Shown: one piece after another, positions 1 through 50,403 of the stretch | Layout of the letters: every line of letters starts with the position of its first letter | Position numbering within the stretch: position 1 is the stretch's first letter | DNA from: Shigella phage Sfin-1 | Reading direction: 5' to 3' (one strand) | Length of the DNA: 50,403 nt | Sequence record: NC_047998.1 | Notes under the pieces: model-generated | What the model saw: the letters and a program-made list of their open reading frames with translations, nothing else | The model's database searches: none | What the model was told of the DNA's origin: nothing | Program-made: the position numbers and the translations under genes

Positions 1-703
1 TGGAATCGTTAGCCGTCCAATTTACGCTTACGCTACCTGCTGCATCTCCACCAATTGGAGTAAGAACGCCAGATTTTGGATCTATTGTCGCAATATTTTC
101 AGCATCAACAGACCACAGGCCAGTTTTATCGGTGGCGTTGTCAGGTTTTACAGCAACGTTAAATTGCACAGGTGCATTGTTTGGCTGAGGACTCTCCTTG
201 TTAGTTGTAATCGTCGCAGACTCAACAAGAACCACAGGAGGGGGTGGAGGTGGAACAATGAAGGCATTTCGCTTAACCTGTACCTCAATAATGTACCCGT
301 CCTCGTGCTTAACAAACCCACCAGCAAATGTCCAACCTACGGAACCAGAGCTACCAGTAACAACACCACCAGATCCAAATTGTAACTTTGAGAATAAGGC
401 CGGAGCTTCATCAAGAGAAGTGAGCGTCCACATTCGACCATGAGAAACGACGTTGCAAACTTCACCGTCGAGGATTTTACCGCTCAGGTGTTCATATTGG
501 GAACGGAAAGCGATTCCGTAAGGTGTTGCACCATCAGTAAGCGTGGAAACAACCTTAACTCCGTCAACAATACCGACAACTTTAACAGCAGCGCCGAACT
601 CAATATCACCTTTAGCAACACAAGATCCATCAATATTGTAGTTTGAAGTATCCGAAAGATTACCAGGGCACGCCGGGCGTAACATTAAATTTTCGTAAGG
701 CAT
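1..703 (-). CDS. Head decoration-like structural protein with C-terminal Ig-like (Big_2-type) domain; 5' portion only, continues beyond window start
   Basis: ATG at 703 preceded by GGAG; the ORF runs open to position 1. N-terminal ~110 aa are paralogous to the 764..1240 product (shared SxYNIDG(A/S)CV and GAAV motifs), followed by a PPPPPP linker and an Ig-like segment. In frame with the partial ORF at 50339..50403. Confidence 0.55.
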   Translation of the reverse strand, partial: MPYENLMLRPACPGNLSDTSNYNIDGSCVAKGDIEFGAAVKVVGIVDGVKVVSTLTDGATPYGIAFRSQYEHLSGKILDGEVCNVVSHGRMWTLTSLDEAPALFSKLQFGSGGVVTGSSGSVGWTFAGGFVKHEDGYIIEVQVKRNAFIVPPPPPPVVLVESATITTNKESPQPNNAPVQFNVAVKPDNATDKTGLWSVDAENIATIDPKSGVLTPIGGDAAGSVSVNWTANDS

Positions 704-717
704 AGTATTTTCTCCAT

Positions 718-747
718 AAAAAAAGGACTATCCAAAAAGGATAGTCC
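718..747 (-). terminator. Intrinsic terminator (hairpin GGACTATCC/GGATAGTCC plus U7) after the 158-aa head gene
   Basis: Perfect 9-bp stem with 5-nt loop, followed on the minus strand by a run of 7 T. Confidence 0.6.
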
Positions 748-763
748 CCATATTAAACACTAA

Positions 764-1240
764 TTACAGTTGATGCAACTGAACTTCAACAAGCTGAATG
801 TCTTTATATTTGGTCCAACCGCCAGCGTAGGTCCAAGTGGTTTCGATCGTACCGTCAGATTTCTCTTGACCGTCAACGTCAAGTTTTACAGCGCCCCCGA
901 AAGTTGGCGCCTCTTCTGATTTGGAAAGCATCCAAACTCTACCGGAGGTAATCACGTTGATAGCGCCGCCATCTTCGTAAATCATCTGATTATCTTTATT
1001 CACAGTCTGCCAGTGAGATCGAATAGCTACGCCATACGGCACTTTAGACGATTCCATAGCCTTAACCAATTTATGGCCATCAACGGCTTGGGCTTGAACA
1101 ACCTGTACGGCGGCGCCAACAAAAACATCACCTTCGTTAACGACGCAAGCGCCATCAATATTATACTTCGAAGTATCCGCAACCATACCCGGAAGCGCAA
1201 TAGCCATGTCTCGCTGATAAGATGCATTAATCTGTGCCAT
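764..1240 (-). CDS. Head decoration-like structural protein (158 aa), paralog of the 1..703 N-terminal domain
   Basis: AAGGGG RBS upstream of the ATG; sits between the scaffold-like gene and the capsid gene; followed by a terminator. Confidence 0.55.
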   Translation of the reverse strand: MAQINASYQRDMAIALPGMVADTSKYNIDGACVVNEGDVFVGAAVQVVQAQAVDGHKLVKAMESSKVPYGVAIRSHWQTVNKDNQMIYEDGGAINVITSGRVWMLSKSEEAPTFGGAVKLDVDGQEKSDGTIETTWTYAGGWTKYKDIQLVEVQLHQL

Positions 1241-1251
1241 GATATTTCCCC

Positions 1252-2364
1252 TTACATTACTTTGCTTAAACGTGAATTTGGCGTAACAGGCGCGGCGTCG
1301 TTTTTCTCTTCCGGCTTACCACCTTCGATAGAATCGCCTTTTACCGCCTTACGCTGAATAGCCATAATATCAGAATCCTTAGCAACATCAAACATAGCGT
1401 CGATATATGCGTCTGATTTTTCGCTAACATCTTTATCAAGCATAGCTTTGACAACAGCGACCTTAACGTCTTTGATATCAAGACCATCATGCTTAACGCC
1501 TGCGGTTTCCGCTACTGCGGTTACTTCAGCACGCGCTGCGGCGTCAGCTTTTTGCTTCTCTACTTCGGCCTTCACCAGTTCCGGCAGGGAGTCAACCTTA
1601 ACCTTCAGCGCATCGCGCTCAGCTTCGAAGCCATCAGCTTTTCCCTGAATGGTGGCAATCTGCGCGGTTAATTTTTCGATATGGTTCGCAACATCTTCGG
1701 TTACTTCCACATCAACTGAGTCGATCTTAATTTTCTTCATTTGCTTGTCCTCGTTAGTTAATTGAACGTTATTATCATACGGGAATTCCTGCTCAGCATC
1801 AAGATTTAATTTGGCAATTCCCGCGCGACCTTTAAAAACCAGAGCAATATGGTTGACCTTGATATTAGTCTGTACAGCATCGAATTTAACCCAACCTTCA
1901 GGCGGCTCTTCGTCCTGTTTCATATCCTCTTCGAAGATATATTCTCCAGTCTCATTTGAACCCCACCCCGGTTTATCAATATCTACTGACGTGTAGCCAA
2001 CAGATAATTCACCAGCTTCTTTTGCTTTAGCCTTGCTGATCGCGTAGTCGCTGTAAATGCTCAAAGGGACTTCAACTCCAACACCTGAAGCAATACCAGC
2101 GCCAGCGCACGATCCTACAACAACGTCCTTAGCATTTTGGGGGGTTACCGTTACGTGACCGACTGTGATCGGCTTGCCTGCAAAACTTTGCAAGGAATCT
2201 TGCTTGAAAACTTCGGACGCCGGACGGAACTCAACTCGATCGCCGTGGGGAGTCTTGTAAACCTGAGCACCGATTCGTGCCACAATGGGGCGGTCAACCA
2301 AAAAACCATTATCATCAAAGTGCGCCTTGATTTTTACTGAATCGAATCTTTGCTTTGCCTTCAT
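1252..2364 (-). CDS. Prohead scaffold/protease-like protein (globular N-terminal domain plus charged coiled-coil C-terminal half)
   Basis: Internal ATG at 2364 with GGAG RBS; C-terminal half is K/E/A/D-rich like a scaffold; position is immediately downstream of portal and minor head genes. Confidence 0.45.
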   Translation of the reverse strand: MKAKQRFDSVKIKAHFDDNGFLVDRPIVARIGAQVYKTPHGDRVEFRPASEVFKQDSLQSFAGKPITVGHVTVTPQNAKDVVVGSCAGAGIASGVGVEVPLSIYSDYAISKAKAKEAGELSVGYTSVDIDKPGWGSNETGEYIFEEDMKQDEEPPEGWVKFDAVQTNIKVNHIALVFKGRAGIAKLNLDAEQEFPYDNNVQLTNEDKQMKKIKIDSVDVEVTEDVANHIEKLTAQIATIQGKADGFEAERDALKVKVDSLPELVKAEVEKQKADAAARAEVTAVAETAGVKHDGLDIKDVKVAVVKAMLDKDVSEKSDAYIDAMFDVAKDSDIMAIQRKAVKGDSIEGGKPEEKNDAAPVTPNSRLSKVM

Positions 2365-2366
2365 TT

Positions 2367-3026
2367 TTAATCTCCTGTGGAAAAGTCTGGAACAGCCCAA
2401 CAGCGGCAATTGTATTCTTCACCCGGAAATACGTGATCGGAATCTACCGCTATACGCTTACCTTCCCATCTTACATGTTTTTCACGTTCGCGTAAATCCA
2501 TCACCCCTCGCCAGAAATAATAAGAGACACCAGCGTCTTTTATGCGCTGCCGCATTAGTCTACTGTTCCAGGTTCCGACAATTCCCGATGCTCTATTTTT
2601 GGCCCAATTCCGGTAAATACCAAATCGCTCCTTAGCAAGTTCAACAACAAAATCCTTGCTTTTACCCTGACCGGATGCCGCACGAAGTTTATCAGTGAAA
2701 TCAGTAACCATGTTGGCGGCAAATTTCCTGATAGAAGTAGTCACCTGCGATCGCCACAGATTATATTGTCCTGAGTACCAACTTTCGGCAGCGGTAGGAC
2801 CAATCAGGGCAAGTAGCATCACGGCTTGATTCTTCTTACCTCCAGCATTGCGAGCGATGCGCAGCCACTGCTTAGAGTTGAATTTATAGATCGTGAGCGC
2901 AACGGATGATAGAGAACCGATAATCGGCGCGATGAGTGATTCAACGTAATTAAGCAATGACCTTTCTGCCTGATCTATCTCTTCGTCGGTAGCATCAAAT
3001 TTCATCAGCTTTAATTCGTCGCGCAT
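2367..3026 (-). CDS. Minor head / head morphogenesis protein (Mu F / SPP1 gp7-like)
   Basis: C-terminal motif ...YNCRCWAVP... typical of the Mu F-like family; located just after portal. Confidence 0.65.
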   Translation of the reverse strand: MRDELKLMKFDATDEEIDQAERSLLNYVESLIAPIIGSLSSVALTIYKFNSKQWLRIARNAGGKKNQAVMLLALIGPTAAESWYSGQYNLWRSQVTTSIRKFAANMVTDFTDKLRAASGQGKSKDFVVELAKERFGIYRNWAKNRASGIVGTWNSRLMRQRIKDAGVSYYFWRGVMDLREREKHVRWEGKRIAVDSDHVFPGEEYNCRCWAVPDFSTGD

Positions 3027-3116
3027 TTTTCAGTTAGTTTGGCTGCAATATCCTGTAGGGAGCGCGACATTGCGCGCTCGCTCATTTCAGGATAGCGCCA
3101 CTGAGTAGCAACGCCA

Positions 3117-4400
3117 TTAATTTTCATCTTCTAACTTCTCCCCTAATCCCGGTTCCGGTTCGGTTGTTTCTTCAGGTTCGCGAATGTTGATGTTATTACC
3201 ATCCTTGAGTTTGAACTCAGGGGCAATAGATCGCAACGTGTCGCGAGCTTCTTCCAGATCGATGATTTGCTCAGTGATAGCTTTCGTAACCGACTCAACG
3301 TTATTCTTCGTGATCTCTGATTCCTCTTTCTTGCTAGGAACGGATAAAGGCTCGAACTCGATCGACCACTCTTGCTCGTCAACAATGAACGGCAGCAAGA
3401 ACTCAAGAAGAGGCCTGTAATCTTCCTCACGCTTACGATCTACAAGCTTATAGAAAGTCTCAAGTGCTGTATTTTGGCTCGCTGATACGCCGCCTACGTT
3501 CTTATTTTTGATGATAATCTCATGAATCCCGGAAAGGGAAACAATACGATCCATCTTGCTAGATAAGAACTCAGGCACTCCGCTGATATCAGAGTTTAGA
3601 ACATCGTATTCTTCCGTCTCGGCATCGATACCGATCGCACGGCCAACACCTGAATTATCGTCAACCTGAGCCAGTCTCAAGCGCGCTGCATACTGAGCAT
3701 CATCATCATCACACATTTCAGCAAGACCCTTGACTTTCCATACCGCCTGCTGCTTACGCCTCAGGATCTGAGTCGCAAGTGATTCGCAATAGTCGTAGTC
3801 GCAGATTGCATCAATCAGTGACTTATTCAAAACTGAAGCACCCCACCCTTGATTCTGCTTTCGAATCTGAGGTGTTACTCGCTCACCATCAGCAATAAAA
3901 ATTCTTGTGTGGTGGATTAAGTAAGGTTGAAGATTATCACCAGGAGATACCTTGTATATCTCAGGCTCACCATAGCGAGGCGATCGAGCGTTGGTTACTC
4001 TTTTTTCGATTGTAATTGCGAATCTATCATAAACACGCACACCTTCAAGTTTAGCTCCAGGTTTAACAGGGCTGGTTAACATTCTGTTGTCATTAATGAT
4101 CGCTACAATAGCCGCTCCACCGTATAGGCGCGCCCAGCAAAGAACATCAACCAAGCTAGGATCAATTTTGTAACTATCCCACAGAGACTTGAACTCTTTT
4201 TCATCCTTGACTCCTGATATTTTAAAACCAGCCGTAACCATCTCTTCAGGGATCACGTCGACAATTCTTTTCGCTGTCGCGTTATCGTTATAGAATGAGC
4301 CGACGTTATATGACGCATCAACCATAAAAAATGGTTTAGGTGAGCCGTCCGCGCCGCCGTTAAAGATATCGTTATAACCATCATGCTTAACAATTTTCAT
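3117..4400 (-). CDS. Portal protein
   Basis: 427 aa with acidic C-terminus; GGAGGG RBS; directly downstream of the large terminase. Confidence 0.85.
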   Translation of the reverse strand: MKIVKHDGYNDIFNGGADGSPKPFFMVDASYNVGSFYNDNATAKRIVDVIPEEMVTAGFKISGVKDEKEFKSLWDSYKIDPSLVDVLCWARLYGGAAIVAIINDNRMLTSPVKPGAKLEGVRVYDRFAITIEKRVTNARSPRYGEPEIYKVSPGDNLQPYLIHHTRIFIADGERVTPQIRKQNQGWGASVLNKSLIDAICDYDYCESLATQILRRKQQAVWKVKGLAEMCDDDDAQYAARLRLAQVDDNSGVGRAIGIDAETEEYDVLNSDISGVPEFLSSKMDRIVSLSGIHEIIIKNKNVGGVSASQNTALETFYKLVDRKREEDYRPLLEFLLPFIVDEQEWSIEFEPLSVPSKKEESEITKNNVESVTKAITEQIIDLEEARDTLRSIAPEFKLKDGNNINIREPEETTEPEPGLGEKLEDEN

Positions 4401-4412
4401 ACTTTCCCTCCA

Positions 4413-4440
4413 ATAAAAAAGGCCGTCAATTGACAGCCTT
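4413..4440 (-). terminator. Putative intrinsic terminator or attenuator between terminase and portal
   Basis: GGCTGTCA-loop-TGACGGCC hairpin followed by U6 on the minus strand. Confidence 0.4.
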
Positions 4441-4456
4441 GATTATATCTCATTTA

Positions 4457-6025
4457 TTACCGCTTAACCATCCCGGCGAGTCGCTTCATTCTCTCGATAG
4501 GATCATCAATGGTCAGCAATTCGATGTTCGCCGCATCCATGAAGTTATCGACGATATCATCATGCGGATGGGTGTCATCGTAAGTGAAGGCGCTATGTTC
4601 TGCGATGATTTCCGCAAGCATAGGGTGCTCTTCTGGAAGAACCACGCGCCCGGCCTTAATTACTGGCTGAGCATCCATAGCTCGGGTAACTTTATCTTTG
4701 TTACGCTGCAATGGTGTGATTGAGATCGGAGTCTTTTTCCTTAAGTTCTGAATCAAGCCCGTCCCGCTCGCCTTATCTTCCACGTAGATTTTGCGAAGCA
4801 CACCCATTGATTTATTGTGCCTCCATGCCTGATTCACGAAGGCGGTAAATTGTTTCTCCATATCAGGCGCTTCCCACTTGCCGCGAATGCCGTCGATAAA
4901 GTAAACCTTATCGTTTTTCTTACCCCATAAGCAAAACACCGTGTAGTCGTTTAGTTCACCTGTCTTCTGAGCGGTATCGGCAGTGATGAAACGGTAATCA
5001 TATTTGCCCGGATCTGGCTCGTTAGCGTCAAGACTGCTGCCGTAATAAGTCCACCATTCCGAGTTAAACACGGAGCCGCCAAGCGCGATCGGCTTCTGCT
5101 GGTACTGAGAATCAAAGGTGTACTGGTCCGCTTCGCGCAAAGCCAATAGGTCGTGAACACTCTCCTTGCTGGGCCAGAATGAATAATGCTTAACACCATC
5201 CAATTCTACATACTCAGACGACAAAACGTCGCGCTCGAAATAAGGCTGCAACCAGTCAGGAAGTGTCTTTCCGTATTCTTCAGTCACCAGTGCCGGGATC
5301 GAGATCTGGTCAAACTCAATACCCATACCTCCATTCATCATAAACCAAGTTGAATCCTGCGCGTGCAGTCGCTGCTGGATTGCGATAATCGGCGTCTCGT
5401 TGTGCATACGACGGGATCGTATGGTGTTCTTCAATAGCATGTGAGTACGCTCACGCTTAACCTTTGAGAACATATCGTCAGGCTTGTCTATATCGTCGAG
5501 CATTACCATCCCGGAGAATCCCGGCATCATATAGCCACCACGCGAACCTGTGATTCGACCTCCGGCTGCTGCGGATATTAGCTCGAACCAGACCTTGCCA
5601 TCTTCGTTAAGAACTTGCATCTCTTCATCTTTCGATGTGCCGAACTTACAGGGCCACAACTCTTGGAACTCTTTGCTGCTGATAATCTCACGAACTCGCT
5701 TACTGTTACGCTTTACAAGGCTATCTGCAAATGAAACGTTAAGGTTTCGTACCTTCTTGCACTTGAGCATTGCGTAAACAGGAAGGTGAATTGAGAACAC
5801 CTCGGTTTTACCCGAACCTGGCGTGACGTTAAAGATAGTGTTCCCGCGTCGACCTGCAATTATTTCCTCAACTTCGTGACATAAATAAAGGTGATGCCAG
5901 TTAGGCTGGAACTGCTGAGCCTGCATAAGCTGGAACCAGATCCTAATCATCTTTTCGAAATTCGCCTCACTCATTTTCTTGATCGCTAACTTCTGAGTTG
6001 CGTCGAGGTCTTCCCATTGAATCAT
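4457..6025 (-). CDS. Terminase large subunit
   Basis: Walker A-like VTPGSGKT, Walker B-like MVMLDD, C-terminal nuclease-like region; AAGGAG RBS. Confidence 0.9.
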   Translation of the reverse strand: MIQWEDLDATQKLAIKKMSEANFEKMIRIWFQLMQAQQFQPNWHHLYLCHEVEEIIAGRRGNTIFNVTPGSGKTEVFSIHLPVYAMLKCKKVRNLNVSFADSLVKRNSKRVREIISSKEFQELWPCKFGTSKDEEMQVLNEDGKVWFELISAAAGGRITGSRGGYMMPGFSGMVMLDDIDKPDDMFSKVKRERTHMLLKNTIRSRRMHNETPIIAIQQRLHAQDSTWFMMNGGMGIEFDQISIPALVTEEYGKTLPDWLQPYFERDVLSSEYVELDGVKHYSFWPSKESVHDLLALREADQYTFDSQYQQKPIALGGSVFNSEWWTYYGSSLDANEPDPGKYDYRFITADTAQKTGELNDYTVFCLWGKKNDKVYFIDGIRGKWEAPDMEKQFTAFVNQAWRHNKSMGVLRKIYVEDKASGTGLIQNLRKKTPISITPLQRNKDKVTRAMDAQPVIKAGRVVLPEEHPMLAEIIAEHSAFTYDDTHPHDDIVDNFMDAANIELLTIDDPIERMKRLAGMVKR

Positions 6026-6064
6026 AATTAAATCTCCTTCATGGGCGCTTTCGCGCCCGTAACG

Positions 6065-6589
6065 TTAAAGCATGTCAAGAATGCTGTTCACTGCCTCTTT
6101 CATTGCATCCTCAGTGGTGGCAACAGAGGTATATGCTGAAGCTGCTGAGTTTTCGATATTGATTGAGGCTGGCTTATCGATCCCGAGATCCTTGCCGATA
6201 AAGGAGGCGTTAATAACACCGTTGGCGGCAAGTTGGAATTTTTGCTCGTTGATTACAGATTCCACGAACTCCATAACCTCGCTATATTCCTCTTCTCGCT
6301 TCCACTTAATGATAGCGGCCTCACTTGCACCGATGAATAGTCGATACCCTGTCCAGGTGAACACCCGAGGCTTATGAACAAGAGATTCGTACACGCCACC
6401 CTGAAAGCTGGCTGATTCAGACGCCTTGATCGCATTGTCCTCAGCCCATTCGAAATACTTAACTGATAGATCGAATAATTGCTCAGGCGTCATGGCCCGA
6501 TTCTTCGCAAGAACAGTGCCGAACTTTTTCTTGTATAGCTCTTTGAAATTACCACCCTGAACTACGGGAGCGTTCTTAGGTTCACTCAT
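6065..6589 (-). CDS. Terminase small subunit (putative)
   Basis: Immediately upstream of the large terminase; start moved to the internal ATG at 6589, which has an AGAGGG RBS (the 6613 ATG has none). Confidence 0.55.
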   Translation of the reverse strand: MSEPKNAPVVQGGNFKELYKKKFGTVLAKNRAMTPEQLFDLSVKYFEWAEDNAIKASESASFQGGVYESLVHKPRVFTWTGYRLFIGASEAAIIKWKREEEYSEVMEFVESVINEQKFQLAANGVINASFIGKDLGIDKPASINIENSAASAYTSVATTEDAMKEAVNSILDML

Positions 6590-6642
6590 AAATATACCCT
6601 CTTTGTTTAACATTTAGTGCTATTTTACCATATTGCAGGCAT

Positions 6643-6665
6643 AAAAAAACCCGCCGTAGCGGGTT
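6643..6665 (-). terminator. Intrinsic terminator (CCCGCCGTAGCGGG hairpin plus U7)
   Basis: GC-rich stem followed by 7 T on the minus strand, upstream of the packaging genes. Confidence 0.55.
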
Positions 6666-6673
6666 AGTATTTA

Positions 6674-6886
6674 TCACGATAATCGTCGTTTAATGCCTTT
6701 AGGGTGGGTCTGAGCTTTAGAGTAGCAGTGAGCAAGATCGCCAGTCATTTCCCATTGATCCTTCTTTGGTGAGTAGGTAAGCCATACACCAGTTTTATCC
6801 TTCGCGTCCATCGCAATTGCTGCCGCCACAAGTGCGAAGCCAGAAAATAAACCAGTACCAAAAAAACGATACCAGCGATAATCCAT
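6674..6886 (-). CDS. Hypothetical small membrane protein
   Basis: 70-aa ORF with one hydrophobic helix (LFSGFALVAAAIAM). Confidence 0.4.
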   Translation of the reverse strand: MDYRWYRFFGTGLFSGFALVAAAIAMDAKDKTGVWLTYSPKKDQWEMTGDLAHCYSKAQTHPKGIKRRLS

Positions 6887-6901
6887 AAAAAAATTTCCAT
6901 G

Positions 6902-7087
6902 TTAGATCTCCTTAATTAATTCAATGTTTATTTTGTGAGTGTCAAGGTTTGCGCCGGAAAGTTTTTTTGCTTTCGCGATGGCTTCTGCCTGACTGGTTGC
7001 CGATACTTCAGTTTCGAAAGATTGTTTGCATGATTGGCAAAACATCCCCATCTTTCGAATGATCAATTTAACTTTGAATCGCTTCAT
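6902..7087 (-). CDS. Hypothetical protein
   Basis: 61-aa ORF in the dense same-strand array. Confidence 0.35.
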   Translation of the reverse strand: MKRFKVKLIIRKMGMFCQSCKQSFETEVSATSQAEAIAKAKKLSGANLDTHKINIELIKEI

Positions 7088-7230
7088 CTTCTTGCGCCTT
7101 AATCATAACGCCATCGATGCGACCAATAACAGCCTCTCCAGGATTTAACCGCTTTTTATAACGAGTTGTTTTGCCGTTGCGAGTTACTTTAATTTCGATT
7201 TTGACTGATTCGTCTTTGATATTTTGCATT
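7078..7230 (-). CDS. Hypothetical small protein (50 aa), below the ORF-track length cutoff
   Basis: ATG with AGAGGA RBS; stop overlaps the start of the next gene. Confidence 0.3.
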
Positions 7231-7393
7231 ATGCAATCCTCTTGAGTTTTTGCCGCTTACGGGTCTGCGGCGTTGCTTAACCACTATGCAACCGAGCTTT
7301 TTAGCTGGAAGTGTGAGAATCATCTCACGCGTTGCGCTTCTTTGCGCCTCGTCTGTCTACGGGATTAATACTATCACCGCTCAGCGATTCAGG

Positions 7394-7597
7394 TCAATCA
7401 TTAATTTCAAATTGGCCCTTAGCAATATCCTGCGGGTAGTCAATCTCATGAATATTTCCATCGTCTCCGTATACAAATACGAGTCTCTTTGCTTTACTTA
7501 CTTTTTCAACGTCATACAAGCATCCCGCTGAGAAAGCATCACCATTGCGTGATGTAACACATCGAACCTGATCGCCTTTCTTCGGTAAGTTAGCCAT
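7394..7597 (-). CDS. Hypothetical protein, member of a small paralogous domain family
   Basis: QVRCVTSRNGDAFSAGCLYDV...LVFVYGDDGNIHEI resembles the repeats in the 10627..11283 product. Confidence 0.5.
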   Translation of the reverse strand: MANLPKKGDQVRCVTSRNGDAFSAGCLYDVEKVSKAKRLVFVYGDDGNIHEIDYPQDIAKGQFEIND

Positions 7598-7827
7598 TAT
7601 TCGTAATCACCCTCTTTGTTACCTACGCGCCCTGCAATATATCCGGCGGTCCATACAAACTTGTAGCGGTCGATGAGTAGCTCAACCTTTTTGTGATGAG
7701 TTGAGATCACATCAATCATAATCTTTTCGTTTTTGCGATCTTCTTTCTTCATTCCGCTAACGAATTTATTCAATTCCTTCGCCGCGCGCTTTACCACGTT
7801 CCATTCCGCTTCACTTAAACCAAACAT
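7597..7827 (-). CDS. Hypothetical protein
   Basis: 76-aa ORF, start overlaps upstream stop. Confidence 0.45.
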   Translation of the reverse strand: MFGLSEAEWNVVKRAAKELNKFVSGMKKEDRKNEKIMIDVISTHHKKVELLIDRYKFVWTAGYIAGRVGNKEGDYE

Positions 7828-8171
7828 TATTTACCACTCCCGAATGAAAAGTTGACATTTAAAACCTGATTGCAAACTGATTCCATGTATCGCAACTGAT
7901 ATTGAGCAACCTTTGAAGGACTTAATTCATCAGAAAATAAGTCATCAACATTGATTTCTTTTTTATGCTTGCGCTTCCATGCCTTGATGATATTTGGCAG
8001 GATGCGCTCGCTCTTCCAGGCTGCAAACTCAGCTTGATTCGTTGAAACAGGAGTAAGTTGCTTTTCGATCTGGTTGAGCAACTCGGCAGTTGCTCCTTTT
8101 ACGTGCAATTGGTCGCCAATCGCATCAAGGATTTCACGAGCTTGCTTCTCTGATAGGTTAATCGTAATCAT
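7827..8171 (-). CDS. Hypothetical protein
   Basis: 114-aa ORF, start overlaps upstream stop. Confidence 0.45.
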   Translation of the reverse strand: MITINLSEKQAREILDAIGDQLHVKGATAELLNQIEKQLTPVSTNQAEFAAWKSERILPNIIKAWKRKHKKEINVDDLFSDELSPSKVAQYQLRYMESVCNQVLNVNFSFGSGK

Positions 8172-8377
8172 GCCTCTTCTCCTTCATCTTCGATCGGTGT
8201 AAAAAACTGAGTGTTCACTGCCGGGTTGTAATAAACTCCGTCATCATAGTCGCTTTCTTTCACTTCAATGAAAACGTCGCAACCGTCATGCATGAAATCA
8301 CCGTTATCAGTATGAACGAGTTCGAATACTTCAGAAGTTTTAGTGCAAGTGAAAAACTTATCAGTTGATACCATCAT
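8168..8377 (-). CDS. Hypothetical acidic protein
   Basis: 69-aa ORF, first gene downstream of the promoter cassette at 8410..8453. Confidence 0.45.
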   Translation of the reverse strand: MMVSTDKFFTCTKTSEVFELVHTDNGDFMHDGCDVFIEVKESDYDDGVYYNPAVNTQFFTPIEDEGEEA

Positions 8378-8409
8378 TTCGATTTTCTCTCTTCGTTGTC
8401 GATGAGGTA

Positions 8410-8453
8410 ACTATATCAAATCACCCCACCGACGTTTTAGCAATTCGTGCTAT
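8410..8453 (-). promoter_or_regulatory. Early promoter cassette (TAGCACGAATTGCTAAAAC dyad, 22-bp spacer, TGnTATAGT)
   Basis: Dyad TAGCA-N5-TGCTA; 22 bp to extended -10 TATAGT; the TAG of the dyad is the stop codon of the upstream kinase gene. Confidence 0.55.
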
Positions 8454-9022
8454 TTGTTGATGAACGTAGCGGCTATGTGCTGAGCGGTAATTTCTGGATG
8501 ACCTTCGACAGAGAAGAAATCACACTCCTGATAACCATTAACCCCGATCATATCTTCCAGGTAAATATAATCACGGCTGTCGTTGTCAAAGTTGCAGCCT
8601 TTGCGGTGTATTCGACATAGCTTGACCTGGATATCACCCTCAATCATCTGCAATACCTCATCTTTGAATCCACCATCAGTAAATACTGACAGAGAATATG
8701 ACTCTTTGACCTTGCTTTCCGCTCGCATACCGAAGAATCGATTTCCGAACTGTGGCTTGATGACTTCCTCGCTAATCCAGATCATAAACTGGCGCGGGCT
8801 TTTACCGTTCAGGATTGACGCTGGCTCTTCTTTGTAACGACGGTCCTCATACAAGAACATGAAATACTCGTAGTTAGTTTCACCCAGGATTGCCCGAGCA
8901 ATCTCAAACATTGGTGCTTTAAAGCTGCGCAAAGCTACATGATCGTAAGTGTCAGCCAGGATGCATCCGATAGTGTCCTTGCCTGCTCCAGGAGCGCCGT
9001 TTAAAATGATAGCTGTTTTCAT
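8450..9022 (-). CDS. P-loop nucleotide/nucleoside-monophosphate kinase (T4 Dnk-like)
   Basis: Walker A GAPGAGKDT and an LNGKSP motif that I recall from T4 gp1 dNMP kinase; AGGGAG RBS. Confidence 0.55.
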   Translation of the reverse strand: MKTAIILNGAPGAGKDTIGCILADTYDHVALRSFKAPMFEIARAILGETNYEYFMFLYEDRRYKEEPASILNGKSPRQFMIWISEEVIKPQFGNRFFGMRAESKVKESYSLSVFTDGGFKDEVLQMIEGDIQVKLCRIHRKGCNFDNDSRDYIYLEDMIGVNGYQECDFFSVEGHPEITAQHIAATFINK

Positions 9023-9023
9023 A

Positions 9024-9134
9024 TCAGTATCTCCCTAAAAATAATTTTGCCATATCGATAATAGTGTGATTGATGATTAGCAGGATGATAACCGTCAATA
9101 CCGGATGTGCTGCAATAAATTCGTATAGGTTCAT
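9024..9134 (-). CDS. Small single-pass membrane peptide (36 aa), translationally coupled to both neighbours
   Basis: ATGA overlap with the phosphatase stop; stop 1 nt before the kinase ATG; hydrophobic core VLTVIILLII. Confidence 0.35.
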   Translation of the reverse strand: MNLYEFIAAHPVLTVIILLIINHTIIDMAKLFLGRY

Positions 9135-9607
9135 TTCTCTACCCCGTGCGATTTTAAATGATCGTGAACGTTATCGCCATAGTCAACTACAGCATATGTT
9201 GTTATTCCAAGCGACCGGAATAATGGAATAATTTGCGGTGAGTCATCCCAAGCTGCCAGGATGTTTTCAATACCGATCGCTCGCACCGCTTCTTCTTTCA
9301 TCACCGTGTCTTTCCTGTTGTCTGTGTGCGGTCGCATGACTAAGTAATCATATCTCGCACCGTGATGCTTAAGCCATAACTCAGATGCGTAACGAACCTC
9401 ATCACTTCGCCCGGTTAAAACTATTACGTGATACCCGGCAGCAAACATAGAGTTCATAACCTCAATCGTGCTCTGGATTGGGTTATCAAATATTGCCGCT
9501 CGGTTAAACTCAGACCAGCTTTCAGTTAAGTGCAAATCCTTTGTCGGCAACAGGTGAAGGCGCTTTGATCCATCACTAAGCGTTCCGTCAAAGTCAAAGA
9601 TTGCCAC
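9131..9607 (-). CDS. HAD-superfamily phosphatase (putative nucleotidase or polynucleotide 3'-phosphatase)
   Basis: N-terminal DFDGTL (HAD motif I, DxDGT); GTG start. Confidence 0.6.
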   Translation of the reverse strand: MAIFDFDGTLSDGSKRLHLLPTKDLHLTESWSEFNRAAIFDNPIQSTIEVMNSMFAAGYHVIVLTGRSDEVRYASELWLKHHGARYDYLVMRPHTDNRKDTVMKEEAVRAIGIENILAAWDDSPQIIPLFRSLGITTYAVVDYGDNVHDHLKSHGVEK

Positions 9608-9703
9608 GCGTCGCGTGCCGAGAAACAGGTTGATAGTTTGACCCCAATGGTAATTTTATCCATGATTTATTCCTATGATTGGTTGCTTAACTCAACGAAG
9701 GGC

Positions 9704-9747
9704 ATTCTATCAAATGCCCTTGAGCAAGTTTTAGCAATTAGTGCTAT
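9704..9747 (-). promoter_or_regulatory. Early promoter cassette (dyad plus 22 bp plus TAGAAT)
   Basis: TAGCACTAATTGCTAAAAC followed after 22 bp by TGaTAGAAT; a GGGCATT/AATGCCC hairpin overlaps the -10. Confidence 0.5.
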
Positions 9748-10193
9748 TACCAGCAACTGATCTCGTATTCAGCCCAGCTATCAAACTCTTCCTGACTGAA
9801 TGAGCCGCCGTAATTGTCATGAATATCATCGATCAAAAAGTAGCACGACTCACCGTTACGATAGAAGTATGAATCAGCAACGTTACGCGCCCATGTTCCG
9901 GCGTCCTTCTTGCTCATCTTCCAGTATTTAATTGCAATCTTCTTGAATGCGCGAACTACGCGCTTGCGGATCTTGATATGCTTGTACCCCGCGTTGCAGC
10001 CGTAAGCCATATACTCATTGTTCCCGAGATTCTGCATGATGTACGGATTAACTTCTTTTGAAGCAATCATTAGATCGCCATCGCCTCGATGCGCATCATA
10101 AATGCTTGCTGTCATGTAGTGGCCTTTGAACATTCCAATGCCGTGCAGGGTGTGTTCATTGTTAGGTGTATCAATGCAAATCAAATGTTTCAT
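9747..10193 (-). CDS. Hypothetical protein (148 aa)
   Basis: Start moved to the internal ATG at 10193, which has a GAGGG RBS. Confidence 0.45.
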   Translation of the reverse strand: MKHLICIDTPNNEHTLHGIGMFKGHYMTASIYDAHRGDGDLMIASKEVNPYIMQNLGNNEYMAYGCNAGYKHIKIRKRVVRAFKKIAIKYWKMSKKDAGTWARNVADSYFYRNGESCYFLIDDIHDNYGGSFSQEEFDSWAEYEISCW

Positions 10194-10223
10194 GAGTGTT
10201 CCCTCGTTCGTTGGTGTAGGGGA

Positions 10224-10267
10224 ATCATATCGCATTCCCATTGATAGGTTTTAGCAATTCGTGCTAT
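10224..10267 (-). promoter_or_regulatory. Early promoter cassette (dyad plus 22 bp plus TATGAT)
   Basis: TAGCACGAATTGCTAAAAC, 22-bp spacer, TATGAT; GGGAAT/ATTCCC hairpin. Confidence 0.5.
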
Positions 10268-10469
10268 TCGTTTTAATAGTGATGCAAAAATAATTTTTTA
10301 AGCACGTCACCACGCGCGCTGAATCTACTTGTGGAAGCCTTAAAATTTCATGGACCAGTTGCACTGCCGACACGTCAAAATTGTAGTAGTGTGCGATTCT
10401 GGAGGTATTTGGGAGCATCCCTTCCACTGCGTCACGCGCTGCATCTTCCGCTGTCATGATAGTAGCCAT
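10251..10469 (-). CDS. Hypothetical protein (72 aa)
   Basis: AAGGG RBS; stop lies within the downstream promoter dyad. Confidence 0.35.
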   Translation of the reverse strand: MATIMTAEDAARDAVEGMLPNTSRIAHYYNFDVSAVQLVHEILRLPQVDSARVVTCLKNYFCITIKTNSTNC

Positions 10470-10576
10470 AAAACACCCTTAAGAGATAGAGTCAGAAACA
10501 GGAGGCAGAATAACAACTCATGAAATGATGGAGGTTCGTTTTTCCAGTTCTTAAAGTCAGGCATAAAGCTATTCAT
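10454..10576 (-). CDS. Possible small hydrophobic peptide (40 aa)
   Basis: GAGGTG RBS and ATG just downstream of a terminator-like hairpin; overlaps the next gene start out of frame. Confidence 0.2.
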   Translation of the reverse strand: MNSFMPDFKNWKNEPPSFHELLFCLLFLTLSLKGVLWLLS

Positions 10577-10584
10577 ATTCACCT

Positions 10585-10618
10585 CATAAAAATAGGGAAC
10601 CGCTCAGGAACGATTCCC
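10585..10618 (-). terminator. Putative terminator hairpin after the membrane-anchored tandem-domain gene
   Basis: GGGAA...TTCCC stem followed by a U-rich tract on the minus strand. Confidence 0.3.
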
Positions 10619-10626
10619 ACTTTAAG

Positions 10627-11283
10627 TTAAACTACGAAAAACAGCACGATAAGAGAAATAAGAAGCACGGTAGCCATAGCCAGGTTCGCCAGATTATCAA
10701 TGTCCTTGTTGGTCAGCTTAGGCTTGACTTTACCATCAACTTCGATTGGCTTAACGCTGTGAATCTTACCCTGTTCGATGCGGAAACCGCCCTTGATTCG
10801 ACTGGTATTAAATTTCTGCTTCTTCTTGCCGAACGTTGCAAACTTAGTGCCGCCACTATTCCAGCGAAGACCTTCGCCATTATGCGTTACGGTAGCAATG
10901 CGGTGACGGCCCGTGTCGTCAGTAAGCGCTACAGTGTGCTTTGCGTGCTCAGTAGGAACGTCGTAGATTTTGCCAACAGTAAATTTCTTGGTGTTATCAC
11001 TGATACATTCGAATTTCATAAATTTTACCTCTTTATTATGCAGTTGGTTGATTGCTTCGATTACGTCGTTAAATTTAACACCATCCACGATTCGATGGAA
11101 GATATATTTTGAACTACCGCCATACGGCAGGAAAATTTCTTGGTATTCGTGACGACGGATGATGTTCACATTGCTACCGTGCTCATCCACGACAACGAAG
11201 CTGTCGTTATTGACGCGAGCGCCTTCGTAGATTTTTCCCCACTTAAATCCCGTTCCGTCACTTGATACGCATTCAAATTTCAT
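10627..11283 (-). CDS. Membrane-anchored protein with two tandem copies of a small conserved domain and a C-terminal transmembrane helix
   Basis: Internal repeat MKFECVSSDGTGFKWGKIYEG / MKFECISDNTKKFTVGKIYDV; C-terminal hydrophobic tail LANLAMATVLLISLIVLFFVV. Confidence 0.55.
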   Translation of the reverse strand: MKFECVSSDGTGFKWGKIYEGARVNNDSFVVVDEHGSNVNIIRRHEYQEIFLPYGGSSKYIFHRIVDGVKFNDVIEAINQLHNKEVKFMKFECISDNTKKFTVGKIYDVPTEHAKHTVALTDDTGRHRIATVTHNGEGLRWNSGGTKFATFGKKKQKFNTSRIKGGFRIEQGKIHSVKPIEVDGKVKPKLTNKDIDNLANLAMATVLLISLIVLFFVV

Positions 11284-11567
11284 GGTCTAACCTTCCTGTA
11301 AGGTTTGATTGATAACATCACGTATTGCGTGAAGTCGCATTCCTGATCGTCATACCCGCGATTGATGTATGGCGTCACGTCTGTAACATCGGACACCCTG
11401 GCGTGAACTTCCCACCCGGTAAACTCGTCACGATCGAACTCGCATAGCTCCAGGATATCGCCAGGCTGGAAGTTGCGGTCATTGATGCGGAACTCTGCCG
11501 TTTTTGTTCCGTTCATTACTCCAATGAAATGTACCGGGGCGATTTTTAATTTATGAGTTTTGCTCAT
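11280..11567 (-). CDS. ASCH/PUA-like (DUF3850-type) small protein
   Basis: The ~95-aa sequence KLKIAPVHF...G.KTAEFRINDRNFQPGDILEL fits my recollection of the DUF3850/ASCH fold signature. Confidence 0.4.
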   Translation of the reverse strand: MSKTHKLKIAPVHFIGVMNGTKTAEFRINDRNFQPGDILELCEFDRDEFTGWEVHARVSDVTDVTPYINRGYDDQECDFTQYVMLSIKPYRKVRP

Positions 11568-11757
11568 CTTCCTTTACCTCGAATGTTACGTTCCAAAATT
11601 TATTGCCGCAAGAATGATAGGTTACGTCATGCGGCGTTAGTTCGTGCAATGCATGACCGATGATTTCCATGCGATCGTTCGGTGTCAGACCTCGAAGTGA
11701 TTCACGAAGGCGTGAAGCCTTGTCGTAAATCTGCCACTGCGTGAGTCGTGTAGCCAT
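11551..11757 (-). CDS. Hypothetical protein (68 aa)
   Basis: Start moved to the internal ATG at 11757, which has an AAGGA RBS. Confidence 0.35.
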   Translation of the reverse strand: MATRLTQWQIYDKASRLRESLRGLTPNDRMEIIGHALHELTPHDVTYHSCGNKFWNVTFEVKEDEQNS

Positions 11758-11885
11758 AGCTGATTCCTTATTTGCAAAACGGGCAGGTTGATTTATTTCC
11801 GCTGCCACCATGATTAGGGCAGCACACTTTCTCAATTGGTGTCATAGCTGATTCCTCTGATTGGTTGCCGTGCTTCAATAAGGCC

Positions 11886-11929
11886 ACTATATCAAATGGC
11901 CTTGCGGAAGGTTTAGCAATTCGTGCTAT
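11886..11929 (-). promoter_or_regulatory. Early promoter cassette (dyad plus 22 bp plus TGaTATAGT)
   Basis: TAGCACGAATTGCTAAACC, 22-bp spacer, extended -10; GGCCA/TGGCC hairpin. Confidence 0.55.
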
Positions 11930-12075
11930 CGTTTAACACACATTGTTTTTACTTCGTATCCGAACGGCTTGTTTTCTGCAATTACTTCCCGAGCCTTGTT
12001 ACATGCTTGCTGACTTTCCATGTATACGTGATCCGGCCCGGTACTCATCAAGATAATCAAGACCCATGCAGCCAT
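11926..12075 (-). CDS. Small membrane peptide (49 aa), below the ORF-track cutoff
   Basis: TAATG overlap with the upstream stop; GAGGTG RBS; hydrophobic N-terminus; its stop is the TAG of the promoter dyad. Confidence 0.3.
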   Translation of the reverse strand: MAAWVLIILMSTGPDHVYMESQQACNKAREVIAENKPFGYEVKTMCVKR

Positions 12076-12566
12076 TATTTCACCTCATAGCGTACAAGCG
12101 TTCCGCGCTTAATGCTGATTTCACCTGATACCGTCTTGTTCTTGAAGCCGCCGTGATGCAATAGAAGCGTGATGATATCGTCGTGCACCTCAATAGTTTT
12201 TGGTGTCGCGGTAATCTCAACCCAAGAATCGCTGCTAATCTGGACACCTTTTAGCGTTGCGCTAAGTGGCATATTCTCGATCTGAGTGCACTGTAGCGAT
12301 GGCTTGATTTCTGGCTTTGATTCATGAAAGATGGCCCGACCAACTTTCCAACCAGGCCCGGCACTCTCAACATAATACGGAAGAGACGGGATGTTATCAG
12401 GATTGTGATTGTTATGAAGCTCAATGAGATTACCAACAATCGACGGGTGACACTCATTGAATGACGAATCAGTTGCACGATCTTTGCTGTGGCAGGTTAT
12501 TTTACCGCAGCTAATAGTGTTAAAAACTACAGGGAATTTAATCTCGTTTAATTTCAACATAATCAT
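12075..12566 (-). CDS. Hypothetical protein (163 aa)
   Basis: Long ORF with no recognisable motif. Confidence 0.45.
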   Translation of the reverse strand: MIMLKLNEIKFPVVFNTISCGKITCHSKDRATDSSFNECHPSIVGNLIELHNNHNPDNIPSLPYYVESAGPGWKVGRAIFHESKPEIKPSLQCTQIENMPLSATLKGVQISSDSWVEITATPKTIEVHDDIITLLLHHGGFKNKTVSGEISIKRGTLVRYEVK

Positions 12567-12590
12567 TTCCTCTTGGTGGTCGATGTGGGG

Positions 12591-12634
12591 ATTGTACCAG
12601 TCAGGACGAATCCCCTTTTAACAATTCGTGCTTA
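12591..12634 (-). promoter_or_regulatory. Early promoter cassette (variant dyad TAAGCACGAATTGTTAAAAG plus 22 bp plus TACAAT)
   Basis: Same architecture; GGGGATT/AATCCCC hairpin; dyad contains the TAA stop of the upstream gene. Confidence 0.5.
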
Positions 12635-13120
12635 GTAGACTAGCTCACACTCAATATCGAACGGCTCGGAGTCTCGATGGAAGAAGCAAAGCGGCTCTTT
12701 GTTCATCCCGCCTACAAAACCAACGGCGCGAAGCTGCTCATCATTAATGTAAGCAAGGCTTGCGGTAATTTCCTCAAAGTCCACAATAACTGGGAACGTG
12801 CGATTCTCATAACCAGGGCGCATCGGGTAGCCGCCATTGTTGAGAAGTCGAACCTTGCGAGGCTTGACGATCGCTTGAACTTCCCATTCAAAGAAGAACA
12901 TCGTTCCGTCCTTCTCGTTGAAGTCAGCCGGGCCAAATACCGGACTAACCGATAGGCCGTAATCGAGATCGTACACACCAGCTTTAACCAGGTCATCTAC
13001 TTTGACGCGGTAGCCGCCAATGCTATCATTGCACTTCACGGCGTCAACGATAATAGGGTCAGATTCCAGGTCGCGAGTAAAGCCCTTGTAACCGCCAGTG
13101 CAAAGTAATTTAATTTTCAT
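12632..13120 (-). CDS. Hypothetical protein (~162 aa)
   Basis: Start moved to the ATG at 13120, which has a GAGGA RBS. Confidence 0.45.
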   Translation of the reverse strand: MKIKLLCTGGYKGFTRDLESDPIIVDAVKCNDSIGGYRVKVDDLVKAGVYDLDYGLSVSPVFGPADFNEKDGTMFFFEWEVQAIVKPRKVRLLNNGGYPMRPGYENRTFPVIVDFEEITASLAYINDEQLRAVGFVGGMNKEPLCFFHRDSEPFDIECELVY

Positions 13121-13131
13121 GATTTCAATCC

Positions 13132-13338
13132 TCATTGTTCACGTTTAAATTTAGCCACCACATCGCCATTGCGCTTAGTTGCTGTTAGCGCTTTCTTGTC
13201 AAAGTAGAACCACGTATACACTCCATGAACCACATCAATAACCTCTCCGCTTTTGTTTGTAAAGCTATCGATTTGAGCGACATATTCGAAGCCTTCTGAG
13301 TAGTTAATTTGATTTGATTCAATGCACCGCAGTTTCAT
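13132..13338 (-). CDS. Hypothetical small protein (68 aa), possible member of the paralogous domain family
   Basis: Starts MKLRCIES; ATG at 13338 with GAGGA RBS. Confidence 0.45.
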   Translation of the reverse strand: MKLRCIESNQINYSEGFEYVAQIDSFTNKSGEVIDVVHGVYTWFYFDKKALTATKRNGDVVAKFKREQ

Positions 13339-13368
13339 GATAAATCCTCGTTCGTTATCGATGGGGTT

Positions 13369-13412
13369 ACTATATCGCAACCCCGGAATTGAGTTTTAAC
13401 AAAAAGTGCTAT
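13369..13412 (-). promoter_or_regulatory. Early promoter cassette (dyad variant TAGCACTTTTTGTTAAAAC plus 22 bp plus cgaTATAGT)
   Basis: Same spacing; GGGGTT/AACCCC hairpin. Confidence 0.5.
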
Positions 13413-13600
13413 TCTTTAATTTCGAAGCAATCAGTATCTTCGTCGAATACCCAGGGGTCGCCATTATCATCAAGCAATGAGACGTTACCGAAGCTGGTTA
13501 GCGACGCACTATAAGGCTTGTCAACGGTAAAGCACTCTTTCACTTCCTGGTCCTCACTACCTTTGAATACTGCAATCATTTGGTGCATAAAATCAGCCAT
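13409..13600 (-). CDS. Hypothetical small acidic protein (63 aa)
   Basis: Acidic ORF immediately after a promoter cassette. Confidence 0.4.
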   Translation of the reverse strand: MADFMHQMIAVFKGSEDQEVKECFTVDKPYSASLTSFGNVSLLDDNGDPWVFDEDTDCFEIKE

Positions 13601-13609
13601 TGTTAAATC

Positions 13610-13786
13610 CTATTCGCAAGTGATCTCATTTGATGTGATTGGTAGCAAAACATTGCCAACCATCACGAAAGTAGTAACCTGGTTCCCGGTTTCATGGCAT
13701 CGCTCTTTGACCTCGCCACAGCCGGACACTACCAGGATAGCCAGGGCGACCGCCGCCATCATGCAAATCAGAATGCGCATCATTCG
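13610..13786 (-). CDS. Putative small lipoprotein (58 aa)
   Basis: MMRILICMMAAVALAILVVSGC: signal peptide with a lipobox-like VSGC; ATGA-coupled to the upstream small membrane ORF. Confidence 0.35.
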   Translation of the reverse strand, partial: RMMRILICMMAAVALAILVVSGCGEVKERCHETGNQVTTFVMVGNVLLPITSNEITCE

Positions 13787-13890
13787 AACGCCCCCGCACA
13801 CAGGAGAAGCATTACCACGATGCCGACCATAACGTGACCCATGCAGAAGAACCAGACGGCAGACCATAGCGCTACTGTATTAAAGTTCAT
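13780..13890 (-). CDS. Small hydrophobic membrane peptide (36 aa)
   Basis: ATGA overlap with the upstream gene stop; almost entirely hydrophobic (VALWSAVWFFCMGHVMVGIVVMLLLCAGAF). Confidence 0.3.
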   Translation of the reverse strand: MNFNTVALWSAVWFFCMGHVMVGIVVMLLLCAGAFE

Positions 13891-14114
13891 TTTAGTACCT
13901 CGATCTTGTTGTCGCCGATTGAGTTTTCTACTACTGATTGCGGATCGTCTCCAGGTACGCGCATGTAAAAATTACTCACCGCCGTGAAGTTCCATTGACC
14001 GCGCCACTTGAAATATAATCCGTGCTTTGCGCCTTTCGCGCAGTGAGTAGATTTAGCCGGGATCATGTGCCCGTTGACGCGGATTAGTTTGGTTAGGTTG
14101 CTGTAACGTGGCAT
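13887..14114 (-). CDS. Hypothetical protein (75 aa)
   Basis: ORF in the coupled array. Confidence 0.45.
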   Translation of the reverse strand: MPRYSNLTKLIRVNGHMIPAKSTHCAKGAKHGLYFKWRGQWNFTAVSNFYMRVPGDDPQSVVENSIGDNKIEVLK

Positions 14115-14120
14115 AATTAT

Positions 14121-14351
14121 TTATTCCTCAATTAAAGTACTGATATCATCACGACCTTGAAACTCGCCATTCCATACCAAGAAGTTTGCAAGGTTTTCGC
14201 AGCGCACCCACTTTCCGTTATTTTCCATGTATGTTTTGTACCCACCCGGTACGGCCCTGACAGCAAATCGCTTGTTGTCGCGAGTGATGAAAATAGCAAA
14301 GCGGTTGTGGCTGGTTGAGTCGATGGCTTGTTGGTTCTTGATGATTGACAT
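14121..14351 (-). CDS. Hypothetical protein (76 aa)
   Basis: ORF directly downstream of a promoter cassette. Confidence 0.45.
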   Translation of the reverse strand: MSIIKNQQAIDSTSHNRFAIFITRDNKRFAVRAVPGGYKTYMENNGKWVRCENLANFLVWNGEFQGRDDISTLIEE

Positions 14352-14389
14352 GGCGAATCCTCTGATTGGTATCTCGTTTTGATGGGGTA

Positions 14390-14433
14390 ACTATAGCAAG
14401 ATACCCCGATCCGGTTTTAACAATTCGTGCTAT
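14390..14433 (-). promoter_or_regulatory. Early promoter cassette (TAGCACGAATTGTTAAAAC plus 22 bp plus TGcTATAGT)
   Basis: Same architecture; GGGGTA/TACCCC hairpin. Confidence 0.55.
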
Positions 14434-14900
14434 TTGGTGAGATACTTTACCTCACTGCCGGAAATCATATTCCAACCATCATCAAAGAATACGCTATAGC
14501 ATGTTGCCGAGCGATGGCGAATCTTGGATACAGTGCGCCACACCTTACGGCCCGAGTAACCAGTCAGCACACGCATCCCTGGCGATAGCTCACCCGACTT
14601 TCTCACCTTAATGCTCACGTCAGAGTCAAGATCGAACGACCCCAGGCGAACCGGATTGACCATCTCAAACATTCTCATAACTTCGTGATCTTCTTTCCCC
14701 TCGCAGCCACCGCTAGCCTTAACCGCTTCAACAAAATCACTCAGCTTGTCAGTGAGTAAATCGCCATCGTAAGCCTCAATTGAGATGACCGTGTAATGAG
14801 TGTACGTGTGCCAGTGCGATCCGGTTTTGTGCTCGAACGCGAAGAATGACATTTCGCCATCAATCTCATCTTTAGCCAGGAATACGGTAATGGTTGTCAT
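14430..14900 (-). CDS. Hypothetical protein (156 aa)
   Basis: Long ORF with no recognisable motif. Confidence 0.45.
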   Translation of the reverse strand: MTTITVFLAKDEIDGEMSFFAFEHKTGSHWHTYTHYTVISIEAYDGDLLTDKLSDFVEAVKASGGCEGKEDHEVMRMFEMVNPVRLGSFDLDSDVSIKVRKSGELSPGMRVLTGYSGRKVWRTVSKIRHRSATCYSVFFDDGWNMISGSEVKYLTK

Positions 14901-14902
14901 GA

Positions 14903-15097
14903 TTATGCCTCAGCAAAGTAAGTGTTAAAGCCCTTGAGTTTGTAGTCGCTACCTACGCGCACCACGTTCCAGGTAAGGCCAGAGTGATATGCAACCATAT
15001 CTTCAAGGTCGATCGTGATTTCGGTTCCTTTCTTGAACAGACCCTTTTCATGAGTTGAGTCGCGCTGAACAACAACCACATCAATTTGCGTTTCCAT
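14903..15097 (-). CDS. Hypothetical small protein (64 aa)
   Basis: Start moved to the ATG at 15097, which has a GAGGA RBS. Confidence 0.4.
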   Translation of the reverse strand: METQIDVVVVQRDSTHEKGLFKKGTEITIDLEDMVAYHSGLTWNVVRVGSDYKLKGFNTYFAEA

Positions 15098-15129
15098 CTT
15101 CGTTTCCTCTGTATCGTGTCGATGAAAAG

Positions 15130-15173
15130 ATAATACCCGATCCGCTCGACCGGGCTTTAACAAAAAGTGCTAT
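15130..15173 (-). promoter_or_regulatory. Early promoter cassette (TAGCACTTTTTGTTAAAGC plus 22 bp plus TATTAT)
   Basis: Same architecture; CCCGGTCGAGCGGATCGGG hairpin. Confidence 0.5.
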
Positions 15174-15187
15174 TTCACCTATCAGAG

Positions 15188-15703
15188 TTACAGTCCACAC
15201 TTTTCAATATGTGCTTTCATCTGGCGCACGATCTCATTCACATCGCGAACCATTAACTCGCTATCGGATAGCTTGCTAACATCAACATCAAACGAATCCA
15301 GGCAGTCGGCCAGGCTAACTTTTTTCCGGCTACGGCGTTTCTTCACCGGAACCTCTTCGTCTGTAACGATAACGGTTATCATCGTGATTGCCGCGTCATT
15401 CCGGCCTACCTTCACCTTTGCCACCTTGCCGTACTTGCAAAAGTGGCGGGTAATGATCGGAGTAATGAAAGCAGACTTGAATCGCCTCTCTACCTCAGCT
15501 TGGTTCTGGTTCACCCATCCGGTAGCGCCTCGCTCCACCTCATCATCTGAAATATCCTGATCTCGGAAGTAAAATTTTACCGCCTCTCTCGCCATATCAT
15601 CAGCCACGAAAGAGAACTCGGTCATGCCTTTGTCGCGGTACATTGCATCGCAGGTTAGTCGAATCATGTCGGTGATTTTTAATTCCTGATTGGTATTGCT
15701 CAT
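15188..15703 (-). CDS. Hypothetical protein (171 aa), first gene of the leftward early array
   Basis: GAGGATGG RBS; lies immediately next to the divergent control region. Confidence 0.45.
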   Translation of the reverse strand: MSNTNQELKITDMIRLTCDAMYRDKGMTEFSFVADDMAREAVKFYFRDQDISDDEVERGATGWVNQNQAEVERRFKSAFITPIITRHFCKYGKVAKVKVGRNDAAITMITVIVTDEEVPVKKRRSRKKVSLADCLDSFDVDVSKLSDSELMVRDVNEIVRQMKAHIEKCGL

Positions 15704-16145
15704 AATCCATCCTCATTTGTCTATTGATGTGTAAATGGTGTCATAACATGTCAACAATTGCCATTGTGACAGCGCAATGCAGGGCTGTCAATGCCTGCGA
15801 GCCAATTTTAAGCTGTGTAACATTTGTCTAGCTGTCTAGAGTCCCCATAGAAATATATGACTCTCAAAAAAGTACTGTATATATAAACATGCAGATAGAA
15901 ATATGCCAACAGTACGCTAGACAATGTAAGACGGCTATACACAACTATTACAATATAATTATCTATATATATAAATATAAAAAAAACACTATATATATTA
16001 TATATATACATATATCCATATGTCTATTGTGGGGCGTCACAGTGCGTAATTTTGTCACAAGTGCGATTCTAGACAAATATTACAGTCGTGACAAGTTAAG
16101 GTGTAATCGATAGCACGTTTTGCTAAAAATGGAGATGACCACCAG
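15704..16145. promoter_or_regulatory. Divergent early control region A: TA-rich tract and six TGTCTA half-sites (four direct, two inverted)
   Basis: Non-coding strand-switch region; TGTCTA at 15719, 15825, 15834, 16021 and TAGACA at 15918, 16067; about 60-bp (TA)n-like tract at 15955..16015; degenerate promoter dyad at 16111..16128. Confidence 0.55.
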
Positions 16146-16390
16146 GTGAACCGGGTAACACTAAATCCTCCCTCTCACAATCATTGCATTCCAAGCAACA
16201 ATCACATCAACAGTTGCACACCATGCAACAATCACATTTCATCATTCGAGATCAATTGGGATCGCAATTATTCCAGATATTCCATTGCTGGTGGAATAAT
16301 GAGCAACTATTGGAATAGCATTTTTTGCAACATATCAGCCCTGCCGATAGGGTATGATTCATCTCATCAACCAATCATAGGAATCACGCA

Positions 16391-16603
16391 ATGGAACCAA
16401 AATTTGAATGTGCCGTGCAATGCATTAGCGTTAGCACCGACAGCTTCACGAATCAATCAGTGTATGAGATCTACCTTATTGATGGTGGGTACTTCGCTAC
16501 TGACAATCAGCAAAATCAGATCGGCGTTTTCCGTTCAATGAATGGATGGGATCGCTTCCTTACCAATAACGGGCAGACGGTATTCAAAGAGGTAACGAAA
16601 TGA
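16391..16603 (+). CDS. Hypothetical protein (70 aa)
   Basis: AGGA RBS; ATGA-coupled to the downstream methyltransferase. Confidence 0.4.
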   Translation: MEPKFECAVQCISVSTDSFTNQSVYEIYLIDGGYFATDNQQNQIGVFRSMNGWDRFLTNNGQTVFKEVTK

Positions 16604-17304
16604 AATTAATCTGGTCGCTATTTGACGGTTCCGGTCTTGCTGGTCATGAACTGGCTAAGCAAGGTCACAAGGTGATGTGCTTCAACTTTGACGGAGCAGA
16701 TCACGGAGATTACGAAAAGTATAACGCCAGGGTTGAGCATCCGAACATTGAGTATGTGAACGTCTTTATTGATGAGAAGTTCGAACGTGACGCGATCTCG
16801 GGAGTGTATGGCAAGCCGGATTTTATTATGGCCTTCCCTCCTTGCACTGACCTGGCTGTTAGTGGCGCTAGTCACTTTGCAAGAAAGCGTGAGCGTGATC
16901 CGTTATTCCAGGAGAAGGCTGTCGCCACCGCCCGGATTGCCGCGAACATTGGAGATAGCCTTGGCGTGACTTACATCATTGAGAATCCGGTGAGCGTCCT
17001 GTCGTCTGCGTGGAGAAAACCAAATCACTCCTTCAATCCCTGGGAGTATGGCGGCTATCTTCCTGAGAATGACTCACACCCCTGGTTCCCGATGTATATT
17101 GCGCCGCGCGATGCTTACCCGAAGAAAACTTGTCTTTGGACCTCTGACGATTTTGTCATGCCCGAGAGAAAACCTGTAAGCCTACCTGACGGGTACTCTG
17201 CACAGCACAGTAAGCTAGGCGGCAAGTCCGCAAAGACTAAGCTGATACGCTCCCTGTCGCCCAGGGGATTTTTTAAAGCGATCGCGGATAGCACTTTTTG
17301 TTAA
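16600..17304 (+). CDS. Putative DNA (cytosine-5) methyltransferase
   Basis: Motif I-like LFDGSG, PC dipeptide (PPCTD) as candidate catalytic Cys, ENV-like IIENP; short for the family. Confidence 0.45.
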   Translation: MKLIWSLFDGSGLAGHELAKQGHKVMCFNFDGADHGDYEKYNARVEHPNIEYVNVFIDEKFERDAISGVYGKPDFIMAFPPCTDLAVSGASHFARKRERDPLFQEKAVATARIAANIGDSLGVTYIIENPVSVLSSAWRKPNHSFNPWEYGGYLPENDSHPWFPMYIAPRDAYPKKTCLWTSDDFVMPERKPVSLPDGYSAQHSKLGGKSAKTKLIRSLSPRGFFKAIADSTFC

Positions 17305-17331
17305 AACTCGATCGGTGTGATTTGGCATAAT
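17289..17331 (+). promoter_or_regulatory. Early promoter cassette (TAGCACTTTTTGTTAAAAC plus 22 bp plus CATAAT)
   Basis: Dyad overlaps the stop of the methyltransferase gene. Confidence 0.45.
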
Positions 17332-17369
17332 TACCTCATCGAAACGAGATACACATCAGGAGCAAGAAA

Positions 17370-17705
17370 ATGAAATACGAAAATCGCGGTAACGAAATCA
17401 TCAAAATCGAAAACGGCGTTGAGTACATCATGGTTGCTTGCAAGGTTAACGGAATGGACTCCTTCGTTTGGGAAGAAATCAAAACTGAAGACAAGGCAGT
17501 TAAATTCCTGACCTGTGTTAACCAGCCCGACATGGATCGCGACACATTCACTCGTTACGGTAAATATGAAATCGTTCGCGAGACTGCTTGCTTCTGGTGG
17601 GTGATGCCTAACAGCCAGTACAAATTCCCGCGCAAAATCAGTAAGCGCACCATGCGTGAAGCTGGCATCAAAGAAGCATACGCCGCTGAGTTCGATATTG
17701 CTTAA
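17370..17705 (+). CDS. Hypothetical protein (111 aa)
   Basis: AGGAG RBS. Confidence 0.45.
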   Translation: MKYENRGNEIIKIENGVEYIMVACKVNGMDSFVWEEIKTEDKAVKFLTCVNQPDMDRDTFTRYGKYEIVRETACFWWVMPNSQYKFPRKISKRTMREAGIKEAYAAEFDIA

Positions 17706-17748
17706 TAGCACGAATTGCTAAACGCCCAGAGCGAGATCGGGGTGTAGT
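17705..17748 (+). promoter_or_regulatory. Early promoter cassette (TAGCACGAATTGCTAAACG, weaker -10 TGTAGT)
   Basis: Starts directly after the TAA stop; 22-bp spacer. Confidence 0.4.
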
Positions 17749-17778
17749 GAATAAATCAACAAATCAGAGGATTAAATT

Positions 17779-17940
17779 ATGATCGTATATTGCGTAGTGG
17801 GAACTATCTACTATGAAGGTGATGAACTGATCGAGATATGCTCAACTGAAAGAAAGGCTAACGAGATCAAGAATCTTACTGAGAATGACAGAACCAACTT
17901 CTTTGATGAGATCAAGATTGTTCAAAAAGAGGTTATCTAA
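17779..17940 (+). CDS. Hypothetical small protein (53 aa), below the ORF-track cutoff
   Basis: AGAGGA RBS; exactly fills the gap between two promoter cassettes. Confidence 0.4.
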   Translation: MIVYCVVGTIYYEGDELIEICSTERKANEIKNLTENDRTNFFDEIKIVQKEVI

Positions 17941-17983
17941 TAGCACTTTTTGTTAAACGCGCATCAGGGATGGCTGGTATAGT
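17941..17983 (+). promoter_or_regulatory. Early promoter cassette (TAGCACTTTTTGTTAAACG plus 22 bp plus TATAGT)
   Basis: Spacing verified; GGATGGCT...TCATCC hairpin. Confidence 0.55.
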
Positions 17984-18014
17984 CATCCCATCAACAGCAA
18001 ATGAGGAAAGAATC

Positions 18015-18386
18015 ATGTTTAAGCAATTCATAAACCTGGACTTCTCAGCAAGCACAGCAATCCAGACTGACGAGAAAGAGAGCGTAGCGATCGAGAACAT
18101 TGCGCGCAAGATTTACAACAAGCAAGAGAAGGCGGTGAGAGCCGCTCTAAGCGCTTATTACGGTGTAAGTGATGCAATGGAGTGCGTGAACCGAGTAACC
18201 CGCGCCGTTGACCATTTAGGCGTGTCTCGTTTCATTGATAATGATACTGGAGAGACAATAATCCAGCTTAACAATCCATCAATGCGGACCGAGCTTGGCA
18301 ATATTGCATTATGGGGTGTGGCTAACTATTCAATCACCGTGAACTCCTGCATTGCGGGCCGTGTTAAGGAAGCATTGTATGAGTGA
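18015..18386 (+). CDS. Hypothetical protein (123 aa)
   Basis: Start at the ATG with GAGGA RBS. Confidence 0.45.
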   Translation: MFKQFINLDFSASTAIQTDEKESVAIENIARKIYNKQEKAVRAALSAYYGVSDAMECVNRVTRAVDHLGVSRFIDNDTGETIIQLNNPSMRTELGNIALWGVANYSITVNSCIAGRVKEALYE

Positions 18387-18579
18387 TAATATTTACCGCG
18401 TAGTGGCGATCTCACGCAAGACACAGAAGAGCGTGATCGCTTACATGGGCAGTAGCGCCATTGAAGCTACGGACGCATTCGAATTATTGAAGAACAACGA
18501 GGGGTTTATGAACACGTTCCGCGTTCGACTTGAGCGCCTCGAACCTGTTATCATTGATGAAGCGAGAAAGCTATCCTGA
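18379..18579 (+). CDS. Hypothetical protein (66 aa)
   Basis: AAGGA RBS; start overlaps the upstream stop. Confidence 0.4.
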   Translation: MSDNIYRVVAISRKTQKSVIAYMGSSAIEATDAFELLKNNEGFMNTFRVRLERLEPVIIDEARKLS

Positions 18580-18595
18580 CTGGTTAGGGGGAATA

Positions 18596-18949
18596 ATGAA
18601 CCACACTTACAAGATCACAACGAAGTCACCGAAGATTAACGGAAGCACGGTTGCGGCACTGAATAACGCGGCGGCAATTCACGAAAAAAATATCATGGAG
18701 CGCGTGAAGGCAGCGGTAGGTAGATTCTACGGGATCAACGCTGACATTGCCGACAGCAAGCGACTTTTCAAATACGTGCCAGGTCATCCATATAGCAGGA
18801 TGATTGATATCAAGCATGAAAAAGAATTGGTTCGAATCGGATCTCTCAGCATTGATGAGTTCGACCATAGCATCAACCTGGTGACGGCGTATCAAACTTG
18901 GGACGGTAAAAATGATTTACATTCACACTTTCTATACTGGCAAATTTAA
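18596..18949 (+). CDS. Hypothetical protein (117 aa)
   Basis: AGGGGG RBS. Confidence 0.45.
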   Translation: MNHTYKITTKSPKINGSTVAALNNAAAIHEKNIMERVKAAVGRFYGINADIADSKRLFKYVPGHPYSRMIDIKHEKELVRIGSLSIDEFDHSINLVTAYQTWDGKNDLHSHFLYWQI

Positions 18950-19055
18950 CAGCGTAAAAAATGTTCGCGTTTACGATAGCCATCAAAAAGCAATGATGCA
19001 GAAAGTAGTTCTAGGTGGCACAATCAAAGAGTGCAAAGTAATTTCTGAGTACTGA
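18912..19055 (+). CDS. Possible small protein (47 aa)
   Basis: ORF ends 1 nt before the next promoter dyad; weak RBS; overlaps the upstream gene 3' end. Confidence 0.25.
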   Translation: MIYIHTFYTGKFNSVKNVRVYDSHQKAMMQKVVLGGTIKECKVISEY

Positions 19056-19099
19056 TAGCACGAATAGCTAAAGACGACAAACCGGGAGTAAGGTATATT
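19056..19099 (+). promoter_or_regulatory. Early promoter cassette (TAGCACGAATAGCTAAAGA, about 23 bp, TATATT)
   Basis: GGGAGTAA/TTACTCCC hairpin around the -10. Confidence 0.45.
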
Positions 19100-19132
19100 A
19101 CTCCCACACCAAACGAAACGAAGGAATTAAAA

Positions 19133-19357
19133 ATGAGCATTAAAGTTGAGAATATCATCAAGCATTTGAACGCAAAAGGCCGTGTAGTTATCAAGATGGA
19201 TAAGTCTTCAGGTTTTATTTCAATGACAGTGACTAAGACGCGTAACGGAAATAGCGTAATCGGAAGAACCCCAGGTTCTCGCTTGATAAATGCAACAGAT
19301 GCTGATGTGCGCGCTACGCTTGAGGCCAACTCAATTTACATTAATTCATGGAGTTAA
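19133..19357 (+). CDS. Hypothetical protein (74 aa)
   Basis: GAAGGA RBS. Confidence 0.45.
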   Translation: MSIKVENIIKHLNAKGRVVIKMDKSSGFISMTVTKTRNGNSVIGRTPGSRLINATDADVRATLEANSIYINSWS

Positions 19358-19570
19358 TTGATGGAACGGGATAATTTCTGGACTCGTTATTTTGCCGCTC
19401 TTGATGCCGGGCTTAGTGCGGAATGGTGTATCAAGGTTGCATATAAAGAAATCACACTTGAGGACGCGCTAGGGAATATGGATATGGACGCAGAAAGCGA
19501 ATATAATCCAGACTTCGAGTTACCTGGCGATGATATTGATGAGGACGACGACGATTATATTCCCTGGTAA
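19358..19570 (+). CDS. Hypothetical acidic protein with SSB-like C-terminal tail (DDDDYIPW)
   Basis: C-terminus resembles the acidic tip (DDDIPF) of the SSB encoded at 32910..33323. Confidence 0.45.
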   Translation: MMERDNFWTRYFAALDAGLSAEWCIKVAYKEITLEDALGNMDMDAESEYNPDFELPGDDIDEDDDDYIPW

Positions 19571-19572
19571 AT

Positions 19573-19624
19573 AGCACGATTTGTTAATATTGCCGTAAGG
19601 TCATTTGATAAAGTGACCTTATTC
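19573..19624 (+). promoter_or_regulatory. Early promoter cassette (TAGCACGATTTGTTAATAT plus TGaTAAAGT)
   Basis: GGTCA...TGACC hairpin. Confidence 0.45.
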
Positions 19625-19650
19625 AAGATAACCAATCAGGAGTTAATGCG

Positions 19651-20067
19651 ATGAAATCAATCAAACTGAAATGTACTTACGCCGATAAAATCACAGGATT
19701 TGAAGTTAACAACCTATACAAAGGTCGAGAGCGTTTCGATGGCACTCGCGAAGTAAAATTAAAATGCGGGAAGTATTTAAAACTTGAAAAGCATGATGAA
19801 TTACAGATTCACGGATCTGATGAAATCTTCTTCGCGAAGTTCACTGAGTTGAAAACAAAGACGCTCAAGTGCACCGGGCTTGACCATCGCAACCCAATGA
19901 AAAAATCATTCAAAGTTGGCAAGCGTTACCAGGTTGAAAGCGGTCGCGCTCTCGGTGGCGTAGCTGGTTACATCTTTGATGAAGATGGTTGTCGCTGGAC
20001 CTTATTTCGCGAAGAGGTTGGTTTTAGTATCGCAGACGGCACAACCTTTGAGGCCAAATACTTATAA
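19651..20067 (+). CDS. Hypothetical protein (138 aa) with two internal repeats related to the paralogous small-domain family
   Basis: IKLKCTYADKITGFEVNNLYKG and TLKCTGLDHRNPMKKSFKVGKRYQV. Confidence 0.45.
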   Translation: MKSIKLKCTYADKITGFEVNNLYKGRERFDGTREVKLKCGKYLKLEKHDELQIHGSDEIFFAKFTELKTKTLKCTGLDHRNPMKKSFKVGKRYQVESGRALGGVAGYIFDEDGCRWTLFREEVGFSIADGTTFEAKYL

Positions 20068-20072
20068 CCAAT

Positions 20073-20113
20073 AGCACTTTTTGCAAAACGCGTGTACCAT
20101 TGGCGGTGTATCA
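20073..20113 (+). promoter_or_regulatory. Early promoter cassette (TAGCACTTTTTGCAAAACG plus 22 bp plus TATCAT)
   Basis: GGTGTA...TACACC hairpin. Confidence 0.5.
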
Positions 20114-20143
20114 TTTACACCGTCAACTAAGGAGTTTATTGTG

Positions 20144-21712
20144 ATGTTTAATATTAAGCCAAAACTGAATTACCAACAGATTATTGAGATCGCCAATAGT
20201 ACTGGAGTTAATCCGGTGGCGATCGCAATTCGTGAAAACAGCTATGGTGACTCAGTTTCATTTTGGCAAGATCCGATCGATATCAATAGCGGCAACGATA
20301 AGTTCCCTCTGATTTCGTTAGGTGGCGATAACCTGGTATTCGAATATGCAAAAGCAAAGGCCGAGTCTGTACAGTTCCCTGTTTCGTCTGCGTACGCTCA
20401 TTTCATTGGGTGCATCTCAGCCGCGATGCTCGGGAAGTTTTGGGTGCAATATCACGGAGAAGAACAACCAACCGCTCTTTACATGGTAATCAGCCAGCCA
20501 CCGTCAACAGGTAAATCTGCGATTAACTCCGCAGCGATTACGCCTATGCGCGCAGAGATTCAGCGACTGAATGAAGAGCGAAAAAAGGAACGTATCCGTT
20601 TAACCAGTCAGCTACGCCAGGTCGAGAAGGAAATTAAAAACGACCCGAAGGGTAACACGACGGCAGCGCTATACGAGGACAAAGAAAAACTGGAAGAGAA
20701 AATCAAGAAGATGGCTGATATTGTTTTCGCGGTATCAGATCCTACACCAGAAGGTCTAGCGAAAGTAGCTGCTGTTCAAGGTCATTTCTCCGTAATCTCT
20801 GATGAGGCGACAGCAATCAATACATTGCTCGGCCTGACTTATGGTGGTTCAGACAAGAAATCAAATAGTGAGCTTATCCTTAAGGCGTGGGATAAAAACC
20901 ATATGGAGGTAGCGCGTTCCAACCAGGATAACAACTTGTCCCTTTGCCCGGTCGGTTCCATCTGCGTTATTGCGCAGGATGAAACAATCAAGGGTATCAT
21001 GGACGCAGGCCAACGAGGCATCGGCGTATCTGAGCGCTTCCTTCTTGTTCGTGAGGAACCTCTTTTAGGTACTCGTATCCTTTGCGATGAAAATGGTGAT
21101 GCACTGTATAAGGAAGTCGATCGAGGATTGGTGAGTAAATATTATCGACTCGTGCACAACATTATGAAGGAGGAAAACGTTGTTCTTTCTGTAAGTCGTA
21201 ATGCTATGCGTGAATTAAACCTTGCGCGTCAGGCGATGGAGCCGGATTTCGCCGCAGGTGGGAAATACTCTCACTCAATGCTACGCGGTCATCTCGGAAA
21301 GTTCGATAAGCACGCCTTGCGTATTGCTTCAGTTCTCCACACGATCAAGAATTGGGAGGGTGAATCACCGAACCGTTCCAACCGTGAGATTGACCTTGAA
21401 ACGATGCAGGAAGCAATCATGATCTTCAATGAGCTTTCCAGGACTTATCTGTCGTCTGCCAGCGCTGCCGGGTATGCTGGTGATGAGGCTGAATCTCGTA
21501 AGCTGATTGATGTTATCACTGAGATCGCAAAGAAGAATAAAGGGCGCGCTCCTATTCATAGCATCGTTGCAAAGTGCCGGAACGTTACTCCGTTCAACGG
21601 TCAACAGAAAGTATCTGAGAGAATAGATAGCCTGCTGATCACGCTCGAAGAGATGAACTACACTTGCCGCATTGATGATATTGTTTTCATCAATCCTCGA
21701 CTGATGGGTTAA
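20144..21712 (+). CDS. Large P-loop protein (putative replication-associated ATPase, DUF3987-like)
   Basis: Walker A-like QPPSTGKSA; start at the ATG with AAGGAG RBS; largest early gene. Confidence 0.4.
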   Translation: MFNIKPKLNYQQIIEIANSTGVNPVAIAIRENSYGDSVSFWQDPIDINSGNDKFPLISLGGDNLVFEYAKAKAESVQFPVSSAYAHFIGCISAAMLGKFWVQYHGEEQPTALYMVISQPPSTGKSAINSAAITPMRAEIQRLNEERKKERIRLTSQLRQVEKEIKNDPKGNTTAALYEDKEKLEEKIKKMADIVFAVSDPTPEGLAKVAAVQGHFSVISDEATAINTLLGLTYGGSDKKSNSELILKAWDKNHMEVARSNQDNNLSLCPVGSICVIAQDETIKGIMDAGQRGIGVSERFLLVREEPLLGTRILCDENGDALYKEVDRGLVSKYYRLVHNIMKEENVVLSVSRNAMRELNLARQAMEPDFAAGGKYSHSMLRGHLGKFDKHALRIASVLHTIKNWEGESPNRSNREIDLETMQEAIMIFNELSRTYLSSASAAGYAGDEAESRKLIDVITEIAKKNKGRAPIHSIVAKCRNVTPFNGQQKVSERIDSLLITLEEMNYTCRIDDIVFINPRLMG

Positions 21713-21716
21713 TAAT

Positions 21717-22124
21717 ATGCTTCTTCTTTTAGATCTGTTCAGGTTCTGCGAAGGTTACGACAAATACACTCGACAGCACATAGCGAAATTTATATACGCC
21801 CACAAGGAAAGTGAGCGTTTTGCTAAGGCTGCTGGAATGACTCGCCGTGAGTTTACAAGCGCGCTATCTAAGGAGTTTTGCGCTCGTTGCGTGACTGAGG
21901 GTTACTTAGATCGCAAGGATGGAGTTTACTGGTGCAAGGGAAAGATTAAGCGCCCGGTAATGATGAAGCTGATGTGTATTGATGGCCACAACAATCGGTA
22001 TACGTGGGAAATGATGCACATTGGAGAGATGAGTGATGAAGATTTGTTTGGCGAACGTAGAAACATTGATAGATCGGAACGTCGAATTGTGCGCAAGGCT
22101 CCAGCTTACGAAAGAAGAATTTGA
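21717..22124 (+). CDS. Hypothetical protein (135 aa)
   Basis: Follows the P-loop gene with a 4-nt gap. Confidence 0.4.
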   Translation: MLLLLDLFRFCEGYDKYTRQHIAKFIYAHKESERFAKAAGMTRREFTSALSKEFCARCVTEGYLDRKDGVYWCKGKIKRPVMMKLMCIDGHNNRYTWEMMHIGEMSDEDLFGERRNIDRSERRIVRKAPAYERRI

Positions 22125-22236
22125 GCAAGGGTTGTTGAGTCTGTTACTCACTTCAATGAGGGCCAGTAACGAAAGCGAGCATAATCTTTGCGATAAGGAG
22201 GGGGAGTTACTCCTTCACGTAAAAAGGTACAAATAG
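22036..22236 (+). CDS. Possible hypothetical protein (66 aa) overlapping the 3' end of the previous gene
   Basis: GGAGAG RBS; stop adjoins the next promoter dyad; the overlap makes one of the two calls uncertain. Confidence 0.25.
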   Translation: MKICLANVETLIDRNVELCARLQLTKEEFEQGLLSLLLTSMRASNESEHNLCDKEGELLLHVKRYK

Positions 22237-22277
22237 CACTTTTTGTTAAAACACCCGATCTCGTATCGGGTATATTT
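22235..22277 (+). promoter_or_regulatory. Early promoter cassette (TAGCACTTTTTGTTAAAAC plus 22 bp plus TATATT)
   Basis: CCCGATCTCGTATCGGG hairpin. Confidence 0.5.
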
Positions 22278-22313
22278 GTTTCATCGAAATGAAACGACCT
22301 GAAGGAAAACATC

Positions 22314-22529
22314 ATGGCTGACAAATTTTTAGTAGTTCGCGTTTACAACCACTCTAACGGCACTAGCAGTGAGATTCCTACCCTTTACAGCAAGGCTGAT
22401 GGATGGACTGAAGAAACGGCGGTAGCGAACGAGAAGAAGGTCGCTGAGATGTACGGCGACACCTGCGAGATTGAGGTTCGCGAATACGCAAAACTCACGA
22501 ACGAAAGTTATATGTGGGAAGACGCATAA
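22314..22529 (+). CDS. Hypothetical protein (71 aa)
   Basis: GAAGGA RBS; followed by a strong terminator. Confidence 0.45.
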   Translation: MADKFLVVRVYNHSNGTSSEIPTLYSKADGWTEETAVANEKKVAEMYGDTCEIEVREYAKLTNESYMWEDA

Positions 22530-22532
22530 AAG

Positions 22533-22558
22533 AAAAGGAGGCTAAGCCTCCTTTTTTC
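22533..22558. terminator. Bidirectional intrinsic terminator between convergent genes
   Basis: AAGGAGGCT-AA-GCCTCCTT hairpin flanked by A- and T-runs. Confidence 0.7.
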
Positions 22559-22946
22559 CGTTCTTACGAAGTGAAAAATAAATCATCAACAGGCCAATAA
22601 AAACGAGAGTCCACCCTACAATTGCATCGTACCAGTTCCCCGGTTTTGTTACCGTGATGCTTTCAGCGTTAACCGTGTTAGCCTGAATGGTTGACACTTC
22701 CACAGACTTCTTGACGGATGAGTCAATCTTGCCAATATTTGAATCACTCACCTTCACTTCTCGCTTATCGTCGGCCTTTGCAGTAACTCCCGCCAGTTGC
22801 TTAGTGTTCTCAGCGCCAACCTGCGCAGTAACATCCGGGGAGTCAGAAAGTAAACCGCTCAGAGCAGATGCCGTCGAGCAACCGGATAGAGAAATAACAC
22901 CAACAGCCACTGCAATCGCAATGCACGTTTTCTTCAGTTTCATCAT
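22542..22946 (-). CDS. Unimolecular spanin (T1 gp11-type)
   Basis: N-terminal lipoprotein signal with lipobox LSGC plus C-terminal transmembrane helix; last gene of the lysis cassette. Confidence 0.6.
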
Positions 22947-23431
22947 AATTCCTTAACGCAATACGCGTATTCTTCAGCGCGTCGGTTCTTGAGTCCTCTA
23001 GACACTTCGCGCTTTTTGGTTTTTGGATTGTAGTAGTATACCCATCGCCATAACTGATTGCACGCCTCCTTGTGCTTACTCTGATTGATTAGCTTAAGCA
23101 TTGTAGAAGATCCGAATGCGCCAGTACCAACGTTGAAAGTAAAGCTGTAGAGTGAGGCGCGCATCGTTACCGGAATTTCAACCTTAACCTTCTTGTCAAC
23201 GTATCGCTGAGCGACGCCGATATGTTTTATCAGCAATGCATCGCATTCTCGCTTAGTGTATTTCTTGCCAGGTATGACGTCCGGCCCGGTTATTCCGCTG
23301 CATACTGTAGGTACTCCGGCGATATCGTAATACACCTCGTACTCTATCCCTTCGATTCGTTCCAGTAGGGTAGGCGTCAACGTCAAAGCGGCCCCGATCG
23401 ATGCGCCTATAACGTTATTTTTTAAACTCAT
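22943..23431 (-). CDS. SAR endolysin (lysozyme, T4-lysozyme-like catalytic triad)
   Basis: E-x8-D-x5-T in [16 protein letters not shown]; Gly/Ala-rich weakly hydrophobic N-terminus typical of a signal-arrest-release domain. Confidence 0.7.
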
Positions 23432-23646
23432 TATCTCCCCCTAATCTTAAGCGCCTTATTTAGATCGCCATCGTTTAACGCTTCCTGAATTGCCTTACTG
23501 TCACGATACTTCCAGTATGCGCCCCATGCACCAAAAAGCAGAAAGCAAATGAATGTAGCGCCAGCAATATAAAGTTGCCCTGTCGCCGCACCTACCAATG
23601 AAGCGCCGCCCGTGCTTGACGTAGCTGCTGTTAAAAATTCTTTCAT
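23431..23646 (-). CDS. Holin (pinholin-like, two transmembrane segments)
   Basis: 71 aa from the internal ATG with GGTGA RBS; two hydrophobic segments and a charged C-terminus; TAATG coupling to the endolysin. Confidence 0.55.
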
Positions 23647-23764
23647 AATATCACCATATATTTTTTGAACAAGTGAGTTGATTTTAACCTTCAAATTTAC
23701 TTGATACAACGCAAAAGGGCCAGCATGTAAACCATGCCAGCCCGTAAGGTTATGAATGATATTG

Positions 23765-23941
23765 TTAATCTAGCTCAATAAATTCCAGGTAATGACCGTT
23801 CAGAGGAGATTGGATTGTTGAACCTCTGCCATCGTAAATCTCAAACAATCCACCACCGAAATCATAACCAACACTATAGATCTGATTTACGCGGAATGGA
23901 AGCGTTTTGGAATCATTTCGGATGCACTTAACTCGTTTCAT
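23765..23941 (-). CDS. Hypothetical small protein (58 aa)
   Basis: AGAGGG RBS. Confidence 0.3.
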   Translation of the reverse strand: MKRVKCIRNDSKTLPFRVNQIYSVGYDFGGGLFEIYDGRGSTIQSPLNGHYLEFIELD

Positions 23942-24004
23942 GAAATACCCTCTTTGTTTTATATGTGGTCAATATACCCGAATCCCTTCGGGAGTTTTTG
24001 GCGA

Positions 24005-25156
24005 TTAGTGCGATCCTGTCATTTCTGGACGATAGATGAATCGCCCGATTTCACCAAACTGTTTATCGTAAACGATTACCGCCGCCTGGCGATATGAGCG
24101 CCACCCTCCTCGCGCTGCGTATGCATCTTTCGCGCCTAACTGCCCGTGAACCTCATCAATACCTAACGAGTGTTCAGTAATTGTCTGATGATGCCAGTGT
24201 CCGCTATGCGTGTACACGTATTTGCTTTCACCAAAATCTGCGCGGAAATCTGCTGCCATCGCTGCAAGTCGCGTGTCTGCCTTTTTCATCGTGTGACCGT
24301 GAGTGTATCCCAACAAGGTATTTCCCCAGCGGGTCTTATGCAGAATCATAGGACTAACGTCAACGAATACTCGCGGCTCGTCCTCATAGTATGCAGCCAT
24401 TGCAGCGCGTAGCCAAATCATTCCGGCCTGGTCGTGGTTCCCTTCGATAACCTGAACTTCGACCTCTTTGTGTTTAGTCAGCATTTTGTCGATAGCTCGT
24501 CGCACCGATCGAATAGCCACATGCACCAATTTCGCATATCGTGAATCCTGATCCAGAACGTGACCACTTGCCGGGGTAACAGCATCAAGACCGTCTGAGT
24601 GAAGGAAGTCGCCGCCGATTAACAGAACAGCCTTCTCTGCGTTCGGGGCAATATCGATCGCGTAGTTAAAGAAGTCATTCAGCACTTTTTCCGCTACGTC
24701 TGTAGAGTAGTTCTCTCCGCATTCATGCTTGTGAGCAAGTGCGCCAATGTGAAGATCGAACACCGGGTAGAGTGCCAGCTTGCCAATAGCGGTTGTAAGC
24801 CCTTGCGAGGTGAGTAGCTCAGTTGGTTTTGCTCGCGGCAAGTCTTCACAGAATGCAATACGCGCAGCTTCCATCATTGCCGCAATCTTCTCACGGTCCT
24901 GATCGGTCTTAACCCATCGCACTACCTCGGTCCCATCGCCGCGAATCATAGTTGATGTGCCTTTTACCATGAATCCTTCCGGTACGTTCTTAGCAACATG
25001 CTCGTTACCGTGGAAGTGACCTTCTTTTGCAAGTTTGGCGTGACGCGCTTCAACTGTGCGGATGTGCATACCGTACTTTTCAGCGATCTCGCGAAGTGTA
25101 AGTCCGCTCATGCGCTCTTCGATAAGTTGCTCGGTAGTGATTTTAGCTTGTGACAT
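24005..25156 (-). CDS. Calcineurin-like metallophosphoesterase with N-terminal helix-turn-helix domain
   Basis: Phosphoesterase motifs D-x-H (FDLHIG), GDxxD (GGDFLHSDG), GNHD, GHTH, GHWH; N-terminal LTLREIAEKYGMHIRTVE resembles an HTH. Confidence 0.6.
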   Translation of the reverse strand: MSQAKITTEQLIEERMSGLTLREIAEKYGMHIRTVEARHAKLAKEGHFHGNEHVAKNVPEGFMVKGTSTMIRGDGTEVVRWVKTDQDREKIAAMMEAARIAFCEDLPRAKPTELLTSQGLTTAIGKLALYPVFDLHIGALAHKHECGENYSTDVAEKVLNDFFNYAIDIAPNAEKAVLLIGGDFLHSDGLDAVTPASGHVLDQDSRYAKLVHVAIRSVRRAIDKMLTKHKEVEVQVIEGNHDQAGMIWLRAAMAAYYEDEPRVFVDVSPMILHKTRWGNTLLGYTHGHTMKKADTRLAAMAADFRADFGESKYVYTHSGHWHHQTITEHSLGIDEVHGQLGAKDAYAARGGWRSYRQAAVIVYDKQFGEIGRFIYRPEMTGSH

Positions 25157-25234
25157 ATTTTAATCCTTACATGATAATGAAATACATTACTGAAAATGAA
25201 ATTAGCGGTGTTAATACTACAGCAAAATAAAGAT

Positions 25235-25636
25235 TCATGCCACAGCCTTTAACCAGAATCCTAGATCTGACGATTTAAACTCAACCAGCTTTCCGTCAAC
25301 CTCAAGCATCATACTGTTTCTGCCAGGTGAGTAGTAACCTATATGCAACTCATGCTCCATACCGATAGTGCAAAGCACATTAACGAAGTCAGGAGGCAAC
25401 CAATCAGAGAAAGGGATTTTCTTAACCTGCTTTTTTCCGATCCAGATAGTATGATAATCTTCTGCGTTAATATTTAAGCCTGGAAGGCTTGTTGTTTTTT
25501 GCTGCTTTTCGTTCTCGCTCAATTCTCTTTCCTTCTTCACGATAAAACTCAAGTGACGGAGTTGCTGGCACTCTATGCATTTTTCTCGGCATATCTTCCA
25601 TAAATGAAATCTTGCCATTTGATATAATGCTAACAT
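25235..25636 (-). CDS. Hypothetical protein (overlaps 25467..25739 in another frame)
   Basis: 133-aa ORF; weak RBS; C-terminal 80 aa look protein-like. Confidence 0.3.
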   Translation of the reverse strand: MLALYQMARFHLWKICREKCIECQQLRHLSFIVKKERELSENEKQQKTTSLPGLNINAEDYHTIWIGKKQVKKIPFSDWLPPDFVNVLCTIGMEHELHIGYYSPGRNSMMLEVDGKLVEFKSSDLGFWLKAVA

Positions 25637-25739
25637 CCTTTATATCGAAATATTTCGCTATTAGTGCTATATCGTCTGAGATTCCGCATTCCTTCGCGTG
25701 CTCCCAAACCTCGCGTTTACCTTGTTTTTTTATCAACAT
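25467..25739 (-). CDS. Hypothetical protein (overlaps 25235..25636 in another frame)
   Basis: GGAG RBS; N-terminal 55 aa look protein-like, C-terminal part is low-complexity basic. Confidence 0.3.
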   Translation of the reverse strand: MLIKKQGKREVWEHAKECGISDDIALIAKYFDIKDVSIISNGKISFMEDMPRKMHRVPATPSLEFYREEGKRIERERKAAKNNKPSRLKY

Positions 25740-25926
25740 TGGTTAATTTCTCCACGCTTTCAATAAAACACTCAACATCTTTGACTGAGCAGCGATAGTA
25801 AGCCATTTTAAGGAAGTTCATAGCAATATCCCAATCAAAATTGCCGCCTTGCTTTTCAGTGATATGAACAGCCATTTTTGCAGACTGCTGAGCGATATTG
25901 AAAAAGTTTGCGTTAATGCGTGCCAT
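25717..25926 (-). CDS. Hypothetical protein (69 aa)
   Basis: Start at the ATG with GAGGA RBS, downstream of a promoter cassette. Confidence 0.4.
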   Translation of the reverse strand: MARINANFFNIAQQSAKMAVHITEKQGGNFDWDIAMNFLKMAYYRCSVKDVECFIESVEKLTNVDKKTR

Positions 25927-25958
25927 CTTATTATTCCTCATTTCGTTTTGATGAAATA

Positions 25959-26002
25959 ACTATACCCGACTTTCGCCGGGTAGTTTTAGCAATTAGTGCT
26001 GT
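25959..26002 (-). promoter_or_regulatory. Promoter cassette (TAGCACTAATTGCTAAAAC plus 22 bp plus TATAGT)
   Basis: Same architecture as the early cassettes; CCCGGCGAAAGTCGGG hairpin. Confidence 0.5.
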
Positions 26003-26244
26003 AAGATCGTGTCGGATTTAAGTTCTTCTACGTCTTTCTGAATGATTGAAGGCCAATGCTCTATGTGTTTATTCTTTATCTCATCGAACGACATATCAAG
26101 AGAACTTGTAAACTCCCATAAATCGCAACCAATAACATCTTGAGTTAATCCGTTTCTCTCCATAATTTCGCAGCACGTAGCGCGATAAAGAAGCCATAAC
26201 CCTTGATCGGTTAATTTAACAGGAACCATTTTTTCGCTCATCAT
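25993..26244 (-). CDS. Hypothetical protein (83 aa), translationally coupled to the Dam gene
   Basis: ATGA overlap with the Dam stop. Confidence 0.45.
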   Translation of the reverse strand: MMSEKMVPVKLTDQGLWLLYRATCCEIMERNGLTQDVIGCDLWEFTSSLDMSFDEIKNKHIEHWPSIIQKDVEELKSDTILQH

Positions 26245-26954
26245 ACTTTTCTCACCTTTGCTCGTTTGTTTTTAACGGAAGGACAAATGCTTGTGATTGG
26301 GATGTAGTGAGTCTGTTGCGTCTCACCTTCTTTAAGTTCGCGCATAATAAAAATAACCGAACCTTTGTTGTTGCCGTCTACGGCTTTTCCAGTTTCACCT
26401 GATATGAAAGCCAGACGACCGGATCGTGCGTATTCATTGCCGTCAATATCCTCAGTCAAATCAGCTTCAATCCAGATGATTTCAGCCGCGTGCTGTCGAG
26501 CCTCAGTAAACCACGCCGTCGAGTTATCGGCAGGTAAAAGAATATCGATCTGGTTGTTGTGCTCCATTTGCTCAATCGCTTTCTTGACGAATATATCAGG
26601 TCGACTGTAAGGAGGATTTAACCATACGTGCTTATTTTTACCCCACCAACGTTTTAAGCAGTTTGTTTCCTGGGAATAAAACTTCTCGCAAACTTTATTT
26701 TCTTCGCTTGCCGCAGCGTCTAGATCATATTTTCCGTAGCGCCCCTCAAGATATGCGATAACCTCTCGTGGAGTTGACCATAAATCACGAACAGCATCCG
26801 GCGTATTGGTCCCCTTGTATCGACGTCCTGAAATCTCTTTGCAGGTTGGGGTTTTCAATGCCTGATAATAACCGCCTGATGCTATTGCTTCGCGAGTAAA
26901 TGAGCAACCAGTTTCAGCAAAATCAATGGTTTCGATATCATTAAAGTCTTTCAT
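26241..26954 (-). CDS. dam: DNA N6-adenine methyltransferase (phage Dam type)
   Basis: NPPY catalytic motif (WLNPPYSRPD); GAGAGGA RBS. Confidence 0.75.
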   Translation of the reverse strand: MKDFNDIETIDFAETGCSFTREAIASGGYYQALKTPTCKEISGRRYKGTNTPDAVRDLWSTPREVIAYLEGRYGKYDLDAAASEENKVCEKFYSQETNCLKRWWGKNKHVWLNPPYSRPDIFVKKAIEQMEHNNQIDILLPADNSTAWFTEARQHAAEIIWIEADLTEDIDGNEYARSGRLAFISGETGKAVDGNNKGSVIFIMRELKEGETQQTHYIPITSICPSVKNKRAKVRKV

Positions 26955-26980
26955 TTTTAATCCTCTCGTTTCGGTGAGAT

Positions 26981-27025
26981 AATAATGCCAGAATCCATTC
27001 CGGCATGTTTAGCAAAAAGTGCTAT
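26981..27025 (-). promoter_or_regulatory. Promoter cassette upstream of the Dam gene (TAGCACTTTTTGCTAAACA plus AT-rich -10)
   Basis: Dyad in minus orientation; -10-like ATTATT at about 22-23 bp. Confidence 0.4.
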
Positions 27026-27438
27026 TTCGTTAAATCGTATATTGCCAGCTTGAATTGCTCAAATCCGTATGCAACGGCAGAGAATCCACCGCGATCCCGA
27101 ACCTTTTTGAGAAACTCCCTTTGCTTATCGCTGACTGGTGATGCCTTTCCTTTGCCGGACTTATTAACCCGCTTGAGTTCGATAGCTGCGAACGGGTAAC
27201 GTGAGTTTATACCAATCAGAATAACAAAGTCTGATACGCCTTTAAGTAATCCAGCCTGCTCATCCCTAAGTGCCGAAGTGATTGTTTTTTCACCTTCGTT
27301 AACTGTGTGCCAAAATAGAAGCTGAGGAAAATTGTATTTCAACCAGGACACGCAGTCTACTTGATGAGCGTCCTCCTTTCGCGTGTCGCTAGGATCTCGC
27401 TCGTAAAACTCTAAGTAATCGCCTTTATCTGTAATCAT
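27022..27438 (-). CDS. VRR-NUC domain nuclease (PD-(D/E)xK fold)
   Basis: D...ELK core (DFVILIG...AIELKR); ATGA-coupled to the helicase. Confidence 0.55.
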   Translation of the reverse strand: MITDKGDYLEFYERDPSDTRKEDAHQVDCVSWLKYNFPQLLFWHTVNEGEKTITSALRDEQAGLLKGVSDFVILIGINSRYPFAAIELKRVNKSGKGKASPVSDKQREFLKKVRDRGGFSAVAYGFEQFKLAIYDLTK

Positions 27439-29453
27439 TCCGGGATATCCTCCATACCGAAATCTTTGCGTGAAATAATATCTTCTTTCTTCTGGTTGCG
27501 TCTATGAGTAACGCGTACCGGATGCGCTATATGATGAGCGTATTGCACGATCTTGATAGCGTTCTTCATTCCGATAAAGTAGCGACGCATTTTAGGATCT
27601 GATACGTGAGGTAATACTCCTTTCGTTTTCCATAGCGTACCGCAAATCTTAGAGTCTGACTCAGGGAAGAATTTTTCATACGCCTTGAACTCATCACCAT
27701 CGTCGTTAATAAGTGTGTATTTGTATATCACACCCTTTTGGTTTTTGGTTAACGTAACTTCAAAATTCTTGACCTCGTACCAGTCATTCTTAGTGTACGC
27801 CTTACCGGATAACTTAAGGTTAGGATCAACAAGAGAAACATCGCAACAGCGACATACTCGGGCAACAACGTCATTCTCGGCACCGCACCCTTTAACAAGA
27901 ATTTTCCCGGTACGTTCATCAACCTGGTCCTCGCAAATCTGAGAAGTCCAGAAATGATCGCAGCGTTCACCGTCGATAACGTTAACGCATCGGCGAGCGT
28001 AGAAGCTATTTACGCAACCACATTTCGGACACTTTTTCGGGTCTTTTCCGTTCTCAAATCGCTTCTGGAACTGAGCCTGCTCAAGTATAGGATCGAAATA
28101 AAGCTGCCCCAACTCATCCATCGTGCCTGCGAAATCCCATACAAGATGGTCTTGCTTAACCATCCCTTCAGCAACCTGCCATGATTTAAGAAGTCGCATA
28201 CCCCTACCCAAAAGCTGAATCAGCAAGGTGAGAGATCCTATCTTGCGAAGTATTACACTGAAATCCCAGTTTGGAACGTTAACGCCAGTAGTTAGCGCCA
28301 TGACCTGAAAGGTGTATTTAATTTTCCCTGCCCTCACATCATCAAGAATCTTCTTGCGCGTTTTAGTGTCTGTGTCGCCAGTAATAATTGCATATGTGCT
28401 TCCAGGCGGTAGTGCCGCTGCCGCCTCTTTGCAGTGACGCACCCCAGCGCATGTAATCAGGACTGCGTTACGCTCTTCAGCCTTTTTAGCAACCATTTGC
28501 ATGATTCGCTGAGTAAGAGATTTATCATGAAGGATCTCATCTTCCATTGCCTTCATATCTTTCTCTGTAAAGTCCTGTACCCCATCCTCGCTTGATGCCT
28601 TAAATTTATCAAGATCGTAGTGAACTCCGTCCGTCGAGCCGAATATAGTAGGAACAACTGAGCCAAACTCAATAAGGTAGTTGGTGTCTATATCAGTAAC
28701 GCGCTCACGCCAGAAGCCTAACGCCTTTGGATTCTCAACAAGAATAGGAACTACGCCACGAAATTCAGATCCAGTCATACCAAATATTCTGAGGTCGTGA
28801 CCGTGAGTTTCTTTGCAGCGGCGCATCATTTCCATGATTACGATCGTGTATTGGCTTCGCTTAGTTCCAAGTAGAGGCTTCCCATCATTACCAATCAGAG
28901 GAACCTCCCCATTCATAATGATTTTTCCCTTCTCTTCCCGCATCTGTTCCATCGTTTCCTTGCCATCTATGGCTTGTGCAAGGTCTTCCCAATCCACCTG
29001 GTGACATTCATCTATCCCGATTACGTGAGGGACAAAATCAGCTAGCTCATTATTTAAACCATTTGCAACAGTACCCTCAGAGCCTACCACGATCGGGAAG
29101 TAGCAAGACTTGATTCCAAGTGACGCTGAGAATATAGAGTTAGTCACCCCGAAATTGTCGATCTCTTCACTATCCTGATCGACAATCTCACCCTGGCGTG
29201 CCAGCACAAGCATTTTCAAGCCCATTTTTTGACACTGCTTTGCAACCATAGCAAAAATGATGGTCTTACCCGCCGATACTGACGCTTTAACAAAGAATGG
29301 GTGCTCATAATTTGATAGGCGTTTTGCGATCTCAGCATAAGCAACAACCTGGTACGGATACGGAACGACCTCACCAACAGTGAATCGTTCTTGAGTGCGT
29401 TTTATATAGTCCTCGCCAAGTAATGCGATTTGCTTTTTGATGTTAATTGTCAC
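27435..29453 (-). CDS. Superfamily-2 DNA helicase with C-terminal zinc-ribbon
   Basis: Walker A SAGKT, motif II DECH, C-terminal CPKCGC...C..C cluster; GTG start with AAAGGA RBS. Confidence 0.8.
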   Translation of the reverse strand: MTINIKKQIALLGEDYIKRTQERFTVGEVVPYPYQVVAYAEIAKRLSNYEHPFFVKASVSAGKTIIFAMVAKQCQKMGLKMLVLARQGEIVDQDSEEIDNFGVTNSIFSASLGIKSCYFPIVVGSEGTVANGLNNELADFVPHVIGIDECHQVDWEDLAQAIDGKETMEQMREEKGKIIMNGEVPLIGNDGKPLLGTKRSQYTIVIMEMMRRCKETHGHDLRIFGMTGSEFRGVVPILVENPKALGFWRERVTDIDTNYLIEFGSVVPTIFGSTDGVHYDLDKFKASSEDGVQDFTEKDMKAMEDEILHDKSLTQRIMQMVAKKAEERNAVLITCAGVRHCKEAAAALPPGSTYAIITGDTDTKTRKKILDDVRAGKIKYTFQVMALTTGVNVPNWDFSVILRKIGSLTLLIQLLGRGMRLLKSWQVAEGMVKQDHLVWDFAGTMDELGQLYFDPILEQAQFQKRFENGKDPKKCPKCGCVNSFYARRCVNVIDGERCDHFWTSQICEDQVDERTGKILVKGCGAENDVVARVCRCCDVSLVDPNLKLSGKAYTKNDWYEVKNFEVTLTKNQKGVIYKYTLINDDGDEFKAYEKFFPESDSKICGTLWKTKGVLPHVSDPKMRRYFIGMKNAIKIVQYAHHIAHPVRVTHRRNQKKEDIISRKDFGMEDIPE

Positions 29454-29467
29454 GGCTATTTAATCCT

Positions 29468-29496
29468 TTGAATCGTTGTATCGTTTACGATATAAT
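29468..29496 (+). promoter_or_regulatory. Sigma70-like promoter (TTGAAT, 17 bp, TATAAT) for the rightward HTH/primase genes
   Basis: Canonical hexamers and spacing directly upstream of the 29548 gene. Confidence 0.5.
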
Positions 29497-29534
29497 ACAC
29501 GGCATACAGTAAACGTTTTTAGCAAAAAGTGCTA
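29491..29534 (-). promoter_or_regulatory. Promoter cassette for the helicase operon (TAGCACTTTTTGCTAAAAA plus 22 bp plus TATTAT), divergent from the plus-strand promoter
   Basis: Dyad in minus orientation; its -10 overlaps the TATAAT of the plus-strand promoter. Confidence 0.45.
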
Positions 29535-29547
29535 CAGGAGAATTAAG

Positions 29548-30000
29548 ATGAATATGAAACGTATCGCAGAGTCTACTGGTGAAATCGATAAACGTCACAT
29601 CAATGGTAACAACGGAACACGACGCGGTAAAGATAAAAAGCCTCGCCAGCGCTGCGGATTTTATATCCATAAAGAAGAAACGCGCGCAGGACTGAGAGCG
29701 CGATTGGATGCTCTTATCGAATATTACGGTGGTCCTGCGGCCTGCGCAAAGGCTCTAAAAGTTAGCAATCAGACGGTGCAAGGCTGGAAAGATCGCAATA
29801 TGATTTCATGGCAAGGCGCTGAAGCAGCGCATCGTGCTTACCGCCGACAGGGTTGCAAAGGATTCCGGGCGGCATGGCTACGATTCGATCTGAAGTTTGA
29901 TGGGAACGGAAAGTGCCTTGAGAAGCGATGCAAAAACAAGAAGTTTATGCGAGTCGTGAAGAAGGAAGATATTGGAACGACGAATAGCATTTTTAGTTAA
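29548..30000 (+). CDS. Cro/YdaS-like helix-turn-helix DNA-binding protein
   Basis: GGPAACAKALKVSNQTVQGWK matches the YdaS/Cro-type HTH signature as I recall it; AGGAG RBS; basic C-terminal extension. Confidence 0.45.
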   Translation: MNMKRIAESTGEIDKRHINGNNGTRRGKDKKPRQRCGFYIHKEETRAGLRARLDALIEYYGGPAACAKALKVSNQTVQGWKDRNMISWQGAEAAHRAYRRQGCKGFRAAWLRFDLKFDGNGKCLEKRCKNKKFMRVVKKEDIGTTNSIFS

Positions 30001-30007
30001 AACAAAC

Positions 30008-30046
30008 GACGCGTAGCGGGTTAACATCCTTCTACGCGTTTTTTAT
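30008..30046 (+). terminator. Putative intrinsic terminator
   Basis: CGCGTAG...CTACGCG stem followed by a T-run (long loop). Confidence 0.4.
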
Positions 30047-30060
30047 TTGGAGATCTGGAA

Positions 30061-30996
30061 GTGAACGAAGAGTTTATGATGTTTCAGAAAGAGGACGTCT
30101 TGCCGTATATGAAGGGGTTATGGCGTGAGGCTTTTCAGTCAGTCTGCGGATTGCCTAACGAGGTATTCAACAAGAAGCATCAACCTTGCCCCAACTGTGG
30201 AGGTAAAGACCGTTTTCGCTGGACCGACAACCTGAATACCCCAGGGGACGGCGGTGCAATCTGCAACTCATGCGGTAACGACTCCGGGATCGGTTGGTTG
30301 ATGAAATTAACTGGTATGCCGTATAGCGAATGCATAAATATCTTGGGAAGATTTCTCGGAAAAGTTCCGCAGGAATACATCGTCAAGGCAAACAAGAAAG
30401 CGCGCCGAACTCCGGTATCTGGTGTCAATGTCATGATGGCAGATCATGAAGCGGTGATGAAAGTCATGGAGCGCACAGAGAAGCGCGTAAACACGCCTCT
30501 AAGCATGTTTGAATCGCTACCTACTGAATCATTCGACGTTGGCGTAAAACGTCGCGAGGATGGCGGCGAGAGCGTATTTCACACTATCCCGTGTCAACTT
30601 GTGCATGAGGACGGGCTTGATGACGAGTTTTGCAATATTTTGATTATTGACGAGGAAGGAAGGGAGTCATTTTACGCTAAGAAATACACAAGTTGCTCGG
30701 TTGCTGTGACTGGTAAAACTGAAAAAGCGATCTACTTATGCCTTAATTGGATTGATGCTCAGCATATTGCATTTCACACAAAGCAAGAGGTGTGGGCCTG
30801 CTTCACTCCTGAAAATCTCGAAATGGTTGCGTACAGATACAAAGGAGATCGCGAGGTAAGAGTGGCGTGCGAACCTTCAGATAAGGAGACTTTATACATG
30901 GCTGACGACCGGCAATTAAAAATAATCATCCCGAATCCTGGAGGATACCGTTCAGGAATGCAAGCTAAGTTATTCTCAGCAAGTGACCTACTCTAA
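30061..30996 (+). CDS. DNA primase (N-terminal zinc-ribbon)
   Basis: CPNCGGKDRFRWTD...CNSC zinc-binding motif typical of phage primases; GTG or nearby ATG start. Confidence 0.55.
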   Translation: MNEEFMMFQKEDVLPYMKGLWREAFQSVCGLPNEVFNKKHQPCPNCGGKDRFRWTDNLNTPGDGGAICNSCGNDSGIGWLMKLTGMPYSECINILGRFLGKVPQEYIVKANKKARRTPVSGVNVMMADHEAVMKVMERTEKRVNTPLSMFESLPTESFDVGVKRREDGGESVFHTIPCQLVHEDGLDDEFCNILIIDEEGRESFYAKKYTSCSVAVTGKTEKAIYLCLNWIDAQHIAFHTKQEVWACFTPENLEMVAYRYKGDREVRVACEPSDKETLYMADDRQLKIIIPNPGGYRSGMQAKLFSASDLL

Positions 30997-31019
30997 CCGC
31001 CTTCGGGCGGTTTTTTATT
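30996..31019 (+). terminator. Intrinsic terminator (CCGCC-TTCG-GGCGG plus T6)
   Basis: Tetraloop hairpin and T-run directly after the primase stop. Confidence 0.7.
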
Positions 31020-31033
31020 GCCCGTTGCAAGAC

Positions 31034-31076
31034 CAATAGCACAATGATAAAATCTGTGTTTAGCAATTCGTGCTAT
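31034..31076. promoter_or_regulatory. Paired partial and full dyad element upstream of the tail fiber gene
   Basis: ATAGCACAATGATAAAA (plus orientation) and TTAGCAATTCGTGCTAT (minus orientation) 8 bp apart. Confidence 0.35.
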
Positions 31077-31096
31077 TTACTTAAGGAGTTTACGCT

Positions 31097-32881
31097 ATGG
31101 CTTTATACAGACGCGGTACTGCATCAATGGATGCAGACGGAACGGTTCACGGAACCGATACAAAATGGAAAGATCAGCTTGCTCTTATTCGCGTAGGTGC
31201 AACTATCGTGTTCCTTGAGCAACCAATTAAGCTGGCTGTGATTAGCGATATCGTTAGTGATACAGAATTAAAGGCTATCTCTACTGATGGTCAGACTGCC
31301 GATGACGGTAAGTATGTGATCCTACTTAATGACTCTCTAACCGTTAACGGATTAGCTCAAAACGTCGCCGAGACTCTGCGATACTATCAAAGCAAAGAGA
31401 CTGAGATTGCGGAAGCTATAGACCTGATAAATCAGCTTGATATGAATAAACTTGAGCAAATAGTTGCTGATGTGAATCAGGCGAAATCTGATTCTCAAGC
31501 TGCGCAAAATCAGGCTGAATTAGCGCGTGACGCAGCCAACGCTGCACGCGATGAAACTAACTCAATCAAGAATCAGACGCAACAGATTGTTGACGGTGCT
31601 GTCGGTAGCATCAATGCGGCTAAGGATCAGGCTATAACCGATGTGCAGCAAAAAGAAAATTCATCCATCACTCACATTGACTCAGAAGAAGCGGCGGCGA
31701 TTCAGGCAATTAATGACGCGAAAGGCGATCTGTCAGGTTACGTTAATGACGCTCAAACGGCAGCACAAACGGCTACCTCTGCAAAAAACGACGCTCAGGC
31801 AGCACGTGACGAAGCGGTAAGCTCAAAAGATGCTGCTGCGGTAAGTGCTCAAGAAGCAAAAGACGCAGCTAACAGCATCAATGCTGAAAATCTTTTAACT
31901 AAGGATGGCAATCTAGCTGGTCTTGATGATAAAAAAGAGTCAAGAAAAAATATTGGGTTAGGTGAAAATGATGCTGTTAACTTTCTTACTATTAACACCA
32001 CGGGAGCTATAGGGGCAGGAAGGAACTCATGGAACGGTTCTAATTGGGGTAGTCAGTCCATATTGTCATCATTGATGATTATGTCACCTGATGGAATATC
32101 CACACCAGGGATTTACGTCAGAAAAGAACATAGCGATAATGGTTATGCTGGGGCTTTATTATTTTATGAAGGGGCAAACTACTTCGAGACTAACAATAGA
32201 TTTAGAGCTAATCAGTTTTTATGCCAGAAAACATCTATGGGTTACAACCAGATGTGGTCTGCTTCATGCTTCCAGGGTAATGCTTACACTGCCGATAGTG
32301 GCGCTGAAAACTATCAATCACTTATTGCTGGATCGTGTGGTACAAGGGGTCAAGGGTATGTTGGCGGCGTAGCTTTTGGCATGATGACTACGGGCAATCC
32401 TGAATGGCCCAGGGCGCAAATATCAGTAGGCGCTCAAGATAGGGATGGGGCAGGCAATATTGGTTTGCAAATGCATTTCAGGTTTATGGCTTCAGGGCAA
32501 ATATCTTACGCTGGACCGCAAGGGGCTGGAAGTTTCCAACAGATTCCGGCATCTGACAGAAATATAAAGCACAGCATAAAGGATGATGAATCAAGCATTG
32601 CATACAACAACATAAAATCAATGAGATTTAGGAACTTTATCTTTAACGATGATGAGCAAGAAAGGGTAAGGCGAGGTGTTATAGCTCAGGAGATAGAAGA
32701 GATCGACAATCTATATGTTAAGAGAAGGATGTATGAGAGCCACGAGCTAAACGGGCCAAAAGTTGAAAGGCTTGAGCTTGATACAACTCCTTTATTGCTT
32801 GACACTATGAGAGCTTTACAGGATACAATAAAGAAAGTTGAAGAGTTACAAGAAGAGATAAAAATGTTGAAGTCCAAATGA
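31097..32881 (+). CDS. Tail fiber protein with C-terminal intramolecular chaperone (peptidase S74-like) domain
   Basis: Long Ala/Gln/Asp-rich coiled-coil region; C-terminal segment ...DRNIKHSIKDDESSIAYNNIKSMRFRNFIF...GVIAQEIEEI... matches the self-cleaving chaperone domain as I recall it from T5 pb1 and endosialidases; AAGGAG RBS. Confidence 0.75.
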   Translation: MALYRRGTASMDADGTVHGTDTKWKDQLALIRVGATIVFLEQPIKLAVISDIVSDTELKAISTDGQTADDGKYVILLNDSLTVNGLAQNVAETLRYYQSKETEIAEAIDLINQLDMNKLEQIVADVNQAKSDSQAAQNQAELARDAANAARDETNSIKNQTQQIVDGAVGSINAAKDQAITDVQQKENSSITHIDSEEAAAIQAINDAKGDLSGYVNDAQTAAQTATSAKNDAQAARDEAVSSKDAAAVSAQEAKDAANSINAENLLTKDGNLAGLDDKKESRKNIGLGENDAVNFLTINTTGAIGAGRNSWNGSNWGSQSILSSLMIMSPDGISTPGIYVRKEHSDNGYAGALLFYEGANYFETNNRFRANQFLCQKTSMGYNQMWSASCFQGNAYTADSGAENYQSLIAGSCGTRGQGYVGGVAFGMMTTGNPEWPRAQISVGAQDRDGAGNIGLQMHFRFMASGQISYAGPQGAGSFQQIPASDRNIKHSIKDDESSIAYNNIKSMRFRNFIFNDDEQERVRRGVIAQEIEEIDNLYVKRRMYESHELNGPKVERLELDTTPLLLDTMRALQDTIKKVEELQEEIKMLKSK

Positions 32882-32883
32882 TA

Positions 32884-32909
32884 AAATCCCCGCATTGCGG
32901 GGATTTTTG
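32884..32909. terminator. Bidirectional intrinsic terminator between the tail fiber and SSB genes
   Basis: AATCCCCGC-ATTG-GCGGGGATT hairpin flanked by A- and T-runs. Confidence 0.65.
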
Positions 32910-33323
32910 TTAGAACGGGATATCATCATCGAAAGTTGATTGAGGATTTGGCTGTGGCTGTGATTGCGTTCGCTGTTGTTGCTGCGGTGATCGTTGTTGA
33001 TTGCTTTGTCCTCGTTGACTAAATACCAACTTCGGGAAGTCAGCGGCCTGCAATGAATTGTAAACCGTTCCATTGTGTTCACGTGATGAGATCTTCAACG
33101 TCTCGCATGATACTGATACGACGCGACCAACCTGGAACGCTTCACGATACCAGTCAGCAAGACCAGGCTTTCCACCGTCGCTAAAAAAGAATGTGTAGTT
33201 GGTGTATTCTCGATCTCCATCTCGAGGCTTGTAGCTCTCTGCCAGTTCGATTATATAAGTATTCCCGCCGTTACGTTCAAGAATCTTAGGTTCTTTTCGG
33301 ATCTCTCCAGTGATAATATGCAT
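32910..33323 (-). CDS. ssb: Single-stranded DNA-binding protein
   Basis: Gln/Pro-rich linker and canonical acidic C-terminal tip DDDIPF; AGGAGAG RBS. Confidence 0.7.
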   Translation of the reverse strand: MHIITGEIRKEPKILERNGGNTYIIELAESYKPRDGDREYTNYTFFFSDGGKPGLADWYREAFQVGRVVSVSCETLKISSREHNGTVYNSLQAADFPKLVFSQRGQSNQQRSPQQQQRTQSQPQPNPQSTFDDDIPF

Positions 33324-33369
33324 GATTTTCTCTCCTAAAATTTATGGGCGACCGAAGCCGCCCGTATTG

Positions 33370-34017
33370 TTATTCAAAGTTGGTGATTGATTGAGATTGT
33401 ACAGGTTTCGCGCTCGTTGCTTCAACCTGTTTTTTCTGTTCCGGTTGCGCCGGGCGAATGCCGCGAGCCTTGCCGATCTCAAACTTCGCCTTCAGTGCGT
33501 TGTAATGATCCTGAATTATTGATTTGCTCGCCGTGTCAGTCTGACGGTAGGCGCTGGCCCATACATCCTTCAGTGATTCGATATCTTCGCACGCATCAAG
33601 TTCTTTTTTCCAGTCCTTGACGGATTTCACTGCAAGCTGCGCATCGTCGTCACTCTGACTAATACCAAGCGCCGCAGCGAGAGAGTAGCGTCGAGCATAA
33701 GTCATTGCGGAACCTACACCTTGAGGATCGCGTTTTGCAATCGGCATCATCATGAAGAATTTGGCCCACTGCCCTGATTTGTGAATCAGCATAGTTTCAA
33801 GATGGAAAGTCGTTTCTGTACTGGTATCCAGCATTGATTGCAGGATCATGATATCGTTATCGGTTAACGCTGGGCTAACTGCCGCCATCATCGCATCAAG
33901 AGTTGCGTATGAGTTCTTCAGGTGATTGTTTTTAGCGTCCTTCTTTGCCTTCGCGAATTTATTTCGAGCATTAAACAGTGCTGGGAGGATTTCGTTTGTT
34001 TCCGGTGATAATTGCAT
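33370..34017 (-). CDS. erf: Erf-family single-strand annealing protein
   Basis: KNSYATLDA and MTYARRYSLAAALGI motifs typical of the Erf family; start at the ATG with AGGAG RBS. Confidence 0.65.
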   Translation of the reverse strand: MQLSPETNEILPALFNARNKFAKAKKDAKNNHLKNSYATLDAMMAAVSPALTDNDIMILQSMLDTSTETTFHLETMLIHKSGQWAKFFMMMPIAKRDPQGVGSAMTYARRYSLAAALGISQSDDDAQLAVKSVKDWKKELDACEDIESLKDVWASAYRQTDTASKSIIQDHYNALKAKFEIGKARGIRPAQPEQKKQVEATSAKPVQSQSITNFE

Positions 34018-34091
34018 CTTAACTTCTCCTGATTGGTGTATGAGGTGCATTATAACACCTCATTAATTATTTGTTTAGCTATTTGTGCCGT

Positions 34092-35156
34092 TTACTTGTT
34101 TTGATATCGTACCCATGACGGCGTTTCAAGTTCGATCTCGCTTGCATCGCCAGCATATCCTGGCCAAACGTCCATCTCAGAGCAAGCCTTATAAGTGTGG
34201 ACTACGCTAATATACTGATTGCGACCTATTCTGATTTGCTCCATAGTCATGCGGTAAGCAAGGGCAATGTAAGGTTCCTTTTTCTCCTGTGCCAGCAATC
34301 GAACTACGATCGGAATATCTTCCGGGAAGTTTCCTTCAAATGCTCCAGCCTGAATTGCACGCCGCAATAGGTCATGCTGTAAGGACATTTTAAGATAATA
34401 CCCGTGATTGTATGCCAGTCTCGGGAACTCTAACGGGTTGGCGCTCATCGTGGTTTTGAAGTCAGTGATAATCAGAGCTTCAGGAAAAATCACGTCTTCA
34501 AATACCGGATCGCCATTCTCATCATAACCAGTCAGCACACGACCTGGAACATTCTCTTTGTAGTCCAAATGGTCAAGTCGAACCTTAACCTTGACGCCGG
34601 ATATCTCACCGAAAATTGAGATCTCACGCTGCGCAGTTTCGCTATTGATGCACGCTTCATGATCTGGGTTTTGCTCAAGAATGGCCCTCATCTTCATGCA
34701 GGCATCATATTTATCAGCGTCAACCAGTTGCTTTCCTTCAGCGCGCGCCTCAGCTTCAGCAATCAGTTCAATGAGATATTGAACATTGAGATCTTCACCG
34801 CAATCAACCATCATTTTGATGAGGTCAGGGTACTGCTTACCGGATGTACCTTTCAGGCCAAAAGATTTTAATTTTGCTGCCAGTGCCGTTTGCGAAGTAA
34901 TAAGATCTTTAAACTCTGACGGAGCAGGACAACGCGCATACGTTGCAGTAAACAGATCTCGACTCTCAAAGTTAGTGTGCGACTGAGTGCCGAACTCCAG
35001 CGCTTTAGTAGTCTCGTTCTTCTTGAATCGCCAGTTAGCCGGGCAAGTCTGATAAATTTCTGCAAGGCTCGAACCGCTTACATACTCTGCCGCCCAACCT
35101 TCGTTGCTATGATACTCGTCATTAGAAAGCTGACTTGATGTGAATACCTGGAACAT
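34092..35156 (-). CDS. Recombination exonuclease (PD-(D/E)xK, YqaJ / lambda-Exo-like)
   Basis: Position upstream of erf and ssb; candidate D...E.K nuclease core (ITDFKTT); GAGGGAG RBS. Confidence 0.5.
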   Translation of the reverse strand: MFQVFTSSQLSNDEYHSNEGWAAEYVSGSSLAEIYQTCPANWRFKKNETTKALEFGTQSHTNFESRDLFTATYARCPAPSEFKDLITSQTALAAKLKSFGLKGTSGKQYPDLIKMMVDCGEDLNVQYLIELIAEAEARAEGKQLVDADKYDACMKMRAILEQNPDHEACINSETAQREISIFGEISGVKVKVRLDHLDYKENVPGRVLTGYDENGDPVFEDVIFPEALIITDFKTTMSANPLEFPRLAYNHGYYLKMSLQHDLLRRAIQAGAFEGNFPEDIPIVVRLLAQEKKEPYIALAYRMTMEQIRIGRNQYISVVHTYKACSEMDVWPGYAGDASEIELETPSWVRYQNK

Positions 35157-35682
35157 TTCGTTTATCTCCCTCGTTTACGATGAATCCATTATAGCCATTA
35201 ACAGCGTTTAGTCAATCGAATACATGTAATTGGTGTGTAATTGCGTGTCTATATCGCTCAAGTTACAACCAGCGCCAATGTAATCAATTACTTAATCCTG
35301 TTTTTATGTTGTGTATATTGCGTAATACTTGTAACCGCTTTTTCTTAGAAATACAAAGATATCCATGAATAGAATCAAGATTGATTATATTTTGAACAAA
35401 TATGATAGAAATTTGACGAATCAATCAAATCACCTGTTACACGATATACAACTGTTACACAACAATAATTATATATATAAAGCTAAAATTAAATATTATC
35501 TATCTATATATATTATATAGAGTTTTTATCATATCCCCCTGCTGTCGGATGGGGTTGATTTTGTAACACCCGTTCCGGTTACAAAAATAGACACCTGTTA
35601 CACGAAAAAATTGTAATCGCGCTATTGCAATAAAAGTAAATGCGACATACAATGAAATCACACTAACGACGAGGACATACAA
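35157..35682. promoter_or_regulatory. Divergent control region B: TA-rich tract, repeated CTGTTACAC / GTTACA half-sites, TTGCAA-17-TACAAT promoter
   Basis: Strand-switch region; CTGTTACAC at 35433, 35451, 35595; GTTACA/TGTAAC core at least 7 times; shares a 16-bp TA-rich element (CTATATATATTATATA) with region A. Confidence 0.55.
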
Positions 35683-35913
35683 ATGAAAAAGTTAATCACC
35701 ATTATCGCTGCGGCATTCATCCTGACTGGTTGTGCTCAGAATCTTAAAAATGGCGACTGCGTTACTTACGCATACGGTTCTTGCATGATGCGATTCGTTG
35801 ATGGTCAAAAGGTTCCTGCTGGCGAAATTGATATGCGATTCAAAGGTCTGTCATCCGACGACGATCAGGGCAACTTTAGCGGCAAGGTGTCAATCAAAAC
35901 TAAAGAGTGGTAA
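35683..35913 (+). CDS. Small lipoprotein, candidate superinfection-exclusion protein (Llp/Cor-like)
   Basis: Signal peptide with lipobox LTGC; 76 aa; adjacent to the tail-tip and receptor-binding region. Confidence 0.5.
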   Translation: MKKLITIIAAAFILTGCAQNLKNGDCVTYAYGSCMMRFVDGQKVPAGEIDMRFKGLSSDDDQGNFSGKVSIKTKEW

Positions 35914-35915
35914 TT

Positions 35916-36872
35916 ATGGGACAAGGAATATATATAAACCTAAACGACGGTCGCCCGGCAATGGAGATAACTTCAGGGCTTCGCGCCCCGTCATGGTGTG
36001 GACCTATACAGGCTGACGGAGTTGATTCATCTGGATCGGTTTTTGATTTTGGTCTGCAAATGAGTCCAGGATCTACCGCTTTTTGCCTTCCATCTCAGGC
36101 TATCTACATAGACGATATGGATTACATCCCGGAGGTGTATTATTTGACTAGTTTTCAGAAGGTCAATGATTCAACCGGACGAATAACGGTAGGTAATTTT
36201 AACGGGCACGGTGGAAGGAGGATGAGATTTTATGGAAACTGCTACGAAATCCTCCCCGCTCAGGCTGGAAATCAGGGGATACTTGTTAACGATTCAACGA
36301 ACTTCGCAGCTATACCGAATAACGCCAGATTGATGAGCGCTGCATTTGTTGGGGGGATTCAGGTTAACGGTCAGGCTCAGTTGCCAGTACAGGGCGTTCC
36401 TTTCGGTATGTGGGATAATCCAAACGTAACACTTGAATCTGACGGCAATACAATATGGTGCAGGGATGCAAACTATAACGGGATTGATGACGTTGGCGCT
36501 AGCGTATACGTGCAACTCGTAATATTTAATAACACTCCACCACCCCCAGGGCCAGGAATAACCATGAGTAATCCTGCTGGTCAGATCGTCTTCTCAAGCG
36601 TTAGACGCCCATTCGTTCTCGGCGGGACTATGGCGATAAATGACGGGTGGCAGTGGTGTGGTGGATTTTTCCCAATACTAAGAACAGGTACGATATGCAG
36701 AGTTACAGGTGGATATAATAACATTCGATACAAGGGCGTGTGTATGAGCGGCGGTAACGTGAGAAGCGCCCCAGGAACAAGAGTAGGTAATTATTCCACC
36801 CAAAGCGGAGCGCAATTCCCCTTCAATATAAACATTTCAATGCCAATTCCTTTCACTCCGAACATGTATTAA
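35916..36872 (+). CDS. Hypothetical protein, candidate receptor-binding / tail-associated protein
   Basis: About 318 aa, Gly/Asn-rich beta-like sequence with a PPPPGPG linker; location beside the J-like gene and lipoprotein; no motif-level support. Confidence 0.35.
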   Translation: MGQGIYINLNDGRPAMEITSGLRAPSWCGPIQADGVDSSGSVFDFGLQMSPGSTAFCLPSQAIYIDDMDYIPEVYYLTSFQKVNDSTGRITVGNFNGHGGRRMRFYGNCYEILPAQAGNQGILVNDSTNFAAIPNNARLMSAAFVGGIQVNGQAQLPVQGVPFGMWDNPNVTLESDGNTIWCRDANYNGIDDVGASVYVQLVIFNNTPPPPGPGITMSNPAGQIVFSSVRRPFVLGGTMAINDGWQWCGGFFPILRTGTICRVTGGYNNIRYKGVCMSGGNVRSAPGTRVGNYSTQSGAQFPFNINISMPIPFTPNMY

Positions 36873-36898
36873 AAAAAGGGGCCAATCGGCCCCTTTCT
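36871..36898. terminator. Bidirectional intrinsic terminator between the 35916 gene and the J-like gene
   Basis: GGGGCC-AATC-GGCCCC hairpin with A7 upstream and a T-rich tract downstream. Confidence 0.7.
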
Positions 36899-36899
36899 G

Positions 36900-39800
36900 T
36901 TACCAGACACCAACAACCACTCGACCCCCGTTAGGTAAGTTGACCGTGATACCGTTATTGTTTATCTGAACCGTGTTATTTGTTCCGTTAAATGCAAACT
37001 CTCCGTTATTTGCGTAAATTCTACCCCTCACGGTTGCATTCATGAATGAAGCGTCGCCATTCTTGTTTATGGCCCACCCATTACTCCCATCCCAATTGTT
37101 AGATTGAATCCAGTTTCCAATCATGGCATTAGTAATAAAGCCATCCTTGATGATCGCACTACTTAGAATAACCTGGCCATTCTCAACAACGAATGGGTAC
37201 TGAGTCTGACCATTCATCCCTGTCATGATTGCAAATCGTGATGCCTCAAACAAAATCTGCGCCTTAACCGCAGCTCCGGAACCAATCAGAGACATAGCCA
37301 TGCCTGCACTGTATTCTTGTCCGTTATACTTCAGACCGAGCTTGACGCCGTACATTGCACCAGTCGAATCCGCATTGCTCCACGAATCAAGTTTTTGAGA
37401 AAGCGCTGCCTCATTATTCCCAAGCCTCGCGCTTAACGACAAGTCAGCTTGCGTTCTCGCCTCAGTCTCGTTTGCTATAGCCTCTCTGATATCAGTCAAA
37501 CTTGCCTGGATATCATCACCAATCTCTGCCTTGAGTTGGTCAATTTCACGCGATAGCGCTCCAGTCTCAGTTGCGATAACTTCACGCAATTCGCTGTTGC
37601 TAGCGCTAATCTGATCGCCAAAACTTGCTTTCAATTGCTCGATCGCCGTCACTCGTGCCTGCGTCTCATCAGCAATAAGTTTCAGTGATTTCGTGTACTC
37701 AGCTTTTCGTTTTCCGTTCTCCTTCTTCATGTAGATCGCGTCTTTGTCATTGGCGAGCGCGTTTTCTATTGCTGCCTCTGCGTTAGCTGCGTTCTGCGCC
37801 GCGTTGTCGGTTGCGTTATCAACAAGCCACTCGTAACCAGGCGAGTTTTCGATATCGACAGAAATCTCCCCAATGATATCGTCAACGTTTGTTGATGCCA
37901 TACCTCTGACAAAATCAGTCCACTGAGACACGTTACCGATCCTATCAACCGTCCTTACCCGATACCACACAATATTCCCGCCCGGCATCGGTGAATGATA
38001 ATACTCATGCTGCGGATACGGGATCAGAGAGAGTAAACTCGCATTGTCAACCGTTCCATCCGGTGACTGTTGCAACTCTGTATAGGCCGTATCTCCAGAA
38101 CCATCAGAGAACCCCCATTTTGTACGGATACCAAAAACAACATCATCCGTAGCTGTAAGGTTAATCGGTCGACCCGGCTCACCTTGTTTGCCCGTCAGCG
38201 TCGCAGCTACGATATTTGACCATCCTGAAGTCGTACCGGAACCAGCTACGGAGCGAACGCGAACCTGATAGTTGCCAGCGTAAATACCTTCAACGTATAC
38301 CTCTTTGTTTGCTGTCTGTGGTACATTTTGCCAGTTGCCATTATCCTTTCTCCACTGAACATCATAGAAAACTGCGTACGGCACTTTATCCCAGCTTACA
38401 ATCATCGTCTCTACGCTCATCCCCTGGACGATTCGTGACTCAGATGACACTTGCACGTTTTCCGGTCTAGGGATCTGGTCTGGTTCAACGATACTCGTCG
38501 GTCTGTCGTCTATGTTCACACCGTAATCAATCTCATCGTACTTGTTAGGATCGTACTCCACCGCAGTAATCTTGTAGGTAAATTCCTCATCGTCATCACC
38601 CTTATCGATTTTTGTCACGACGTACTGCTGTAACGCAATGTCTGTGCGGTCGATAGCGAATACCGTGTTAGGCTTCACAGGAAAGCCAAAGCCAATGTTA
38701 ACCTCTATAGTCTTACCATCCGCACTAACACTTGAGATTGTGCGCTTCACGGGCTTGCCATCTGGCTTATTTACGATAATAAAGTCACCCGCGCGTGCAT
38801 CCACCCGGAACGGCAAGAAAATCTGACTTCCAGACACTTCGAGCAAGCGCCCTGATAGGTTCATCGTCAAGTTACTTGACCAGAAGTTATCAGCTATTGC
38901 CACAACATCTCCGATTGTCGGGATCATACCCTCAAGACCGGTAGCGAAGTTTACCGTAGTGCTGCGGAGGTTGGTTTTCAGAATCCATCTCCCGCGTCGG
39001 TTGGCCTCGCTTCGACGTGTGCAACCGATCGCTGTAATGCTGGTTACGTTATTACCGAACCGCAGAGTCGCCTCACGATCGAATACTGGCTCAACGTCCT
39101 GTTGATACATGTTTTGCTCGTCGTCAAACATCACGTTACACGTCGTGTACATACTCTTTTCGCTTGCGAACGTATAGGAGAAGTCACCATTAACAACGTT
39201 GTCGTTAGTGAAGATGTAAGCAGGCTCACGCGGTCTGTCGATGATTACCGAGATGCTTTCGCCATTCCAGAAGCTCATACCACGGAAGATTGAGCAAATA
39301 TCTCGAATCACCTTATACGCATCAGTCTGTGACTGAATTATCACGTCGCAAAGGTAGCGAGGCTCCGTACCGCCTTTCCCGTCAGGAACCATCTGGTCGC
39401 AATATTGCGCCGCCTCATATAGCGCCCATTTATCGACAGATATTCCAAGCTCTTTCTGATCCAGCCCGTAACGCTGATTAATCATCAAGTCATAAAGAAC
39501 CCAAGCCGGATTATTAGTCCACGCCTTCTTAAAAGTGCCATCCCAATTTCCGTTATAAGTTCGTGATTCCGGATCGTAGTTTGACGGAACGTTTACAATT
39601 TTCCAGCGCTTACGAATTGAGATCGTAGGTAACTGGTTTGGGAACATCTTCGAGTCGAACTCTACGAAAAGAAGACCTGTCAGAGGGTAACGGAATTTGG
39701 CATCAATCACCTCGGCATAGCTCTTTACCTGAATCGCATCAACAACGTTTGAATTATCAGAATCTGGAGTCTTTCGAACAATCCTGAATATAACCTGGTT

Positions 39801-40349
39801 ATTGAAGTTTGGCAGGTTTACACGACGGCTTCGATCGTAACCTGACATTGTTTTGCCTTCGATTACGTCAGTAAGAATAGTCTCAAACGAACCACTATCA
39901 ACCGCTTGCTGCACTTCGTACTCAACGCGAACGCCGTTTTTATCGCCGTTGCTTTCAATGCGTACGCCGCGAGGCATGAACATTTTAATACGGATTGCCG
40001 ACAGCGTCTTGTTGGTTACTGAGATCGTGTATGGATTATCGGTAGTAATCTCACGGTTTACAGTTACCTCGCTGGAGCTATCCTCCATGCCCTTAATGTA
40101 TTCCTGAGTCTGCGTACCCGGCCTGAACTCTGCTGTTACGCCCTCAAAGTTAAAAGAGCCATCCTCGTTTTGCACCGGGACTGAGTTAAACATCAGTTGC
40201 TTAAGGTTGAATGTTTCGTCAACCTCGCCATCAGATACTGCCAGAAGAATTTTGATTTTGTTGATTGAGATTAGATTATCTTCCATCTCAACTGGCTTAT
40301 GCGGCTTTTGTGATCCACCTTTAGATCCACTTATCACTTTTTGAATCAT
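36900..40349 (-). CDS. Tail tip / host-specificity protein (lambda J-like)
   Basis: 1149 aa; last gene of the tail module after the I/K/L/M homologs. Confidence 0.85.
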   Translation of the reverse strand: MIQKVISGSKGGSQKPHKPVEMEDNLISINKIKILLAVSDGEVDETFNLKQLMFNSVPVQNEDGSFNFEGVTAEFRPGTQTQEYIKGMEDSSSEVTVNREITTDNPYTISVTNKTLSAIRIKMFMPRGVRIESNGDKNGVRVEYEVQQAVDSGSFETILTDVIEGKTMSGYDRSRRVNLPNFNNQVIFRIVRKTPDSDNSNVVDAIQVKSYAEVIDAKFRYPLTGLLFVEFDSKMFPNQLPTISIRKRWKIVNVPSNYDPESRTYNGNWDGTFKKAWTNNPAWVLYDLMINQRYGLDQKELGISVDKWALYEAAQYCDQMVPDGKGGTEPRYLCDVIIQSQTDAYKVIRDICSIFRGMSFWNGESISVIIDRPREPAYIFTNDNVVNGDFSYTFASEKSMYTTCNVMFDDEQNMYQQDVEPVFDREATLRFGNNVTSITAIGCTRRSEANRRGRWILKTNLRSTTVNFATGLEGMIPTIGDVVAIADNFWSSNLTMNLSGRLLEVSGSQIFLPFRVDARAGDFIIVNKPDGKPVKRTISSVSADGKTIEVNIGFGFPVKPNTVFAIDRTDIALQQYVVTKIDKGDDDEEFTYKITAVEYDPNKYDEIDYGVNIDDRPTSIVEPDQIPRPENVQVSSESRIVQGMSVETMIVSWDKVPYAVFYDVQWRKDNGNWQNVPQTANKEVYVEGIYAGNYQVRVRSVAGSGTTSGWSNIVAATLTGKQGEPGRPINLTATDDVVFGIRTKWGFSDGSGDTAYTELQQSPDGTVDNASLLSLIPYPQHEYYHSPMPGGNIVWYRVRTVDRIGNVSQWTDFVRGMASTNVDDIIGEISVDIENSPGYEWLVDNATDNAAQNAANAEAAIENALANDKDAIYMKKENGKRKAEYTKSLKLIADETQARVTAIEQLKASFGDQISASNSELREVIATETGALSREIDQLKAEIGDDIQASLTDIREAIANETEARTQADLSLSARLGNNEAALSQKLDSWSNADSTGAMYGVKLGLKYNGQEYSAGMAMSLIGSGAAVKAQILFEASRFAIMTGMNGQTQYPFVVENGQVILSSAIIKDGFITNAMIGNWIQSNNWDGSNGWAINKNGDASFMNATVRGRIYANNGEFAFNGTNNTVQINNNGITVNLPNGGRVVVGVW

Positions 40350-40397
40350 GATGCTTACCTTTTTGTGCTATTTATCGGTGGACTCATTATACAGGCG

Positions 40398-40421
40398 AAA
40401 AAAAACCCGCGCAAGGCGGGT
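40398..40421 (-). terminator. Intrinsic terminator (CCCGC-GCAA-GGCGGG hairpin plus U8)
   Basis: Strong hairpin and 8 T on the minus strand after the gpI-like gene; core identical to the hairpin at 42583..42597. Confidence 0.65.
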
Positions 40422-40426
40422 TAATT

Positions 40427-41026
40427 TTAACTCATATCCTCGGCATAAGAACCTGCCGAGAAAGTTGCGCCACCTCCGGCGCGATATCCATATGGGATCG
40501 GGAGAGGGTATCCCGCCGCCGTAGTATTGACAGCACCACCGAACGCGTACGAAGGTTTATTCTTGCTTGACTGAACCTCAAAATTTGCGCCTCCAGGCTG
40601 CGGTGAAATCATCTGCATCACGCCGCCCAGCACCATAGCGCCGCCCATCATAAACAGAGACGAGGACATTGTTCCCATTAACGCCAGAGATGCGCCGCCA
40701 GTATAGAACGCAGCAACCATTATTGCCGCACCCAATACAACCTGGAATAGACCGCCTGACTTAGAACCAGTCGGGATCGGGACAATCCTTATCTCTTTGG
40801 CACACTTGAATTTTTCCTCTTCATGGTGTCCAACGTTAACGCCATCCACAAATATTGCAAACTTGCTACGTGATCCGACCTCACTTTGCATATATTCTTT
40901 GAATCCATCCACTTGACTTGATAGCGCCCGGATAGCTTCCGGGTAAGAGTCAACGGCGAATCTGTGAAATACGCCGAAGCGCCTTCCAAGTGAACCGGAT
41001 AATTTGATTACTTTTACATCATTCAT
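40427..41026 (-). CDS. Tail assembly protein (lambda gpI-like)
   Basis: Gly-rich hydrophobic central region; position after the gpK homolog. Confidence 0.7.
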   Translation of the reverse strand: MNDVKVIKLSGSLGRRFGVFHRFAVDSYPEAIRALSSQVDGFKEYMQSEVGSRSKFAIFVDGVNVGHHEEEKFKCAKEIRIVPIPTGSKSGGLFQVVLGAAIMVAAFYTGGASLALMGTMSSSLFMMGGAMVLGGVMQMISPQPGGANFEVQSSKNKPSYAFGGAVNTTAAGYPLPIPYGYRAGGGATFSAGSYAEDMS

Positions 41027-41757
41027 AATTTAAGATCCTTATGGCGAACAATTAAAACAGTATGATCCTGATACCAGCCGGAATAGATATCACGTCGCGA
41101 AAGTTTGCCAAAGGCGTGATGCAAGATCTGATTATCACCCAGGTAAATCCCTGCGTGGTTCCATACCGGAACATTTTGCCCTATCTGCATGATTACCATA
41201 TCCCCGAATGATGGGTTATTCTGATCTGGAATCTCAACGAATCCATCTTGCTTGTAATAATCCTGATAGAGATTAATTCCGTACTCAGGTTTCCACCATT
41301 CAAAATTCAATCGGCGATCGCGTAACTCTACGCCGTGCTCTTTGTGCCACGCCATTACTAGCCCGTAACAGTCAAATGAGCCTAACGACCACGGTCGACC
41401 AATCAGAGGTAATTTCTCAGGCTTAACAAATCGCATATCTCCTTCCGGTACGCTAACAATAATCCAGGTAAGTTCCATCTCGTTGCACATGCATGTGTCG
41501 TGCGCACTGGGAAGAGTTGTAGCCCCGTCTCCTGTGTGGCTGTGAACGATCGCAATCGTGGTTGAGTCTGCGTCATCCTCAATACATGCGTATTGCACTG
41601 CGTCCATCATGAAATGATTCTCAGGATCGCGATGCACGTTATCAATGCGATGGTATTTTTGCACGCGTCCTTTTTGGGTAACTACCCCGCAGCATTCGCG
41701 GGGGTATTCTTCTTGAGCGTGAGTCATGATTTCAAGTTTAATTTTTGCATTAATCAT
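41023..41757 (-). CDS. Tail assembly protein (lambda gpK-like, MPN/JAB plus NlpC/P60 domains)
   Basis: JAB-like HSHT...S.HD motif and NlpC/P60-like Cys/His (DCYGLV...H.GIYLG...HH). Confidence 0.8.
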   Translation of the reverse strand: MINAKIKLEIMTHAQEEYPRECCGVVTQKGRVQKYHRIDNVHRDPENHFMMDAVQYACIEDDADSTTIAIVHSHTGDGATTLPSAHDTCMCNEMELTWIIVSVPEGDMRFVKPEKLPLIGRPWSLGSFDCYGLVMAWHKEHGVELRDRRLNFEWWKPEYGINLYQDYYKQDGFVEIPDQNNPSFGDMVIMQIGQNVPVWNHAGIYLGDNQILHHAFGKLSRRDIYSGWYQDHTVLIVRHKDLKL

Positions 41758-42536
41758 TGATTTTTCCTCTGTAGTGAAGCAACCGCGCAGCCGCCAAAAT
41801 CCAGTTCATTGTTTGCGCCGAATCGCAGGCGGCAGGCCGTTACCGTGCCTGGGCAGAAATCCAAAGCAGGATCGTCTACCGGATTATTGTCTTTGTCAAA
41901 ATAACCGTTTTGCCCGTTGTATCCGCAGCCTTTCCCGGTTTTATACCATCCCCGCTGCGCCCAATAGCAAACGCTTTGCGTTAGTCGAGACGGGATCATG
42001 ATGCCATCCATATCATACGGAGACGTGAGATCGAATCGGGCGACGCTCTTATCGACATAGCTCGGGCGTTCGATATAGTATACCAGTTTGCGGTAAGCGC
42101 CGTCAGCTATTGAGCCGTCAGGTTGAATTAAGTCCTTTTGAGTGATCCAGATTGTCACCTTAGCTTGCATCAATCCGTTATATGATCGAATCATTGCAGA
42201 TACTCTGCTATCAATGTTCGCCACCGTCAACTGTGGTTTTGTTGCCTTGCCGGAACTATCAAACGAGATCCCGGATATGCCGAACGGGCGCGCTCCATAT
42301 TGCTCCCCACGGAATGTAATTTCTTTCGGCGGCAGCGTTCCAGTTTGCTGGGCCTGCATGATTTCCTCTGGAGTGTACTGGATATTCTCTCCGTGGAATC
42401 GATACACCTGAGCGCCGAACTTGCTACCATCCACTTCGATCAGAGTGATAATCTCTCCAGGATACAGTGATTGCAGGCAGTTATGAAACAGGCTCTTTCC
42501 GCTTTCTTCATCATACAGTTTTTTGTTTTCGCTCAT
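41754..42536 (-). CDS. Minor tail protein (lambda gpL-like)
   Basis: C-terminal Cys cluster (CYWAQ...C.Y...C...C...C); start at the ATG with AGAGGA RBS. Confidence 0.75.
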   Translation of the reverse strand: MSENKKLYDEESGKSLFHNCLQSLYPGEIITLIEVDGSKFGAQVYRFHGENIQYTPEEIMQAQQTGTLPPKEITFRGEQYGARPFGISGISFDSSGKATKPQLTVANIDSRVSAMIRSYNGLMQAKVTIWITQKDLIQPDGSIADGAYRKLVYYIERPSYVDKSVARFDLTSPYDMDGIMIPSRLTQSVCYWAQRGWYKTGKGCGYNGQNGYFDKDNNPVDDPALDFCPGTVTACRLRFGANNELDFGGCAVASLQRKNQ

Positions 42537-42576
42537 TGATTTTTCCTCTTGTTTGCCTGCAACCATTCTACAGCTA

Positions 42577-42598
42577 CAAAAAACCCGCGCAAGGCGGG
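42577..42598 (-). terminator. Intrinsic terminator, duplicate of the hairpin at 40406..40420
   Basis: Identical CCCGCGCAAGGCGGG stem-loop followed by U6. Confidence 0.55.
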
Positions 42599-42614
42599 CT
42601 TTTGTCATAAGGTG

Positions 42615-42968
42615 CTACTCCATAGATGTAAACTGCTCCATAAACGTGACGTTAATCTCCATCACGTCGCGTGATACTGGCTTCGCACCCAAGCTGTTAG
42701 GCTTGACTACCCATACCCCGATCTTACCGTCCGGTGGAGTCCATGCGAACGGCTTTATGCGGTGAGAGTTGCAGAAGTCGTAAACAGACATGAAATCTTC
42801 CCCAGCATAGACAACTGAATACTCGCGTCGCGTGGTGTTAAATCCAGAAGATGCAAGCTGCATGTAGCCGTTTCCAAACTGTATGGATCTGTCATTGTTG
42901 GTAGTGGTAAGTGAGCCGCCACCCCCTTGAACCTGCGTACACCAACTGAAAGTGTCAAGCGTCGCCAT
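42615..42968 (-). CDS. Minor tail protein (lambda gpM-like)
   Basis: About 117 aa from the ATG with AGGAGG RBS; sits between tape measure and gpL homolog. Confidence 0.65.
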   Translation of the reverse strand: MATLDTFSWCTQVQGGGGSLTTTNNDRSIQFGNGYMQLASSGFNTTRREYSVVYAGEDFMSVYDFCNSHRIKPFAWTPPDGKIGVWVVKPNSLGAKPVSRDVMEINVTFMEQFTSME

Positions 42969-43034
42969 TATTAGCCTCCTGTTTTTCCTGAATGTAATTG
43001 TAAACCTCACCGCCCTGCGAACAAGACTCTCGAA

Positions 43035-45842
43035 TCATTTTTTGAACATCATTTCTACGCCCTGAGAAATTCCTCTCGGATCTGAACCGTTGTCAACTTT
43101 AACCTCCATACCCCTAACATCAACGACCGTCCCGCCTGCTGACTGGTTCGCTGCCTTCGGTGCGGATTTAGATGCGTTAAATCCAGAGGTTGCAACACTA
43201 CCCGCAGCGGCAGCAAGCGAGGTAACGGCAACGCCTGAAGATAAAGACCTAAAACCAGAGACGGCAGGCGTAGGAGTTGCCTGTGATGCCGCAGAAGCGC
43301 TAGAGGTCAATCCACTTGCAAAACTCCATGTCTTACCTCCCGTCATGCCTGAGATCGTATTGAAGATTACCATCTGAGCAATCATCTTGATAATCATGCT
43401 AATGATATTTTTCGCAAAGTCCTCAAAATTTGCCTTACCTGTAGTAAGGAATTGGGTCATCATATCACTCATTCCGTTAAGTGAACTTGACGCGATATCA
43501 TACACGTTGCCGTACATATCCATTGCAGAATCGCCGTAATCTGCAAATGCGCTTTCAGCACCAGCTAACCAGTCAGCGCGCTTGGCATCTTCCGCAGCAT
43601 AGTAATCATTTTGTGCCTTGATCATGTTCTGGAGTTTTTCATCTCCTTCGCTGCCACCTGCATTAATATAGTCAGTGGTGATCTTAGCCAATTCCGCTTG
43701 TCGTTCCATTTCTCGAGTGCTCATCCCGCGAGACGCGTTTAGCTGCTCTGTAGCTGCCGTCAAATCATTGACAAATTTCAGTGATTTATCGGTAAGTGCG
43801 TTCAACTGCTGCTGCTTAACAATCTGATCGCCAATCTCAGCCTTTTGTTTCGCAAGCTCTAAAACCTTCTCTTGGTTTGCAAGTAGTGCTTTTTCTTCCG
43901 CAGATAGCTGACGCTTAGAACTAGCTTCTCGAAGAACAGCAATTGTAGCCTCAGTCGTAAAAAGCGCCTTTCTCTGTGCTGATATTTTTTGCCCGATCTC
44001 CTTGTGCTCCTGCAAAACCTTAAGCTGCGCTTTGAGTGAAATTAACTCCTTATCGAATTGCTCTGTAGGTGAGCGTAAAATTTTCGACTGCTTATTTCGT
44101 TCACGGTTTCGCTTTTCGATCTCTTTAGCTTCTTCCTTGATGGCGTCCTTAGTTTCCTGGCTATACTGCTTTTCAAGAGTACGGCGCTGCTTCATTGCTT
44201 CAATGTATCCCATCTCACCTTTTTCAACACGGGCGTTGATGGCATCAAGCTCTGAAGCTAACTGATCGTAGTTGTCACGAGAACTTTTTACAATATTCTC
44301 CTGTTCCTTTAGTACATCAGCGCCGAAATCACTCATTCCAGGCAGAGACTGCGTAGCCTTAATTGCAGAGGCTATAAAGTTTGAGATGTACTCATCACCC
44401 TTCGCCAGAATCATTTTTACCTGAATTACCGTACCCTGAACTACGTCAATAATCAGGTTTAATGCTCCGAGAGTATGATCCCCAACCCACCCCCACGCAT
44501 CAGAGGCCCACTGCTTAATATCGTTCCACATTTTTTCCAGAGGGGTAGCATTATCAGCGATCGACTTCATTCGTTTTTCCATTACATCGGCGAATAATTT
44601 CGTGGCTTCAGACACTGCCTCTGTTTCACCCTTAGTACGGCTTAGCGTATCGATATATGTCAGTTGCCCTTTTTCTAAAAAGTTGTATTGCTCGTTAAGT
44701 TTAGCCAGACCCTTTACAGGATCGCTTGCGATTTTATCGAACTCAGCGATGATTTTACTTGCTGATTTACCGGTTGCTGTCGACCACTCAGCGGTAGCCT
44801 TTGTGATGTTCTGAATCTGCTCTCGCGTATACTTCCCCGTACTGGCAAGTTCAGTAACAATCTCACGAATGCTTGAAATTGTTGAATTGCTCGTCTGAGA
44901 CACCTTTTTAGCAACAGAATCAAGTTCTTCAGCCGTGACTCCTGCATAACCTCCAGTCTCAACAAGAGCCTTCTGCATATCAGTTATTGACTTGTAAGAG
45001 TCATAACCAGCTTTCGCAAGAAGACCTAAAGAGCCGACAAGAACACCAACACCAACTGTGACCGGATTAATATAGCTGAGCAATACCTTAAACGTATTCC
45101 CGATCCCGCCGAACGAGTCCTTGATTTGACCACCTTGCTGGATGGCAACCATCCAAACTGGCATACCGGACGCAAGAGATGTAACGACGTCGGTAATCTG
45201 TGCAGGAAGCATTCGCATTGCCTGCCTATATTGCCCCGCGCTAATACCTGCGGCATTCATGGCTCGACCCTGCTCTTTCAGTTTTGCGATCAGTGGCGCT
45301 GCTTCATTTGATAGTCCAAGCTGAGCCGCTTTCAGTTCCATTAACTCTGCGTGAGTTTTGCCAATAGCGTTAACCTGACTGTTCAGGGAATCCATGAACG
45401 CTTTGTTTTTCGCTGCTGCCTGCTCTTTTGCTTTCGCTTCCTGCAATGCTGCCTGCCCCTCTTCAGTAAGCATGGCTCGGCTGCGAGCAAGTTTTGCATT
45501 TTGCATGTCCAGCATTTCACCCAAACGGAAAAATGTTTCATCTGGAACAACGCCCTTTTGCCAGAGTTTATCAAGCTGCTGAGATGCAATCTTCAGCCTT
45601 TCCATTTTTGATACTGTAGGATCGATTGCCTTTTCTACAGCCTCGTACTCTTTGCGCTGGCGCTTAAGTTGCTCAGCGTGCTCTTTAGCCTTCTGTTTTG
45701 CAACCTCGGCCTCATTGATTAAAGACCCCATAGAGTCAGCGGCTTGGTCGTTAGCTTTTGAAAACTCTTTCAATGACTTGACGGCTCGCTGCACTGTCGA
45801 CACATCAACGTCAAGCGATAGACCTGCTACCTTATCAACCAT
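43035..45842 (-). CDS. Tail tape measure protein
   Basis: 935 aa, extended coiled-coil region and Gly/hydrophobic C-terminal part; start at the ATG with AAGGGGGG RBS. Confidence 0.9.
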
Positions 45843-45861
45843 ATAACCCCCCTTATATACA

Positions 45862-45882
45862 AAAAAACCGCCAGACGGCGGC
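45862..45882 (-). terminator. Attenuator or terminator hairpin between the chaperone and tape measure genes
   Basis: CCGCC-AGAC-GGCGG hairpin plus U7 on the minus strand. Confidence 0.5.
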
Positions 45883-46203
45883 TTAGTTATTCTGCTTAGC
45901 AATCATTTCAAGCGCTTTCGCTTCCATGATCCTAACGTCCTGCAATGCCAGTTCTTCATCTTCTATTTTATAGATTTTAAACAACATAGGCAAAACATTA
46001 TAGTCAAGACCATAAGCGCCAGCGCCTGAACTTCTCCACTGAGTGAGCATTGATGTAAAAACATTCCAAGCCTTCACCATTTCAGCGTCGCCAATTATCG
46101 TTTCAGGTTCCTCGTCTTCATAGTCTGAAAGACTTAAACCAACCGATCGCAATTGTTCCTCTGTTGGCGGCTTCTGATATAACAGATAGACCGCCCTTTT
46201 TAG
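45883..46203 (-). CDS. Tail assembly chaperone T-part, expressed as a G-T fusion by -1 frameshift
   Basis: ORF open in the -1 frame from the A_AAA_AAC heptamer (mRNA sense of 46203..46209) to 45883; no ATG of its own. Confidence 0.6.
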
Positions 46204-46517
46204 TTTTTTGCGCGGTGTCCGGCGAGAGCCTTGATGTAAGTTGCTGTCAGGTTGTACGCTGCTGAAGGATAATACTGAACCAGTTTTCGCGCATTTTCTT
46301 CGTTAAATTCTTCTTCAAGGTTCCATCCTGACGCGATCTTGGTAATGAACTCGCTGTCGTTCATTTCTCCTTGGTTGGCATACATATCCTGAACTTCTTT
46401 ACTGGAAAGGTGGCGTACAGTGAAAATGATCGTTGCATCTTCACCGTTAGGCATGGTGAAGGTGACTGGAAGTTTGAAGTCTGGAAGTTGACCAAGAACG
46501 AAATTAAATTTAGCCAT
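46200..46517 (-). CDS. Tail assembly chaperone (lambda gpG-like)
   Basis: 105 aa between major tail and tape measure genes; ends with a slippery heptamer and stop. Confidence 0.65.
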   Translation of the reverse strand: MAKFNFVLGQLPDFKLPVTFTMPNGEDATIIFTVRHLSSKEVQDMYANQGEMNDSEFITKIASGWNLEEEFNEENARKLVQYYPSAAYNLTATYIKALAGHRAKN

Positions 46518-46540
46518 GATATTTCTCCTGATTGGTTAAT

Positions 46541-46558
46541 GGCACTTTTTGTTAAAAG
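46541..46558 (+). promoter_or_regulatory. Isolated dyad element copy (TGGCACTTTTTGTTAAAA) without a -10 partner, antisense to flanking tail genes
   Basis: Sequence match to the early-cassette dyad; no -10 hexamer at 22 bp. Confidence 0.35.
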
Positions 46559-46630
46559 AGAATAGTGCAAACTTGATACGATGATTTTACAGAAATGAAT
46601 AAGGGGGCGCAAGCCCCCTGTGGATATGAT

Positions 46631-47299
46631 TTAGGCACCAGGTGATGCCAGAGCGGATGAAACGAAAGTGAAATCACCCTTCAGGGATACGGCGAGTTGT
46701 ACCGTTTCCATTTCGTTTACTTGCGTAGATGGAATGTCGTTAAAAGACAAGATACCAGCCCACATGCGCATCTCGTTCGCTTTTGGAACATACATCCGAA
46801 CCGCAGTTACCTGACCAGAAGAATCCAGCTTACGCAGAATAGGATAGATAGGGTTATCAAATTCGTGCGCGAAGGTGTACGTTAGCGAGATTGCAGACTT
46901 AAACGTCGGGATCTGCTGCTCTTTATCGTCAGACAAACACTGATAAGTGTAATACTGCTGCTCGCCGCCGTCCTGACCAATCTCCTGTACGCAAGGGATC
47001 TCAGTCCAGCCAGTAATTTTTGCAAAGCTCATTGTACCGCCAGCCGGGAAAACAAGAGCATCAGTAGTGTCAATCCCAGCAAGAGTAATGCTTGTTTCTT
47101 GGGCGTCAGTAACAATTAGTACTCGACTAACCATCTTAGCCCAAGTTGACTGAGTTACAATAACGTAATCACCTTTCGCCAAGTCGCCCTTAGATGCAAC
47201 CGTAGCAACAGGATTTTTTGCGTTAGTGACAGCGGTCGCCTCGATCTCTTCTCCGCGAGAGGTTTCCACGAAAATTTGCGCGCCATTTGGTAAGTGCAT
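46631..47299 (-). CDS. Major tail (tube) protein
   Basis: 222 aa directly upstream of the chaperone pair and tape measure. Confidence 0.7.
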   Translation of the reverse strand: MHLPNGAQIFVETSRGEEIEATAVTNAKNPVATVASKGDLAKGDYVIVTQSTWAKMVSRVLIVTDAQETSITLAGIDTTDALVFPAGGTMSFAKITGWTEIPCVQEIGQDGGEQQYYTYQCLSDDKEQQIPTFKSAISLTYTFAHEFDNPIYPILRKLDSSGQVTAVRMYVPKANEMRMWAGILSFNDIPSTQVNEMETVQLAVSLKGDFTFVSSALASPGA

Positions 47300-47300
47300 A

Positions 47301-47699
47301 TTAAGTCTCCTTTGTGTCTACTCGTACTGTAAAGCGAACCGGAATCATCCACCCGCTTTCGTGTTTAACAATTTGATGCACGATTGCACCCTCGAAAATA
47401 TAACCAACGTTAAGCATTTTACCATCTTTGAAAAAATCAGCAATCTCTTTTGCTTTCAATCTTGCCTCGTCAACCCCTGATCCTGGAGGGAAAACCACTC
47501 CAATTTGCACGATAGCAATGTAAGACTTGCATTTTCTGTCAATGGATAGATAAAGTGTATCGCCTTCTATGTAATTAAATCTAAGCCACATACCGCCATC
47601 CTTCGGTGGTGTGAAGTTGCGGTTTTCCATGTAGTGAGGAAAATCTCTGTACTTTGACAGAAATGCGGCTCTAGCCGCCGCTGATAACTCATAGTGCAT
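47301..47699 (-). CDS. Tail terminator / tail completion protein (putative)
   Basis: Position immediately upstream of the major tail gene; 132 aa. Confidence 0.45.
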   Translation of the reverse strand: MHYELSAAARAAFLSKYRDFPHYMENRNFTPPKDGGMWLRFNYIEGDTLYLSIDRKCKSYIAIVQIGVVFPPGSGVDEARLKAKEIADFFKDGKMLNVGYIFEGAIVHQIVKHESGWMIPVRFTVRVDTKET

Positions 47700-48132
47700 T
47701 TTGTTGTCTCCTTGCTTGCTTTATTGCACCAGACATATACGATCGCAGCCTCAACGCCACCAATCCTACTACGCCGCTTGGCGCTTGCTGTGAGTGACCG
47801 TATTCAAGTGCGTTTGCATAAATCAACATGTTTGAAAAGTGAACCGAGGTTATCGCACCTCCACGGCTGAACATGCCATAAGTCTTTGCCTGTTCCTCAC
47901 CGCGTACTACACCGCCAGTTTTATCATATCGGTTTAATGCGTAGCTGGGTATTTCGTTAAAAGTTATCTGCCAGTTACCCTTAAAACGCCCAGTATCGAC
48001 AGGAGATCGGCTAACAAGAGCGCTATGCACATCTCTTACAAATATCTCAATAGCGTGCTCAAGAGTGCTCTCTGCTGCCTTAATCCACGCATCAATCTCA
48101 CCTTGAAATCTACGAATCTGATAATTAGCCAC
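47689..48132 (-). CDS. Head-tail joining / tail component (HK97 gp10-like)
   Basis: SPVDTGRFKGNW motif reminiscent of the HK97 gp10 family. Confidence 0.5.
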   Translation of the reverse strand: MANYQIRRFQGEIDAWIKAAESTLEHAIEIFVRDVHSALVSRSPVDTGRFKGNWQITFNEIPSYALNRYDKTGGVVRGEEQAKTYGMFSRGGAITSVHFSNMLIYANALEYGHSQQAPSGVVGLVALRLRSYMSGAIKQARRQQNAL

Positions 48133-48505
48133 CGACTGATACCCTCCTTAATACTGGACGATAGGCGATAGGTTCTAATGACGCCTGAACCGGACGAGCG
48201 TCAACTACAACATGACGAACACCGTCAATCTCTATATAGTCGCCTTCGTTTATTTCATGATCATTATTGAAGATCCCCAAAAGGTCGGAGGCGCGTATTG
48301 TTTCTCCGTCAACCTCCCGAGCATTTGGTCTGCGAGTGGCTCCAGATATTGGAATAACCTGTTCCATCGGTGGAATTTCGAATCCATTTTCATCGTATCC
48401 ATATTCACCTTCCTTTATCAGGTTCATAGGTCTTGATGGATCTGTGAAGAAAGCCACGCCTTTGCGAGCCATTCTTTCAATTTGTGAGTAGTTCATTAGT
48501 GGCAT
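48125..48505 (-). CDS. Head closure / head-tail adaptor protein (putative)
   Basis: Position between connector and gp10-like genes; 126 aa. Confidence 0.4.
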   Translation of the reverse strand: MPLMNYSQIERMARKGVAFFTDPSRPMNLIKEGEYGYDENGFEIPPMEQVIPISGATRRPNAREVDGETIRASDLLGIFNNDHEINEGDYIEIDGVRHVVVDARPVQASLEPIAYRPVLRRVSVGG

Positions 48506-48906
48506 CCCCCACGGAGTCCGGTCATTAATGCGAACCTACCACGGCGTCGCGCTTTAAGTTGTTCAAACATCTTACCCCACGGCGTCGAAAGCATTGTGTT
48601 TCCTGACTGGTTTTTCGTAACCTCACCAAAAGTCTGACTAAACTCACCGCTCAGTGAGAAAGACGTAACGCGTCGTGAGTAAGATTCCAGATCTTCATCT
48701 TCACCTTTTAGTGCTCCGTCAAGGAAGGCAAGATGTAAAGCATAAAGAGCAAGCGCTTTGACGTATGCGTCTTTGAAGGTCTTATGGCATACGAATAGCT
48801 CAGCCATTTCAACCCATGCATAAAGAGTTTCATCTGGAACTTTGCGAAGTGCAGGGACCAGCTTTCGCATTTGCTCAACAACTGAAATTAAAGTTTCTTG
48901 ATTCAT
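48496..48906 (-). CDS. Head-tail connector protein (gp6-like, putative)
   Basis: Helical ALALYALHLAFLDGA segment; start at the ATG with GGAG RBS. Confidence 0.45.
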   Translation of the reverse strand: MNQETLISVVEQMRKLVPALRKVPDETLYAWVEMAELFVCHKTFKDAYVKALALYALHLAFLDGALKGEDEDLESYSRRVTSFSLSGEFSQTFGEVTKNQSGNTMLSTPWGKMFEQLKARRRGRFALMTGLRGGCH

Positions 48907-48919
48907 AACCAAACTCCAC

Positions 48920-48943
48920 AAAAAAAGGCGCTACATGAGCGCC
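48920..48943 (-). terminator. Intrinsic terminator (GGCGCT-CATG-AGCGCC plus U7)
   Basis: Hairpin and T-run on the minus strand. Confidence 0.55.
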
Positions 48944-48950
48944 TTGATGA

Positions 48951-49238
48951 TTAATATTCGCCGCCGTCCTCAAGTTCTTTAACACTTTTACTATCCCACG
49001 GATCAGGCTTTTTAAGTTTAGCCATCTCTGCGCGGATTTTCCGGTTGGTGGCACTGTCGTCTTTTACTTCGATTTCTTCGCGAGCAATCAAGCAACGCAG
49101 CCCAGGCAATTCAAGTGCGGATGCTGGGAGTGTCACCTCTTCATCCGGGAGAACCTTTGCGAATGAGCCATCTTCAAGACGGAACATCTGAAGCGCCACA
49201 CCAACGTTTACGATAACAACAGTTTTTTCTTTAGCCAT
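48951..49238 (-). CDS. Hypothetical head-associated protein (95 aa)
   Basis: ORF between two terminators just downstream of the capsid gene. Confidence 0.4.
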   Translation of the reverse strand: MAKEKTVVIVNVGVALQMFRLEDGSFAKVLPDEEVTLPASALELPGLRCLIAREEIEVKDDSATNRKIRAEMAKLKKPDPWDSKSVKELEDGGEY

Positions 49239-49253
49239 TTTGATTTCTCCAAT

Positions 49254-49280
49254 AAAAAAGGGACCAACTAAGTTAGTCCC
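49254..49280 (-). terminator. Intrinsic terminator after the major capsid gene
   Basis: GGGAC...GTCCC hairpin followed by U6 on the minus strand. Confidence 0.6.
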
Positions 49281-49287
49281 TATAATA

Positions 49288-50247
49288 TTACACGCCAGTG
49301 ATTAAGACAATAGTCATCGGACGATAAATTGTAAGGCCAGTACACTTGGAGGTGCAAGGCACTTTGAAGTGCAGATCTTTCGGCTGTGCTGGCAGCATGT
49401 TAAATGCTTCCGGGATCTCGATGGACATATTCATCGGATTCTTTTCGTACACCAGCACGCCTTTAGTTCCAGCGCCATCGATATCTTCAAGTTCTGCGAT
49501 AGAGTCAATTTCGATACCAGCATTCTGAGACTTGAAATAGTCCAGATAAGACATAGTGGTTTCAGGCATACGAATAGCCAAAACCTTACGCATGGACGGC
49601 GGGATCAGAATATTGGTTGCTCGGTGCTGTCCGCGAGTAATCGTCTCGATGGTTTCGATGGCCTGAGTTAGTTCAGCTTCAGCCGTTTCTGGTTTTTGGC
49701 TAACTCCATCAATCCACTTACCTGAGGTAATTTTGGTGATGTTCGGATGGTTGAACACAGACACGATCTTGTGCGGTGCGGAGCCTTTGAACACCAGACG
49801 GTTAACCAGTTGGTCATGCGCTAGCTGACACGCACTTGCCTTGCGGGTTGACAGCGGTCGACCAGTTGCCTGACCTGCTTTGATTTCGTCGATTGAAATC
49901 AGGTACGCGTTACCCAAGCGGAACACCTTTCCGAACTCAGAAGTGCCAAGCGCATCAACCAGAGGCAGGTCATCGGTATAGTCAGCGATAATCTGCGCAG
50001 TACCAACCTTATCAAAGGTCATGTACTCAAACGTCTTGTCGGTCGGAGAGAGATCGGTTGTAACCGGGAACACACGGAGAGCAGAACCTGCCGGGTAGTC
50101 CTCTTCGTAAGACTGGCTCTTGATGCGGTGTAGCTCCTGAGCGGTCCAGATACCCATAGTTGCTGCTGCATCCTGTTTTACGCCAGCTTGGATCAGGTAC
50201 ATTTCAATATTGCTTTTATCTGCTTCATCAAATTTTTTAGTAGTCAT
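49288..50247 (-). CDS. Major capsid protein (lambda gpE-like fold, putative)
   Basis: 319 aa, AAGGAG RBS, terminator immediately downstream, position upstream of the head-tail connector genes. Confidence 0.75.
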   Translation of the reverse strand: MTTKKFDEADKSNIEMYLIQAGVKQDAAATMGIWTAQELHRIKSQSYEEDYPAGSALRVFPVTTDLSPTDKTFEYMTFDKVGTAQIIADYTDDLPLVDALGTSEFGKVFRLGNAYLISIDEIKAGQATGRPLSTRKASACQLAHDQLVNRLVFKGSAPHKIVSVFNHPNITKITSGKWIDGVSQKPETAEAELTQAIETIETITRGQHRATNILIPPSMRKVLAIRMPETTMSYLDYFKSQNAGIEIDSIAELEDIDGAGTKGVLVYEKNPMNMSIEIPEAFNMLPAQPKDLHFKVPCTSKCTGLTIYRPMTIVLITGV

Positions 50248-50302
50248 GATTACTTCTCCTTAGTTAATAAAAAAAGCGTGATTATGTTCACGGCTTCAAT
50301 AA

Positions 50303-50320
50303 TAGCACTTTTTGTTAAAG
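50303..50320 (+). promoter_or_regulatory. Isolated dyad element copy (TAGCACTTTTTGTTAAAG) upstream of the capsid gene, antisense orientation
   Basis: Sequence match to the early-cassette dyad between the capsid start and the upstream gene stop. Confidence 0.35.
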
Positions 50321-50338
50321 CGTCAAAGTGTTTTTGTG

Positions 50339-50403
50339 TTATGACTCTTCTTCTTCGGCTGGCACAGCATCAAAGACATAAGTGATCGATTCTTTAGTTT
50401 TGC
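50339..50403 (-). CDS. 3' end of a structural gene (acidic C-terminus ...AEEEES); probably the C-terminus of the Ig-domain protein whose 5' part is at 1..703
   Basis: ORF open from the window end to the TAA at 50339..50341; reading frame is continuous with the 1..703 ORF if the two window ends are joined. Confidence 0.45.
   Translation of the reverse strand, partial: KTKESITYVFDAVPAEEEES

Follow-up and report, generated by a model that had tools for sequence, protein, structure and literature searches.

In phages T1 and TLS, pac-headful packaging with 3-4 permuted variants has been mapped experimentally; in T1-type phages in general, the permutation of virion DNA extends no further than a series of 3-4 headfuls that begins at one pac site (PMC11447400). 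The T1 cement protein gp49 forms homotrimers and, in addition, heterotrimers with gp48; cryo-EM showed the latter (gp48:2 gp49) on the quasi-threefold axes of the capsid (PMC11945409).

The window analyzed here, meaning the whole stretch of 50,403 nt, is the complete unit-length genome of Shigella phage Sfin-1 (Tunavirus, Drexlerviridae; MF468274) and has been published before. The record of Ahamed et al. (2019, PMC6714547) has the same length of 50,403 bp and shows no sequence difference, and the coordinates in Table 2 of that paper are identical (CDS1 703->2, CDS2 1240->764, CDS7 6025->4457, CDS82 50247->49288). According to the same paper, the original contig was 50,530 bp long and carried a 127-bp repeat at both ends (PMC6714547); subtraction of 127 from 50,530 gives 50,403, the genome length as deposited. 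We are almost certain that the two ends of this unit-length genome come from an arbitrary cut that opened a circular assembly inside the gene for the ortholog of T1 gp48.

A cement protein gene divided between the window ends

On the minus strand an ORF begins with ATG at 703..701 and runs for 234 whole codons plus 1 nt to position 1. Position 1 together with 50403 and 50402 forms the junction codon AGC, after which 20 further codons lead to the stop TAA at 50341..50339. Thus, the 5′ part of the gene (1..703, minus strand) holds codons 1-234 and the first base of codon 235, and the 3′ part (50339..50403, minus strand) holds the last two bases of that codon, codons 236-255, and TAA. Joined in silico, the ends give a single ORF of 768 nt. 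The original prediction had proposed this phase-matched frame with a product of about 255 aa; every detail of it was right, and the product is exactly 255 aa, as in T1 gp48 and in the Sfin-4 CDS described below. In contrast, the published annotation lets CDS1 end at position 2 without a stop codon in a genome called "linear".

Sequence statistics taken alone are uninformative about the join, and we rejected them as a basis for judging it: at the 3′ end of the window all three minus-strand frames close within 2-26 codons, and the phases of the two ends would match in 1 of 3 cases by chance. It is homology that makes the join more than chance, through the Big_2 domain lying across the junction, the alignment with T1 gp48, and the Sfin-4 CDS.

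At the level of domains, the fused protein matches Phage_cement (PF22758) at residues 8-143 (64 bits; cutoff, 27) and Big_2 (PF02368) at residues 163-238 (29.1 bits; cutoff, 22.8). The latter match spans junction residue 235, and the domain is complete only with the ends joined, the 3′ part of the gene supplying its end. Two solved structures align over nearly the whole length, each with E = 1e-133: T1 gp48 (PDB 9kzj, chain H, 255 aa) over 1-252 and 9kmh "gp29", a 255-aa homolog, over 1-253. The paper on Shigella siphophage Sf11 was considered as the source of 9kmh and rejected, as the only decoration protein of Sf11 is gp40, with 155 aa. Compared with T1 ST48 (gp48), also 255 aa, 197 of the 255 residues are identical (77%). 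By these similarities the fused protein is an ortholog of the T1 cement protein gp48, with a predicted N-terminal capsid-binding beta-tulip (Phage_cement) followed by a C-terminal Ig-like Big_2 domain, the arrangement found in T1 gp48 (PMC11945409). Where T1 gp48 and the Sfin-1 protein diverge, it is chiefly in the Ig-like domain at the C-terminus and in the tail (…AVPAEEEES against …AVPTPEVDV); the full 255-aa protein has the C-terminal stretch …SITYVFDAVPAEEEES. The earlier description of an "Ig-domain head gene" can be refined to a cement (decoration) protein with a beta-tulip N-terminal domain besides the Ig-like one.

The neighborhood of the gene is that of T1, with the common order gp49-like, gp48-like, major capsid protein. 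Immediately upstream lies the gene of a 158-aa cement protein paralog, the T1 gp49 ortholog (764..1240, minus strand; Phage_cement, 102.5 bits), which matches the 158-aa cement chain 9kmg. The two cement genes are separated by a terminator-like hairpin of 11 pairs with a T run (723..749, minus strand), and in T1 a terminator is annotated at the corresponding position (14235..14267, between ST49 and ST48). Downstream across the join, the intergenic region 50248..50338 (minus strand) contains a promoter-like site (50326..50299) and, at 50292..50277, a hairpin resembling a terminator; a promoter and terminators are annotated under this stretch in the records of phages SA12KD and Chapo. The next gene, 49288..50247 on the minus strand, encodes the major capsid protein (PF09950, 212.9 bits; phrog_264, major head protein; T1 ST47). 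If the T1 capsid is a guide, the beta-tulip domain of the gp48-like protein would join two gp49-like subunits, the resulting heterotrimers occupying the quasi-threefold positions in a T=7 capsid, and the Ig-like domain would project outward. Homology to T1 likewise suggests that the gp48-like protein is present in Sfin-1 virions.

The junction in related phages and the completeness of the genome

If the break is only a matter of linearization, then we can ask: What lies at the same place in relatives? In the records of nine related phages (Sfin-4, Sfin-2, Sfin-5, Sfin-6, phi2457T, ISF002, Chapo, SA12KD, and XJA18) the bases that correspond to window positions 50403 and 1 are immediate neighbors, for example 20081|20080 in Sfin-4 and 13861|13862 in Sfin-2. 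Additional genes between position 50403 and position 1, which would speak against a complete genome, were looked for in these relatives, and not one intervening base was present in any of them. T1 has equal spacing across the junction, with 61 nt on each side. The nine relatives come from several laboratories, and each record is permuted differently.

Sfin-4 (MN337573; species Tunavirus Sfin1) provides the closest comparison. Its record is circular, 50,407 bp long, opened at another position and on the opposite strand. Two HSPs tile the whole window and the whole Sfin-4 circle, which are collinear throughout; the alignment differs in 17 columns, and identity around the complete circle is 99.95-99.98%. 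Three substitutions separate the two genomes; Sfin-4 is 4 nt longer because nine homopolymer runs each have one base more, while a 5-nt deletion occurs once, at window 15977-15981. The Sfin-1 record has several probable homopolymer frameshifts, with homopolymer sites at 3025, 6859, 9645, 18909, 42981, and 43037 that may be either sequencing errors or true frameshifts. At 19378..20145 Sfin-4 carries an uninterrupted 768-nt CDS whose 255-aa product is 100% identical to the fused ORF, so that the search for homologs of the fused protein, which the original prediction had proposed as a check, found both this CDS and the 77% identical T1 gp48.

The genomes of Sfin-4, Sfin-2, Sfin-5, Sfin-6, and phi2457T all measure 50.2-50.5 kb. 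Collinear HSPs to T1 with 72-93% identity cover most of the Sfin-1 genome, and on similarity and collinearity with recognized members the phage belongs to Tunavirus (T1-like, Drexlerviridae). The size had been called typical of T1-like phages, and indeed the unit genome falls within about 49-51 kb and closes into a circle without extra sequence. The proposal of a whole genome linearized inside a gene is borne out by the adjacent flanks in nine relatives, the complete tiling of the Sfin-4 circle, and the 127-bp overlap of the first contig (PMC6714547).

Packaging and the origin of the break

The genes for the large (4457..6025, minus strand; CDS7 of the paper) and small (6065..6589/6613, minus strand; CDS8) terminase subunits were identified as ORFs within a 9-kb block in which T1 5962..14984, holding ST54 and ST53, aligns to window 9022..1 with 89.6% DNA identity, which indicates subunits of the T1/P22 type. 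In the Sfin-1 paper, TerL grouped with T1-like phages, the restriction map fitted a circle, and digests that were heated and then cooled slowly or rapidly had the same pattern, so cohesive ends were absent; a diffuse background was taken as headful packaging (PMC6714547). The headful reading of that paper was reached indirectly, from terminase phylogeny, the circular map, and the blurred background, a submolar pac fragment being unreported (PMC6714547). Our comparison of the window ends found no exact direct repeat of 8-399 nt common to both, as expected once the assembler overlap had been trimmed; taken with the digests of the paper, neither a fixed terminal repeat nor a cohesive end is found in this record. 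In its T1-like terminase genes, circular map, and lack of cohesive ends and exact terminal repeat, Sfin-1 resembles the pac-type headful phages T1, TLS, and P22. This resemblance supports the view that its virion DNA is probably packaged by a pac-initiated headful mechanism and is terminally redundant and partly permuted. The headful-packaged, permuted genome of the original prediction is thus supported, with the refinements that permutation is probably limited to 3-4 headfuls from one pac site and that the break is the choice of the assembler.

By analogy with these phages, the terminase would cut the concatemer once at pac and then load head after head with a little more DNA than one genome. 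By homology to the T1 record, the pac-proximal end at which the first packaged chromosome starts may be placed near window 16.2 kb and not at the window ends. An AT-rich noncoding stretch there (15868..16229, minus strand) shares homology with the opening 371 nt of the T1 record (T1 1..371 against 16229..15868, 80%). A 2.8-kb terminal repeat is annotated in that record (repeat_region 1..2800); the left edge of this repeat maps to the same stretch.

The deposited ends can then be explained as follows. Terminally redundant and partly permuted virion DNA would let the reads close into a circle; a de Bruijn-graph assembler would have closed the genome in this way, and one copy of the 127-bp overlap would have been trimmed before deposit. 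The length of the overlap equals what we take to be the largest SPAdes k-mer. The break, 65 nt ahead of the stop codon of the cement gene, would be arbitrary, with no physical end of the DNA there. Since about 91% of such a genome codes (coding density here, 91%), the cut could be expected to fall within a gene.

Other readings of the ends have to be weighed against this one. It is very improbable that they are fixed physical termini of virion DNA (cos or short direct repeats), with the gene truly interrupted or reconstituted upon circularization, although the Sfin-1 paper calls the genome "linear" and reports the 127-bp terminal repeat on its first contig (PMC6714547). That repeat matches an assembler overlap, independently assembled relatives start at many positions and all have an uninterrupted junction, and the paper's own digests and circular restriction map speak against such termini (PMC6714547), as do the experimental mapping of packaging in T1 and TLS (PMC11447400) and the location of the T1 terminal repeat about 16 kb from the window ends. 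Even less credible is that the window belongs to some larger replicon, for instance as a prophage within bacterial sequence or as a phage contig that is incomplete, and that the in-frame fit is a coincidence. The fit judged from the letters alone is weak enough to allow it, but this reading is refuted by the five relatives of 50.2-50.5 kb with adjacent flanks, by the tiling of the circular Sfin-4 record, by the identical Sfin-4 CDS, and by a fused protein exactly as long as its solved homologs.

Could the break nevertheless mark something real in the DNA? A limited headful series makes chromosome ends cluster at roughly regular offsets from pac (PMC11447400), and the assembler might have opened the circle at a coverage dip or where the headful ends of a later chromosome in the packaging series tend to fall. 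The chance of this is minimal: the full 127-bp contig overlap means that reads span the site (PMC6714547), and the sister phages of the same group open at different places. De Bruijn-graph assemblers, moreover, open circular paths regardless of biology. A related consideration comes from genome size. The unit genome of Sfin-1, at 50.4 kb, is 1.6 kb longer than that of T1 (48.8 kb, to which a redundancy of about 2.8 kb is added), so if headful size is unchanged its redundancy should be smaller than the 2.8 kb of T1. With a T=7 head that is presumably unchanged, redundancy might even fall to about 1 kb or less, near the minimum for recircularization by recombination, with the contig break reflecting a real clustering of headful ends, but we consider this unlikely. 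An arbitrary assembler cut is still the reading that we prefer.

Meaning for the Sfin-1 record

The original observation is supported, yet it concerns what was already known, and its practical yield is annotation repair only, namely of the truncated CDS1 and of several probable homopolymer frameshifts. In the public record and in the paper the cement gene stands as a 702-nt fragment without a stop codon, called a "hypothetical protein" in a "linear" genome; it appears in the paper's gene table as the truncated "CDS1 703->2" (PMC6714547, Table 2), and the text of the paper has no mention of CDS1 outside that table. The gp48 ortholog would regain its full 255 aa if the record began at another point, by convention ahead of the terminase genes or at the equivalent of the T1 start. 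For phage biology the result holds nothing new; circular assembly of headful phages, with arbitrary breaks inside genes, is routine.

The gene divided by the window ends

The minus-strand frame that opens with ATG at 703..701 runs for 234 codons plus one base to position 1. With the two ends joined in silico, position 1 forms with 50403 and 50402 the codon AGC (Ser235), which is followed by 20 further codons and a TAA at 50341..50339, giving one ORF of 768 nt and 255 aa. The original prediction, a gene in frame across the two ends, was right in its start, codon count, phase, junction codon, stop and length of about 255 aa. The sequence by itself lends the join weak support: at the right end, stop codons end the three minus-strand frames after 26, 2 and 20 codons, which gives a closed ORF in any phase, and the prior for a phase match is 1 in 3. 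The two window ends were compared for exact direct repeats of 8-399 nt, and none is common to both.

A 1.6-kb query spanning the junction matched 63 phage records, 59 of which cover at least 80% of the query in a single place; identity is 99.9% in the Shigella phages Sfin-4, Sfin-5, Sfin-6 and Sfin-2 and 99.6% in phi2457T. When the first 3 kb and the last 3 kb of the window were used as separate queries, window positions 50403 and 1 fell on directly adjacent bases in nine phages: Sfin-4 (20081 and 20080), Sfin-2 (13861 and 13862), Sfin-5 (11131 and 11130), Sfin-6 (20357 and 20358), phi2457T (16113 and 16112), ISF002 (28931 and 28932), Chapo (16018 and 16017), SA12KD (6590 and 6589) and XJA18 (20920 and 20921). 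Additional genes between 50403 and 1, which would contradict the join, are thus absent from these relatives. T1 is a more remote relative; its alignment leaves a gap of equal length over the junction, 61 nt on both sides.

The closely related Sfin-4 record (50,407 bp, species Tunavirus Sfin1) was deposited as circular, and two HSPs tile both this complete record and the whole window, which supports the claim that the window is a complete circular genome. After rotation only 17 alignment columns differ: 3 by substitution, nine by 1-nt indels and the rest by a single 5-nt indel.

A capsid cement protein with an Ig-like domain

Residues 8-143 of the fused protein form a Phage_cement domain (PF22758, 64 bits; cutoff 27), and residues 163-238 form an Ig-like Big_2 domain (PF02368, 29.1 bits; cutoff 22.8), which extends over junction residue 235. 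In PHROGs it matches phrog_1989, and its C-terminal part also matches Ig-domain structural families. A homolog in related phages was indeed found: Sfin-4 CDS 19378..20145, also of 255 aa, is 100% identical. The T1 cement protein gp48 (ST48), of the same length, is 77% identical (197/255). Among PDB entries, the 255-aa chains 9kzj_H (residues 1-252) and 9kmh, "decoration protein gp29" (1-253), match with E ≈ 1e-133; a further match, by the N-terminal domain, is to the 158-aa cement chain 9kmg.

In T1, gp48 residues 2-153 form the β-tulip cement domain, and residues 154-255 protrude outward as a flexible part that the map did not resolve and that was modelled with AlphaFold3; the authors of that study suggest that this protrusion may aid host adsorption (PMC11945409). 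The T=7 head of T1 bears 80 homotrimers of gp49 and 60 heterotrimers in which one gp48 joins two gp49, and this 2:1 co-assembly of paralogs is an uncommon two-protein decoration scheme (PMC11945409).

The gp49 ortholog (158 aa, Phage_cement 102.5 bits) lies upstream on the minus strand at 764..1240. It and the gene at 1..703 plus 50339..50403 (255 aa) are tandem paralogs, the Ig-like domain being an addition in the longer one. Between them on the minus strand is a strong terminator-like hairpin (749..723), and T1 likewise has an annotated terminator between its two cement genes. The major capsid protein gene follows on the same strand at 49288..50247 (Pfam and PHROGs matches), and the interval between cement and capsid genes holds a promoter-like site and a weaker hairpin.

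Origin of the window ends and packaging

In de Bruijn-graph assembly, a circular path typically shows itself by contig ends that overlap by the length of a k-mer. For Sfin-1, SPAdes initially produced a linear 50,530-bp contig whose two ends share a 127-bp repeat (PMC6714547), and 50,530 − 127 = 50,403, the window length. BglII and MluI digests agree with a circular map, heated digests did not differ between slow and rapid cooling, indicating no cohesive ends, and the gel background was diffuse; T1-like headful packaging was concluded from these data and terminase phylogeny (PMC6714547). Fixed physical DNA ends at the window termini are thus very improbable, since the junction is uninterrupted in independently assembled relatives, the restriction map is circular and cos ends are absent. 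That the window is a fragment of a larger replicon is even harder to credit, given the complete tiling of a 50.4-kb circular relative, and a non-arbitrary break due to coverage features, with nothing in its support, deserves equally little belief. The relatives' records have many different start points and include both strands, the pattern given by arbitrary linearisation of circular assemblies.

The adjacency, the Sfin-4 tiling and the published data (PMC6714547) all support a headful-packaged, circularly assembled phage linearised inside a gene. In T1 and TLS, headful packaging is initiated at pac and yields three or four chromosome variants, terminally redundant and permuted only in part (PMC11447400, PMC5238451). 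Reads from such DNA assemble into a unit-length circle, which the assembler opens at any point; coding annotation covers 91% of the Sfin-4 genome, so a break within a gene is to be expected. The original prediction can be refined: the break is an artefact of assembly, and virion DNA is probably permuted to a limited extent, with starts about 16 kb from the window ends. The T1 record is linear, with a repeat_region annotated at 1..2800, and its first 371 nt align with window 16229..15868 on the opposite strand. This homology and the T1 annotation suggest that the pac-proximal end, the start of the first packaged chromosome, lies near 16.2 kb, with packaging towards lower coordinates. If headful size equals that of T1 (about 51.6 kb), redundancy would be only ~1 kb, much as in TLS each packaging event is reported to shift the ends by ~1 kb (PMC11447400).

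Compared with Sfin-4, the window has five additional nucleotides, ATAAA, at 15977..15981, within a non-coding stretch that is very rich in AT and (TA)n-like. This stretch, homologous to the T1 record start, the left edge of its terminal repeat, is presumably the pac-proximal region. About 1.7 kb (16230..17975), between regions matching the T1 record start and record end, has no nucleotide counterpart in T1; plus-strand ORFs in or near it (16146..16541; 16600..17304, 234 aa; 17370..17705) have no function assigned in Sfin-4. By nucleotide alignment, T1 segments 5373..5962, 41949..42546 and 46159..46623 find no match in the window. They carry the three T1 HNH endonuclease genes (ST63, ST15, ST8), and Sfin-1 thus appears to lack these homing-endonuclease insertions.

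Homopolymer indels and the published annotation

All nine 1-nt indels relative to Sfin-4 (window 3025, 6859, 9645, 18909, 36870, 42577, 42981, 43037 and 50276) lie in homopolymer runs, the window being one base shorter each time. T1, an independent Sanger sequence, sides in alignment with Sfin-4 at 3025, 9645, 18909, 42577, 42981 and 43037, and at 6859 likewise has one base more than the window; this agreement concerns sites within conserved genes. Three minus-strand genes are altered. The T missing at 3025 shortens the head-morphogenesis (minor capsid) protein (2367..3127) to 219 aa, against 253 aa in both Sfin-4 and T1, and the gene appears as two fragments, CDS4 and CDS5, both "minor capsid protein" (PMC6714547). 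The A missing at 9645 costs the polynucleotide kinase/phosphatase (9131..9660) its first 19 codons, leaving 158 aa, where Sfin-4 has 177 aa and T1, by annotated coordinates, 176 aa. The T missing at 43037 leaves the tape-measure protein (43035..45842) with 935 aa against 957 aa in both relatives; the lost 22-aa tail has the same sequence in Sfin-4 and T1, and the structural model of the T1 tail tip includes the tape-measure C-terminus (PMC11945409). Because Ion Torrent sequencing was used (PMC6714547), these indels are probably undercalls and not real mutations.

Earlier publications already cover the genome (50,403 bp, GenBank MF468274; PMC6714547), its packaging mode and the protein together with the structure in T1, and the finding is an ordinary one. 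The published CDS table coincides exactly with the window ORFs, among them CDS2 (1240→764), CDS7 (6025→4457) and CDS82 (50247→49288), and the window is thus the MF468274 sequence itself. Since the window ends cut a gene, CDS1 (703→2, 702 bp, "hypothetical protein") is truncated there and has no stop codon, and a corrected CDS1 annotation is the sole yield of the finding.

What the first reader, a model, noticed from the sequence alone, without database searches (positions are those of the whole stretch)
1..2364. Head module has two paralogous decoration-like proteins, one with an Ig-like domain, between scaffold and capsid genes
The 158-aa protein (764..1240) and the N-terminal domain of the Ig-domain protein (1..703) are clear paralogs. 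They occupy the slot where lambda-like phages encode a decoration protein. A duplicated decoration module with a surface Ig-like domain could mediate carbohydrate adhesion of the capsid.
Basis: inference. Interest (0 to 1): 0.4.

Follow-up and report, generated by a model that had tools for sequence, protein, structure and literature searches.

The report
Known T1-type paired capsid cement proteins
The two related genes are real, but they are the already-described capsid "cement" proteins of T1-like phages (T1 gp49 and gp48, which carries an Ig-like domain), whose place on the capsid was solved by cryo-EM in 2025, so the finding is correct and not new.

Summary
On the minus strand, a 158-aa protein (1240→764) and the N-terminal ~150 aa of the next protein (703→1) are paralogs (39% identity, E=1e-29). 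Both match Pfam Phage_cement (PF22758), and the second ends in a Big_2 Ig-like domain.

The second gene is cut by the window edge. It continues at 50403→50339 to give 255 aa, and the capsid gene follows at 50247→49288. The window is therefore a circularly permuted, complete T1-like phage genome (Tunavirus), about 100% identical over the first 6 kb to Shigella phages Sfin-2/4/5/6.

The two proteins are orthologs of T1 gp49 and gp48, and of FCWL1 gp28 and gp29. These have solved virion structures (PDB 9KZJ, 9KMG, 9KMH). The T=7 head carries 80 gp49 homotrimers and 60 heterotrimers of one gp48 and two gp49, all with a β-tulip fold like λ gpD. The Ig domain protrudes and is flexible.

The decoration-protein reading is therefore supported and already published. 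Carbohydrate adhesion remains untested.

My additions are modest:
- The Ig segment is a mosaic hot spot (52–69% identity between allele classes, against 96–100% for neighbouring head proteins).
- A conserved terminator-like hairpin precedes the Ig-paralog gene, and a promoter-like site follows it. This fits the 6:1 dosage but is only inferred.

The parts
1252..2364 (-).
   Evidence: Pfam PF09979, E=7e-26. phrog_530 'head maturation protease', E=3.8e-108. 98-100% aa identity to Tunavirus relatives.
764..1240 (-). 158-aa cement/decoration protein, ortholog of T1 gp49 and FCWL1 gp28
   Evidence: PF22758, E=2.9e-29. PDB 9KMG/9KMH/9KZJ 'Decoration protein | cement protein II', 158 aa, E=2e-95. About 92% identity to T1.
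723..749 (-). Terminator-like hairpin (GGGGACTATCC-loop-GGATAGTCC followed by a T-run) between the two paralog genes, just upstream of the GGAG ribosome-binding site of the Ig-paralog
   Evidence: Terminator scan. RNA fold -19.3 kcal/mol, z=-4.7, 0 of 200 shuffles as stable. Present in all 15 Tunavirus sequences compared (window plus 14 loci); the few stem changes I noted by eye (A to G, C to T) appear to keep pairing through G-U, which was not tested formally. Annotated as a rho-independent terminator in the SA12KD record.
254..703 (-). N-terminal cement domain (residues 1-150) of the 255-aa Ig-bearing paralog, ortholog of T1 gp48 and FCWL1 gp29
   Evidence: PF22758, E=2.2e-17. 39% identity to the 158-aa paralog. 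87-95% identity to Tunavirus orthologs. T1 gp48 residues 2-153 are modelled in the cryo-EM map.
236..253 (-). Six-proline linker (residues 151-156) between the cement domain and the Ig-like domain
   Evidence: Read directly from the sequence and its translation.
1..235 (-). Big_2 Ig-like domain, first part (residues 157-234 plus one base of codon 235)
   Evidence: PF02368 at residues 163-238, 29.1 bits. A profile of this domain hits the Ig-like domains of the DT57C and T5 pb6 tail-tube proteins, E=3e-11 to 2e-7.
50339..50403 (-). Last 21 codons plus the stop codon of the 255-aa gene, across the circular junction of the window
   Evidence: In-frame continuation. The full 255 aa is 100% identical and contiguous in phi2457T (H26).
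50299..50326 (-). Sigma-70-like promoter (TTGACG, 16-nt spacer, TATTAT, with TG) between the Ig-paralog stop codon and the capsid gene
   Evidence: 10 of 12 consensus matches. Unchanged in all 15 Tunavirus sequences compared. Annotated as a promoter in the SA12KD record.
50277..50292 (-). Short hairpin plus T-run immediately after the promoter-like site and upstream of the capsid gene's ribosome-binding site
   Evidence: Terminator scan. Relatives have a 7-bp GCCGTGA/TCACGGC stem; the window lacks one G. The fold of the 93-nt intergenic stretch containing it is not significant (z=-0.8). SA12KD annotates it as a terminator.
49288..50247 (-). 319-aa HK97-fold major capsid protein (T1 gp47 ortholog)
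   Evidence: PF09950, E=6e-63. PDB 9KMG_A and 9KZJ_A, E about 1e-209.
49259..49281 (-). Terminator-like hairpin after the capsid gene
   Evidence: Terminator scan. Fold z=-2.6. Annotated in SA12KD.

Best explanation
These are the two paralogous cement (decoration) proteins of a T1-like siphophage head.

The 158-aa protein (gp49 type) forms β-tulip trimers. They sit on the threefold and quasi-threefold junctions between capsomers of the T=7 HK97-fold shell and clamp them together. In T1 its N-terminal arm reaches the inner surface of the shell.

The 255-aa paralog (gp48 type) replaces one subunit in 60 of the 140 trimers, giving heterotrimers of one gp48 and two gp49. It binds only the outer surface. 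Through a six-proline linker it displays one flexible Big_2 Ig-like domain per heterotrimer, about 60 per head.

From the published counts I deduce that the heterotrimers occupy the penton-adjacent sites, which would place five Ig domains around each vertex. T1 shows four homotrimers and two heterotrimers around each hexon. A T=7 hexon has exactly two penton-adjacent trimer sites, one site on the icosahedral threefold axis and three other sites.

Shown, through solved structures of close orthologs: presence in the virion, fold, trimer types and stoichiometry.

Inferred:
(a) The same arrangement holds in this phage.
(b) The heterotrimers are penton-adjacent.
(c) The 6:1 dosage is helped by the conserved terminator-like hairpin in front of the gp48-type gene and a separate promoter-like site for the capsid gene.
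(d) The Ig domain gives weak, accessory adhesion to surface polymers.
For: - Paralogy and domains.
- Solved structures of orthologs: 9KZJ (T1) and 9KMG/9KMH (assigned to FCWL1 from the matching gp29 name in its GenBank record), with E=2e-95 for the 158-aa protein and E about 1e-133 for the 255-aa protein. The matching capsid protein gives E about 1e-209.
- The chain counts match the ratio expected for an asymmetric unit: 7 capsid-protein chains and 1 gp48 chain in 9KZJ.
- Published T1 description: 415 gp47, 80 gp49 homotrimers, 60 heterotrimers (1 gp48 + 2 gp49), β-tulip fold like λ gpD, gp49 N-arm embedded in the shell, gp48 C-terminus a weak protruding density (PMC11945409).
- The GenBank records of FCWL1 and T1 already name these genes 'decoration protein' and 'IgG-domain-containing decoration protein'.
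- Synteny is identical in 14 related loci.
- Five gp29 chains in 9KMH fit a fivefold ring.
- The regulatory signals are conserved.
Against: - No structure or proteomics exists for this particular phage.
- Its Ig segment is only about 52-60% identical to that of T1 and FCWL1.
- The penton-adjacent placement is my deduction from counts in a figure legend, not a statement I could read in either paper. The FCWL1 paper is not held.
- The dosage-by-terminator idea is not supported by any expression data. The capsid gene lies downstream of the same hairpin and needs high expression, so the idea depends on the promoter-like site being active.
- My single-sequence AlphaFold model was uninformative (pLDDT 35).
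Confidence: 0.9

Rival explanations
1. The Ig-like domain is a carbohydrate adhesin, as the first reader proposed and the T1 authors suggested. About 60 flexible Big_2 domains would bind host-surface or mucus glycans reversibly and so raise the rate at which the phage meets its host. The cement domain would serve only as the anchor.
For: - The domain is exposed on a six-proline linker.
- It is homologous to Ig-like domains that decorate the T5 and DT57C tail tubes.
- It is the fastest-evolving segment of the head module. dN is 0.26-0.28 against 0.002-0.07 for the other head genes and the cement domains.
- At least three to four allele classes occur among 80 Tunavirus records, as expected for a part that contacts the environment.
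- The T1 authors suggest a role in adsorption.
Against: - No binding or adsorption data were found.
- dN/dS is 0.15-0.17 and dS is saturated (1.6-1.8). This points to exchange of old alleles rather than measurable positive selection.
- Allele class does not follow host. Shigella flexneri phages carry both the window type (Sfin-5, phi2457T) and the T1 type (Sfin-3, pSf-2), and E. coli phages carry all classes.
- Some T1-like phages manage with a single cement gene and no Ig domain, for example OzMSK.
Confidence: 0.35
2. The 255-aa paralog is mainly a geometric specialist. Its diverged cement domain fits the one trimer position that faces a penton subunit. The Ig domain would then be a passenger with no adhesion role, serving for example solubility or assembly marking.
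For: - The 1:2 heterotrimers occur at only one class of quasi-threefold site.
- gp48 lacks the shell-penetrating N-arm contact of gp49.
- The N-terminal segment before the conserved PG motif is shorter and unrelated in sequence.
- The short and long pair is conserved in Tunavirinae and Tempevirinae.
- Short paralogs remain 45-59% identical across subfamilies, while the long paralogs' cement domains are only about 35% identical.
Against: - The Ig domain is retained in all 178 phage records that cover at least 80% of the protein.
- It keeps invariant motifs (ATDKTG-W, NW-AND) across subfamilies, which argues for selection on the domain itself.
- This explanation is compatible with the adhesin role rather than exclusive of it.
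Confidence: 0.25
3. The two genes are redundant recent duplicates, either of which can decorate the capsid alone.
For: They share a fold and family. Some relatives have only one such gene.
Against: - They are only 39% identical.
- The pair is conserved across two subfamilies.
- The solved T1 capsid shows a fixed division of labour, with no gp48 homotrimers.
Confidence: 0.03

Closest known systems
Phage T1 gp49 and gp48 (PDB 9KZJ; Chen et al. 2025, Viruses 17:351, PMC11945409)
   Same: - Same gene order: protease, short cement protein, Ig-bearing cement protein, capsid protein.
- Same protein lengths (158 and 255 aa).
- 92% identity for the short protein and 77% for the long one, with 88% in its cement domain.
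- Same family of phages (Tunavirus).
   Different: The Ig segment is only about 52-60% identical and belongs to a different allele class. A small patch of the 158-aa protein (residues about 46-88) also differs.
Phage FCWL1 gp28 and gp29 (PDB 9KMG, 9KMH; Cai et al. 2025, Structure 33:663, cited in PMC13033339)
   Same: - Same two genes, annotated 'decoration protein' and 'IgG-domain-containing decoration protein'.
- The gp28 sequence is the same distinct sequence as T1 gp49.
   Different: The Ig allele is of the T1 type (54.5% identity over the variable 80 aa). I could not read the paper.
Pfam PF22758 Phage_cement: Pseudomonas phage E217 gp24 and cyanophage Pam3 gp6 (PDB 8HDT); also XM1 gp53 (PF23982)
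   Same: - Sequence family membership is above the gathering score for both paralogs.
- Pam3's 'Cement' protein is hit at E=1e-4, and its capsid protein at E=6e-19.
   Different: In Pam3, the only one of these phages whose solved structure I searched, I saw just one cement protein sequence (166 aa) and no Big_2 match. I did not examine E217 or XM1, which are known here only from the Pfam family names. The paired heterotrimer arrangement was described for T1.
Phage λ gpD
   Same: It occupies the same genomic slot between the protease/scaffold and capsid genes. It is a trimeric β-tulip cement protein at threefold and quasi-threefold sites, a fold similarity stated by the T1 authors.
   Different: No detectable sequence similarity: no gpD family hit at E≤0.1. 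λ has a single protein, only homotrimers, no Ig domain and no arm that penetrates the shell.
Capsid Ig-display proteins T5 pb10 and T4 Hoc (from my own knowledge, apart from the T5 citation in the T1 paper)
   Same: A capsid-binding domain is combined with exposed Ig-like domain(s), and an accessory adhesion role has been proposed.
   Different: - pb10 and Hoc bind hexon centres as monomers and do not act as cement.
- Neither was hit in the PDB sequence search at E≤1.
- Here the anchor is a cement-protein paralog built into a heterotrimer.

Membership tests
Pfam PF22758 Phage_cement (E217 gp24 / Pam3 gp6) | HMM score above the curated gathering cut-off (27 bits) across most of the model | tested here: met
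   The 158-aa protein scores 102.5 bits over model positions 1-145 of 146. The 255-aa protein scores 64.0 bits over positions 9-145 of 146.
T1 gp49/gp48 cement pair (Tunavirus) | Orthology: high identity over the full length to the proteins in the solved virion structures | tested here: met
   E=2e-95 over residues 1-158, and E about 1e-133 over residues 1-252/253. Identities to T1 are 92% for the short protein, and 88% (cement domain) and 60% (Ig domain) for the long one.
T1 gp49/gp48 cement pair (Tunavirus) | Synteny: protease, short cement, Ig-bearing cement, major capsid protein | tested here: met
   The order is the same in the window and in 14 related loci including T1 (L012) and FCWL1 (L002).
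T1 gp49/gp48 cement pair (Tunavirus) | Assembly as 80 homotrimers plus 60 heterotrimers (1:2) on a T=7 capsid | not testable with these tools
   Known for T1. For this phage it is inferred from orthology only.
β-tulip trimeric decoration proteins (λ gpD-like fold) | β-tulip fold | tested here: inconclusive
   The fold is established experimentally for the 88-92% identical T1 orthologs.
λ gpD sequence family | Detectable sequence homology to gpD | tested here: not met
   No gpD family appears among the Pfam hits at E≤0.1 or among the PDB hits at E≤1.
Pfam PF02368 Big_2 (bacterial Ig-like domain, group 2) | HMM score above the gathering cut-off (22.8 bits) | tested here: met
   29.1 bits, E=9.8e-7, residues 163-238. 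A profile of nine orthologous domains hits the solved Ig-like domains of the DT57C (E=3e-11) and T5 pb6 (E=1.5e-7) tail-tube proteins and of BglH.
Capsid-displayed glycan adhesins (Hoc-like function) | Demonstrated binding of the Ig-like domain to carbohydrate or the host surface | not testable with these tools
   I found only a suggestion in the T1 paper and no data.

The most novel reading that the evidence does not exclude
The Ig-like segment of the gp48-type cement protein may be an exchangeable cassette. At least three to four allele classes, 46-69% identical to each other's type, sit in an otherwise 96-100% identical head module. The cassette would tune environment- or host-specific adhesion. 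Its copy number, 60 per head with five around each vertex, would be set in part by a conserved intrinsic terminator in front of the gene and a dedicated promoter for the capsid gene behind it. I saw neither point in the T1 paper; I could not read the FCWL1 paper.
Probability: 0.25. Interest if true: 0.35.

Novelty: already known. Interest (0 to 1): 0.1.

Why it matters
The finding matters little as a discovery. The paired cement proteins of T1-like phages, their heterotrimer arrangement and the exposed Ig-like domain were published in 2025 with atomic models, and GenBank records already carry the names.

The practical value here is correct annotation of this Shigella phage. In the closest records (Sfin-2/4/5/6, phi2457T) these genes are still labelled 'hypothetical protein'.

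There is also a small lead. The Ig segment is a mosaic, fast-evolving cassette flanked by conserved transcription signals. That makes it a natural place to test capsid-mediated adhesion, or to engineer display, in therapeutic T1-like phages.

Tried and rejected
- The 234-aa window fragment, folded without an alignment, gave a useless model (mean pLDDT 34.8, pTM 0.21). I ran no fold search on it.
- Sequence matches to solved structures had already settled identity, and a deeper alignment would not have changed the verdict.
- The FCWL1 structure paper (doi 10.1016/j.str.2025.01.012) is not held. Its content is known to me only from its title, the PDB molecule names and the GenBank annotation.
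- The Sfin-2/Sfin-6 paper contains no virion proteomics.
- I considered whether Ig allele class tracks host (Shigella against E. coli) and rejected it.
- I considered plain positive selection on the Ig domain and rejected it. dN/dS is 0.15-0.17 with saturated dS, which points to old alleles exchanged by recombination.
- I considered whether the second hairpin (50292→50277) is a significant structure. Over the 93-nt intergenic stretch that contains it, folding is no better than shuffled controls (z=-0.8).
Full report
**What is in the sequence.**
All head genes in this part of the window lie on the minus strand. In order of transcription they are:

| Gene | Coordinates | Evidence |
|---|---|---|
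| Large terminase | 6025→4457 | by relatives' annotation |
| Portal | 4400→3117 | by relatives' annotation |
| Mu F-like head-morphogenesis gene | 3026→2367 | PF04233, phrog_324 |
| 370-aa DUF2213 protein | 2364→1252 | PF09979; phrog_530 'head maturation protease', E=3.8e-108; helical, charged C-terminal half |
| 158-aa protein | 1240→764 | see below |
| ORF that starts at 703 | 703→1, runs off the window start | see below |

Joining the end of the window to its start continues that last ORF in frame for 21 codons plus a stop (50403→50339). The result is a 255-aa protein. This protein is 100% identical and contiguous in Shigella phage phi2457T (H26). The next gene, 50247→49288, is the 319-aa major capsid protein (PF09950, E=6e-63).

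**Check of the observation.**
The 158-aa protein and residues 11-145 of the 255-aa protein are 39% identical (E=1e-29). Both exceed the gathering score of Pfam PF22758, 'Structural cement protein (E217 gp24/Pam3 gp6)', and both also match PF23982 (XM1 gp53). The longer protein has a six-proline linker (residues 151-156) followed by a Big_2 Ig-like domain (PF02368, 29.1 bits against a cut-off of 22.8, residues 163-238). A profile built from nine orthologous C-terminal domains hits the solved Ig-like domains of the DT57C and T5 pb6 tail-tube proteins (E=3e-11 to 2e-7).

**What it is.**
The first 6 kb of the window is about 100% identical to Shigella phages Sfin-2, -4, -5 and -6, and 91-98% identical to many Tunavirus (T1-like, Drexlerviridae) genomes.

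A sequence search of the PDB finds close orthologs of all three head proteins in entries 9KZJ, 9KMG and 9KMH:
- the 158-aa 'Decoration protein | cement protein II', E=2e-95;
- the 255-aa 'BIG2 domain-containing protein' and 'Decoration protein gp29', E about 1e-133;
- the 319-aa capsid protein, E about 1e-209.

9KZJ belongs to the cryo-EM study of phage T1 (Chen et al. 2025, PMC11945409). That paper reports the following:
- The T=7 head has 415 copies of gp47.
- gp49 and the N-terminal part of gp48 have a β-tulip fold like λ gpD.
- The C-terminus of gp48 (residues 154-255) is a weak protruding density that the authors modelled with AlphaFold3.

I assign 9KMG and 9KMH to phage FCWL1 because its GenBank record names gp28 'decoration protein' and gp29 'IgG-domain-containing decoration protein', which matches the PDB molecule name. 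The FCWL1 paper is Cai et al. 2025, Structure 33:663, cited in PMC13033339. The T1 GenBank record AY216660 now carries the same name (H132). The 2024 re-annotation of phage TLS also assigned the short homolog as a gpD-like decoration protein.

**How it most likely works.**
By orthology, the 158-aa protein is the general cement of the capsid and the 255-aa protein is a minority subunit. The identities to T1 are 92% for the short protein and 88% for the cement domain of the long one, with identical synteny in 14 related loci. The minority subunit takes one position in 60 of the 140 trimers and so displays about 60 Ig-like domains on proline linkers.

The chain counts in 9KZJ, 7 capsid-protein chains and 1 gp48 chain, match an asymmetric unit.

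I add one deduction. Around each hexon the T1 paper shows four homotrimers and two heterotrimers. In a T=7 lattice each hexon has exactly two penton-adjacent trimer sites, one site on the icosahedral threefold axis and three other hexon-only sites. The heterotrimers must therefore be the penton-adjacent class (5 × 12 = 60). The five gp29 chains in 9KMH fit a ring of five. This is a deduction of mine, not a statement I could read in the papers.

**Regulatory anatomy (inferred function).**
Between the two paralog genes lies a stable hairpin followed by a T-run (749→723). Its folding energy is -19.3 kcal/mol, z=-4.7, and none of 200 shuffles folds as well. It sits directly upstream of the ribosome-binding site of the 255-aa gene.

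Between that gene and the capsid gene lies a sigma-70-like promoter (TTGACG, 16-nt spacer, TATTAT with a TG; 50326→50299), followed by a short hairpin. A further terminator-like hairpin follows the capsid gene (49281→49259).

The first hairpin and the promoter-like site are present in all 15 Tunavirus sequences compared, that is the window plus 14 loci. The few changes in the first hairpin's stem appear by eye to keep pairing through G-U. The SA12KD record annotates the same elements as terminators and a promoter.

This layout would let the gp49-type gene be made in quantity, the gp48-type gene by read-through only, and the capsid gene from its own promoter. That fits a 360:60:415 stoichiometry. 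No expression data support it.

**Evolution.**
Among Tunavirus relatives, amino-acid identities to the window are as follows:

| Protein or domain | Identity to the window |
|---|---|
| Protease, capsid protein, portal, MuF-like protein | 95-100% |
| 158-aa cement protein | 91-99% |
| Cement domain of the long paralog | 87-95% |
| Ig domain of the long paralog | 96% in three loci, 81% in one, 60-63% in the rest |

- Against T1, the Ig part has dN=0.28 and dS=1.8, while neighbouring genes have dS=0.16-0.86 and dN≤0.06. Its dN/dS of 0.15 is about five times that of the capsid protein but well below 1.
- Nucleotide identity to T1 falls to 59-66% from about window position 212, across the junction, to about 50346. 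It returns to 92-97% in the intergenic region.
- Over 80 records, the variable 80 aa fall into classes at ≥88%, 67-69%, 52-56% and about 46% identity to the window. There is no partition by host.
- This is the signature of mosaic exchange of old alleles.

The short and Ig-fused pair also exists in Tempevirinae (Citrobacter phage ElisaCorrea gp1/gp2; Escherichia phage orkinos 11/12). The 45-kb phage OzMSK has a single 169-aa decoration gene. Short paralogs are 45-59% identical across subfamilies, and the long paralogs' cement domains only about 35%. In the phage collection, 806 records match the protein, but only 178 cover at least 80% of it and so include the Ig part.

**Comparison with what is known, and verdict.**
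The window's two genes are members of the T1 gp49/gp48 pair and of Pfam Phage_cement. They work like λ gpD but are not sequence relatives of it. The Ig display resembles T5 pb10 and T4 Hoc in concept, but with a different anchor.

The adhesion idea remains an untested suggestion that the T1 authors also make.

Novelty: already known. Interest: low. The only residual leads are the mosaic Ig cassette and the terminator and promoter that bracket it.

**What failed.**
- The single-sequence model of the 234-aa fragment was uninformative (pLDDT 34.8).
- The FCWL1 paper could not be read.

Noticed in passing
window about 3024-3035 (minus strand), just upstream of the ATG at 3026: The Mu F-like head-morphogenesis gene is split in the window. 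The window has a run of five A (GAAAAATG). Eleven of the related loci, including T1, have six A, and two have AAAGAA. As a result the 253-aa gene of relatives (762 bp in SA12KD, and 762 bp in Sfin-2/-6 per PMC10716491) becomes a 34-codon stub plus the 219-aa ORF 3026→2367. The matches to Sfin-4/-5/-6 span 6001 bases for 6000 query bases, consistent with a single 1-nt gap, though I did not locate that gap. This is probably a homopolymer sequencing error.
   Followed up: partly
window 1-212 and 50346-50403 (minus strand; Ig-like domain of the 255-aa protein): This segment is a sharp divergence hot spot. It is 59-66% nt identical to T1, while the flanks are 92-97%. dS is saturated. At least three to four allele classes occur among 80 Tunavirus records, with no host partition. 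The segment looks like a recombining cassette.
   Followed up: yes
window about 977-1104 (minus strand; residues about 46-88 of the 158-aa cement protein): A second, smaller divergence patch, 66-72% nt identical to T1, Sfin-3 and Shfl1, inside an otherwise 86-99% identical gene. The amino-acid changes cluster at AMESSKVPYG against ALTTGTTPYG, and VNKDNQ against VNAQNQ. It may be a surface loop.
   Followed up: partly
L005 4469-4795 (Shigella phage Shfl1, Ig-like domain): The Shfl1 ortholog is 266 aa rather than 255 aa. Inside the Ig-like domain, the 12-residue motif KPDNATNKTGVW appears twice, offset by 11 residues.
   Followed up: no
window 723-749, 50277-50326, 49259-49281, 48925-48945 (minus strand): Nearly every gene of the head module is followed by a terminator-like hairpin, and a promoter-like site sits in front of the capsid gene. 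The SA12KD record annotates the same pattern, and also terminators after the terminase genes. This is an unusually punctuated late operon, and no expression data were found.
   Followed up: partly
L016 (Shigella phage vB_SsoS_008, IMG/VR copy), whole head module: Head-gene matches are fragmented and of low identity: protease 57%, MuF-like protein 50%, and the Ig-bearing protein in four pieces. This suggests many frameshifts or a poor-quality sequence in that record.
   Followed up: no
window 48951-49238 (minus strand): A 95-aa DUF7444 protein (PF24231, E=3.8e-31; phrog_2716, unknown function) is conserved directly after the capsid gene in every Tunavirus locus compared that extends that far. 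It has its own flanking terminator-like hairpins. It is not among the proteins for which atomic models were built in the T1 structure paper.
   Followed up: no

Follow-up and report, generated by a model that had tools for sequence, protein, structure and literature searches.

The genome of Shigella phage Sfin-1 carries a paralogous family of small all-beta units, at least nine of which, each of ~55-70 residues, appear from profile comparisons to be related in sequence and are spread over seven genes (A, B, C, D, E, F and H, with two units each in B and D; Table 1). On the models of B and D, the unit is predicted to be a six-stranded SH3-like barrel of ~60 residues. Both the family and the fold are very probably real, while the explanation as a whole, in which the paralogous SH3-like barrels serve as cytoplasmic, protein-binding accessory modules, is one that we regard as reasonably probable. 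The window analyzed here, the whole stretch of 50,403 nt (NC_047998.1), is a complete Tunavirus genome with 99.9% identity to Shigella phages Sfin-6 and Sfin-2. A sequence-only reading of this window had pointed to a recurring motif in four ORFs (A, B, C and D) and proposed that one small fold was expanded into several proteins. All four ORFs are present where that reading placed them, and the 99.9% identical record of Sfin-6 annotates each of them as a CDS for a 'hypothetical protein'. The proposed expansion within the small-gene blocks is borne out by hhalign and by a superfamily profile, and the family proved larger than first listed, with E, F and H added from beyond the original list or its coordinates.

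Table 1. Barrel units, the proteins that carry them and the Gp54 homologue in the Sfin-1 genome.
Feature	Coordinates	Strand	Description or evidence
Unit A, 67 aa, single-barrel, T1 ST58 homologue	7394..7597	-	HMM and hhalign
Protein B, 218 aa	10627..11283	-	barrel B1, helix, barrel B2, basic disordered linker, predicted C-terminal transmembrane helix (tail anchor)
C-terminal transmembrane helix of B, residues 192-217	10633..10710	-	AF2 model, conserved hydrophobicity
Unit B2, residues 89-154 of B	10822..11019	-	hhalign B2-H 3e-6
Unit B1, residues 1-66 of B	11086..11283	-	hhalign B1-B2 3.4e-9, B1-D1 2.7e-5
Unit C, 68 aa, single-barrel, phrog_9122	13132..13338	-	superfamily profile P=1.2e-6, C absent from profile
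Unit F, 63 aa, acidic single-barrel, new relative to the sequence-only reading	13409..13600	-	superfamily profile P=4e-5
Gp54 homologue (Pfam PF25180, 'phage antiviral trigger protein Gp54')	14903..15097	-	PF25180 122.7 bits
Unit E, 70 aa, single-barrel, first gene of rightward block, new relative to the sequence-only reading	16391..16603	+	superfamily profile 2.3e-4
Protein D, 138 aa, two barrels	19651..20067	+	gene immediately upstream of DNA helicase gene
Unit D1, residues 1-68 of D	19651-19854	+	hhalign B1-D1 2.7e-5, D1-H 4.1e-5
Unit D2, residues 69-138 of D	19855-20064	+	superfamily profile 7.2e-5
Unit H, 58 aa, standalone DUF7244 / SH3-clan, T1 ST14	23765..23941	-	flanked by DNA-repair exonuclease and holin; outside the coordinates of the sequence-only reading

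The motif [KRQ]-x-[KER]-C-[VIT]-x(4-14)-[FY]-x-x-[GN]-x-x-Y, a pattern defined post hoc, occurs six times among the 329 six-frame ORFs of at least 40 aa in the whole window, compared with 0.01 expected from residue shuffles (maximum 1 in 300). The conservation across units follows h-K-h-K-C-h in strand 1, F-x-x-G-K-x-Y in strand 2, h-x-h-x-D-D-x-G in strand 3 and the turn, and G-x(2-4)-F-x-x-h in the C-terminal strand. Pairwise BLASTP among the four ORFs was not significant (E 0.1-4) and profile methods were therefore needed. All-against-all hhalign was performed with 43 small-gene family profiles of low diversity (Neff 1-2.6), giving 903 comparisons and a Bonferroni limit of 5.5e-5. This profile alignment, the check that the sequence-only reading had called for, upheld the relationship: the four best of the 903 pairs, B1-B2 (P=3.4e-9), B2-H (3e-6), B1-D1 (2.7e-5) and D1-H (4.1e-5), all fall within the limit, and the next pairs were C-D1, B2-D2, B2-D1, B2-C and B1-C (P 2-5e-4). 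An iterative HMM search seeded with B2 over 12.5k ORFs converged on B1, B2, D1 and A; the only other matches in the window up to E=10 were to H, C and D2, with none off-family. The superfamily profile, compared with the 43 families, matched H (3.6e-7), C (1.2e-6), A (2.5e-6), F (4e-5), D2 (7.2e-5) and E (2.3e-4), whereas the best P among 33 control families was 0.034. All nine units thus outscore all 33 controls, with a gap of two orders of magnitude.

Additional links come from PHROG families. F, D2, B1 and B2 all match phrog_14592, while A and B2 are connected through phrog_10169 and phrog_4927. B2 also matches the family to which C belongs (phrog_9122, 8e-5) and that to which A belongs (phrog_4927, 0.021), and a distant phrog_9122 member (L039:10844-11038) was matched by the B profile at 9.5e-9. 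A is the weakest member of the family; a B-seeded HMM built without A recruited it at E=7.7e-5, the round-1 profile matched the A family at 5.8e-4, and hhalign gave a P of 0.0019 against the superfamily profile from which A sequences had been removed (best control 0.03). An E-seeded iteration reached B1 through the whole-sequence inclusion rule only and was not counted, such that the placement of E relies on hhalign. Comparison with the superfamily profile gave no support for the look-alike N-termini of g12632 ('MKIKLLCTGG'), g8168 and g9747 or for the look-alike C-termini of g21717 and g14430, all of which were dropped. The candidate paralogue pair g18015/g18596 was not confirmed, the all-against-all hhalign included.

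AF2 modeling of protein B yielded two six-strand barrels, a helix at residues 192-217 and, at residues 151-189, a stretch with pLDDT below 50. The sequence-only reading had described B as a tandem duplicate with a membrane anchor, and this description holds, given the B1-B2 profile match (36% identity over 39 columns at P=3.4e-9) and the predicted C-terminal helix. A hydrophobic C-terminus is present in all full-length B homologues, and two 14-nt DNA repeats, in register and 264 nt apart, are found between B1 and B2. The linker and tail of B carry a charge of +5.8, and by the positive-inside rule the barrels would lie on the cytoplasmic side. Protein D was modeled with a pLDDT of 93 (above 85 in the D2 part), and Foldseek with this model detected DUF7244 proteins in BFVD (probability 1.0, TM 0.65-0.73). 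The D-family profile matched no PDB sequence up to E=10, and an exhaustive comparison of the D profile with 1.84 billion proteins returned 27 clusters only, with no bridge to other families.

The models have the six-stranded small beta-barrel of the Gp54 family (PF25180 / PDB 9AXB), and the predicted barrels of B and D share the fold of Gp54 from phage Bas11, whose topology has been described as 'very rare' (PMC11578894). Canonical SH3 and bacterial SH3b domains, in contrast, have five strands rather than six, and the unit proteins here are probably cytoplasmic and are without catalytic partners. The units are new members of a known fold family. On these models, the Gp54 homologue encoded by Sfin-1 counts as a tenth member, at the fold level only: none of A-H matched PF25180 at an E of 1 or below, and two comparisons of Gp54 with the units at the sequence level found no link, with P values of 0.47 and then, for a deep 47-sequence Gp54 profile against the superfamily profile, 0.056. 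Gp54 (Bas11) also differs from the units in being without their conserved Cys.

The extent of the family could be narrower than we propose, with only a core subset (B1, B2, D1, H and C) being homologous and convergence or chance accounting for the beta-hairpin-like motif shared by A, D2, E and F. The support for these four is at P 1e-3 to 1e-5 from low-diversity profiles, with A at only 0.0019 once left out of the profile and D2, E and F at only 7e-5 to 3e-4, and the BLASTP pairs were not significant. We nevertheless consider this restriction unlikely, as all four rank above the 33 controls and have alignments in the same register over 21-42 columns, D2 is modeled as a barrel, and the independent PHROG cross-matches tie F to D2, B1 and B2 and A to B2. 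That a short motif merely recurs by chance among small ORFs, as might be suspected of a motif recognized by eye between ORFs with BLASTP E values of 0.1-4, is already refuted by profile-profile P values down to 3e-9 that survive Bonferroni correction, the gap to the controls, the excess of the motif over shuffles and the agreement of the AF2 models of B and D, obtained independently, in one rare fold.

For the host-takeover or anti-defence role that the sequence-only reading proposed, support is circumstantial, and the one functional anchor is structural, namely Gp54 of Bas11, which triggers the fused toxin-antitoxin CapRelSJ46 (Zhang et al. 2024, PMC11578894). Gp54 is a non-essential protein of unknown function that binds directly to this host immunity protein and is sensed by it, though even close homologues from other phages fail to activate CapRelSJ46; that Gp54 might inhibit a different defence is a speculation of its discoverers (PMC11578894). 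A host immunity protein is also the target of Nip, the counter-defence protein of Bacillus phage phi3T, which contains two SH3-like domains (PMC11984713). As a phage accessory protein with tandem SH3-like domains, Nip offers no more than a functional analogy for B and D; its sequence is unrelated, an HU-like dimerisation domain is present in addition, and its source is a temperate phage of a Gram-positive host. Based on the non-essentiality and host-protein binding of Gp54, the tandem SH3-like domains of Nip and the divergent surface charge of the units, we tentatively suggest that the units constitute a protein-binding accessory effector family. They would act in the cytoplasm, since no signal peptides are present and the predicted tail anchor of B follows a basic juxtamembrane linker, and would probably be small protein-protein interaction modules. 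With core residues kept and surfaces diverged (pI 4.1 to 9.5), individual units may engage different host, defence or phage partners, B would present two modules on the cytoplasmic side of the membrane, and the roles would be accessory, in host modulation or counter-defence, rather than essential.

The same barrels might instead bind nucleic acids, like the Sm, KOW, Tudor or cold-shock-type SH3-like small barrels, and modulate transcription, translation or RNA repair of the host or the phage. The basic units B2, D1 and D2 (pI 9 or higher) would also fit this, but the Gp54 homologue and units A, E and F are acidic (F with a net charge of -11), Gp54 as the only characterized structural relative binds protein, and Pfam and NCBIfam yielded no nucleic-acid-binding family; there, searches with the four ORFs of the sequence-only reading gave sub-threshold DUF7244 or nothing. 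We therefore consider nucleic-acid binding improbable. 

A bolder extension of the protein-binding reading, which we put forward as a rather doubtful speculation from the models, is that Gp54 belongs to a multi-copy scaffold family that evolves fast, with at least ten copies here including tandem and membrane-tethered forms and with enzyme-fused forms, which would provide T1-like phages with a repertoire of small binders directed against host defence or housekeeping proteins. If so, other paralogues would inhibit or trigger further immune systems, and the 'lysis-module SH3' would simply be one more paralogue. Two recent papers treat Gp54, as a rare-fold orphan, and DUF7244, as a lysis-associated SH3, each in isolation; the present analysis links both to further barrel units of this genome, with sequence as the basis for DUF7244 and predicted fold alone for Gp54. 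The units are also concrete candidates for testing as host-interacting proteins in a phage group that has long served as a model.

In the lysis module of Drexlerviridae, DUF7244 is the 'standalone SH3' that lies between exonuclease and holin (Eremina et al. 2026, PMC13164509). H is a full member, scoring 97.5 bits against Pfam DUF7244 (PF23896; cutoff 27), and has the described position. A, B1, B2, C, D1, D2, E and F all score about 14 bits or less against this model; for the ORFs of the sequence-only reading, B (13.7 bits) and D (14.1 bits) fall below the cutoff of 27 and A and C gave no match, while the best D-family member, at E=1.1e-5, is still under threshold. Profile-profile comparison with the H family nonetheless indicates remote homology for B2 (3e-6), D1 (4.1e-5) and the superfamily profile (3.6e-7, and 3e-6 after removal of H-like sequences), and the D model too matches DUF7244 proteins; A, C, D2, E and F are tied to DUF7244 indirectly, via the superfamily profile. 

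The units could alternatively be SH3b-type cell-wall-binding lysis auxiliaries, a role suggested for the DUF7244 gene that precedes holin. H is indeed directly upstream of holin (ORF 23431-23709), H-like genes of distant relatives also adjoin holin, and the linkage was reported for 188 Drexlerviridae genomes, with the SH3 gene 'exclusively' near the lysis module (PMC13164509), a statement indicating that paralogues A-F were missed there. H-like genes beside a dNMP kinase in distant phages were rejected as a counter-example, since the kinase in those phages itself adjoins holin. However, H alone adjoins holin in Sfin-1, with A-F located at 7.4-20 kb, away from the lysis genes, and some of the sub-threshold A-F units are found in tandem and membrane-anchored architectures. 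In addition, SH3b domains of this type would be exported to the periplasm or cell wall or fused to a peptidoglycan hydrolase, and the N-termini are without a hydrophobic signal segment, no unit is fused to an endolysin and the C-terminal anchor of B comes with a basic linker of cytoplasmic type. Such a lysis role for the units is therefore very unlikely, and function should not be read from the lysis-cassette neighbourhood alone.

Relatives carry variable numbers of copies, a point raised in the sequence-only reading, with five units in T1 compared with nine plus Gp54 here. The T1 homologue of B, ST68, has one barrel corresponding to B2; B1 is absent and a remnant of the inter-unit linker is kept. 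Two units are present in 52 of the 66 B homologues, and C is absent from T1. At another locus (L029) F and C are fused in frame, D2 is found in standalone and X-D2 forms, and a PNKP-unit fusion also exists. When the fused domains were scanned for functional clues, the PNKP phosphatase was the only recognizable one, the C-terminal extensions being of unknown function. The family has grown by duplication, both within genes (B1-B2, D1-D2 and, in a relative, F-C) and by dispersal, and units are gained and lost quickly between close relatives. The one-barrel T1 homologue and two-barrel form of B, as well as the F-C fusion, are natural variants for dissecting how Gp54-like barrels serve the phage.

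The orthologues of the units are under purifying selection (pN/pS 0.01-0.38; 0.12 for A), in line with the units being real genes, and the genus shows no hint of an arms race in them. The sequence-only reading called the genes early, a label that has circumstantial backing from the layout of the small-gene blocks. For the timing of Drexlerviridae gene expression, the literature search returned nothing usable, and the promoter and terminator scan overall gave no enrichment relative to shuffles. The small genes form two divergent blocks, both starting from an AT-rich region with the best sigma-70-like sites, and the leftward block is closed by a terminator-like hairpin ahead of the terminase genes.

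The sequence is that of a complete T1-like siphophage (Drexlerviridae, Tunavirus; 50,403 bp), and over bases 7000-21000 it shares 99.9% identity with Shigella phages Sfin-6 and Sfin-2 and ~88-92% with many tunaviruses of Escherichia and Shigella. The sequence-only reading had proposed that one small domain recurs in four ORFs (A-D, table); all four were present as described, and each is annotated as 'hypothetical protein' in Sfin-6.

Small genes carrying the related units, with P values against the superfamily profile (the converged profile of the B2-seeded search)
Gene	Coordinates	Strand	Units or origin	P
A	7394-7597	minus		2.5e-6
B	10627-11283	minus	B1 (residues 1-66), B2 (residues 89-154)	
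C	13132-13338	minus		1.2e-6
D	19651-20067	plus	D1 (residues 1-68), D2 (residues 69-138)	7.2e-5 (D2)
E	16391-16603		ORF added on seeing same motif	2.3e-4
F	13409-13600			4e-5
H	23765-23941		ORF added on seeing same motif	3.6e-7
Best of 33 control families				0.034

Since pairwise BLASTP against the window's own ORFs was unconvincing (E 0.1-4), 40 of the window's small genes were given family alignments, using 64 related loci from public phage collections together with B and D homologues. With B and D split into units, 903 unbiased hhalign comparisons were run among 43 family profiles, in which the top ranks were almost all occupied by proposed units. Four pairs, B1-B2 (P=3.4e-9), B2-H (3e-6), B1-D1 (2.7e-5) and D1-H (4.1e-5), fell under the Bonferroni limit of 5.5e-5, followed at P 2-5e-4 by C-D1, B2-D2, B2-D1, B2-C, B1-C and B1-E. 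When 12.5k six-frame ORFs were searched iteratively with an HMM started from B2, the search converged on B1, B2, D1 and A, with A recruited at E=7.7e-5 by a profile lacking A sequences; besides these, H, C and D2 were the only window ORFs matched up to E=10. We compared the resulting superfamily profile with all 43 family profiles, including the controls, whose best P equals the expectation of a uniform null. The motif itself, written as a regular expression, occurred 6 times versus 0.01 in shuffles, and chance similarity can almost certainly be dismissed. When A and H-like sequences were taken out of the profile, H stayed at 3e-6 while A weakened to 0.0016-0.0019, which makes A the least certain member. 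For C, the PHROG family (phrog_9122) gives further support: B2 matches it at 8e-5, and the B profile matches a distant member of it (L039:10844-11038) at 9.5e-9. Purifying selection acts on all of the genes (pN/pS 0.01-0.38). Profile comparison by hhalign and HMM thus confirmed the proposed paralogous family and extended it to nine units in seven genes; that the homology is only partial is unlikely.

H belongs to Pfam DUF7244 along its full length, scoring 97.5 bits where the cutoff is 27. The other units reached 14 bits at best, below threshold, and 11 of 109 D-family members matched DUF7244 (best E 1.1e-5). AlphaFold2 gave a confident model of D (pLDDT 93.3, pTM 0.84), made up entirely of beta structure and forming two barrels. 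For B the model was moderate (pLDDT 64 overall, 77-88 in B1), with two six-strand barrels of identical strand spacing connected by a helix, then a basic linker that is disordered and, at the C terminus, a second helix (192-217). The conserved positions fall on predicted strands and turns (a strand 1 Cys, F-x-x-G-x-x-Y in strand 2 and a DD-x-G turn). Foldseek against BFVD returned many Drexlerviridae proteins of 56-95 residues, two of them annotated DUF7244 (probability 1.0, TM 0.65-0.73).

Copy number, which the sequence-only reading had suggested checking, does vary among relatives: T1 has A, B2, D1, D2 and H only, with B1, C, E, F and Gp54 missing. Two 14-nt DNA repeats, 264 nt apart, occur in matching register in B1 and B2, and of the 66 phage records in which B has a homologue, 52 show the two-unit form. 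The T1 homologue, ST68, has the anchor and a single barrel, and its upstream ORF extension keeps a remnant of the inter-unit linker, indicating that B1 was lost in T1. An ASCH/DUF3850 'RNA-binding protein' gene (11280-11567, minus) has 4 nt in common with the start of B; T1 lacks this gene, g11551 and B1, which appear to have been gained or lost as a single block. In a vB_SsoS_008-like phage (IMGVR_UViG_2974611450; L029:4553-5020), local replacement of the sequence has eliminated the stop codon of F and re-established the frame, joining F and C homologues in one 155-aa two-unit ORF, a third tandem-unit architecture. Another ORF (L045:8555-9283) combines the polynucleotide kinase-phosphatase PNKP (HAD_PNKP, residues 26-167) with a C-terminal F-like barrel unit (residues 198-239), and further members in other Drexlerviridae bear uncharacterised C-terminal extensions. 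D forms a narrow family, with 27 clusters found in a search of 1.84 billion representatives, in which D2 also occurs standalone or as X-D2. The representative search also yielded P0156 (117 aa), an exact tandem D2-D2 with identical halves, which may be a circular-contig assembly artefact rather than a real duplication.

No unit has a signal peptide, and B would be tail-anchored with a basic juxtamembrane linker, suggesting that the barrels are cytoplasmic. In net charge the units span -11 (F) to +4 (B2, D1). Their genes are part of accessory blocks of small genes starting at a divergent AT-rich region (~15.8-16.1 kb), the leftward block terminating at a hairpin before terS. The phage protein Gp54(Bas11), trigger of CapRelSJ46, is a protein binder (PMC11578894), and Nip is a precedent for counter-defence proteins with tandem SH3-like domains (PMC11984713). 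Given these observations and the conserved positions, we favor, tentatively, a family of small protein-binding modules with candidate accessory roles in host interaction or counter-defence. Nucleic-acid binding seems improbable. A lysis or cell-wall role is very unlikely. H-like genes, distant relatives included, lie directly upstream of the holin, in agreement with PMC13164509, which states that the SH3 gene occurs exclusively near the lysis module; that study, however, used the DUF7244 HMM at E <=1e-5 and so missed the paralogues.

A Gp54 homologue is encoded at 14903-15097 (minus; PF25180 E=5e-36, 9axb E=1e-13), with G24-T25 at the escape/specificity positions versus G24-I25 in Bas11. It shares the leftward block with the units and is absent from T1. 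No sequence link to the units was found (P=0.47; 0.056 with a deeper profile), making it a relative by fold only. A wider set of binders that interact with defence systems, with Gp54 as one of its members, is conceivable but rather unlikely.

The DUF7244 and Gp54 fold families are already known and curated. In the literature searched, we found no report of A, B1, B2, C, D1, D2, E and F as divergent members, of the two folds meeting in one expanded family, or of tandem, anchored and fused architectures for it.

The divergent intergenic region (15760-16100) contains the scan's best sigma-70-like sites (11/12 and 10/12 matches, minus strand). In T1 it corresponds to the terminal repeat and the physical ends of the genome, which makes the window a circular permutation with respect to T1. 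A candidate second paralogue pair, 18015-18386 and 18596-18949 (both plus; hhalign P=0.0013 over 76 columns), was not significant after correction, lacked BLASTP support (E=0.34), and neither product had a Pfam match. Two other small genes of the block (both minus) each fall in a curated but uncharacterised family: 7827-8171 in DUF7180 (E=7e-32) and 13887-14114 in DUF7274 (E=8e-38).

Follow-up and report, generated by a model that had tools for sequence, protein, structure and literature searches.

Predicted promoter cassettes with a marbox-like box in the early gene arrays of Shigella phage Sfin-1

Cassettes across the Sfin-1 genome

The window analyzed here (50,403 nucleotides) is the complete genome of the T1-like Shigella phage Sfin-1 (NC_047998.1), a member of the Drexlerviridae with a 99.9% match to Sfin-6. 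It contains about 25 copies of the box ATAGCAC-N3-TTG-Y-TAAAAC, about 20 of which have a −10 hexamer at a fixed spacing; read along transcription, the order is box, spacer, −10. An earlier note on this DNA had described an array of promoter-like cassettes, and the dyad counts, far above expectation, show that the array is real: TAGCA-N5-TGCTA occurs 9 times exactly (0.04 expected) and 23 times at one mismatch (1.5 expected). The minus-strand starts given in that note (8410, 9704 and onward to 25959, about 26982 and about 29492) mark the low-coordinate side of each −10 hexamer. Further copies lie beyond its range, at 6604, 31057, 34072, 46539 and 50302, with a degenerate one at 29984, and the copy at 23995 lies within the range but had been missed. 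In 17 of 20 copies, the upstream ORF terminates between box positions −5 and +15, and in 6 of the 20 its stop codon is the TAG within ATAGCAC itself, which supports the view of the small genes as self-contained cassettes. In our best reading, these elements are predicted promoters with a hairpin that drive the early genes of a T1-like phage.

The minus-strand cassettes of the left array all have an 18-bp spacer and, except for the last, a type A hairpin, whose stem ends at the predicted −1. In the cassette at 8404..8453, the box (8434–8453, ATAGCACGAATTGCTAAAAC) is followed by the −10 TATAGT at 8410–8415 and a discriminator, and the hairpin has 15 bp and −22.6 kcal/mol. The cassettes at 9698..9747 (box 9728–9747) and 10218..10267 (box 10248–10267) carry TAGAAT with the arms AAGGGCAT/ATGCCCTT and TATGAT with GGGAAT/ATTCCC, respectively. 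At 11880..11929, the box (11910–11929) equals the marbox consensus and precedes TATAGT, with the arms AAGGCCA/TGGCCTT. The copy at 12585..12634 has the box TAAGCACGAATTGTTAAAAG (12615–12634), TACAAT with TG, and GGGGATT/AATCCCC; that at 13363..13412 (box 13393–13412) has TATAGT and GGGGTT/AACCCC; and that at 14384..14433 (box 14414–14433) has TGC-TATAGT and GGGGTA/TACCCC. The ORF downstream of the latter (14121–14351) has a homolog in the Slopekvirus phage phiEap-3. At 15124..15173 (box 15154–15173, −10 TATTAT), the hairpin is of type B, lying within the spacer and followed by a terminator-like T-rich tail.

At the edge of the control region 15704–16145 lies a plus-strand box (16110..16129, ATAGCACGTTTTGCTAAAAA) that has no −10 at 18 bp and is identical to the E. 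coli mar marbox at 16 of 20 positions. The plus-strand cassettes have 18-bp spacers, apart from 19055..19105 with 19 bp, TATATT and the type A hairpin GGGAGTAA/TTACTCCC. The cassette at 17288..17337 (CATAAT with TG, type A) stands immediately downstream of a separate intrinsic terminator (17251–17267). Exact consensus boxes occur at 17705..17754, with the weak −10 TGTAGT, and at 17940..17989, with TGG-TATAGT and the type A hairpin GGGATG/CATCCC. The copy at 19571..19620 has two box mismatches, TGA-TAAAGT and the type A hairpin AAGGTCA/TGACCTT. Upstream of a gene for a 543-aa helicase, the cassette at 20071..20120 carries TATCAT and a type A hairpin, and its differences from the T1 ortholog preserve pairing via G:U. 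The last of this series, 22233..22282 (TATATT), combines a terminator-like type B spacer hairpin (CCCGAT/ATCGGG) with a 5′ UTR hairpin.

The right-hand minus-strand copies also have 18-bp spacers unless stated. The previously missed cassette at 23965..24014 (box ATCGCACTAATCGCCAAAAA, TATATT, type B) lies upstream of a DUF7244 gene, and a probable one at 25621..25670 (box ATAGCACTAATAGCGAAATA, TAGCAT) is conserved in T1 (40308). The cassette at 25953..26002 (box ACAGCAC..., TATAGT) has a type B hairpin with a GAAA loop, and its T1 ortholog is annotated as a rho-independent terminator in the T1 record; the type B hairpin of the copy upstream of the Dam operon (26976..27025, exact consensus box, CATTAT) is likewise a terminator in the T1 annotation. 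The helicase operon has a cassette at 29486..29535 (box 29516–29535, TATTAT at 29492–29497), and the Erf-like gene one at 34043..34091, in which the exact consensus box ACGGCACAAATAGCTAAACA is separated by 17 bp from TATAAT and the type A hairpin is GAGGTG/CACCTC. Two further minus-strand boxes are exact consensus matches: 6604..6623 abuts the ribosome binding site of the small terminase gene on its 5′ side, has no −10 downstream and is conserved in T1, and 31057..31076 is antisense to the start of the tail-fibre gene, has a weak −10 and points into a terminator. On the plus strand, the box at 46539..46588 is followed after 18 bp by TGA-TACGAT, lies antisense to late genes, runs into the late-gene terminator and is conserved in T1; that at 50302..50321 (weak −10) lies upstream of the major capsid gene and points against the late operon.

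Box asymmetry, spacing and hairpins

The box spans 20 bp and matches the published marbox/soxbox consensus AYNGCACNNWNNRYYAAAYN with at most one mismatch 23 times, compared to 1.1 expected (maximum 4 in 100 shuffles); 7 matches in the phage genome are exact. Variation among the phage boxes (8–10, always A/T at 10; C/T at 14) falls where the consensus has N, W and Y, and RE1 (CACG or CACT), a 7-bp gap and AAA match what helices 3 and 6 of MarA and RamA read. The suggestion that one dimeric protein binds the dyad is not supported by this marbox-like pattern. The left half is TAGCA throughout, the right half can be TGCTA or TGTTA, and the invariant AAA(A)C tail is found on one side only. Within the dyad, C at position 6 stands opposite T, not G, at position 10, and in the flanks the A before is opposite an A, not a T, after. 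The marbox, to which a monomer with two helix-turn-helix motifs binds, shows the same asymmetry, variable positions included. Information content is highest at G4, C5, C7 and G13 (2.0–2.3 bits). The phage boxes are far more uniform than E. coli marboxes, with A3, T11 and T12 near invariant where the consensus has N; possible reasons are a different protein, selection for very high affinity, or boxes made alike by recombination.

In every cassette of the earlier note, the −10 starts 18 bp after the box and thus 22 bp after the 15-bp dyad, confirming the spacing reported there, including the one longer at the dyad at 19056. Of 344 unique boxes collected from related phage DNA (about 1 Mb), 57% have TANNNT at offset 18, no other offset exceeds 7%, and 71% have G at −14 (extended −10). 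If transcription starts 7 nt after the −10, the box would occupy −50 to −31, with its centre at about −40.5, which agrees with the class II activator position proposed earlier. The proposed lack of a −35 was also borne out: a canonical sigma-70 scan of 8000–27999 gave 41 sites compared to 36.9 expected, none of them at cassettes. Reading the E. coli promoters directly, we found that micF (ACAGCACTGAATGTCAAAAC, 18 bp, TAGAAT) has the layout of the phage cassettes, and that zwf (forward box, 30 bp, TACAGT) is mirrored by a 29-bp cassette variant in T4-like phages.

A GC-rich hairpin that shows covariation surrounds or immediately precedes the −10, so the hairpin described earlier is a genuine feature. 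Its mean MFE is −10.1 kcal/mol compared to −4.6 kcal/mol for shuffles, and native cassettes fold at −9.9 compared to −6.0 for chimeras joining left and right halves of different cassettes (p=1.5e-20). Pairing of 5 or more Watson-Crick bp was found for 27% of own arms but only 3% of arms from different cassettes, and there are 19 distinct arm pairs. The T-tract is confined to type B hairpins, which are annotated terminators in the T1 record and were flagged terminator-like here.

Candidate proteins at the box

We favor, with about even confidence, the reading that these are PeSL-type cassettes in which a class II marbox replaces the −35 and is probably read by the host stress regulators Rob, MarA or SoxS. 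Each copy would combine a terminator or attenuator with a promoter, insulating and driving one small early or middle gene. The asymmetric box, placed forward and ending 18 bp before the −10 in the class II geometry of micF, would substitute for the −35. We infer that its binder is a monomeric activator with two helix-turn-helix motifs, the likeliest being Rob, MarA or SoxS (RamA in Klebsiella), which from −50 to −31 would contact sigma-70 region 4 and the alpha C-terminal domain and thereby recruit host RNA polymerase. The TATAGT-like −10, often extended (TGn), may confer some basal activity without activator, and the predicted start is the A in the conserved CATCGA(A)ACGA leader, which continues into the Shine-Dalgarno sequence. 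In read-through RNA from the upstream gene, the stem-loop between box and start site would form; type B stems, followed by the T-rich −10 and discriminator, may act as intrinsic terminators or attenuators, and type A stems as attenuators or protectors of the upstream transcript's 3′ end.

We found no AraC, MarA, SoxS or Rob homolog encoded by the phage. Against the host reading, MarA and SoxS are scarce and most Rob is sequestered when cells are not stressed, yet T1 grows rapidly in ordinary media. Classical T1-resistant mutants are not known to map outside tonA and tonB, so none of Rob, MarA and SoxS can be essential by itself. Redundancy among the three, or the extended −10, would have to explain this pattern.

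A phage protein switching the early regulon on or off from the box, either the Cro/YdaS-like regulator (29548..30000, plus strand; T1 ST23 family) that the earlier note had named or another small early protein, is a fairly unlikely alternative. An immediate-early activator of many promoters is a classical phage strategy, and the half-sites of TAGCA-N5-TGCTA lie 10 bp apart, as for a dimer. The regulator is conserved in all Drexlerviridae examined. Its gene and the primase have a strong, near-consensus sigma-70 promoter, read directly (TTGAAT-17-TATAAT, 29468..29496, plus strand), whose −10 is overlapped by the opposite-strand −10 of the helicase operon cassette (29492–29497); the box of this cassette falls at about +14 to +33 of the regulator transcript. 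Boxes occur at the 5′ end of this gene in T1, TLS and Sfin-1, which looks like autoregulation. However, box conservation is asymmetric, and the box stays the same although genera differ in the recognition helix (NQTVQGW, LKTVWGW, PQAVEEW). Among 56 early ORFs, no helix-turn-helix protein other than this regulator was found. A profile search of the whole phiEap-3 genome, which has the cassette, revealed no homolog of the T1 regulator (best E 0.16, control 4.5e-79), and among the tblastn matches listed all were 44–53 kb genomes. The marbox match would then be a coincidence.

It is unlikely that the box is a UP-element-like site for the RNA polymerase alpha C-terminal domain, with the extended −10 supplying the rest and no dedicated activator. 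TTTTT-GTT-AAAA fits the UP-element core consensus, TWTTTTNNNAAA, and the A/T tract lies near −41 in 18-bp and near −52 in 29-bp cassettes, the two preferred alpha-CTD positions. The frequent G at −14 fits as well, a box-like string occupies the UP position of a Vibrio phage nt-1 promoter, and the TLS authors raised the idea (PMC11447400). Yet the most informative positions, G4, C5, C7 and G13, are dispensable for a UP element, the T-tract is broken in the GAATT and TAATT variants, and most boxes lie over the −35 position, not at −59 to −38. It is very unlikely that the box serves as a repressor or stoperator-like site, or chiefly as a linker for recombination kept uniform through gene exchange. 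Like mycobacteriophage L5 stoperators, the boxes are asymmetric and follow the direction of transcription, usable −10 elements are absent at 6604, 16110 and 31057, PeSLs mediate recombination, and cassettes with flanking small ORFs have moved between Drexlerviridae and Straboviridae. Against this, the fixed 18 bp to the −10 in about 57% of the 344 boxes would be unexpected, and spacer and hairpin vary freely between copies while the box stays constant, so selection acts on the box itself.

Relation to known systems

Comparison with related phages, as proposed earlier, recovered the box: T1 has 21 consensus hits, and hits come almost entirely from Enterobacteriaceae phages. The box is the same element as the 21-nt intergenic direct repeat of the TLS reannotation (consensus aaATAGCACnnnTTGnTAAAA, 18 intergenic copies), which follows the direction of transcription, lies about 76 nt upstream of start codons and was also noted in T1, Rtp and Rogue1 (PMC11447400). 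That paper leaves the function of the repeat open, naming a stoperator, an enhancer and a UP element as possibilities, and does not tie the repeat to a fixed-spacing −10 or a marbox (PMC11447400); both links are made here. Thus, the repeat itself was already published, and what is new is the marbox match, the micF/zwf geometry, the occurrence in T4-like phages and the PeSL architecture.

Class II MarA/SoxS/Rob/RamA promoters such as micF resemble the phage cassettes in consensus, forward box, 18-bp distance and canonical −10 without a −35, in line with the literature on class II sites (forward, centre near −41, no −35 match, canonical −10). The 29-bp variant resembles the forward zwf arrangement with about 30 bp. 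The phage boxes differ from chromosomal marboxes in being much more uniform, with about 25 in 50 kb, and host binding to them is putative. A phage regulon of the class II marbox kind was not found in the searchable literature.

The analogy to T4 PeSLs drawn in the earlier note holds and can be extended, since the same cassette is present in T4-like phages: Slopekvirus and Pseudotevenvirus share its leader sequence and even carry complete cassettes, and the leader half with a canonical −35 also occurs in Vibrio and Pectobacterium phages. Published PeSLs and PmSLs (Arbiol 2010; Comeau 2014) share the upstream ORF stop at the 5′ end, the promoter, the arrays of small ORFs, the G-run/C-run stem-loop with G-T pairs, which either sits between −35 and −10 or covers the −10, and a 3′ end with the Shine-Dalgarno sequence and start codon. 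For PeSL stem-loops, termination of transcription has been shown in vivo. These elements belong to T4-like phages, whereas Sfin-1 is a siphovirus (Drexlerviridae), and PeSLs have a sigma-70 −35 (TTGACA, TTTACW or TTGYVH) and PmSLs a MotA box where Sfin-1 has a marbox-type site. The PmSL, as the MotA-box variant, is a precedent for an activator box replacing the −35.

Inventory and layout of the early-gene cassette

The window comprises an essentially complete genome of the Drexlerviridae (Tunavirus, T1-like), to which the Shigella phages Sfin-6, Sfin-2, and Sfin-5 are 99.9–100% identical over 8–30 kb. Its two early gene arrays run divergently from a 440-bp non-coding control region (15704–16145). 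The dyad TAGCA-N5-TGCTA occurs nine times in exact form (0.04 expected) and 23 times when one mismatch is allowed (1.5 expected). Read along the direction of transcription, the copies take the form ATAGCAC-NNN-TTG-(C/T)-TAAAAC, a 20-bp box that contains the 15-bp dyad. An earlier note, made from the sequence alone, had counted about 20 copies of a promoter-like cassette between 8410 and 29534. Our recount gave the same number (n = 20), taking in a missed copy at 23995, a probable copy (25651), and a box that lacks a -10 (16110). Outside this range lie six more boxes (6604, 29984, 31057, 34072, 46539, and 50302).

The spacing held up as well: a TATAGT-like hexamer lies 22 bp past the dyad as the note had stated, i.e., 18 bp past the box. 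In a sample of 344 unique boxes out of ~1 Mb of related phage DNA, TANNNT stands at offset 18 in 57% and at every other offset in at most 7%, and 71% of the boxes have a G at -14. Downstream of the -10 follow a C-rich discriminator, a conserved CATCGA(A)ACGA leader, and a Shine-Dalgarno sequence. A scan for canonical -35/-10 pairs found sites at about chance frequency (41 versus 36.9 expected) and none at a cassette, where the -35 position reads AAAACN; this agrees with the reported lack of a canonical -35. The stop codon of the upstream ORF, which the note had often seen inside the dyad, falls within or beside the box in 17 of the 20 copies and is the TAG of ATAGCAC in six of them.

Several boxes depart from this layout. 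Between the regulator and primase genes (29984–30060, +), a strong terminator (-17 kcal/mol, T-run) comes after a degenerate box, ATAGCATTTTTAGTTAAAAC, and T1 is annotated with a terminator at the matching place; the element looks like a decayed or terminator-only cassette. An exact-consensus box at 6604–6623 (-) sits directly 5' of the ribosome-binding site of the small terminase gene with no -10 downstream, and is kept in T1 (8362), where it comes after an annotated terminator. Three boxes, likewise kept in T1, run antisense to genes of the late or tail-fibre set (46539–46588, +; 50302–50321, +; 31057–31076, -). Of these, the box at 46539 is followed by a good TGn -10 and points at the major tail gene's terminator. 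Early in infection, such boxes may give rise to antisense or interference transcription.

The few strong canonical promoters revealed by the scan are grouped at 15.76–16.10 kb. The control region has an AT-rich (TATATA)n core. No strong canonical sigma-70 promoter lies elsewhere in the early region, and those found here, each on the minus strand, are TAGACA-18-TATAAT (16026–15997), TTGTCA-17-TAGAAT (16094–16066), and TTGACA-17-CACAAT (15791–15763). Recurring TGTCTAG/CTAGACA and TGTCAC/GTGACA motifs in it are possible operators of the phage's Cro-like protein, and the T1 record begins in the homologous region. Divergent promoters overlap at 29454–29547. Here TTGAAT-17-TATAAT (29468–29496, +) drives the Cro-like gene and the primase gene, its -10 base pairs are common to the minus-strand TATTAT of the box-dependent helicase promoter, and the box of the latter falls at about +14 to +33 of the regulator transcript. 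Competition between the two promoters is expected and could act as a switch.

The box compared with host marboxes

The box corresponds to the "21 nt direct repeat" aaATAGCACnnnTTGnTAAAA of phage TLS, described in 18 intergenic copies ~76 nt before start codons and also in T1, Rtp, and Rogue1 (PMC11447400). The TLS authors proposed stoperators, enhancer sites, or UP elements, and in 2024 listed the function of the repeat among four open questions on T1-like phages (PMC11447400). Only three sigma-70-like promoters were found in TLS (PMC11447400), and T1-like phages appear almost without recognisable ones. Reading the box as a marbox, the binding site of the host regulators MarA, SoxS, and Rob (RamA in Klebsiella), makes its function directly testable. 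Our literature searches, which reached few subscription journals, found no paper linking marboxes to phage repeats, and they found no transcriptomics of Drexlerviridae.

The soxbox/marbox consensus AYNGCACNNWNNRYYAAAYN, derived from E. coli genes, has 23 matches in the window at no more than one mismatch (1.1 expected, maximum of 4 in shuffles), seven of them exact. The recurrent single mismatch is an A at position 19, which E. coli micF has too. Positions that vary among the phage copies are the degenerate ones of the consensus: 8–10 vary, with A or T always at 10 (W), and 14 is C or T (Y). Like a marbox, the box is a 20-bp asymmetric site with GCAC (RE1) and YAAA (RE2) 7 bp apart; CACG/CACT-7 bp-AAA is the pattern recognised by MarA and RamA through helices 3 and 6.

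To compare the geometry, we went straight to the E. coli micF, mar, and zwf sequences. In MG1655, micF consists of ACAGCACTGAATGTCAAAAC, 18 bp, and TAGAAT, and the phage cassettes share this layout to the base pair. The mar marbox ATGCCACGTTTTGCTAAATC lies in reverse orientation and is identical at 16 of 20 positions to the window copy at 16110, and zwf has ATCGCACGGGTGGATAAGCG in forward orientation followed by 30 bp and TACAGT. In published descriptions, class II sites have a forward orientation, a centre near -41, and a canonical -10 with no -35 match. The class II activator geometry suspected earlier is borne out, as every promoter-linked copy points forward and leaves 18 bp to the -10, which places the box at -50 to -31 with its centre at -40.5, assuming a start 7 nt past the -10. 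The cassettes likewise combine a poor -35 with a canonical sigma-70 -10. Judged by sequence and layout, the box matches a marbox of the class II type, though more uniform than chromosomal marboxes, and its binding by host proteins is predicted.

The note had proposed a dimeric regulator bound to the dyad, a reading that is not supported, as conservation lacks two-fold symmetry. C6 stands opposite T10, an A precedes and an A follows the dyad, the left half is invariant and the right half varies (C/T), and the AAAAC tail is present on one side only. MarA-type activators bind as monomers, which would account for this conserved asymmetry, whereas a dimer does not explain it. In the phage itself, tblastn and hmmsearch found no MarA/SoxS/Rob homolog and Pfam detected no AraC-type domain among 56 early-region ORFs, so a phage-encoded AraC-type activator was rejected. 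The whole genome of Slopekvirus phiEap-3 likewise yielded no MarA-like protein. The sole HTH protein found among the 56 ORFs is the Cro/YdaS-like regulator (29548–30000, +), kept in Drexlerviridae with 52–58% identity between genera. As reader of the box, this T1-specific regulator fits less well than a host factor or no dedicated factor, since its predicted recognition helix varies (NQTVQGW, LKTVWGW, PQAVEEW) against a constant box, since phiEap-3 carries box cassettes but, over its whole genome, no homolog of the regulator (best E 0.16 versus 4.5e-79 for the control), and since the host range of the box-bearing phages points the same way. By tblastn the regulator occurs in 823 records, and the matches listed are all genomes of 44–53 kb.

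With no dedicated factor, the box might instead be an UP element, to which it bears a partial resemblance. Boxes of the TTTTT type do look like an UP core, a likeness confined to these variants and to the 29-bp context found in phiEap-3. However, UP elements are A/T-rich, span -59 to -38, and have no conserved G or C, whereas the box lies at -50 to -31 and has its highest information at G4, C5, C7, and G13.

Other promoter classes were rejected by spacing and invariant bases, namely sigma-54, sigma-32, CRP/FNR-type, and MotA-box readings. A T4 middle promoter has its MotA box, TGCTTtA, centred at -30 and 11–13 bp from the -10; the TGCTA of our box ends 22 bp from the -10, and Pfam found no MotA-like family in the 56 ORFs. 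The sigma-54 consensus is TGGCAC-N5-TTGC with GG and GC 10 bp apart, but the box has AG for GG and its TTGC is 2 bp too close. TTGCTA or TTGTTA as a -35 was rejected because the 22-bp spacer is too long. The small ORF at 14124–14351, which phiEap-3 shares, was also rejected as a box-binding factor because it occurs in far fewer records than the box (70 versus >1000). The 'Promoter' features of the vB_EcoS_Chapo record are not located at cassettes.

The stem-loop downstream of the box

The hairpin that the note had drawn over the spacer and -10 is well supported by folding. Across 196 cassettes, the 38 nt 3' of the box fold with a mean of -10.1 kcal/mol versus -4.6 in shuffles (mean z -2.7), and swapping right halves between cassettes weakens the mean from -9.9 to -6.0 (p = 1.5e-20). 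At least five contiguous Watson-Crick pairs form between a cassette's own left and right arms in 27% of cases versus 3% for arms of different cassettes. As there are also 19 distinct arm pairs (e.g., GGGGTT/AACCCC, AAGGCCA/TGGCCTT, GGGATG/CATCCC), it is pairing rather than sequence that is conserved. RNAalifold gave no consensus structure for 15 type A cassettes because their stems are in registers offset by 1–2 nt; own-versus-cross arm pairing and chimera folding were used in its place. No Rfam family and no tRNA matched.

Two layouts can be told apart in the window. In type A (14 copies), one arm lies on either side of the -10, with the 3' arm reaching to -1. In type B (five copies), the hairpin lies within the spacer and is followed by a T-rich -10 and discriminator. 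Type B hairpins are exactly those marked as rho-independent terminators in the T1 GenBank record; a simple scan also calls them terminator-like, and only they have a T-tract. In 75% of cassettes folding is stronger for the sense than for the antisense strand (Wilcoxon p = 1e-16), and differences between the window and T1 orthologs retain pairing via G:U, both of which favour an RNA produced by upstream read-through.

In our model, a monomeric activator at -50 to -31 would recruit host RNA polymerase with sigma-70 to each cassette, the extended -10 providing basal activity. The most likely activator would be Rob, whose presence is constitutive, or else MarA or SoxS in stressed cells. Upstream read-through RNA would fold into the stem-loop and be terminated or attenuated (type B) or capped at its end (type A), which would insulate each small gene. 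Unstressed cells contain little MarA or SoxS, and most of their Rob is sequestered. The known classical T1-resistant mutants map only to tonA and tonB, so no single one of the three appears to be essential.

Spread of the cassette and kinship with PeSL elements

The complete cassette also occurs in T4-like Straboviridae, with box, 18 bp, TGn-TATAGT, discriminator, CATCGAAACGAAAC leader, and Shine-Dalgarno sequence. Carriers are phiEap-3, the Pseudotevenvirus Cronobacter phage leE (2503 and 2951), and IMG/VR contigs of 176–178 kb. The whole phiEap-3 genome holds six box cassettes (9177, 9532, 55311, 55943, 56890, and 92351), four with the 18-bp layout and two with 29 bp. In the latter, an intrinsic terminator hairpin bearing a canonical TTGCAA -35 sits between box and -10, an arrangement of the zwf type. 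The same T4-like genome has further cassettes with an identical leader and no box.

The leader half is found with a canonical -35 and no consensus box in Vibrio phage nt-1 and a Pectobacterium phage. In nt-1 (199193–199519), a canonical TTGCAA-17-TAATAT promoter that shares the GTGTTCATCGAAACGAAA leader is preceded by ATACCACTTTTTGTTTAAAAAGTG. This string is box-like, stands at the UP-element position, and forms a perfect inverted repeat (CACTTTTT/AAAAAGTG); as one example, it may be a clue to how the box arose.

Nearly all box matches belong to phages of Escherichia, Shigella, Klebsiella, Salmonella, Enterobacter, Citrobacter, and Cronobacter, the host clade that has MarA/SoxS/Rob/RamA. About 12–21 GenBank records named 'Campylobacter phage' (e.g., MG065643, MG065675; ~50 kb) are T1-like and carry cassettes and regulator; these are probably mislabelled hosts or coliphage contaminants.

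We consider it possible, though somewhat short of probable, that most early genes of T1-family siphoviruses, and of some T4-like myoviruses of Enterobacteriaceae, have come under the control of Mar/Sox/Rob, the activators of the host's antibiotic and stress response, through consensus-grade class II marboxes. If so, phage early expression would be tuned by the stress state of the host (bile salts, salicylate, oxidants, antibiotics), and ~25 high-affinity sites per genome copy could titrate the regulators off host defence genes. The clinically important Mar/Sox/Rob/RamA multidrug-resistance regulon would then be tied to early expression in phages of E. coli, Shigella, and Klebsiella in wide therapeutic use, and exposure to antibiotics or bile could alter their performance. 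The cassette itself would be a mobile, host-clade-specific promoter module traded between unrelated phage families. Drexlerviridae and Straboviridae have in common the cassettes and one flanking small ORF (14121–14351 in the window), which has a 50%-identical homolog in phiEap-3; its sporadic occurrence (70 records) is consistent with cassette-mediated gene exchange.

In T4-like phages, PeSL elements consist of an upstream stop codon, an AT-rich region, a sigma-70 promoter, a stem-loop, a Shine-Dalgarno sequence, and a start codon (Arbiol 2010; Comeau 2014). Their stem-loop pairs a G-run with a C-run, including G-T pairs, most often between -35 and -10 or over the -10, and terminates transcription in vivo. 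The promoter hexamers vary by phage group, and the PmSL variant has a MotA box in place of the -35. The likeness to PeSL proposed in the note stands: the cassette is an intergenic unit of stop codon, promoter, stem-loop, Shine-Dalgarno sequence, and start codon among small ORFs. Its stem-loop is supported by folding and favours sense-strand G:U pairs, and a terminator or attenuator role is predicted. Whereas PeSL elements have a recognisable sigma-70 -35 and -10, the T1-type 18-bp cassettes have the -10 only. If the marbox reading is right, the PeSL concept would reach beyond T4-like phages and promoter cassettes would be seen to move between phage families. Combining PeSL architecture with sequence common to cassettes in T4-like genomes, the T1-type cassette is best filed as a PeSL variant with a marbox in place of the -35.

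What the first reader, a model, noticed from the sequence alone, without database searches (positions are those of the whole stretch)
8450..9607. Translationally coupled HAD phosphatase, 36-aa membrane peptide and P-loop kinase cassette
A HAD phosphatase (DFDGTL motif), a tiny single-pass membrane ORF and a P-loop kinase (GAPGAGKDT; LNGKSP as in T4 dNMP kinase) are chained by ATGA and 1-nt overlaps under one promoter cassette. The pairing of a kinase with a phosphatase resembles a split polynucleotide kinase-phosphatase (T4 Pnkp uses both domains for tRNA repair against host anticodon nucleases), or a nucleotide-salvage pair. No RNA ligase was recognised, so function is open. The embedded membrane micro-ORF is unusual.
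Basis: partly seen in the sequence, partly recalled or inferred. Interest (0 to 1): 0.6.

Follow-up and report, generated by a model that had tools for sequence, protein, structure and literature searches.

The report
T1-phage phosphatase plus dNMP-kinase gene pair
This is the known early gene unit of a T1-like phage, encoding a T4-Pnkp-type 3'-phosphatase, a small lineage-specific membrane peptide and a T4-gp1-like nucleotide kinase; it most likely helps recycle host DNA into phage DNA and is not a split RNA-repair enzyme.

Summary
The three ORFs are real and lie on the minus strand of a Tunavirus genome that is 99.9% identical to Shigella phages Sfin-2, -4, -5 and -6.

- **Phosphatase.** It is a stand-alone Pnkp-type DxDxT phosphatase and keeps every catalytic residue of the T4 Pnkp phosphatase domain. 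Public records call it "polynucleotide kinase", but it has no kinase domain.
- **The pair.** The two enzymes form an old module. Their genes overlap directly in Webervirus and Kagunavirus, are split by 0.1-2 kb of variable small genes in other Drexlerviridae, and are fused into one polypeptide in metagenomic phages.
- **36-aa ORF.** It is truly coding (pN/pS 0.11) but occurs only in Tunavirus. T1 itself has an HNH endonuclease in the same slot.
- **No RNA ligase** was found in the window.
- **Corrections to the finding.** The second junction is a 1-nt gap, not an overlap. The GTG start at 9607 results from a 1-nt homopolymer deletion; relatives start at the ATG at 9663.

Best reading: a module that supplies nucleotides from degraded host DNA. 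Both genes are already annotated and discussed in the literature, so interest is low to moderate.

The parts
9728..9748 (-). Upstream copy of the repeated 21-nt promoter-like element AATAGCACTAATTGCTAAAAC
   Evidence: The window holds 10 copies against 0 expected. The copies share a common downstream architecture.
9700..9719 (-). Inverted repeat GGGCATT/AATGCCC embracing a -10-like TAGAAT (9709-9704), 22 nt after the TTGCTA of the element
   Evidence: Read. The same arrangement, with different but complementary stems, occurs at the other copies.
9661..9663 (-). Ancestral ATG start of the phosphatase gene, with AGGA 9 nt upstream. It is out of frame with the HAD domain in this window.
   Evidence: Alignment with Sfin-2 and SH6. 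The 534-nt CDS is annotated in relatives. N-terminal MDKITIWGQTINLFLGTRRV is conserved in homologs.
9646..9647 (-). Homopolymer (TT here, TTT in relatives) where 1 nt is missing, giving a frameshift or sequencing error
   Evidence: 1501 vs 1502 nt in all near-identical records.
9131..9607 (-). Stand-alone Pnkp-type DxDxT (HAD) phosphatase domain. Motif residues are D5, D7, R16, T65-G-R67, D96-N-R-K-D100, K104 and D121-D122.
9024..9134 (-). 36-aa single-pass hydrophobic peptide gene (MNLYEFIAAHPVLTVIILLIINHTIIDMAKLFLGRY), specific to Tunavirus
   Evidence: Found in 54 phage records, all Escherichia/Shigella T1-like. Of 25 variable sites, 16 are at codon position 3. pN/pS is 0.11. Maximum Kyte-Doolittle 17-mer score is 2.34. 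No Pfam or PHROG family.
8450..9022 (-). P-loop kinase of the T4 gp1 (dNMP kinase) superfamily, in a divergent sister family. Motifs are G14-K-D-T, S75-P-R77-x-x-M80, T-D116-G-G-F-x-x-E122 and D148-S-R150.
8434..8454 (-). Next copy of the promoter-like element. It overlaps the kinase stop codon and marks the start of the following transcription unit.

Best explanation
The stretch 8450-9663 (minus strand) is one early transcription unit of a T1-like phage. It carries an old, functionally linked enzyme pair with a lineage-specific small gene between them.

What the genes encode (shown by homology):
- Gene 1 encodes a phosphatase that corresponds to the C-terminal DxDxT 3'-phosphatase domain of T4 Pnkp, without any kinase domain.
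- Gene 3 encodes a P-loop kinase of the T4 gp1 (deoxynucleoside-monophosphate kinase) superfamily.

How it most likely works (inferred). T1-type phages degrade the host chromosome and reuse its nucleotides, and they encode no DNA polymerase or de novo nucleotide synthesis genes. In that setting:
1. The phosphatase removes 3'-phosphates from DNA ends or from 3'-phosphorylated nucleotides.
2. Exonucleases can then release 5'-dNMPs. In Webervirus and Kagunavirus an Mre11/SbcD-like 'DNA repair exonuclease' is encoded immediately upstream of the pair.
3. The kinase converts dNMP to dNDP.
4. Host NDP kinase completes the dNTPs.

The 36-aa membrane peptide gene (gene 2) is a real but dispensable passenger in a variable insertion slot between the two enzyme genes. 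Its translation is coupled to both neighbours (ATGA overlap upstream; stop, 1 nt, ATG downstream).
For: Phosphatase identity:
- Searches place it with Pnkp phosphatase domains.
- The residues that PMC3592404 describes for T4 Pnkp all have aligned equivalents: Asp165 (nucleophile), Asp167 (acid/base), Ser211 and Lys258 (phosphate contacts) and Asp278 (Mg2+) correspond to D5, D7, T65, K104 and D122. These positions are invariant or nearly invariant in 35 homologs.

Kinase identity:
- Searches place it in the T4 gp1 superfamily.
- Using the 1DEK residue table in PMC10653934 and the alignment, these dNMP-site residues are conserved: R68 (R61), R132 (R77), M135 (M80), W152 (F97), D175 (D116), E181 (E122) and D204 (D148).

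Linkage of the pair:
- The HAD gene lies upstream of the kinase on the same strand in 49 of 52 related loci.
- The two genes overlap directly (ATGA or TAATG) in Webervirus TSK1, Kagunavirus K1H and phage LF82-11.
- Two diverged fusion proteins, P0219 (403 aa) and P0231 (461 aa), have HAD_PNKP at the N-terminus and the kinase at the C-terminus. P0219 is in frame, occurs on three contigs including a 60.8-kb phage-like contig, and its halves are 45% and 50% identical to the window proteins.

Nucleotide-metabolism context of the same kinase family elsewhere:
- It sits near thymidylate synthase and RNR in an rV5-like phage.
- It sits next to RNR alpha/beta and a pyrophosphatase in Colwellia phage 9A.

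Biology and literature:
- T1 and TLS degrade host DNA and reuse the nucleotides (PMC11447400).
- PMC13164509 independently proposes that the PNK and dNMP-kinase genes enhance nucleotide supply.
Against: - No member of either subfamily has been assayed, so substrates are inferred.
- The window kinase does not reach Pfam's gp1 model PF21448 (no hit at E<=1).
- It lacks the aligned equivalents of the 1DEK phosphate-binding and lid residues K37, R177, H206 and E209, and carries its own invariant DSR motif instead. Its acceptor substrate could therefore differ.
- A phosphatase fused to a kinase is also what an end-healing enzyme looks like.
- The nuclease that degrades host DNA in T1 is unknown, so it is not known whether 3'-phosphate ends arise.
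- In this window the phosphatase gene carries a frameshift near its 5' end. If the frameshift is real, the phage tolerates reduced expression of the phosphatase.
Confidence: 0.5

Rival explanations
1. Non-canonical polynucleotide kinase-phosphatase. The Pnkp-type phosphatase and the gp1-fold kinase together heal 3'-phosphate/5'-OH breaks in DNA or RNA made by host defence nucleases or during recombination-dependent replication. The domain order is reversed relative to T4 Pnkp, the kinase fold is different, and host ligases do the sealing.
For: - The phosphatase is a bona fide Pnkp-type domain.
- The two enzymes are fused in some phages. That is typical of enzymes acting on the same broken molecule.
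- In Webervirus and Kagunavirus the pair follows an Mre11/SbcD-like DNA repair exonuclease.
- Several 1DEK dNMP-phosphate and lid residues are replaced in this kinase family.
Against: - The kinase shares only the P-loop with T4 Pnkp. Its best structural and profile relatives are dNMP kinases.
- Base- and sugar-contacting residues of the gp1 dNMP pocket are retained (with PMC10653934).
- No RNA or DNA ligase was found in the window.
- In other phage groups the kinase occurs without the phosphatase, inside nucleotide-metabolism clusters.
Confidence: 0.2
2. Nucleotide-pool control by opposing activities. The HAD enzyme is a mononucleotide phosphatase (5'- or 3'-nucleotidase, by analogy with T5 Dmp or class B/C acid phosphatases). 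It removes particular (d)NMPs while the kinase captures others. This would shape the pool or remove dNMP-type danger signals rather than process DNA ends.
For: - Beyond the Pnkp domains, the next structural neighbours are class IIIB/C acid phosphatases and AphA, which are nucleotidases. There is also a weak Pfam hit to Acid_phosphat_B.
- From my own knowledge, not checked here: the T4 Pnkp phosphatase acts on 3'-dNMPs, and T5 encodes both a dNMP phosphatase and a dNMP kinase.
- The abstract of a 2026 preprint (10.64898/2026.01.15.699771, listed) reports a defence system triggered by m6-dAMP released during phage-induced chromosome degradation.
Against: - The Arg residues aligned with T4 R176 and R213 are invariant.
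- There is no direct evidence for mononucleotide specificity.
Confidence: 0.15
3. The two enzymes are functionally independent. They are neighbours only by shared descent within a block of early genes.
For: - In most Drexlerviridae loci, 0.3-2 kb of unrelated small ORFs separate them.
- In several phage families the kinase occurs alone.
Against: - The order and strand are kept in 49 of 52 loci.
- The genes overlap directly in three separate lineages.
- There are independent in-frame fusions with a conserved linker motif.
Confidence: 0.1

Closest known systems
T4 polynucleotide kinase-phosphatase (Pnkp/PseT), C-terminal phosphatase domain (PDB 1LTQ, 5UJ0), and Capnocytophaga Pnkp1 (4XRP)
   Different: It is a stand-alone 158/177-aa protein with no N-terminal P-loop kinase domain. 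It has an insertion (residues ~17-45, LHLLPTKDLHLTESWSEFN) and a conserved C-terminal HLKSHGV tail. No partner RNA ligase is present. The GenBank name 'polynucleotide kinase' is a misnomer.
T4 gp1 deoxynucleoside monophosphate kinase (PDB 1DEK/1DEL; Pfam PF21448; PHROG 139)
   Different: Only ~12-18% identity, and 50 residues shorter. It is not detected by PF21448. R11, K37, R177, H206 and E209 are not conserved at the aligned positions. It has its own invariant N8, K35, K64-E65, S84-E85, G117-G118-F119 and D148-S149-R150. It is frequently coupled or fused to a Pnkp-type phosphatase, which gp1 is not.
Pseudomonas putida PP_1964 prophage dNMP kinase (PMC10653934) and T5 Dnk
   Same: These are gp1-fold kinases from phages or prophages with unmodified DNA that supply (d)NMP kinase activity. 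PP_1964 was shown in vivo to provide dTMP kinase function (PMC10653934).
   Different: Their relationship to the window's subfamily was not tested here. There is no known association with a phosphatase.
Annotated PNK + dNMP kinase genes of Drexlerviridae (T1, TLS, KanT1; PMC11447400, PMC13164509)
   Same: These are the same genes. They are already annotated by homology and already proposed to be part of nucleotide supply or the replication module.
   Different: Those papers take 'polynucleotide kinase' at face value. They do not report the missing kinase domain, the fusions, the insertion slot or the conserved micro-ORF.

Membership tests
T4-type bifunctional Pnkp (5'-kinase/3'-phosphatase) | DxDxT acylphosphatase domain with the nucleophile Asp, acid/base Asp, phosphate-contacting Ser/Thr and Lys, and Mg2+-binding Asp (T4 D165, D167, S211, K258, D278; PMC3592404) | tested here: met
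T4-type bifunctional Pnkp (5'-kinase/3'-phosphatase) | Pnkp-type P-loop polynucleotide 5'-kinase domain in the same polypeptide (T4 aa 1-147) | tested here: not met
T4-type RNA repair system (Pnkp + RNA ligase) | An RNA ligase encoded in the same genome | tested here: not met
   PHROG scans of 34 non-structural ORFs of >=90 aa listed no ligase; the lists are cut at 25 families. T4 RnlA tblastn against the window found nothing.
T4-type bifunctional Pnkp (5'-kinase/3'-phosphatase) | Polynucleotide 3'-phosphatase and 5'-OH kinase activities | not testable with these tools
   Requires enzyme assays.
T4 gp1 dNMP kinase superfamily (PHROG 139) | gp1-type two-domain P-loop fold and profile-level homology over the full length | tested here: met
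Pfam PF21448 (T4 gp1-type DNMK) | Score above the family's gathering threshold | tested here: not met
   No PF21448 hit for the window kinase at E<=1, whereas all 84 T4 gp1 homologs carry it.
T4 gp1 dNMP kinase superfamily (PHROG 139) | dNMP-binding residues of 1DEK (table in PMC10653934) | tested here: inconclusive
   By the alignment, these are conserved: R68, R132, M135, W152 (as Phe), D175, E181, D204 and R197. These are not conserved: R11, K37, T140, R177, H206, T208, E209 and N223. The family has alternative invariant K35 and R150.
T4 gp1 dNMP kinase superfamily (PHROG 139) | ATP-dependent phosphorylation of dNMPs | not testable with these tools
   Requires enzyme assays.
Small single-pass membrane protein gene | Open frame kept under purifying selection, with one hydrophobic segment of TM length | tested here: met
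   The frame is intact in all 14 Tunavirus copies examined. pN/pS is 0.11 against 1.03 and 5.75 in the other frames. The Kyte-Doolittle 17-mer maximum is 2.34. Membrane insertion itself was not tested.

The most novel reading that the evidence does not exclude
The Pnkp-type phosphatase and the gp1-fold kinase form a second, independently evolved architecture of polynucleotide kinase-phosphatase. They are separate in T1-like phages and fused, phosphatase first, in some metagenomic phages. In this reading a dNMP-kinase fold has been recruited to phosphorylate 5'-OH nucleic-acid ends, so that ligase-less phages can heal breaks made by defence nucleases with host ligases.
Probability: 0.15. Interest if true: 0.6.

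Novelty: new member of a known kind. Interest (0 to 1): 0.3.

Why it matters
The main practical result is a correction of annotation. In well over a thousand phage genomes the gene called "polynucleotide kinase" in T1-like and related phages encodes only the 3'-phosphatase half of Pnkp. The kinase beside it belongs to the dNMP-kinase superfamily.

The conserved pairing and the natural fusions mark the two enzymes as one functional module. This gives a concrete, testable candidate for part of a poorly understood process: how T1-type phages recycle the host chromosome into their own DNA. The genes responsible for that process have not been identified (PMC11447400).

If the kinase instead acted on nucleic-acid ends, it would be a new type of end-healing enzyme. 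As it stands, the finding is an ordinary, already annotated phage gene pair with some new comparative detail.

Tried and rejected
- **Sequence searches of the kinase against solved structures.** Single-sequence and profile searches returned only generic P-loop matches and neither 1DEK nor 1LTQ. Fold and profile-profile comparisons were needed.
- **Pfam and NCBIfam on the kinase.** No family passed threshold.
- **Single-sequence hhalign to T4 gp1.** It aligned the literal LNGKSP strings. The family-to-family alignment rejects this register.
- **Consensus sigma-70 and terminator scan of 7800-10700.** It found no more sites than shuffles give. The promoter-like architecture appeared only by aligning the repeated element.
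- **Idea that the micro-ORF is a decayed remnant of the T1 HNH gene.** Rejected, because local alignment scores no better than shuffles (15 vs 17 +/- 2.3). The apparent intermediate in L033 is a mosaic holding a frame-disrupted micro-ORF copy between HNH fragments.
- **Micro-ORF in Pfam, PHROGs and NCBIfam.** Nothing significant.
- **T4 RnlA and the Pnkp kinase domain against the window.** No match.
- **Literature searches.** No biochemical work on these T1 proteins turned up, and no link between dNMP kinases and defence escape.
- **Long kinase homologs scanned for fusions.** Ten were scanned. Two are HAD_PNKP fusions; the other eight have no recognisable extra domain.

Full report
**What the window is.** The region 8300-9800 is 99.9% identical to Shigella phages Sfin-2, -4, -5 and -6, and about 90% identical to T1, SH6, ADB-2 and other Tunavirus genomes (Drexlerviridae). 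The window is a T1-like phage genome. The genes of the finding lie on the minus strand.

**Checking the observation.**
- The ORF list gives the kinase at 8450-9022 (190 aa), a 36-aa ORF at 9024-9134 and a HAD ORF at 9131-9607 that starts with GTG. The quoted motifs are present.
- The HAD stop and the micro-ORF start overlap as ATGA at 9131-9134.
- The micro-ORF stop (9026-9024) is followed by one spacer base (9023) and then the kinase ATG (9022). This is a 1-nt gap rather than an overlap. GGGAGA lies 8-13 nt before the kinase ATG, inside the micro-ORF.
- The HAD 5' end in the finding is not the natural one. Sfin-2 and SH6 have CCATTTGGGG where the window has CCATTGGGG. All near-identical records are 1 nt longer over this stretch. 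In those relatives the gene is annotated as 534 nt, starting at the ATG that corresponds to window 9663. The extra N-terminal residues (MDKITIWGQTINLFLGTRRV) are conserved in homologs.
- In the window that ATG opens a 45-aa out-of-frame ORF. The window therefore carries a homopolymer frameshift or a sequencing error.
- The family also includes 162-163-aa members that begin a few residues before the DxD motif. The 158-aa reading is thus a complete catalytic domain, but no Shine-Dalgarno sequence precedes the GTG.

**Transcription unit.**
- A generic promoter scan found nothing above chance.
- A 21-nt element, AATAGCACNAATTGCTAAAAC, occurs 10 times in the window (0 expected).
- Each copy is followed, exactly 22 nt after TTGCTA, by a -10-like hexamer embraced by a short inverted repeat. 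The repeat's sequence differs between copies but stays complementary.
- One copy lies upstream of the phosphatase ATG (9728-9748). The next overlaps the kinase stop (8434-8454).
Function of the element is inferred, not shown.

**The phosphatase.**
- Family searches: Pfam gives HAD_PNKP (6.9e-17). PHROGs gives phrog_415 (2e-64).
- Solved structures: a profile of 35 homologs reaches only Capnocytophaga Pnkp1 (3e-15) and T4 Pnkp (1e-8). hhalign covers T4 Pnkp residues 151-298 (97.4%).
- Catalytic residues: PMC3592404 describes T4 Asp165 as nucleophile, Asp167 as acid/base, Ser211 and Lys258 as phosphate contacts, and Asp278 in Mg2+ binding. The aligned residues D5, D7, T65, K104 and D122 are conserved. 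So are R16, R67, D100 and D121, which align with T4 R176, R213, D254 and D277.
- T4 Pnkp matches the window only through residues 157-296.
- Conclusion: the protein is the phosphatase half of Pnkp and nothing more. The database name 'polynucleotide kinase' is misleading.

**The kinase.**
- Pfam, NCBIfam and sequence searches of the PDB give only P-loop noise.
- PHROGs places it in phrog_139, 'deoxynucleoside monophosphate kinase' (1.4e-46). T4 gp1 matches the same family over the same profile span.
- A profile of 39 homologs aligns with a profile of 33 gp1 homologs over 176 columns (98.2%, E 3.7e-14).
- Against T4 Pnkp only the first 27 residues align.
- Viral structure matches are mostly proteins named dNMP kinase.

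**Kinase active-site residues.** I used the 1DEK residue table in PMC10653934 and the alignment.
- Conserved: R68 (R61), R132 (R77), M135 (M80), W152 (F97), D175 (D116), E181 (E122), R197 (R140) and D204 (D148).
- Not conserved: R11, K37, R177, H206 and E209.
- The family has its own invariant K35 and D148-S149-R150.
- The literal LNGKSP shared with T4 is not homologous. It is not conserved in the gp1 family, and the window's SPRQFM aligns with T4's SVRRLM.
- Conclusion: the kinase is a divergent sister family of gp1, below the reach of PF21448. The family is large: 4933 clusters at 50% identity and 1421 phage records.

**Linkage of the two enzymes.**
- In 49 of 52 related loci the HAD gene lies upstream of the kinase on the same strand.
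- In Webervirus TSK1, Kagunavirus K1H and phage LF82-11 the two genes overlap directly. In the first two they follow a DNA repair exonuclease gene.
- In other Drexlerviridae the gap holds 0.3-2 kb of unrelated small ORFs. In TLS the two genes are gp09 and gp14 (PMC11447400).
- Among the 150 best kinase representatives, two diverged proteins are fusions with HAD_PNKP at the N-terminus and the kinase at the C-terminus. They are P0219 (403 aa) and P0231 (461 aa), and they share a linker motif.
- P0219 lies on three contigs, including a 60.8-kb phage-like contig. It is in frame, and its halves are 45% and 50% identical to the window proteins.
- In an rV5-like phage, Colwellia phage 9A and SU7, the kinase occurs without the phosphatase. 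In the first two it sits among RNR and thymidylate synthase genes.

**The micro-ORF.**
- It is found only in Tunavirus: 54 records, at least 88.6% amino-acid identity.
- Among 12 distinct alleles, 25 sites vary and 16 of them are at codon position 3. Of the 22 variable codons, counting the stop, only 5 involve an amino-acid change (one also varies synonymously).
- pN/pS is 0.11 in frame, against 1.03 and 5.75 out of frame.
- It has one hydrophobic stretch of transmembrane length.
- It is therefore a real gene, but not part of the conserved module. T1 has a 164-aa HNH homing endonuclease in its place. One phage (L033) has a mosaic of a broken micro-ORF and HNH fragments. Other lineages carry unrelated small genes there.
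- It has no detectable relatives in the family libraries. Its function is unknown.

**Other genes in the window.** PHROG scans of 34 further ORFs found helicases, methyltransferases, primase, exonuclease VIII, Erf, a DNA repair exonuclease (24005-25156), lysis and tail-fibre proteins, but no ligase. T4 RnlA has no match.

**Interpretation.**
- T1 and TLS degrade the host chromosome and reuse its nucleotides, and the responsible genes are not identified (PMC11447400). PMC13164509 already suggests that the PNK and dNMP-kinase genes extend the replication module to enhance nucleotide supply.
- The evidence here fits that view. A 3'-phosphatase would clear blocked ends or 3'-phosphorylated nucleotides, and a dNMP kinase would push 5'-dNMPs towards dNTPs. 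The substrates are inferred from homology and context, not shown.
- The main rival is a non-canonical end-healing enzyme. It is kept alive by the fusions, the exonuclease neighbour and the altered lid residues of the kinase. It is disfavoured by the kinase's family, its retained dNMP-pocket residues, its stand-alone occurrence in nucleotide-metabolism clusters and the absence of a ligase.

**Novelty and score.** Both genes are annotated in public records and discussed in two papers, and each belongs to a known family. The new points are comparative:
- the missing kinase domain of the so-called PNK;
- the sister-family status of the kinase;
- the fusions;
- the variable slot between the two genes, and the selected micro-ORF in it;
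- the frameshift in this window.

I rate interest at 0.3.

Noticed in passing
8434-8454, 9728-9748, 10248-10268, 11910-11930, 13393-13413, 14414-14434, 25983-26003, 31057-31077 (all -); 17704-17724, 22232-22252 (+): Ten copies of a 21-nt element, AATAGCACNAATTGCTAAAAC (0 expected). Most are followed, 22 nt after TTGCTA, by a -10-like TATAGT or TAGAAT that sits inside a short inverted repeat. The stem sequence differs between copies but stays complementary. Then comes CATCRAAAACGA, then a Shine-Dalgarno sequence and ATG. It looks like a T1-type early promoter cassette with an embedded hairpin.
   Followed up: partly
9646-9647 (and ORF 9526-9663, minus strand): A single-base deletion in a T run, relative to all near-identical phages, puts the natural ATG start of the phosphatase gene out of frame. 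This is either a sequencing error or a recent frameshift.
   Followed up: yes
L003:2226-2720 (phage T1); L033:2726-3004: T1 carries a 164-aa HNH homing endonuclease gene exactly where the window has the micro-ORF. One Tunavirus-like contig (L033) has a mosaic of HNH fragments around a frame-disrupted micro-ORF copy. This suggests homing-endonuclease gain and decay at this slot.
   Followed up: partly
L057:6001-7212; proteins P0219, P0231: Natural single-polypeptide fusions of a HAD_PNKP phosphatase (N-terminal) and the gp1-like kinase (C-terminal), with a shared linker motif (F[DE]GPELHG). They occur on phage-like metagenomic contigs.
   Followed up: partly
HAD homologs P0083, P0138, P0165, P0171 (alignment A4); window 9131-9175: Some relatives, including the ADB-2/JMPW1/IME18 group of Tunavirus, extend the phosphatase by a Cys-rich, zinc-ribbon-like C-terminal tail. 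All family members, including the window protein, end in a conserved but low-confidence HLKSHGV(E/D)K tail that could be a docking motif.
   Followed up: no
BFVD entry A0A7S6HV70 (Escherichia phage JEP1, 518 aa): A 37%-identical kinase homolog is described as containing a DOD-type homing endonuclease domain and is 518 aa long. This suggests an intein-interrupted copy of this kinase.
   Followed up: no
L004:848-3082 (Klebsiella phage TSK1); L005:889-3055 (phage K1H); window 24005-25156: In Webervirus and Kagunavirus an Mre11/SbcD-like DNA repair exonuclease gene directly precedes the phosphatase-kinase pair. In the window the orthologous exonuclease lies 15 kb away, next to the lysis genes.
   Followed up: partly
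9747-10241 (-) and 8168-8377 (-): The flanking genes belong to PHROGs of unknown function (phrog_10642, phrog_10456) and have no Pfam match.
   Followed up: no
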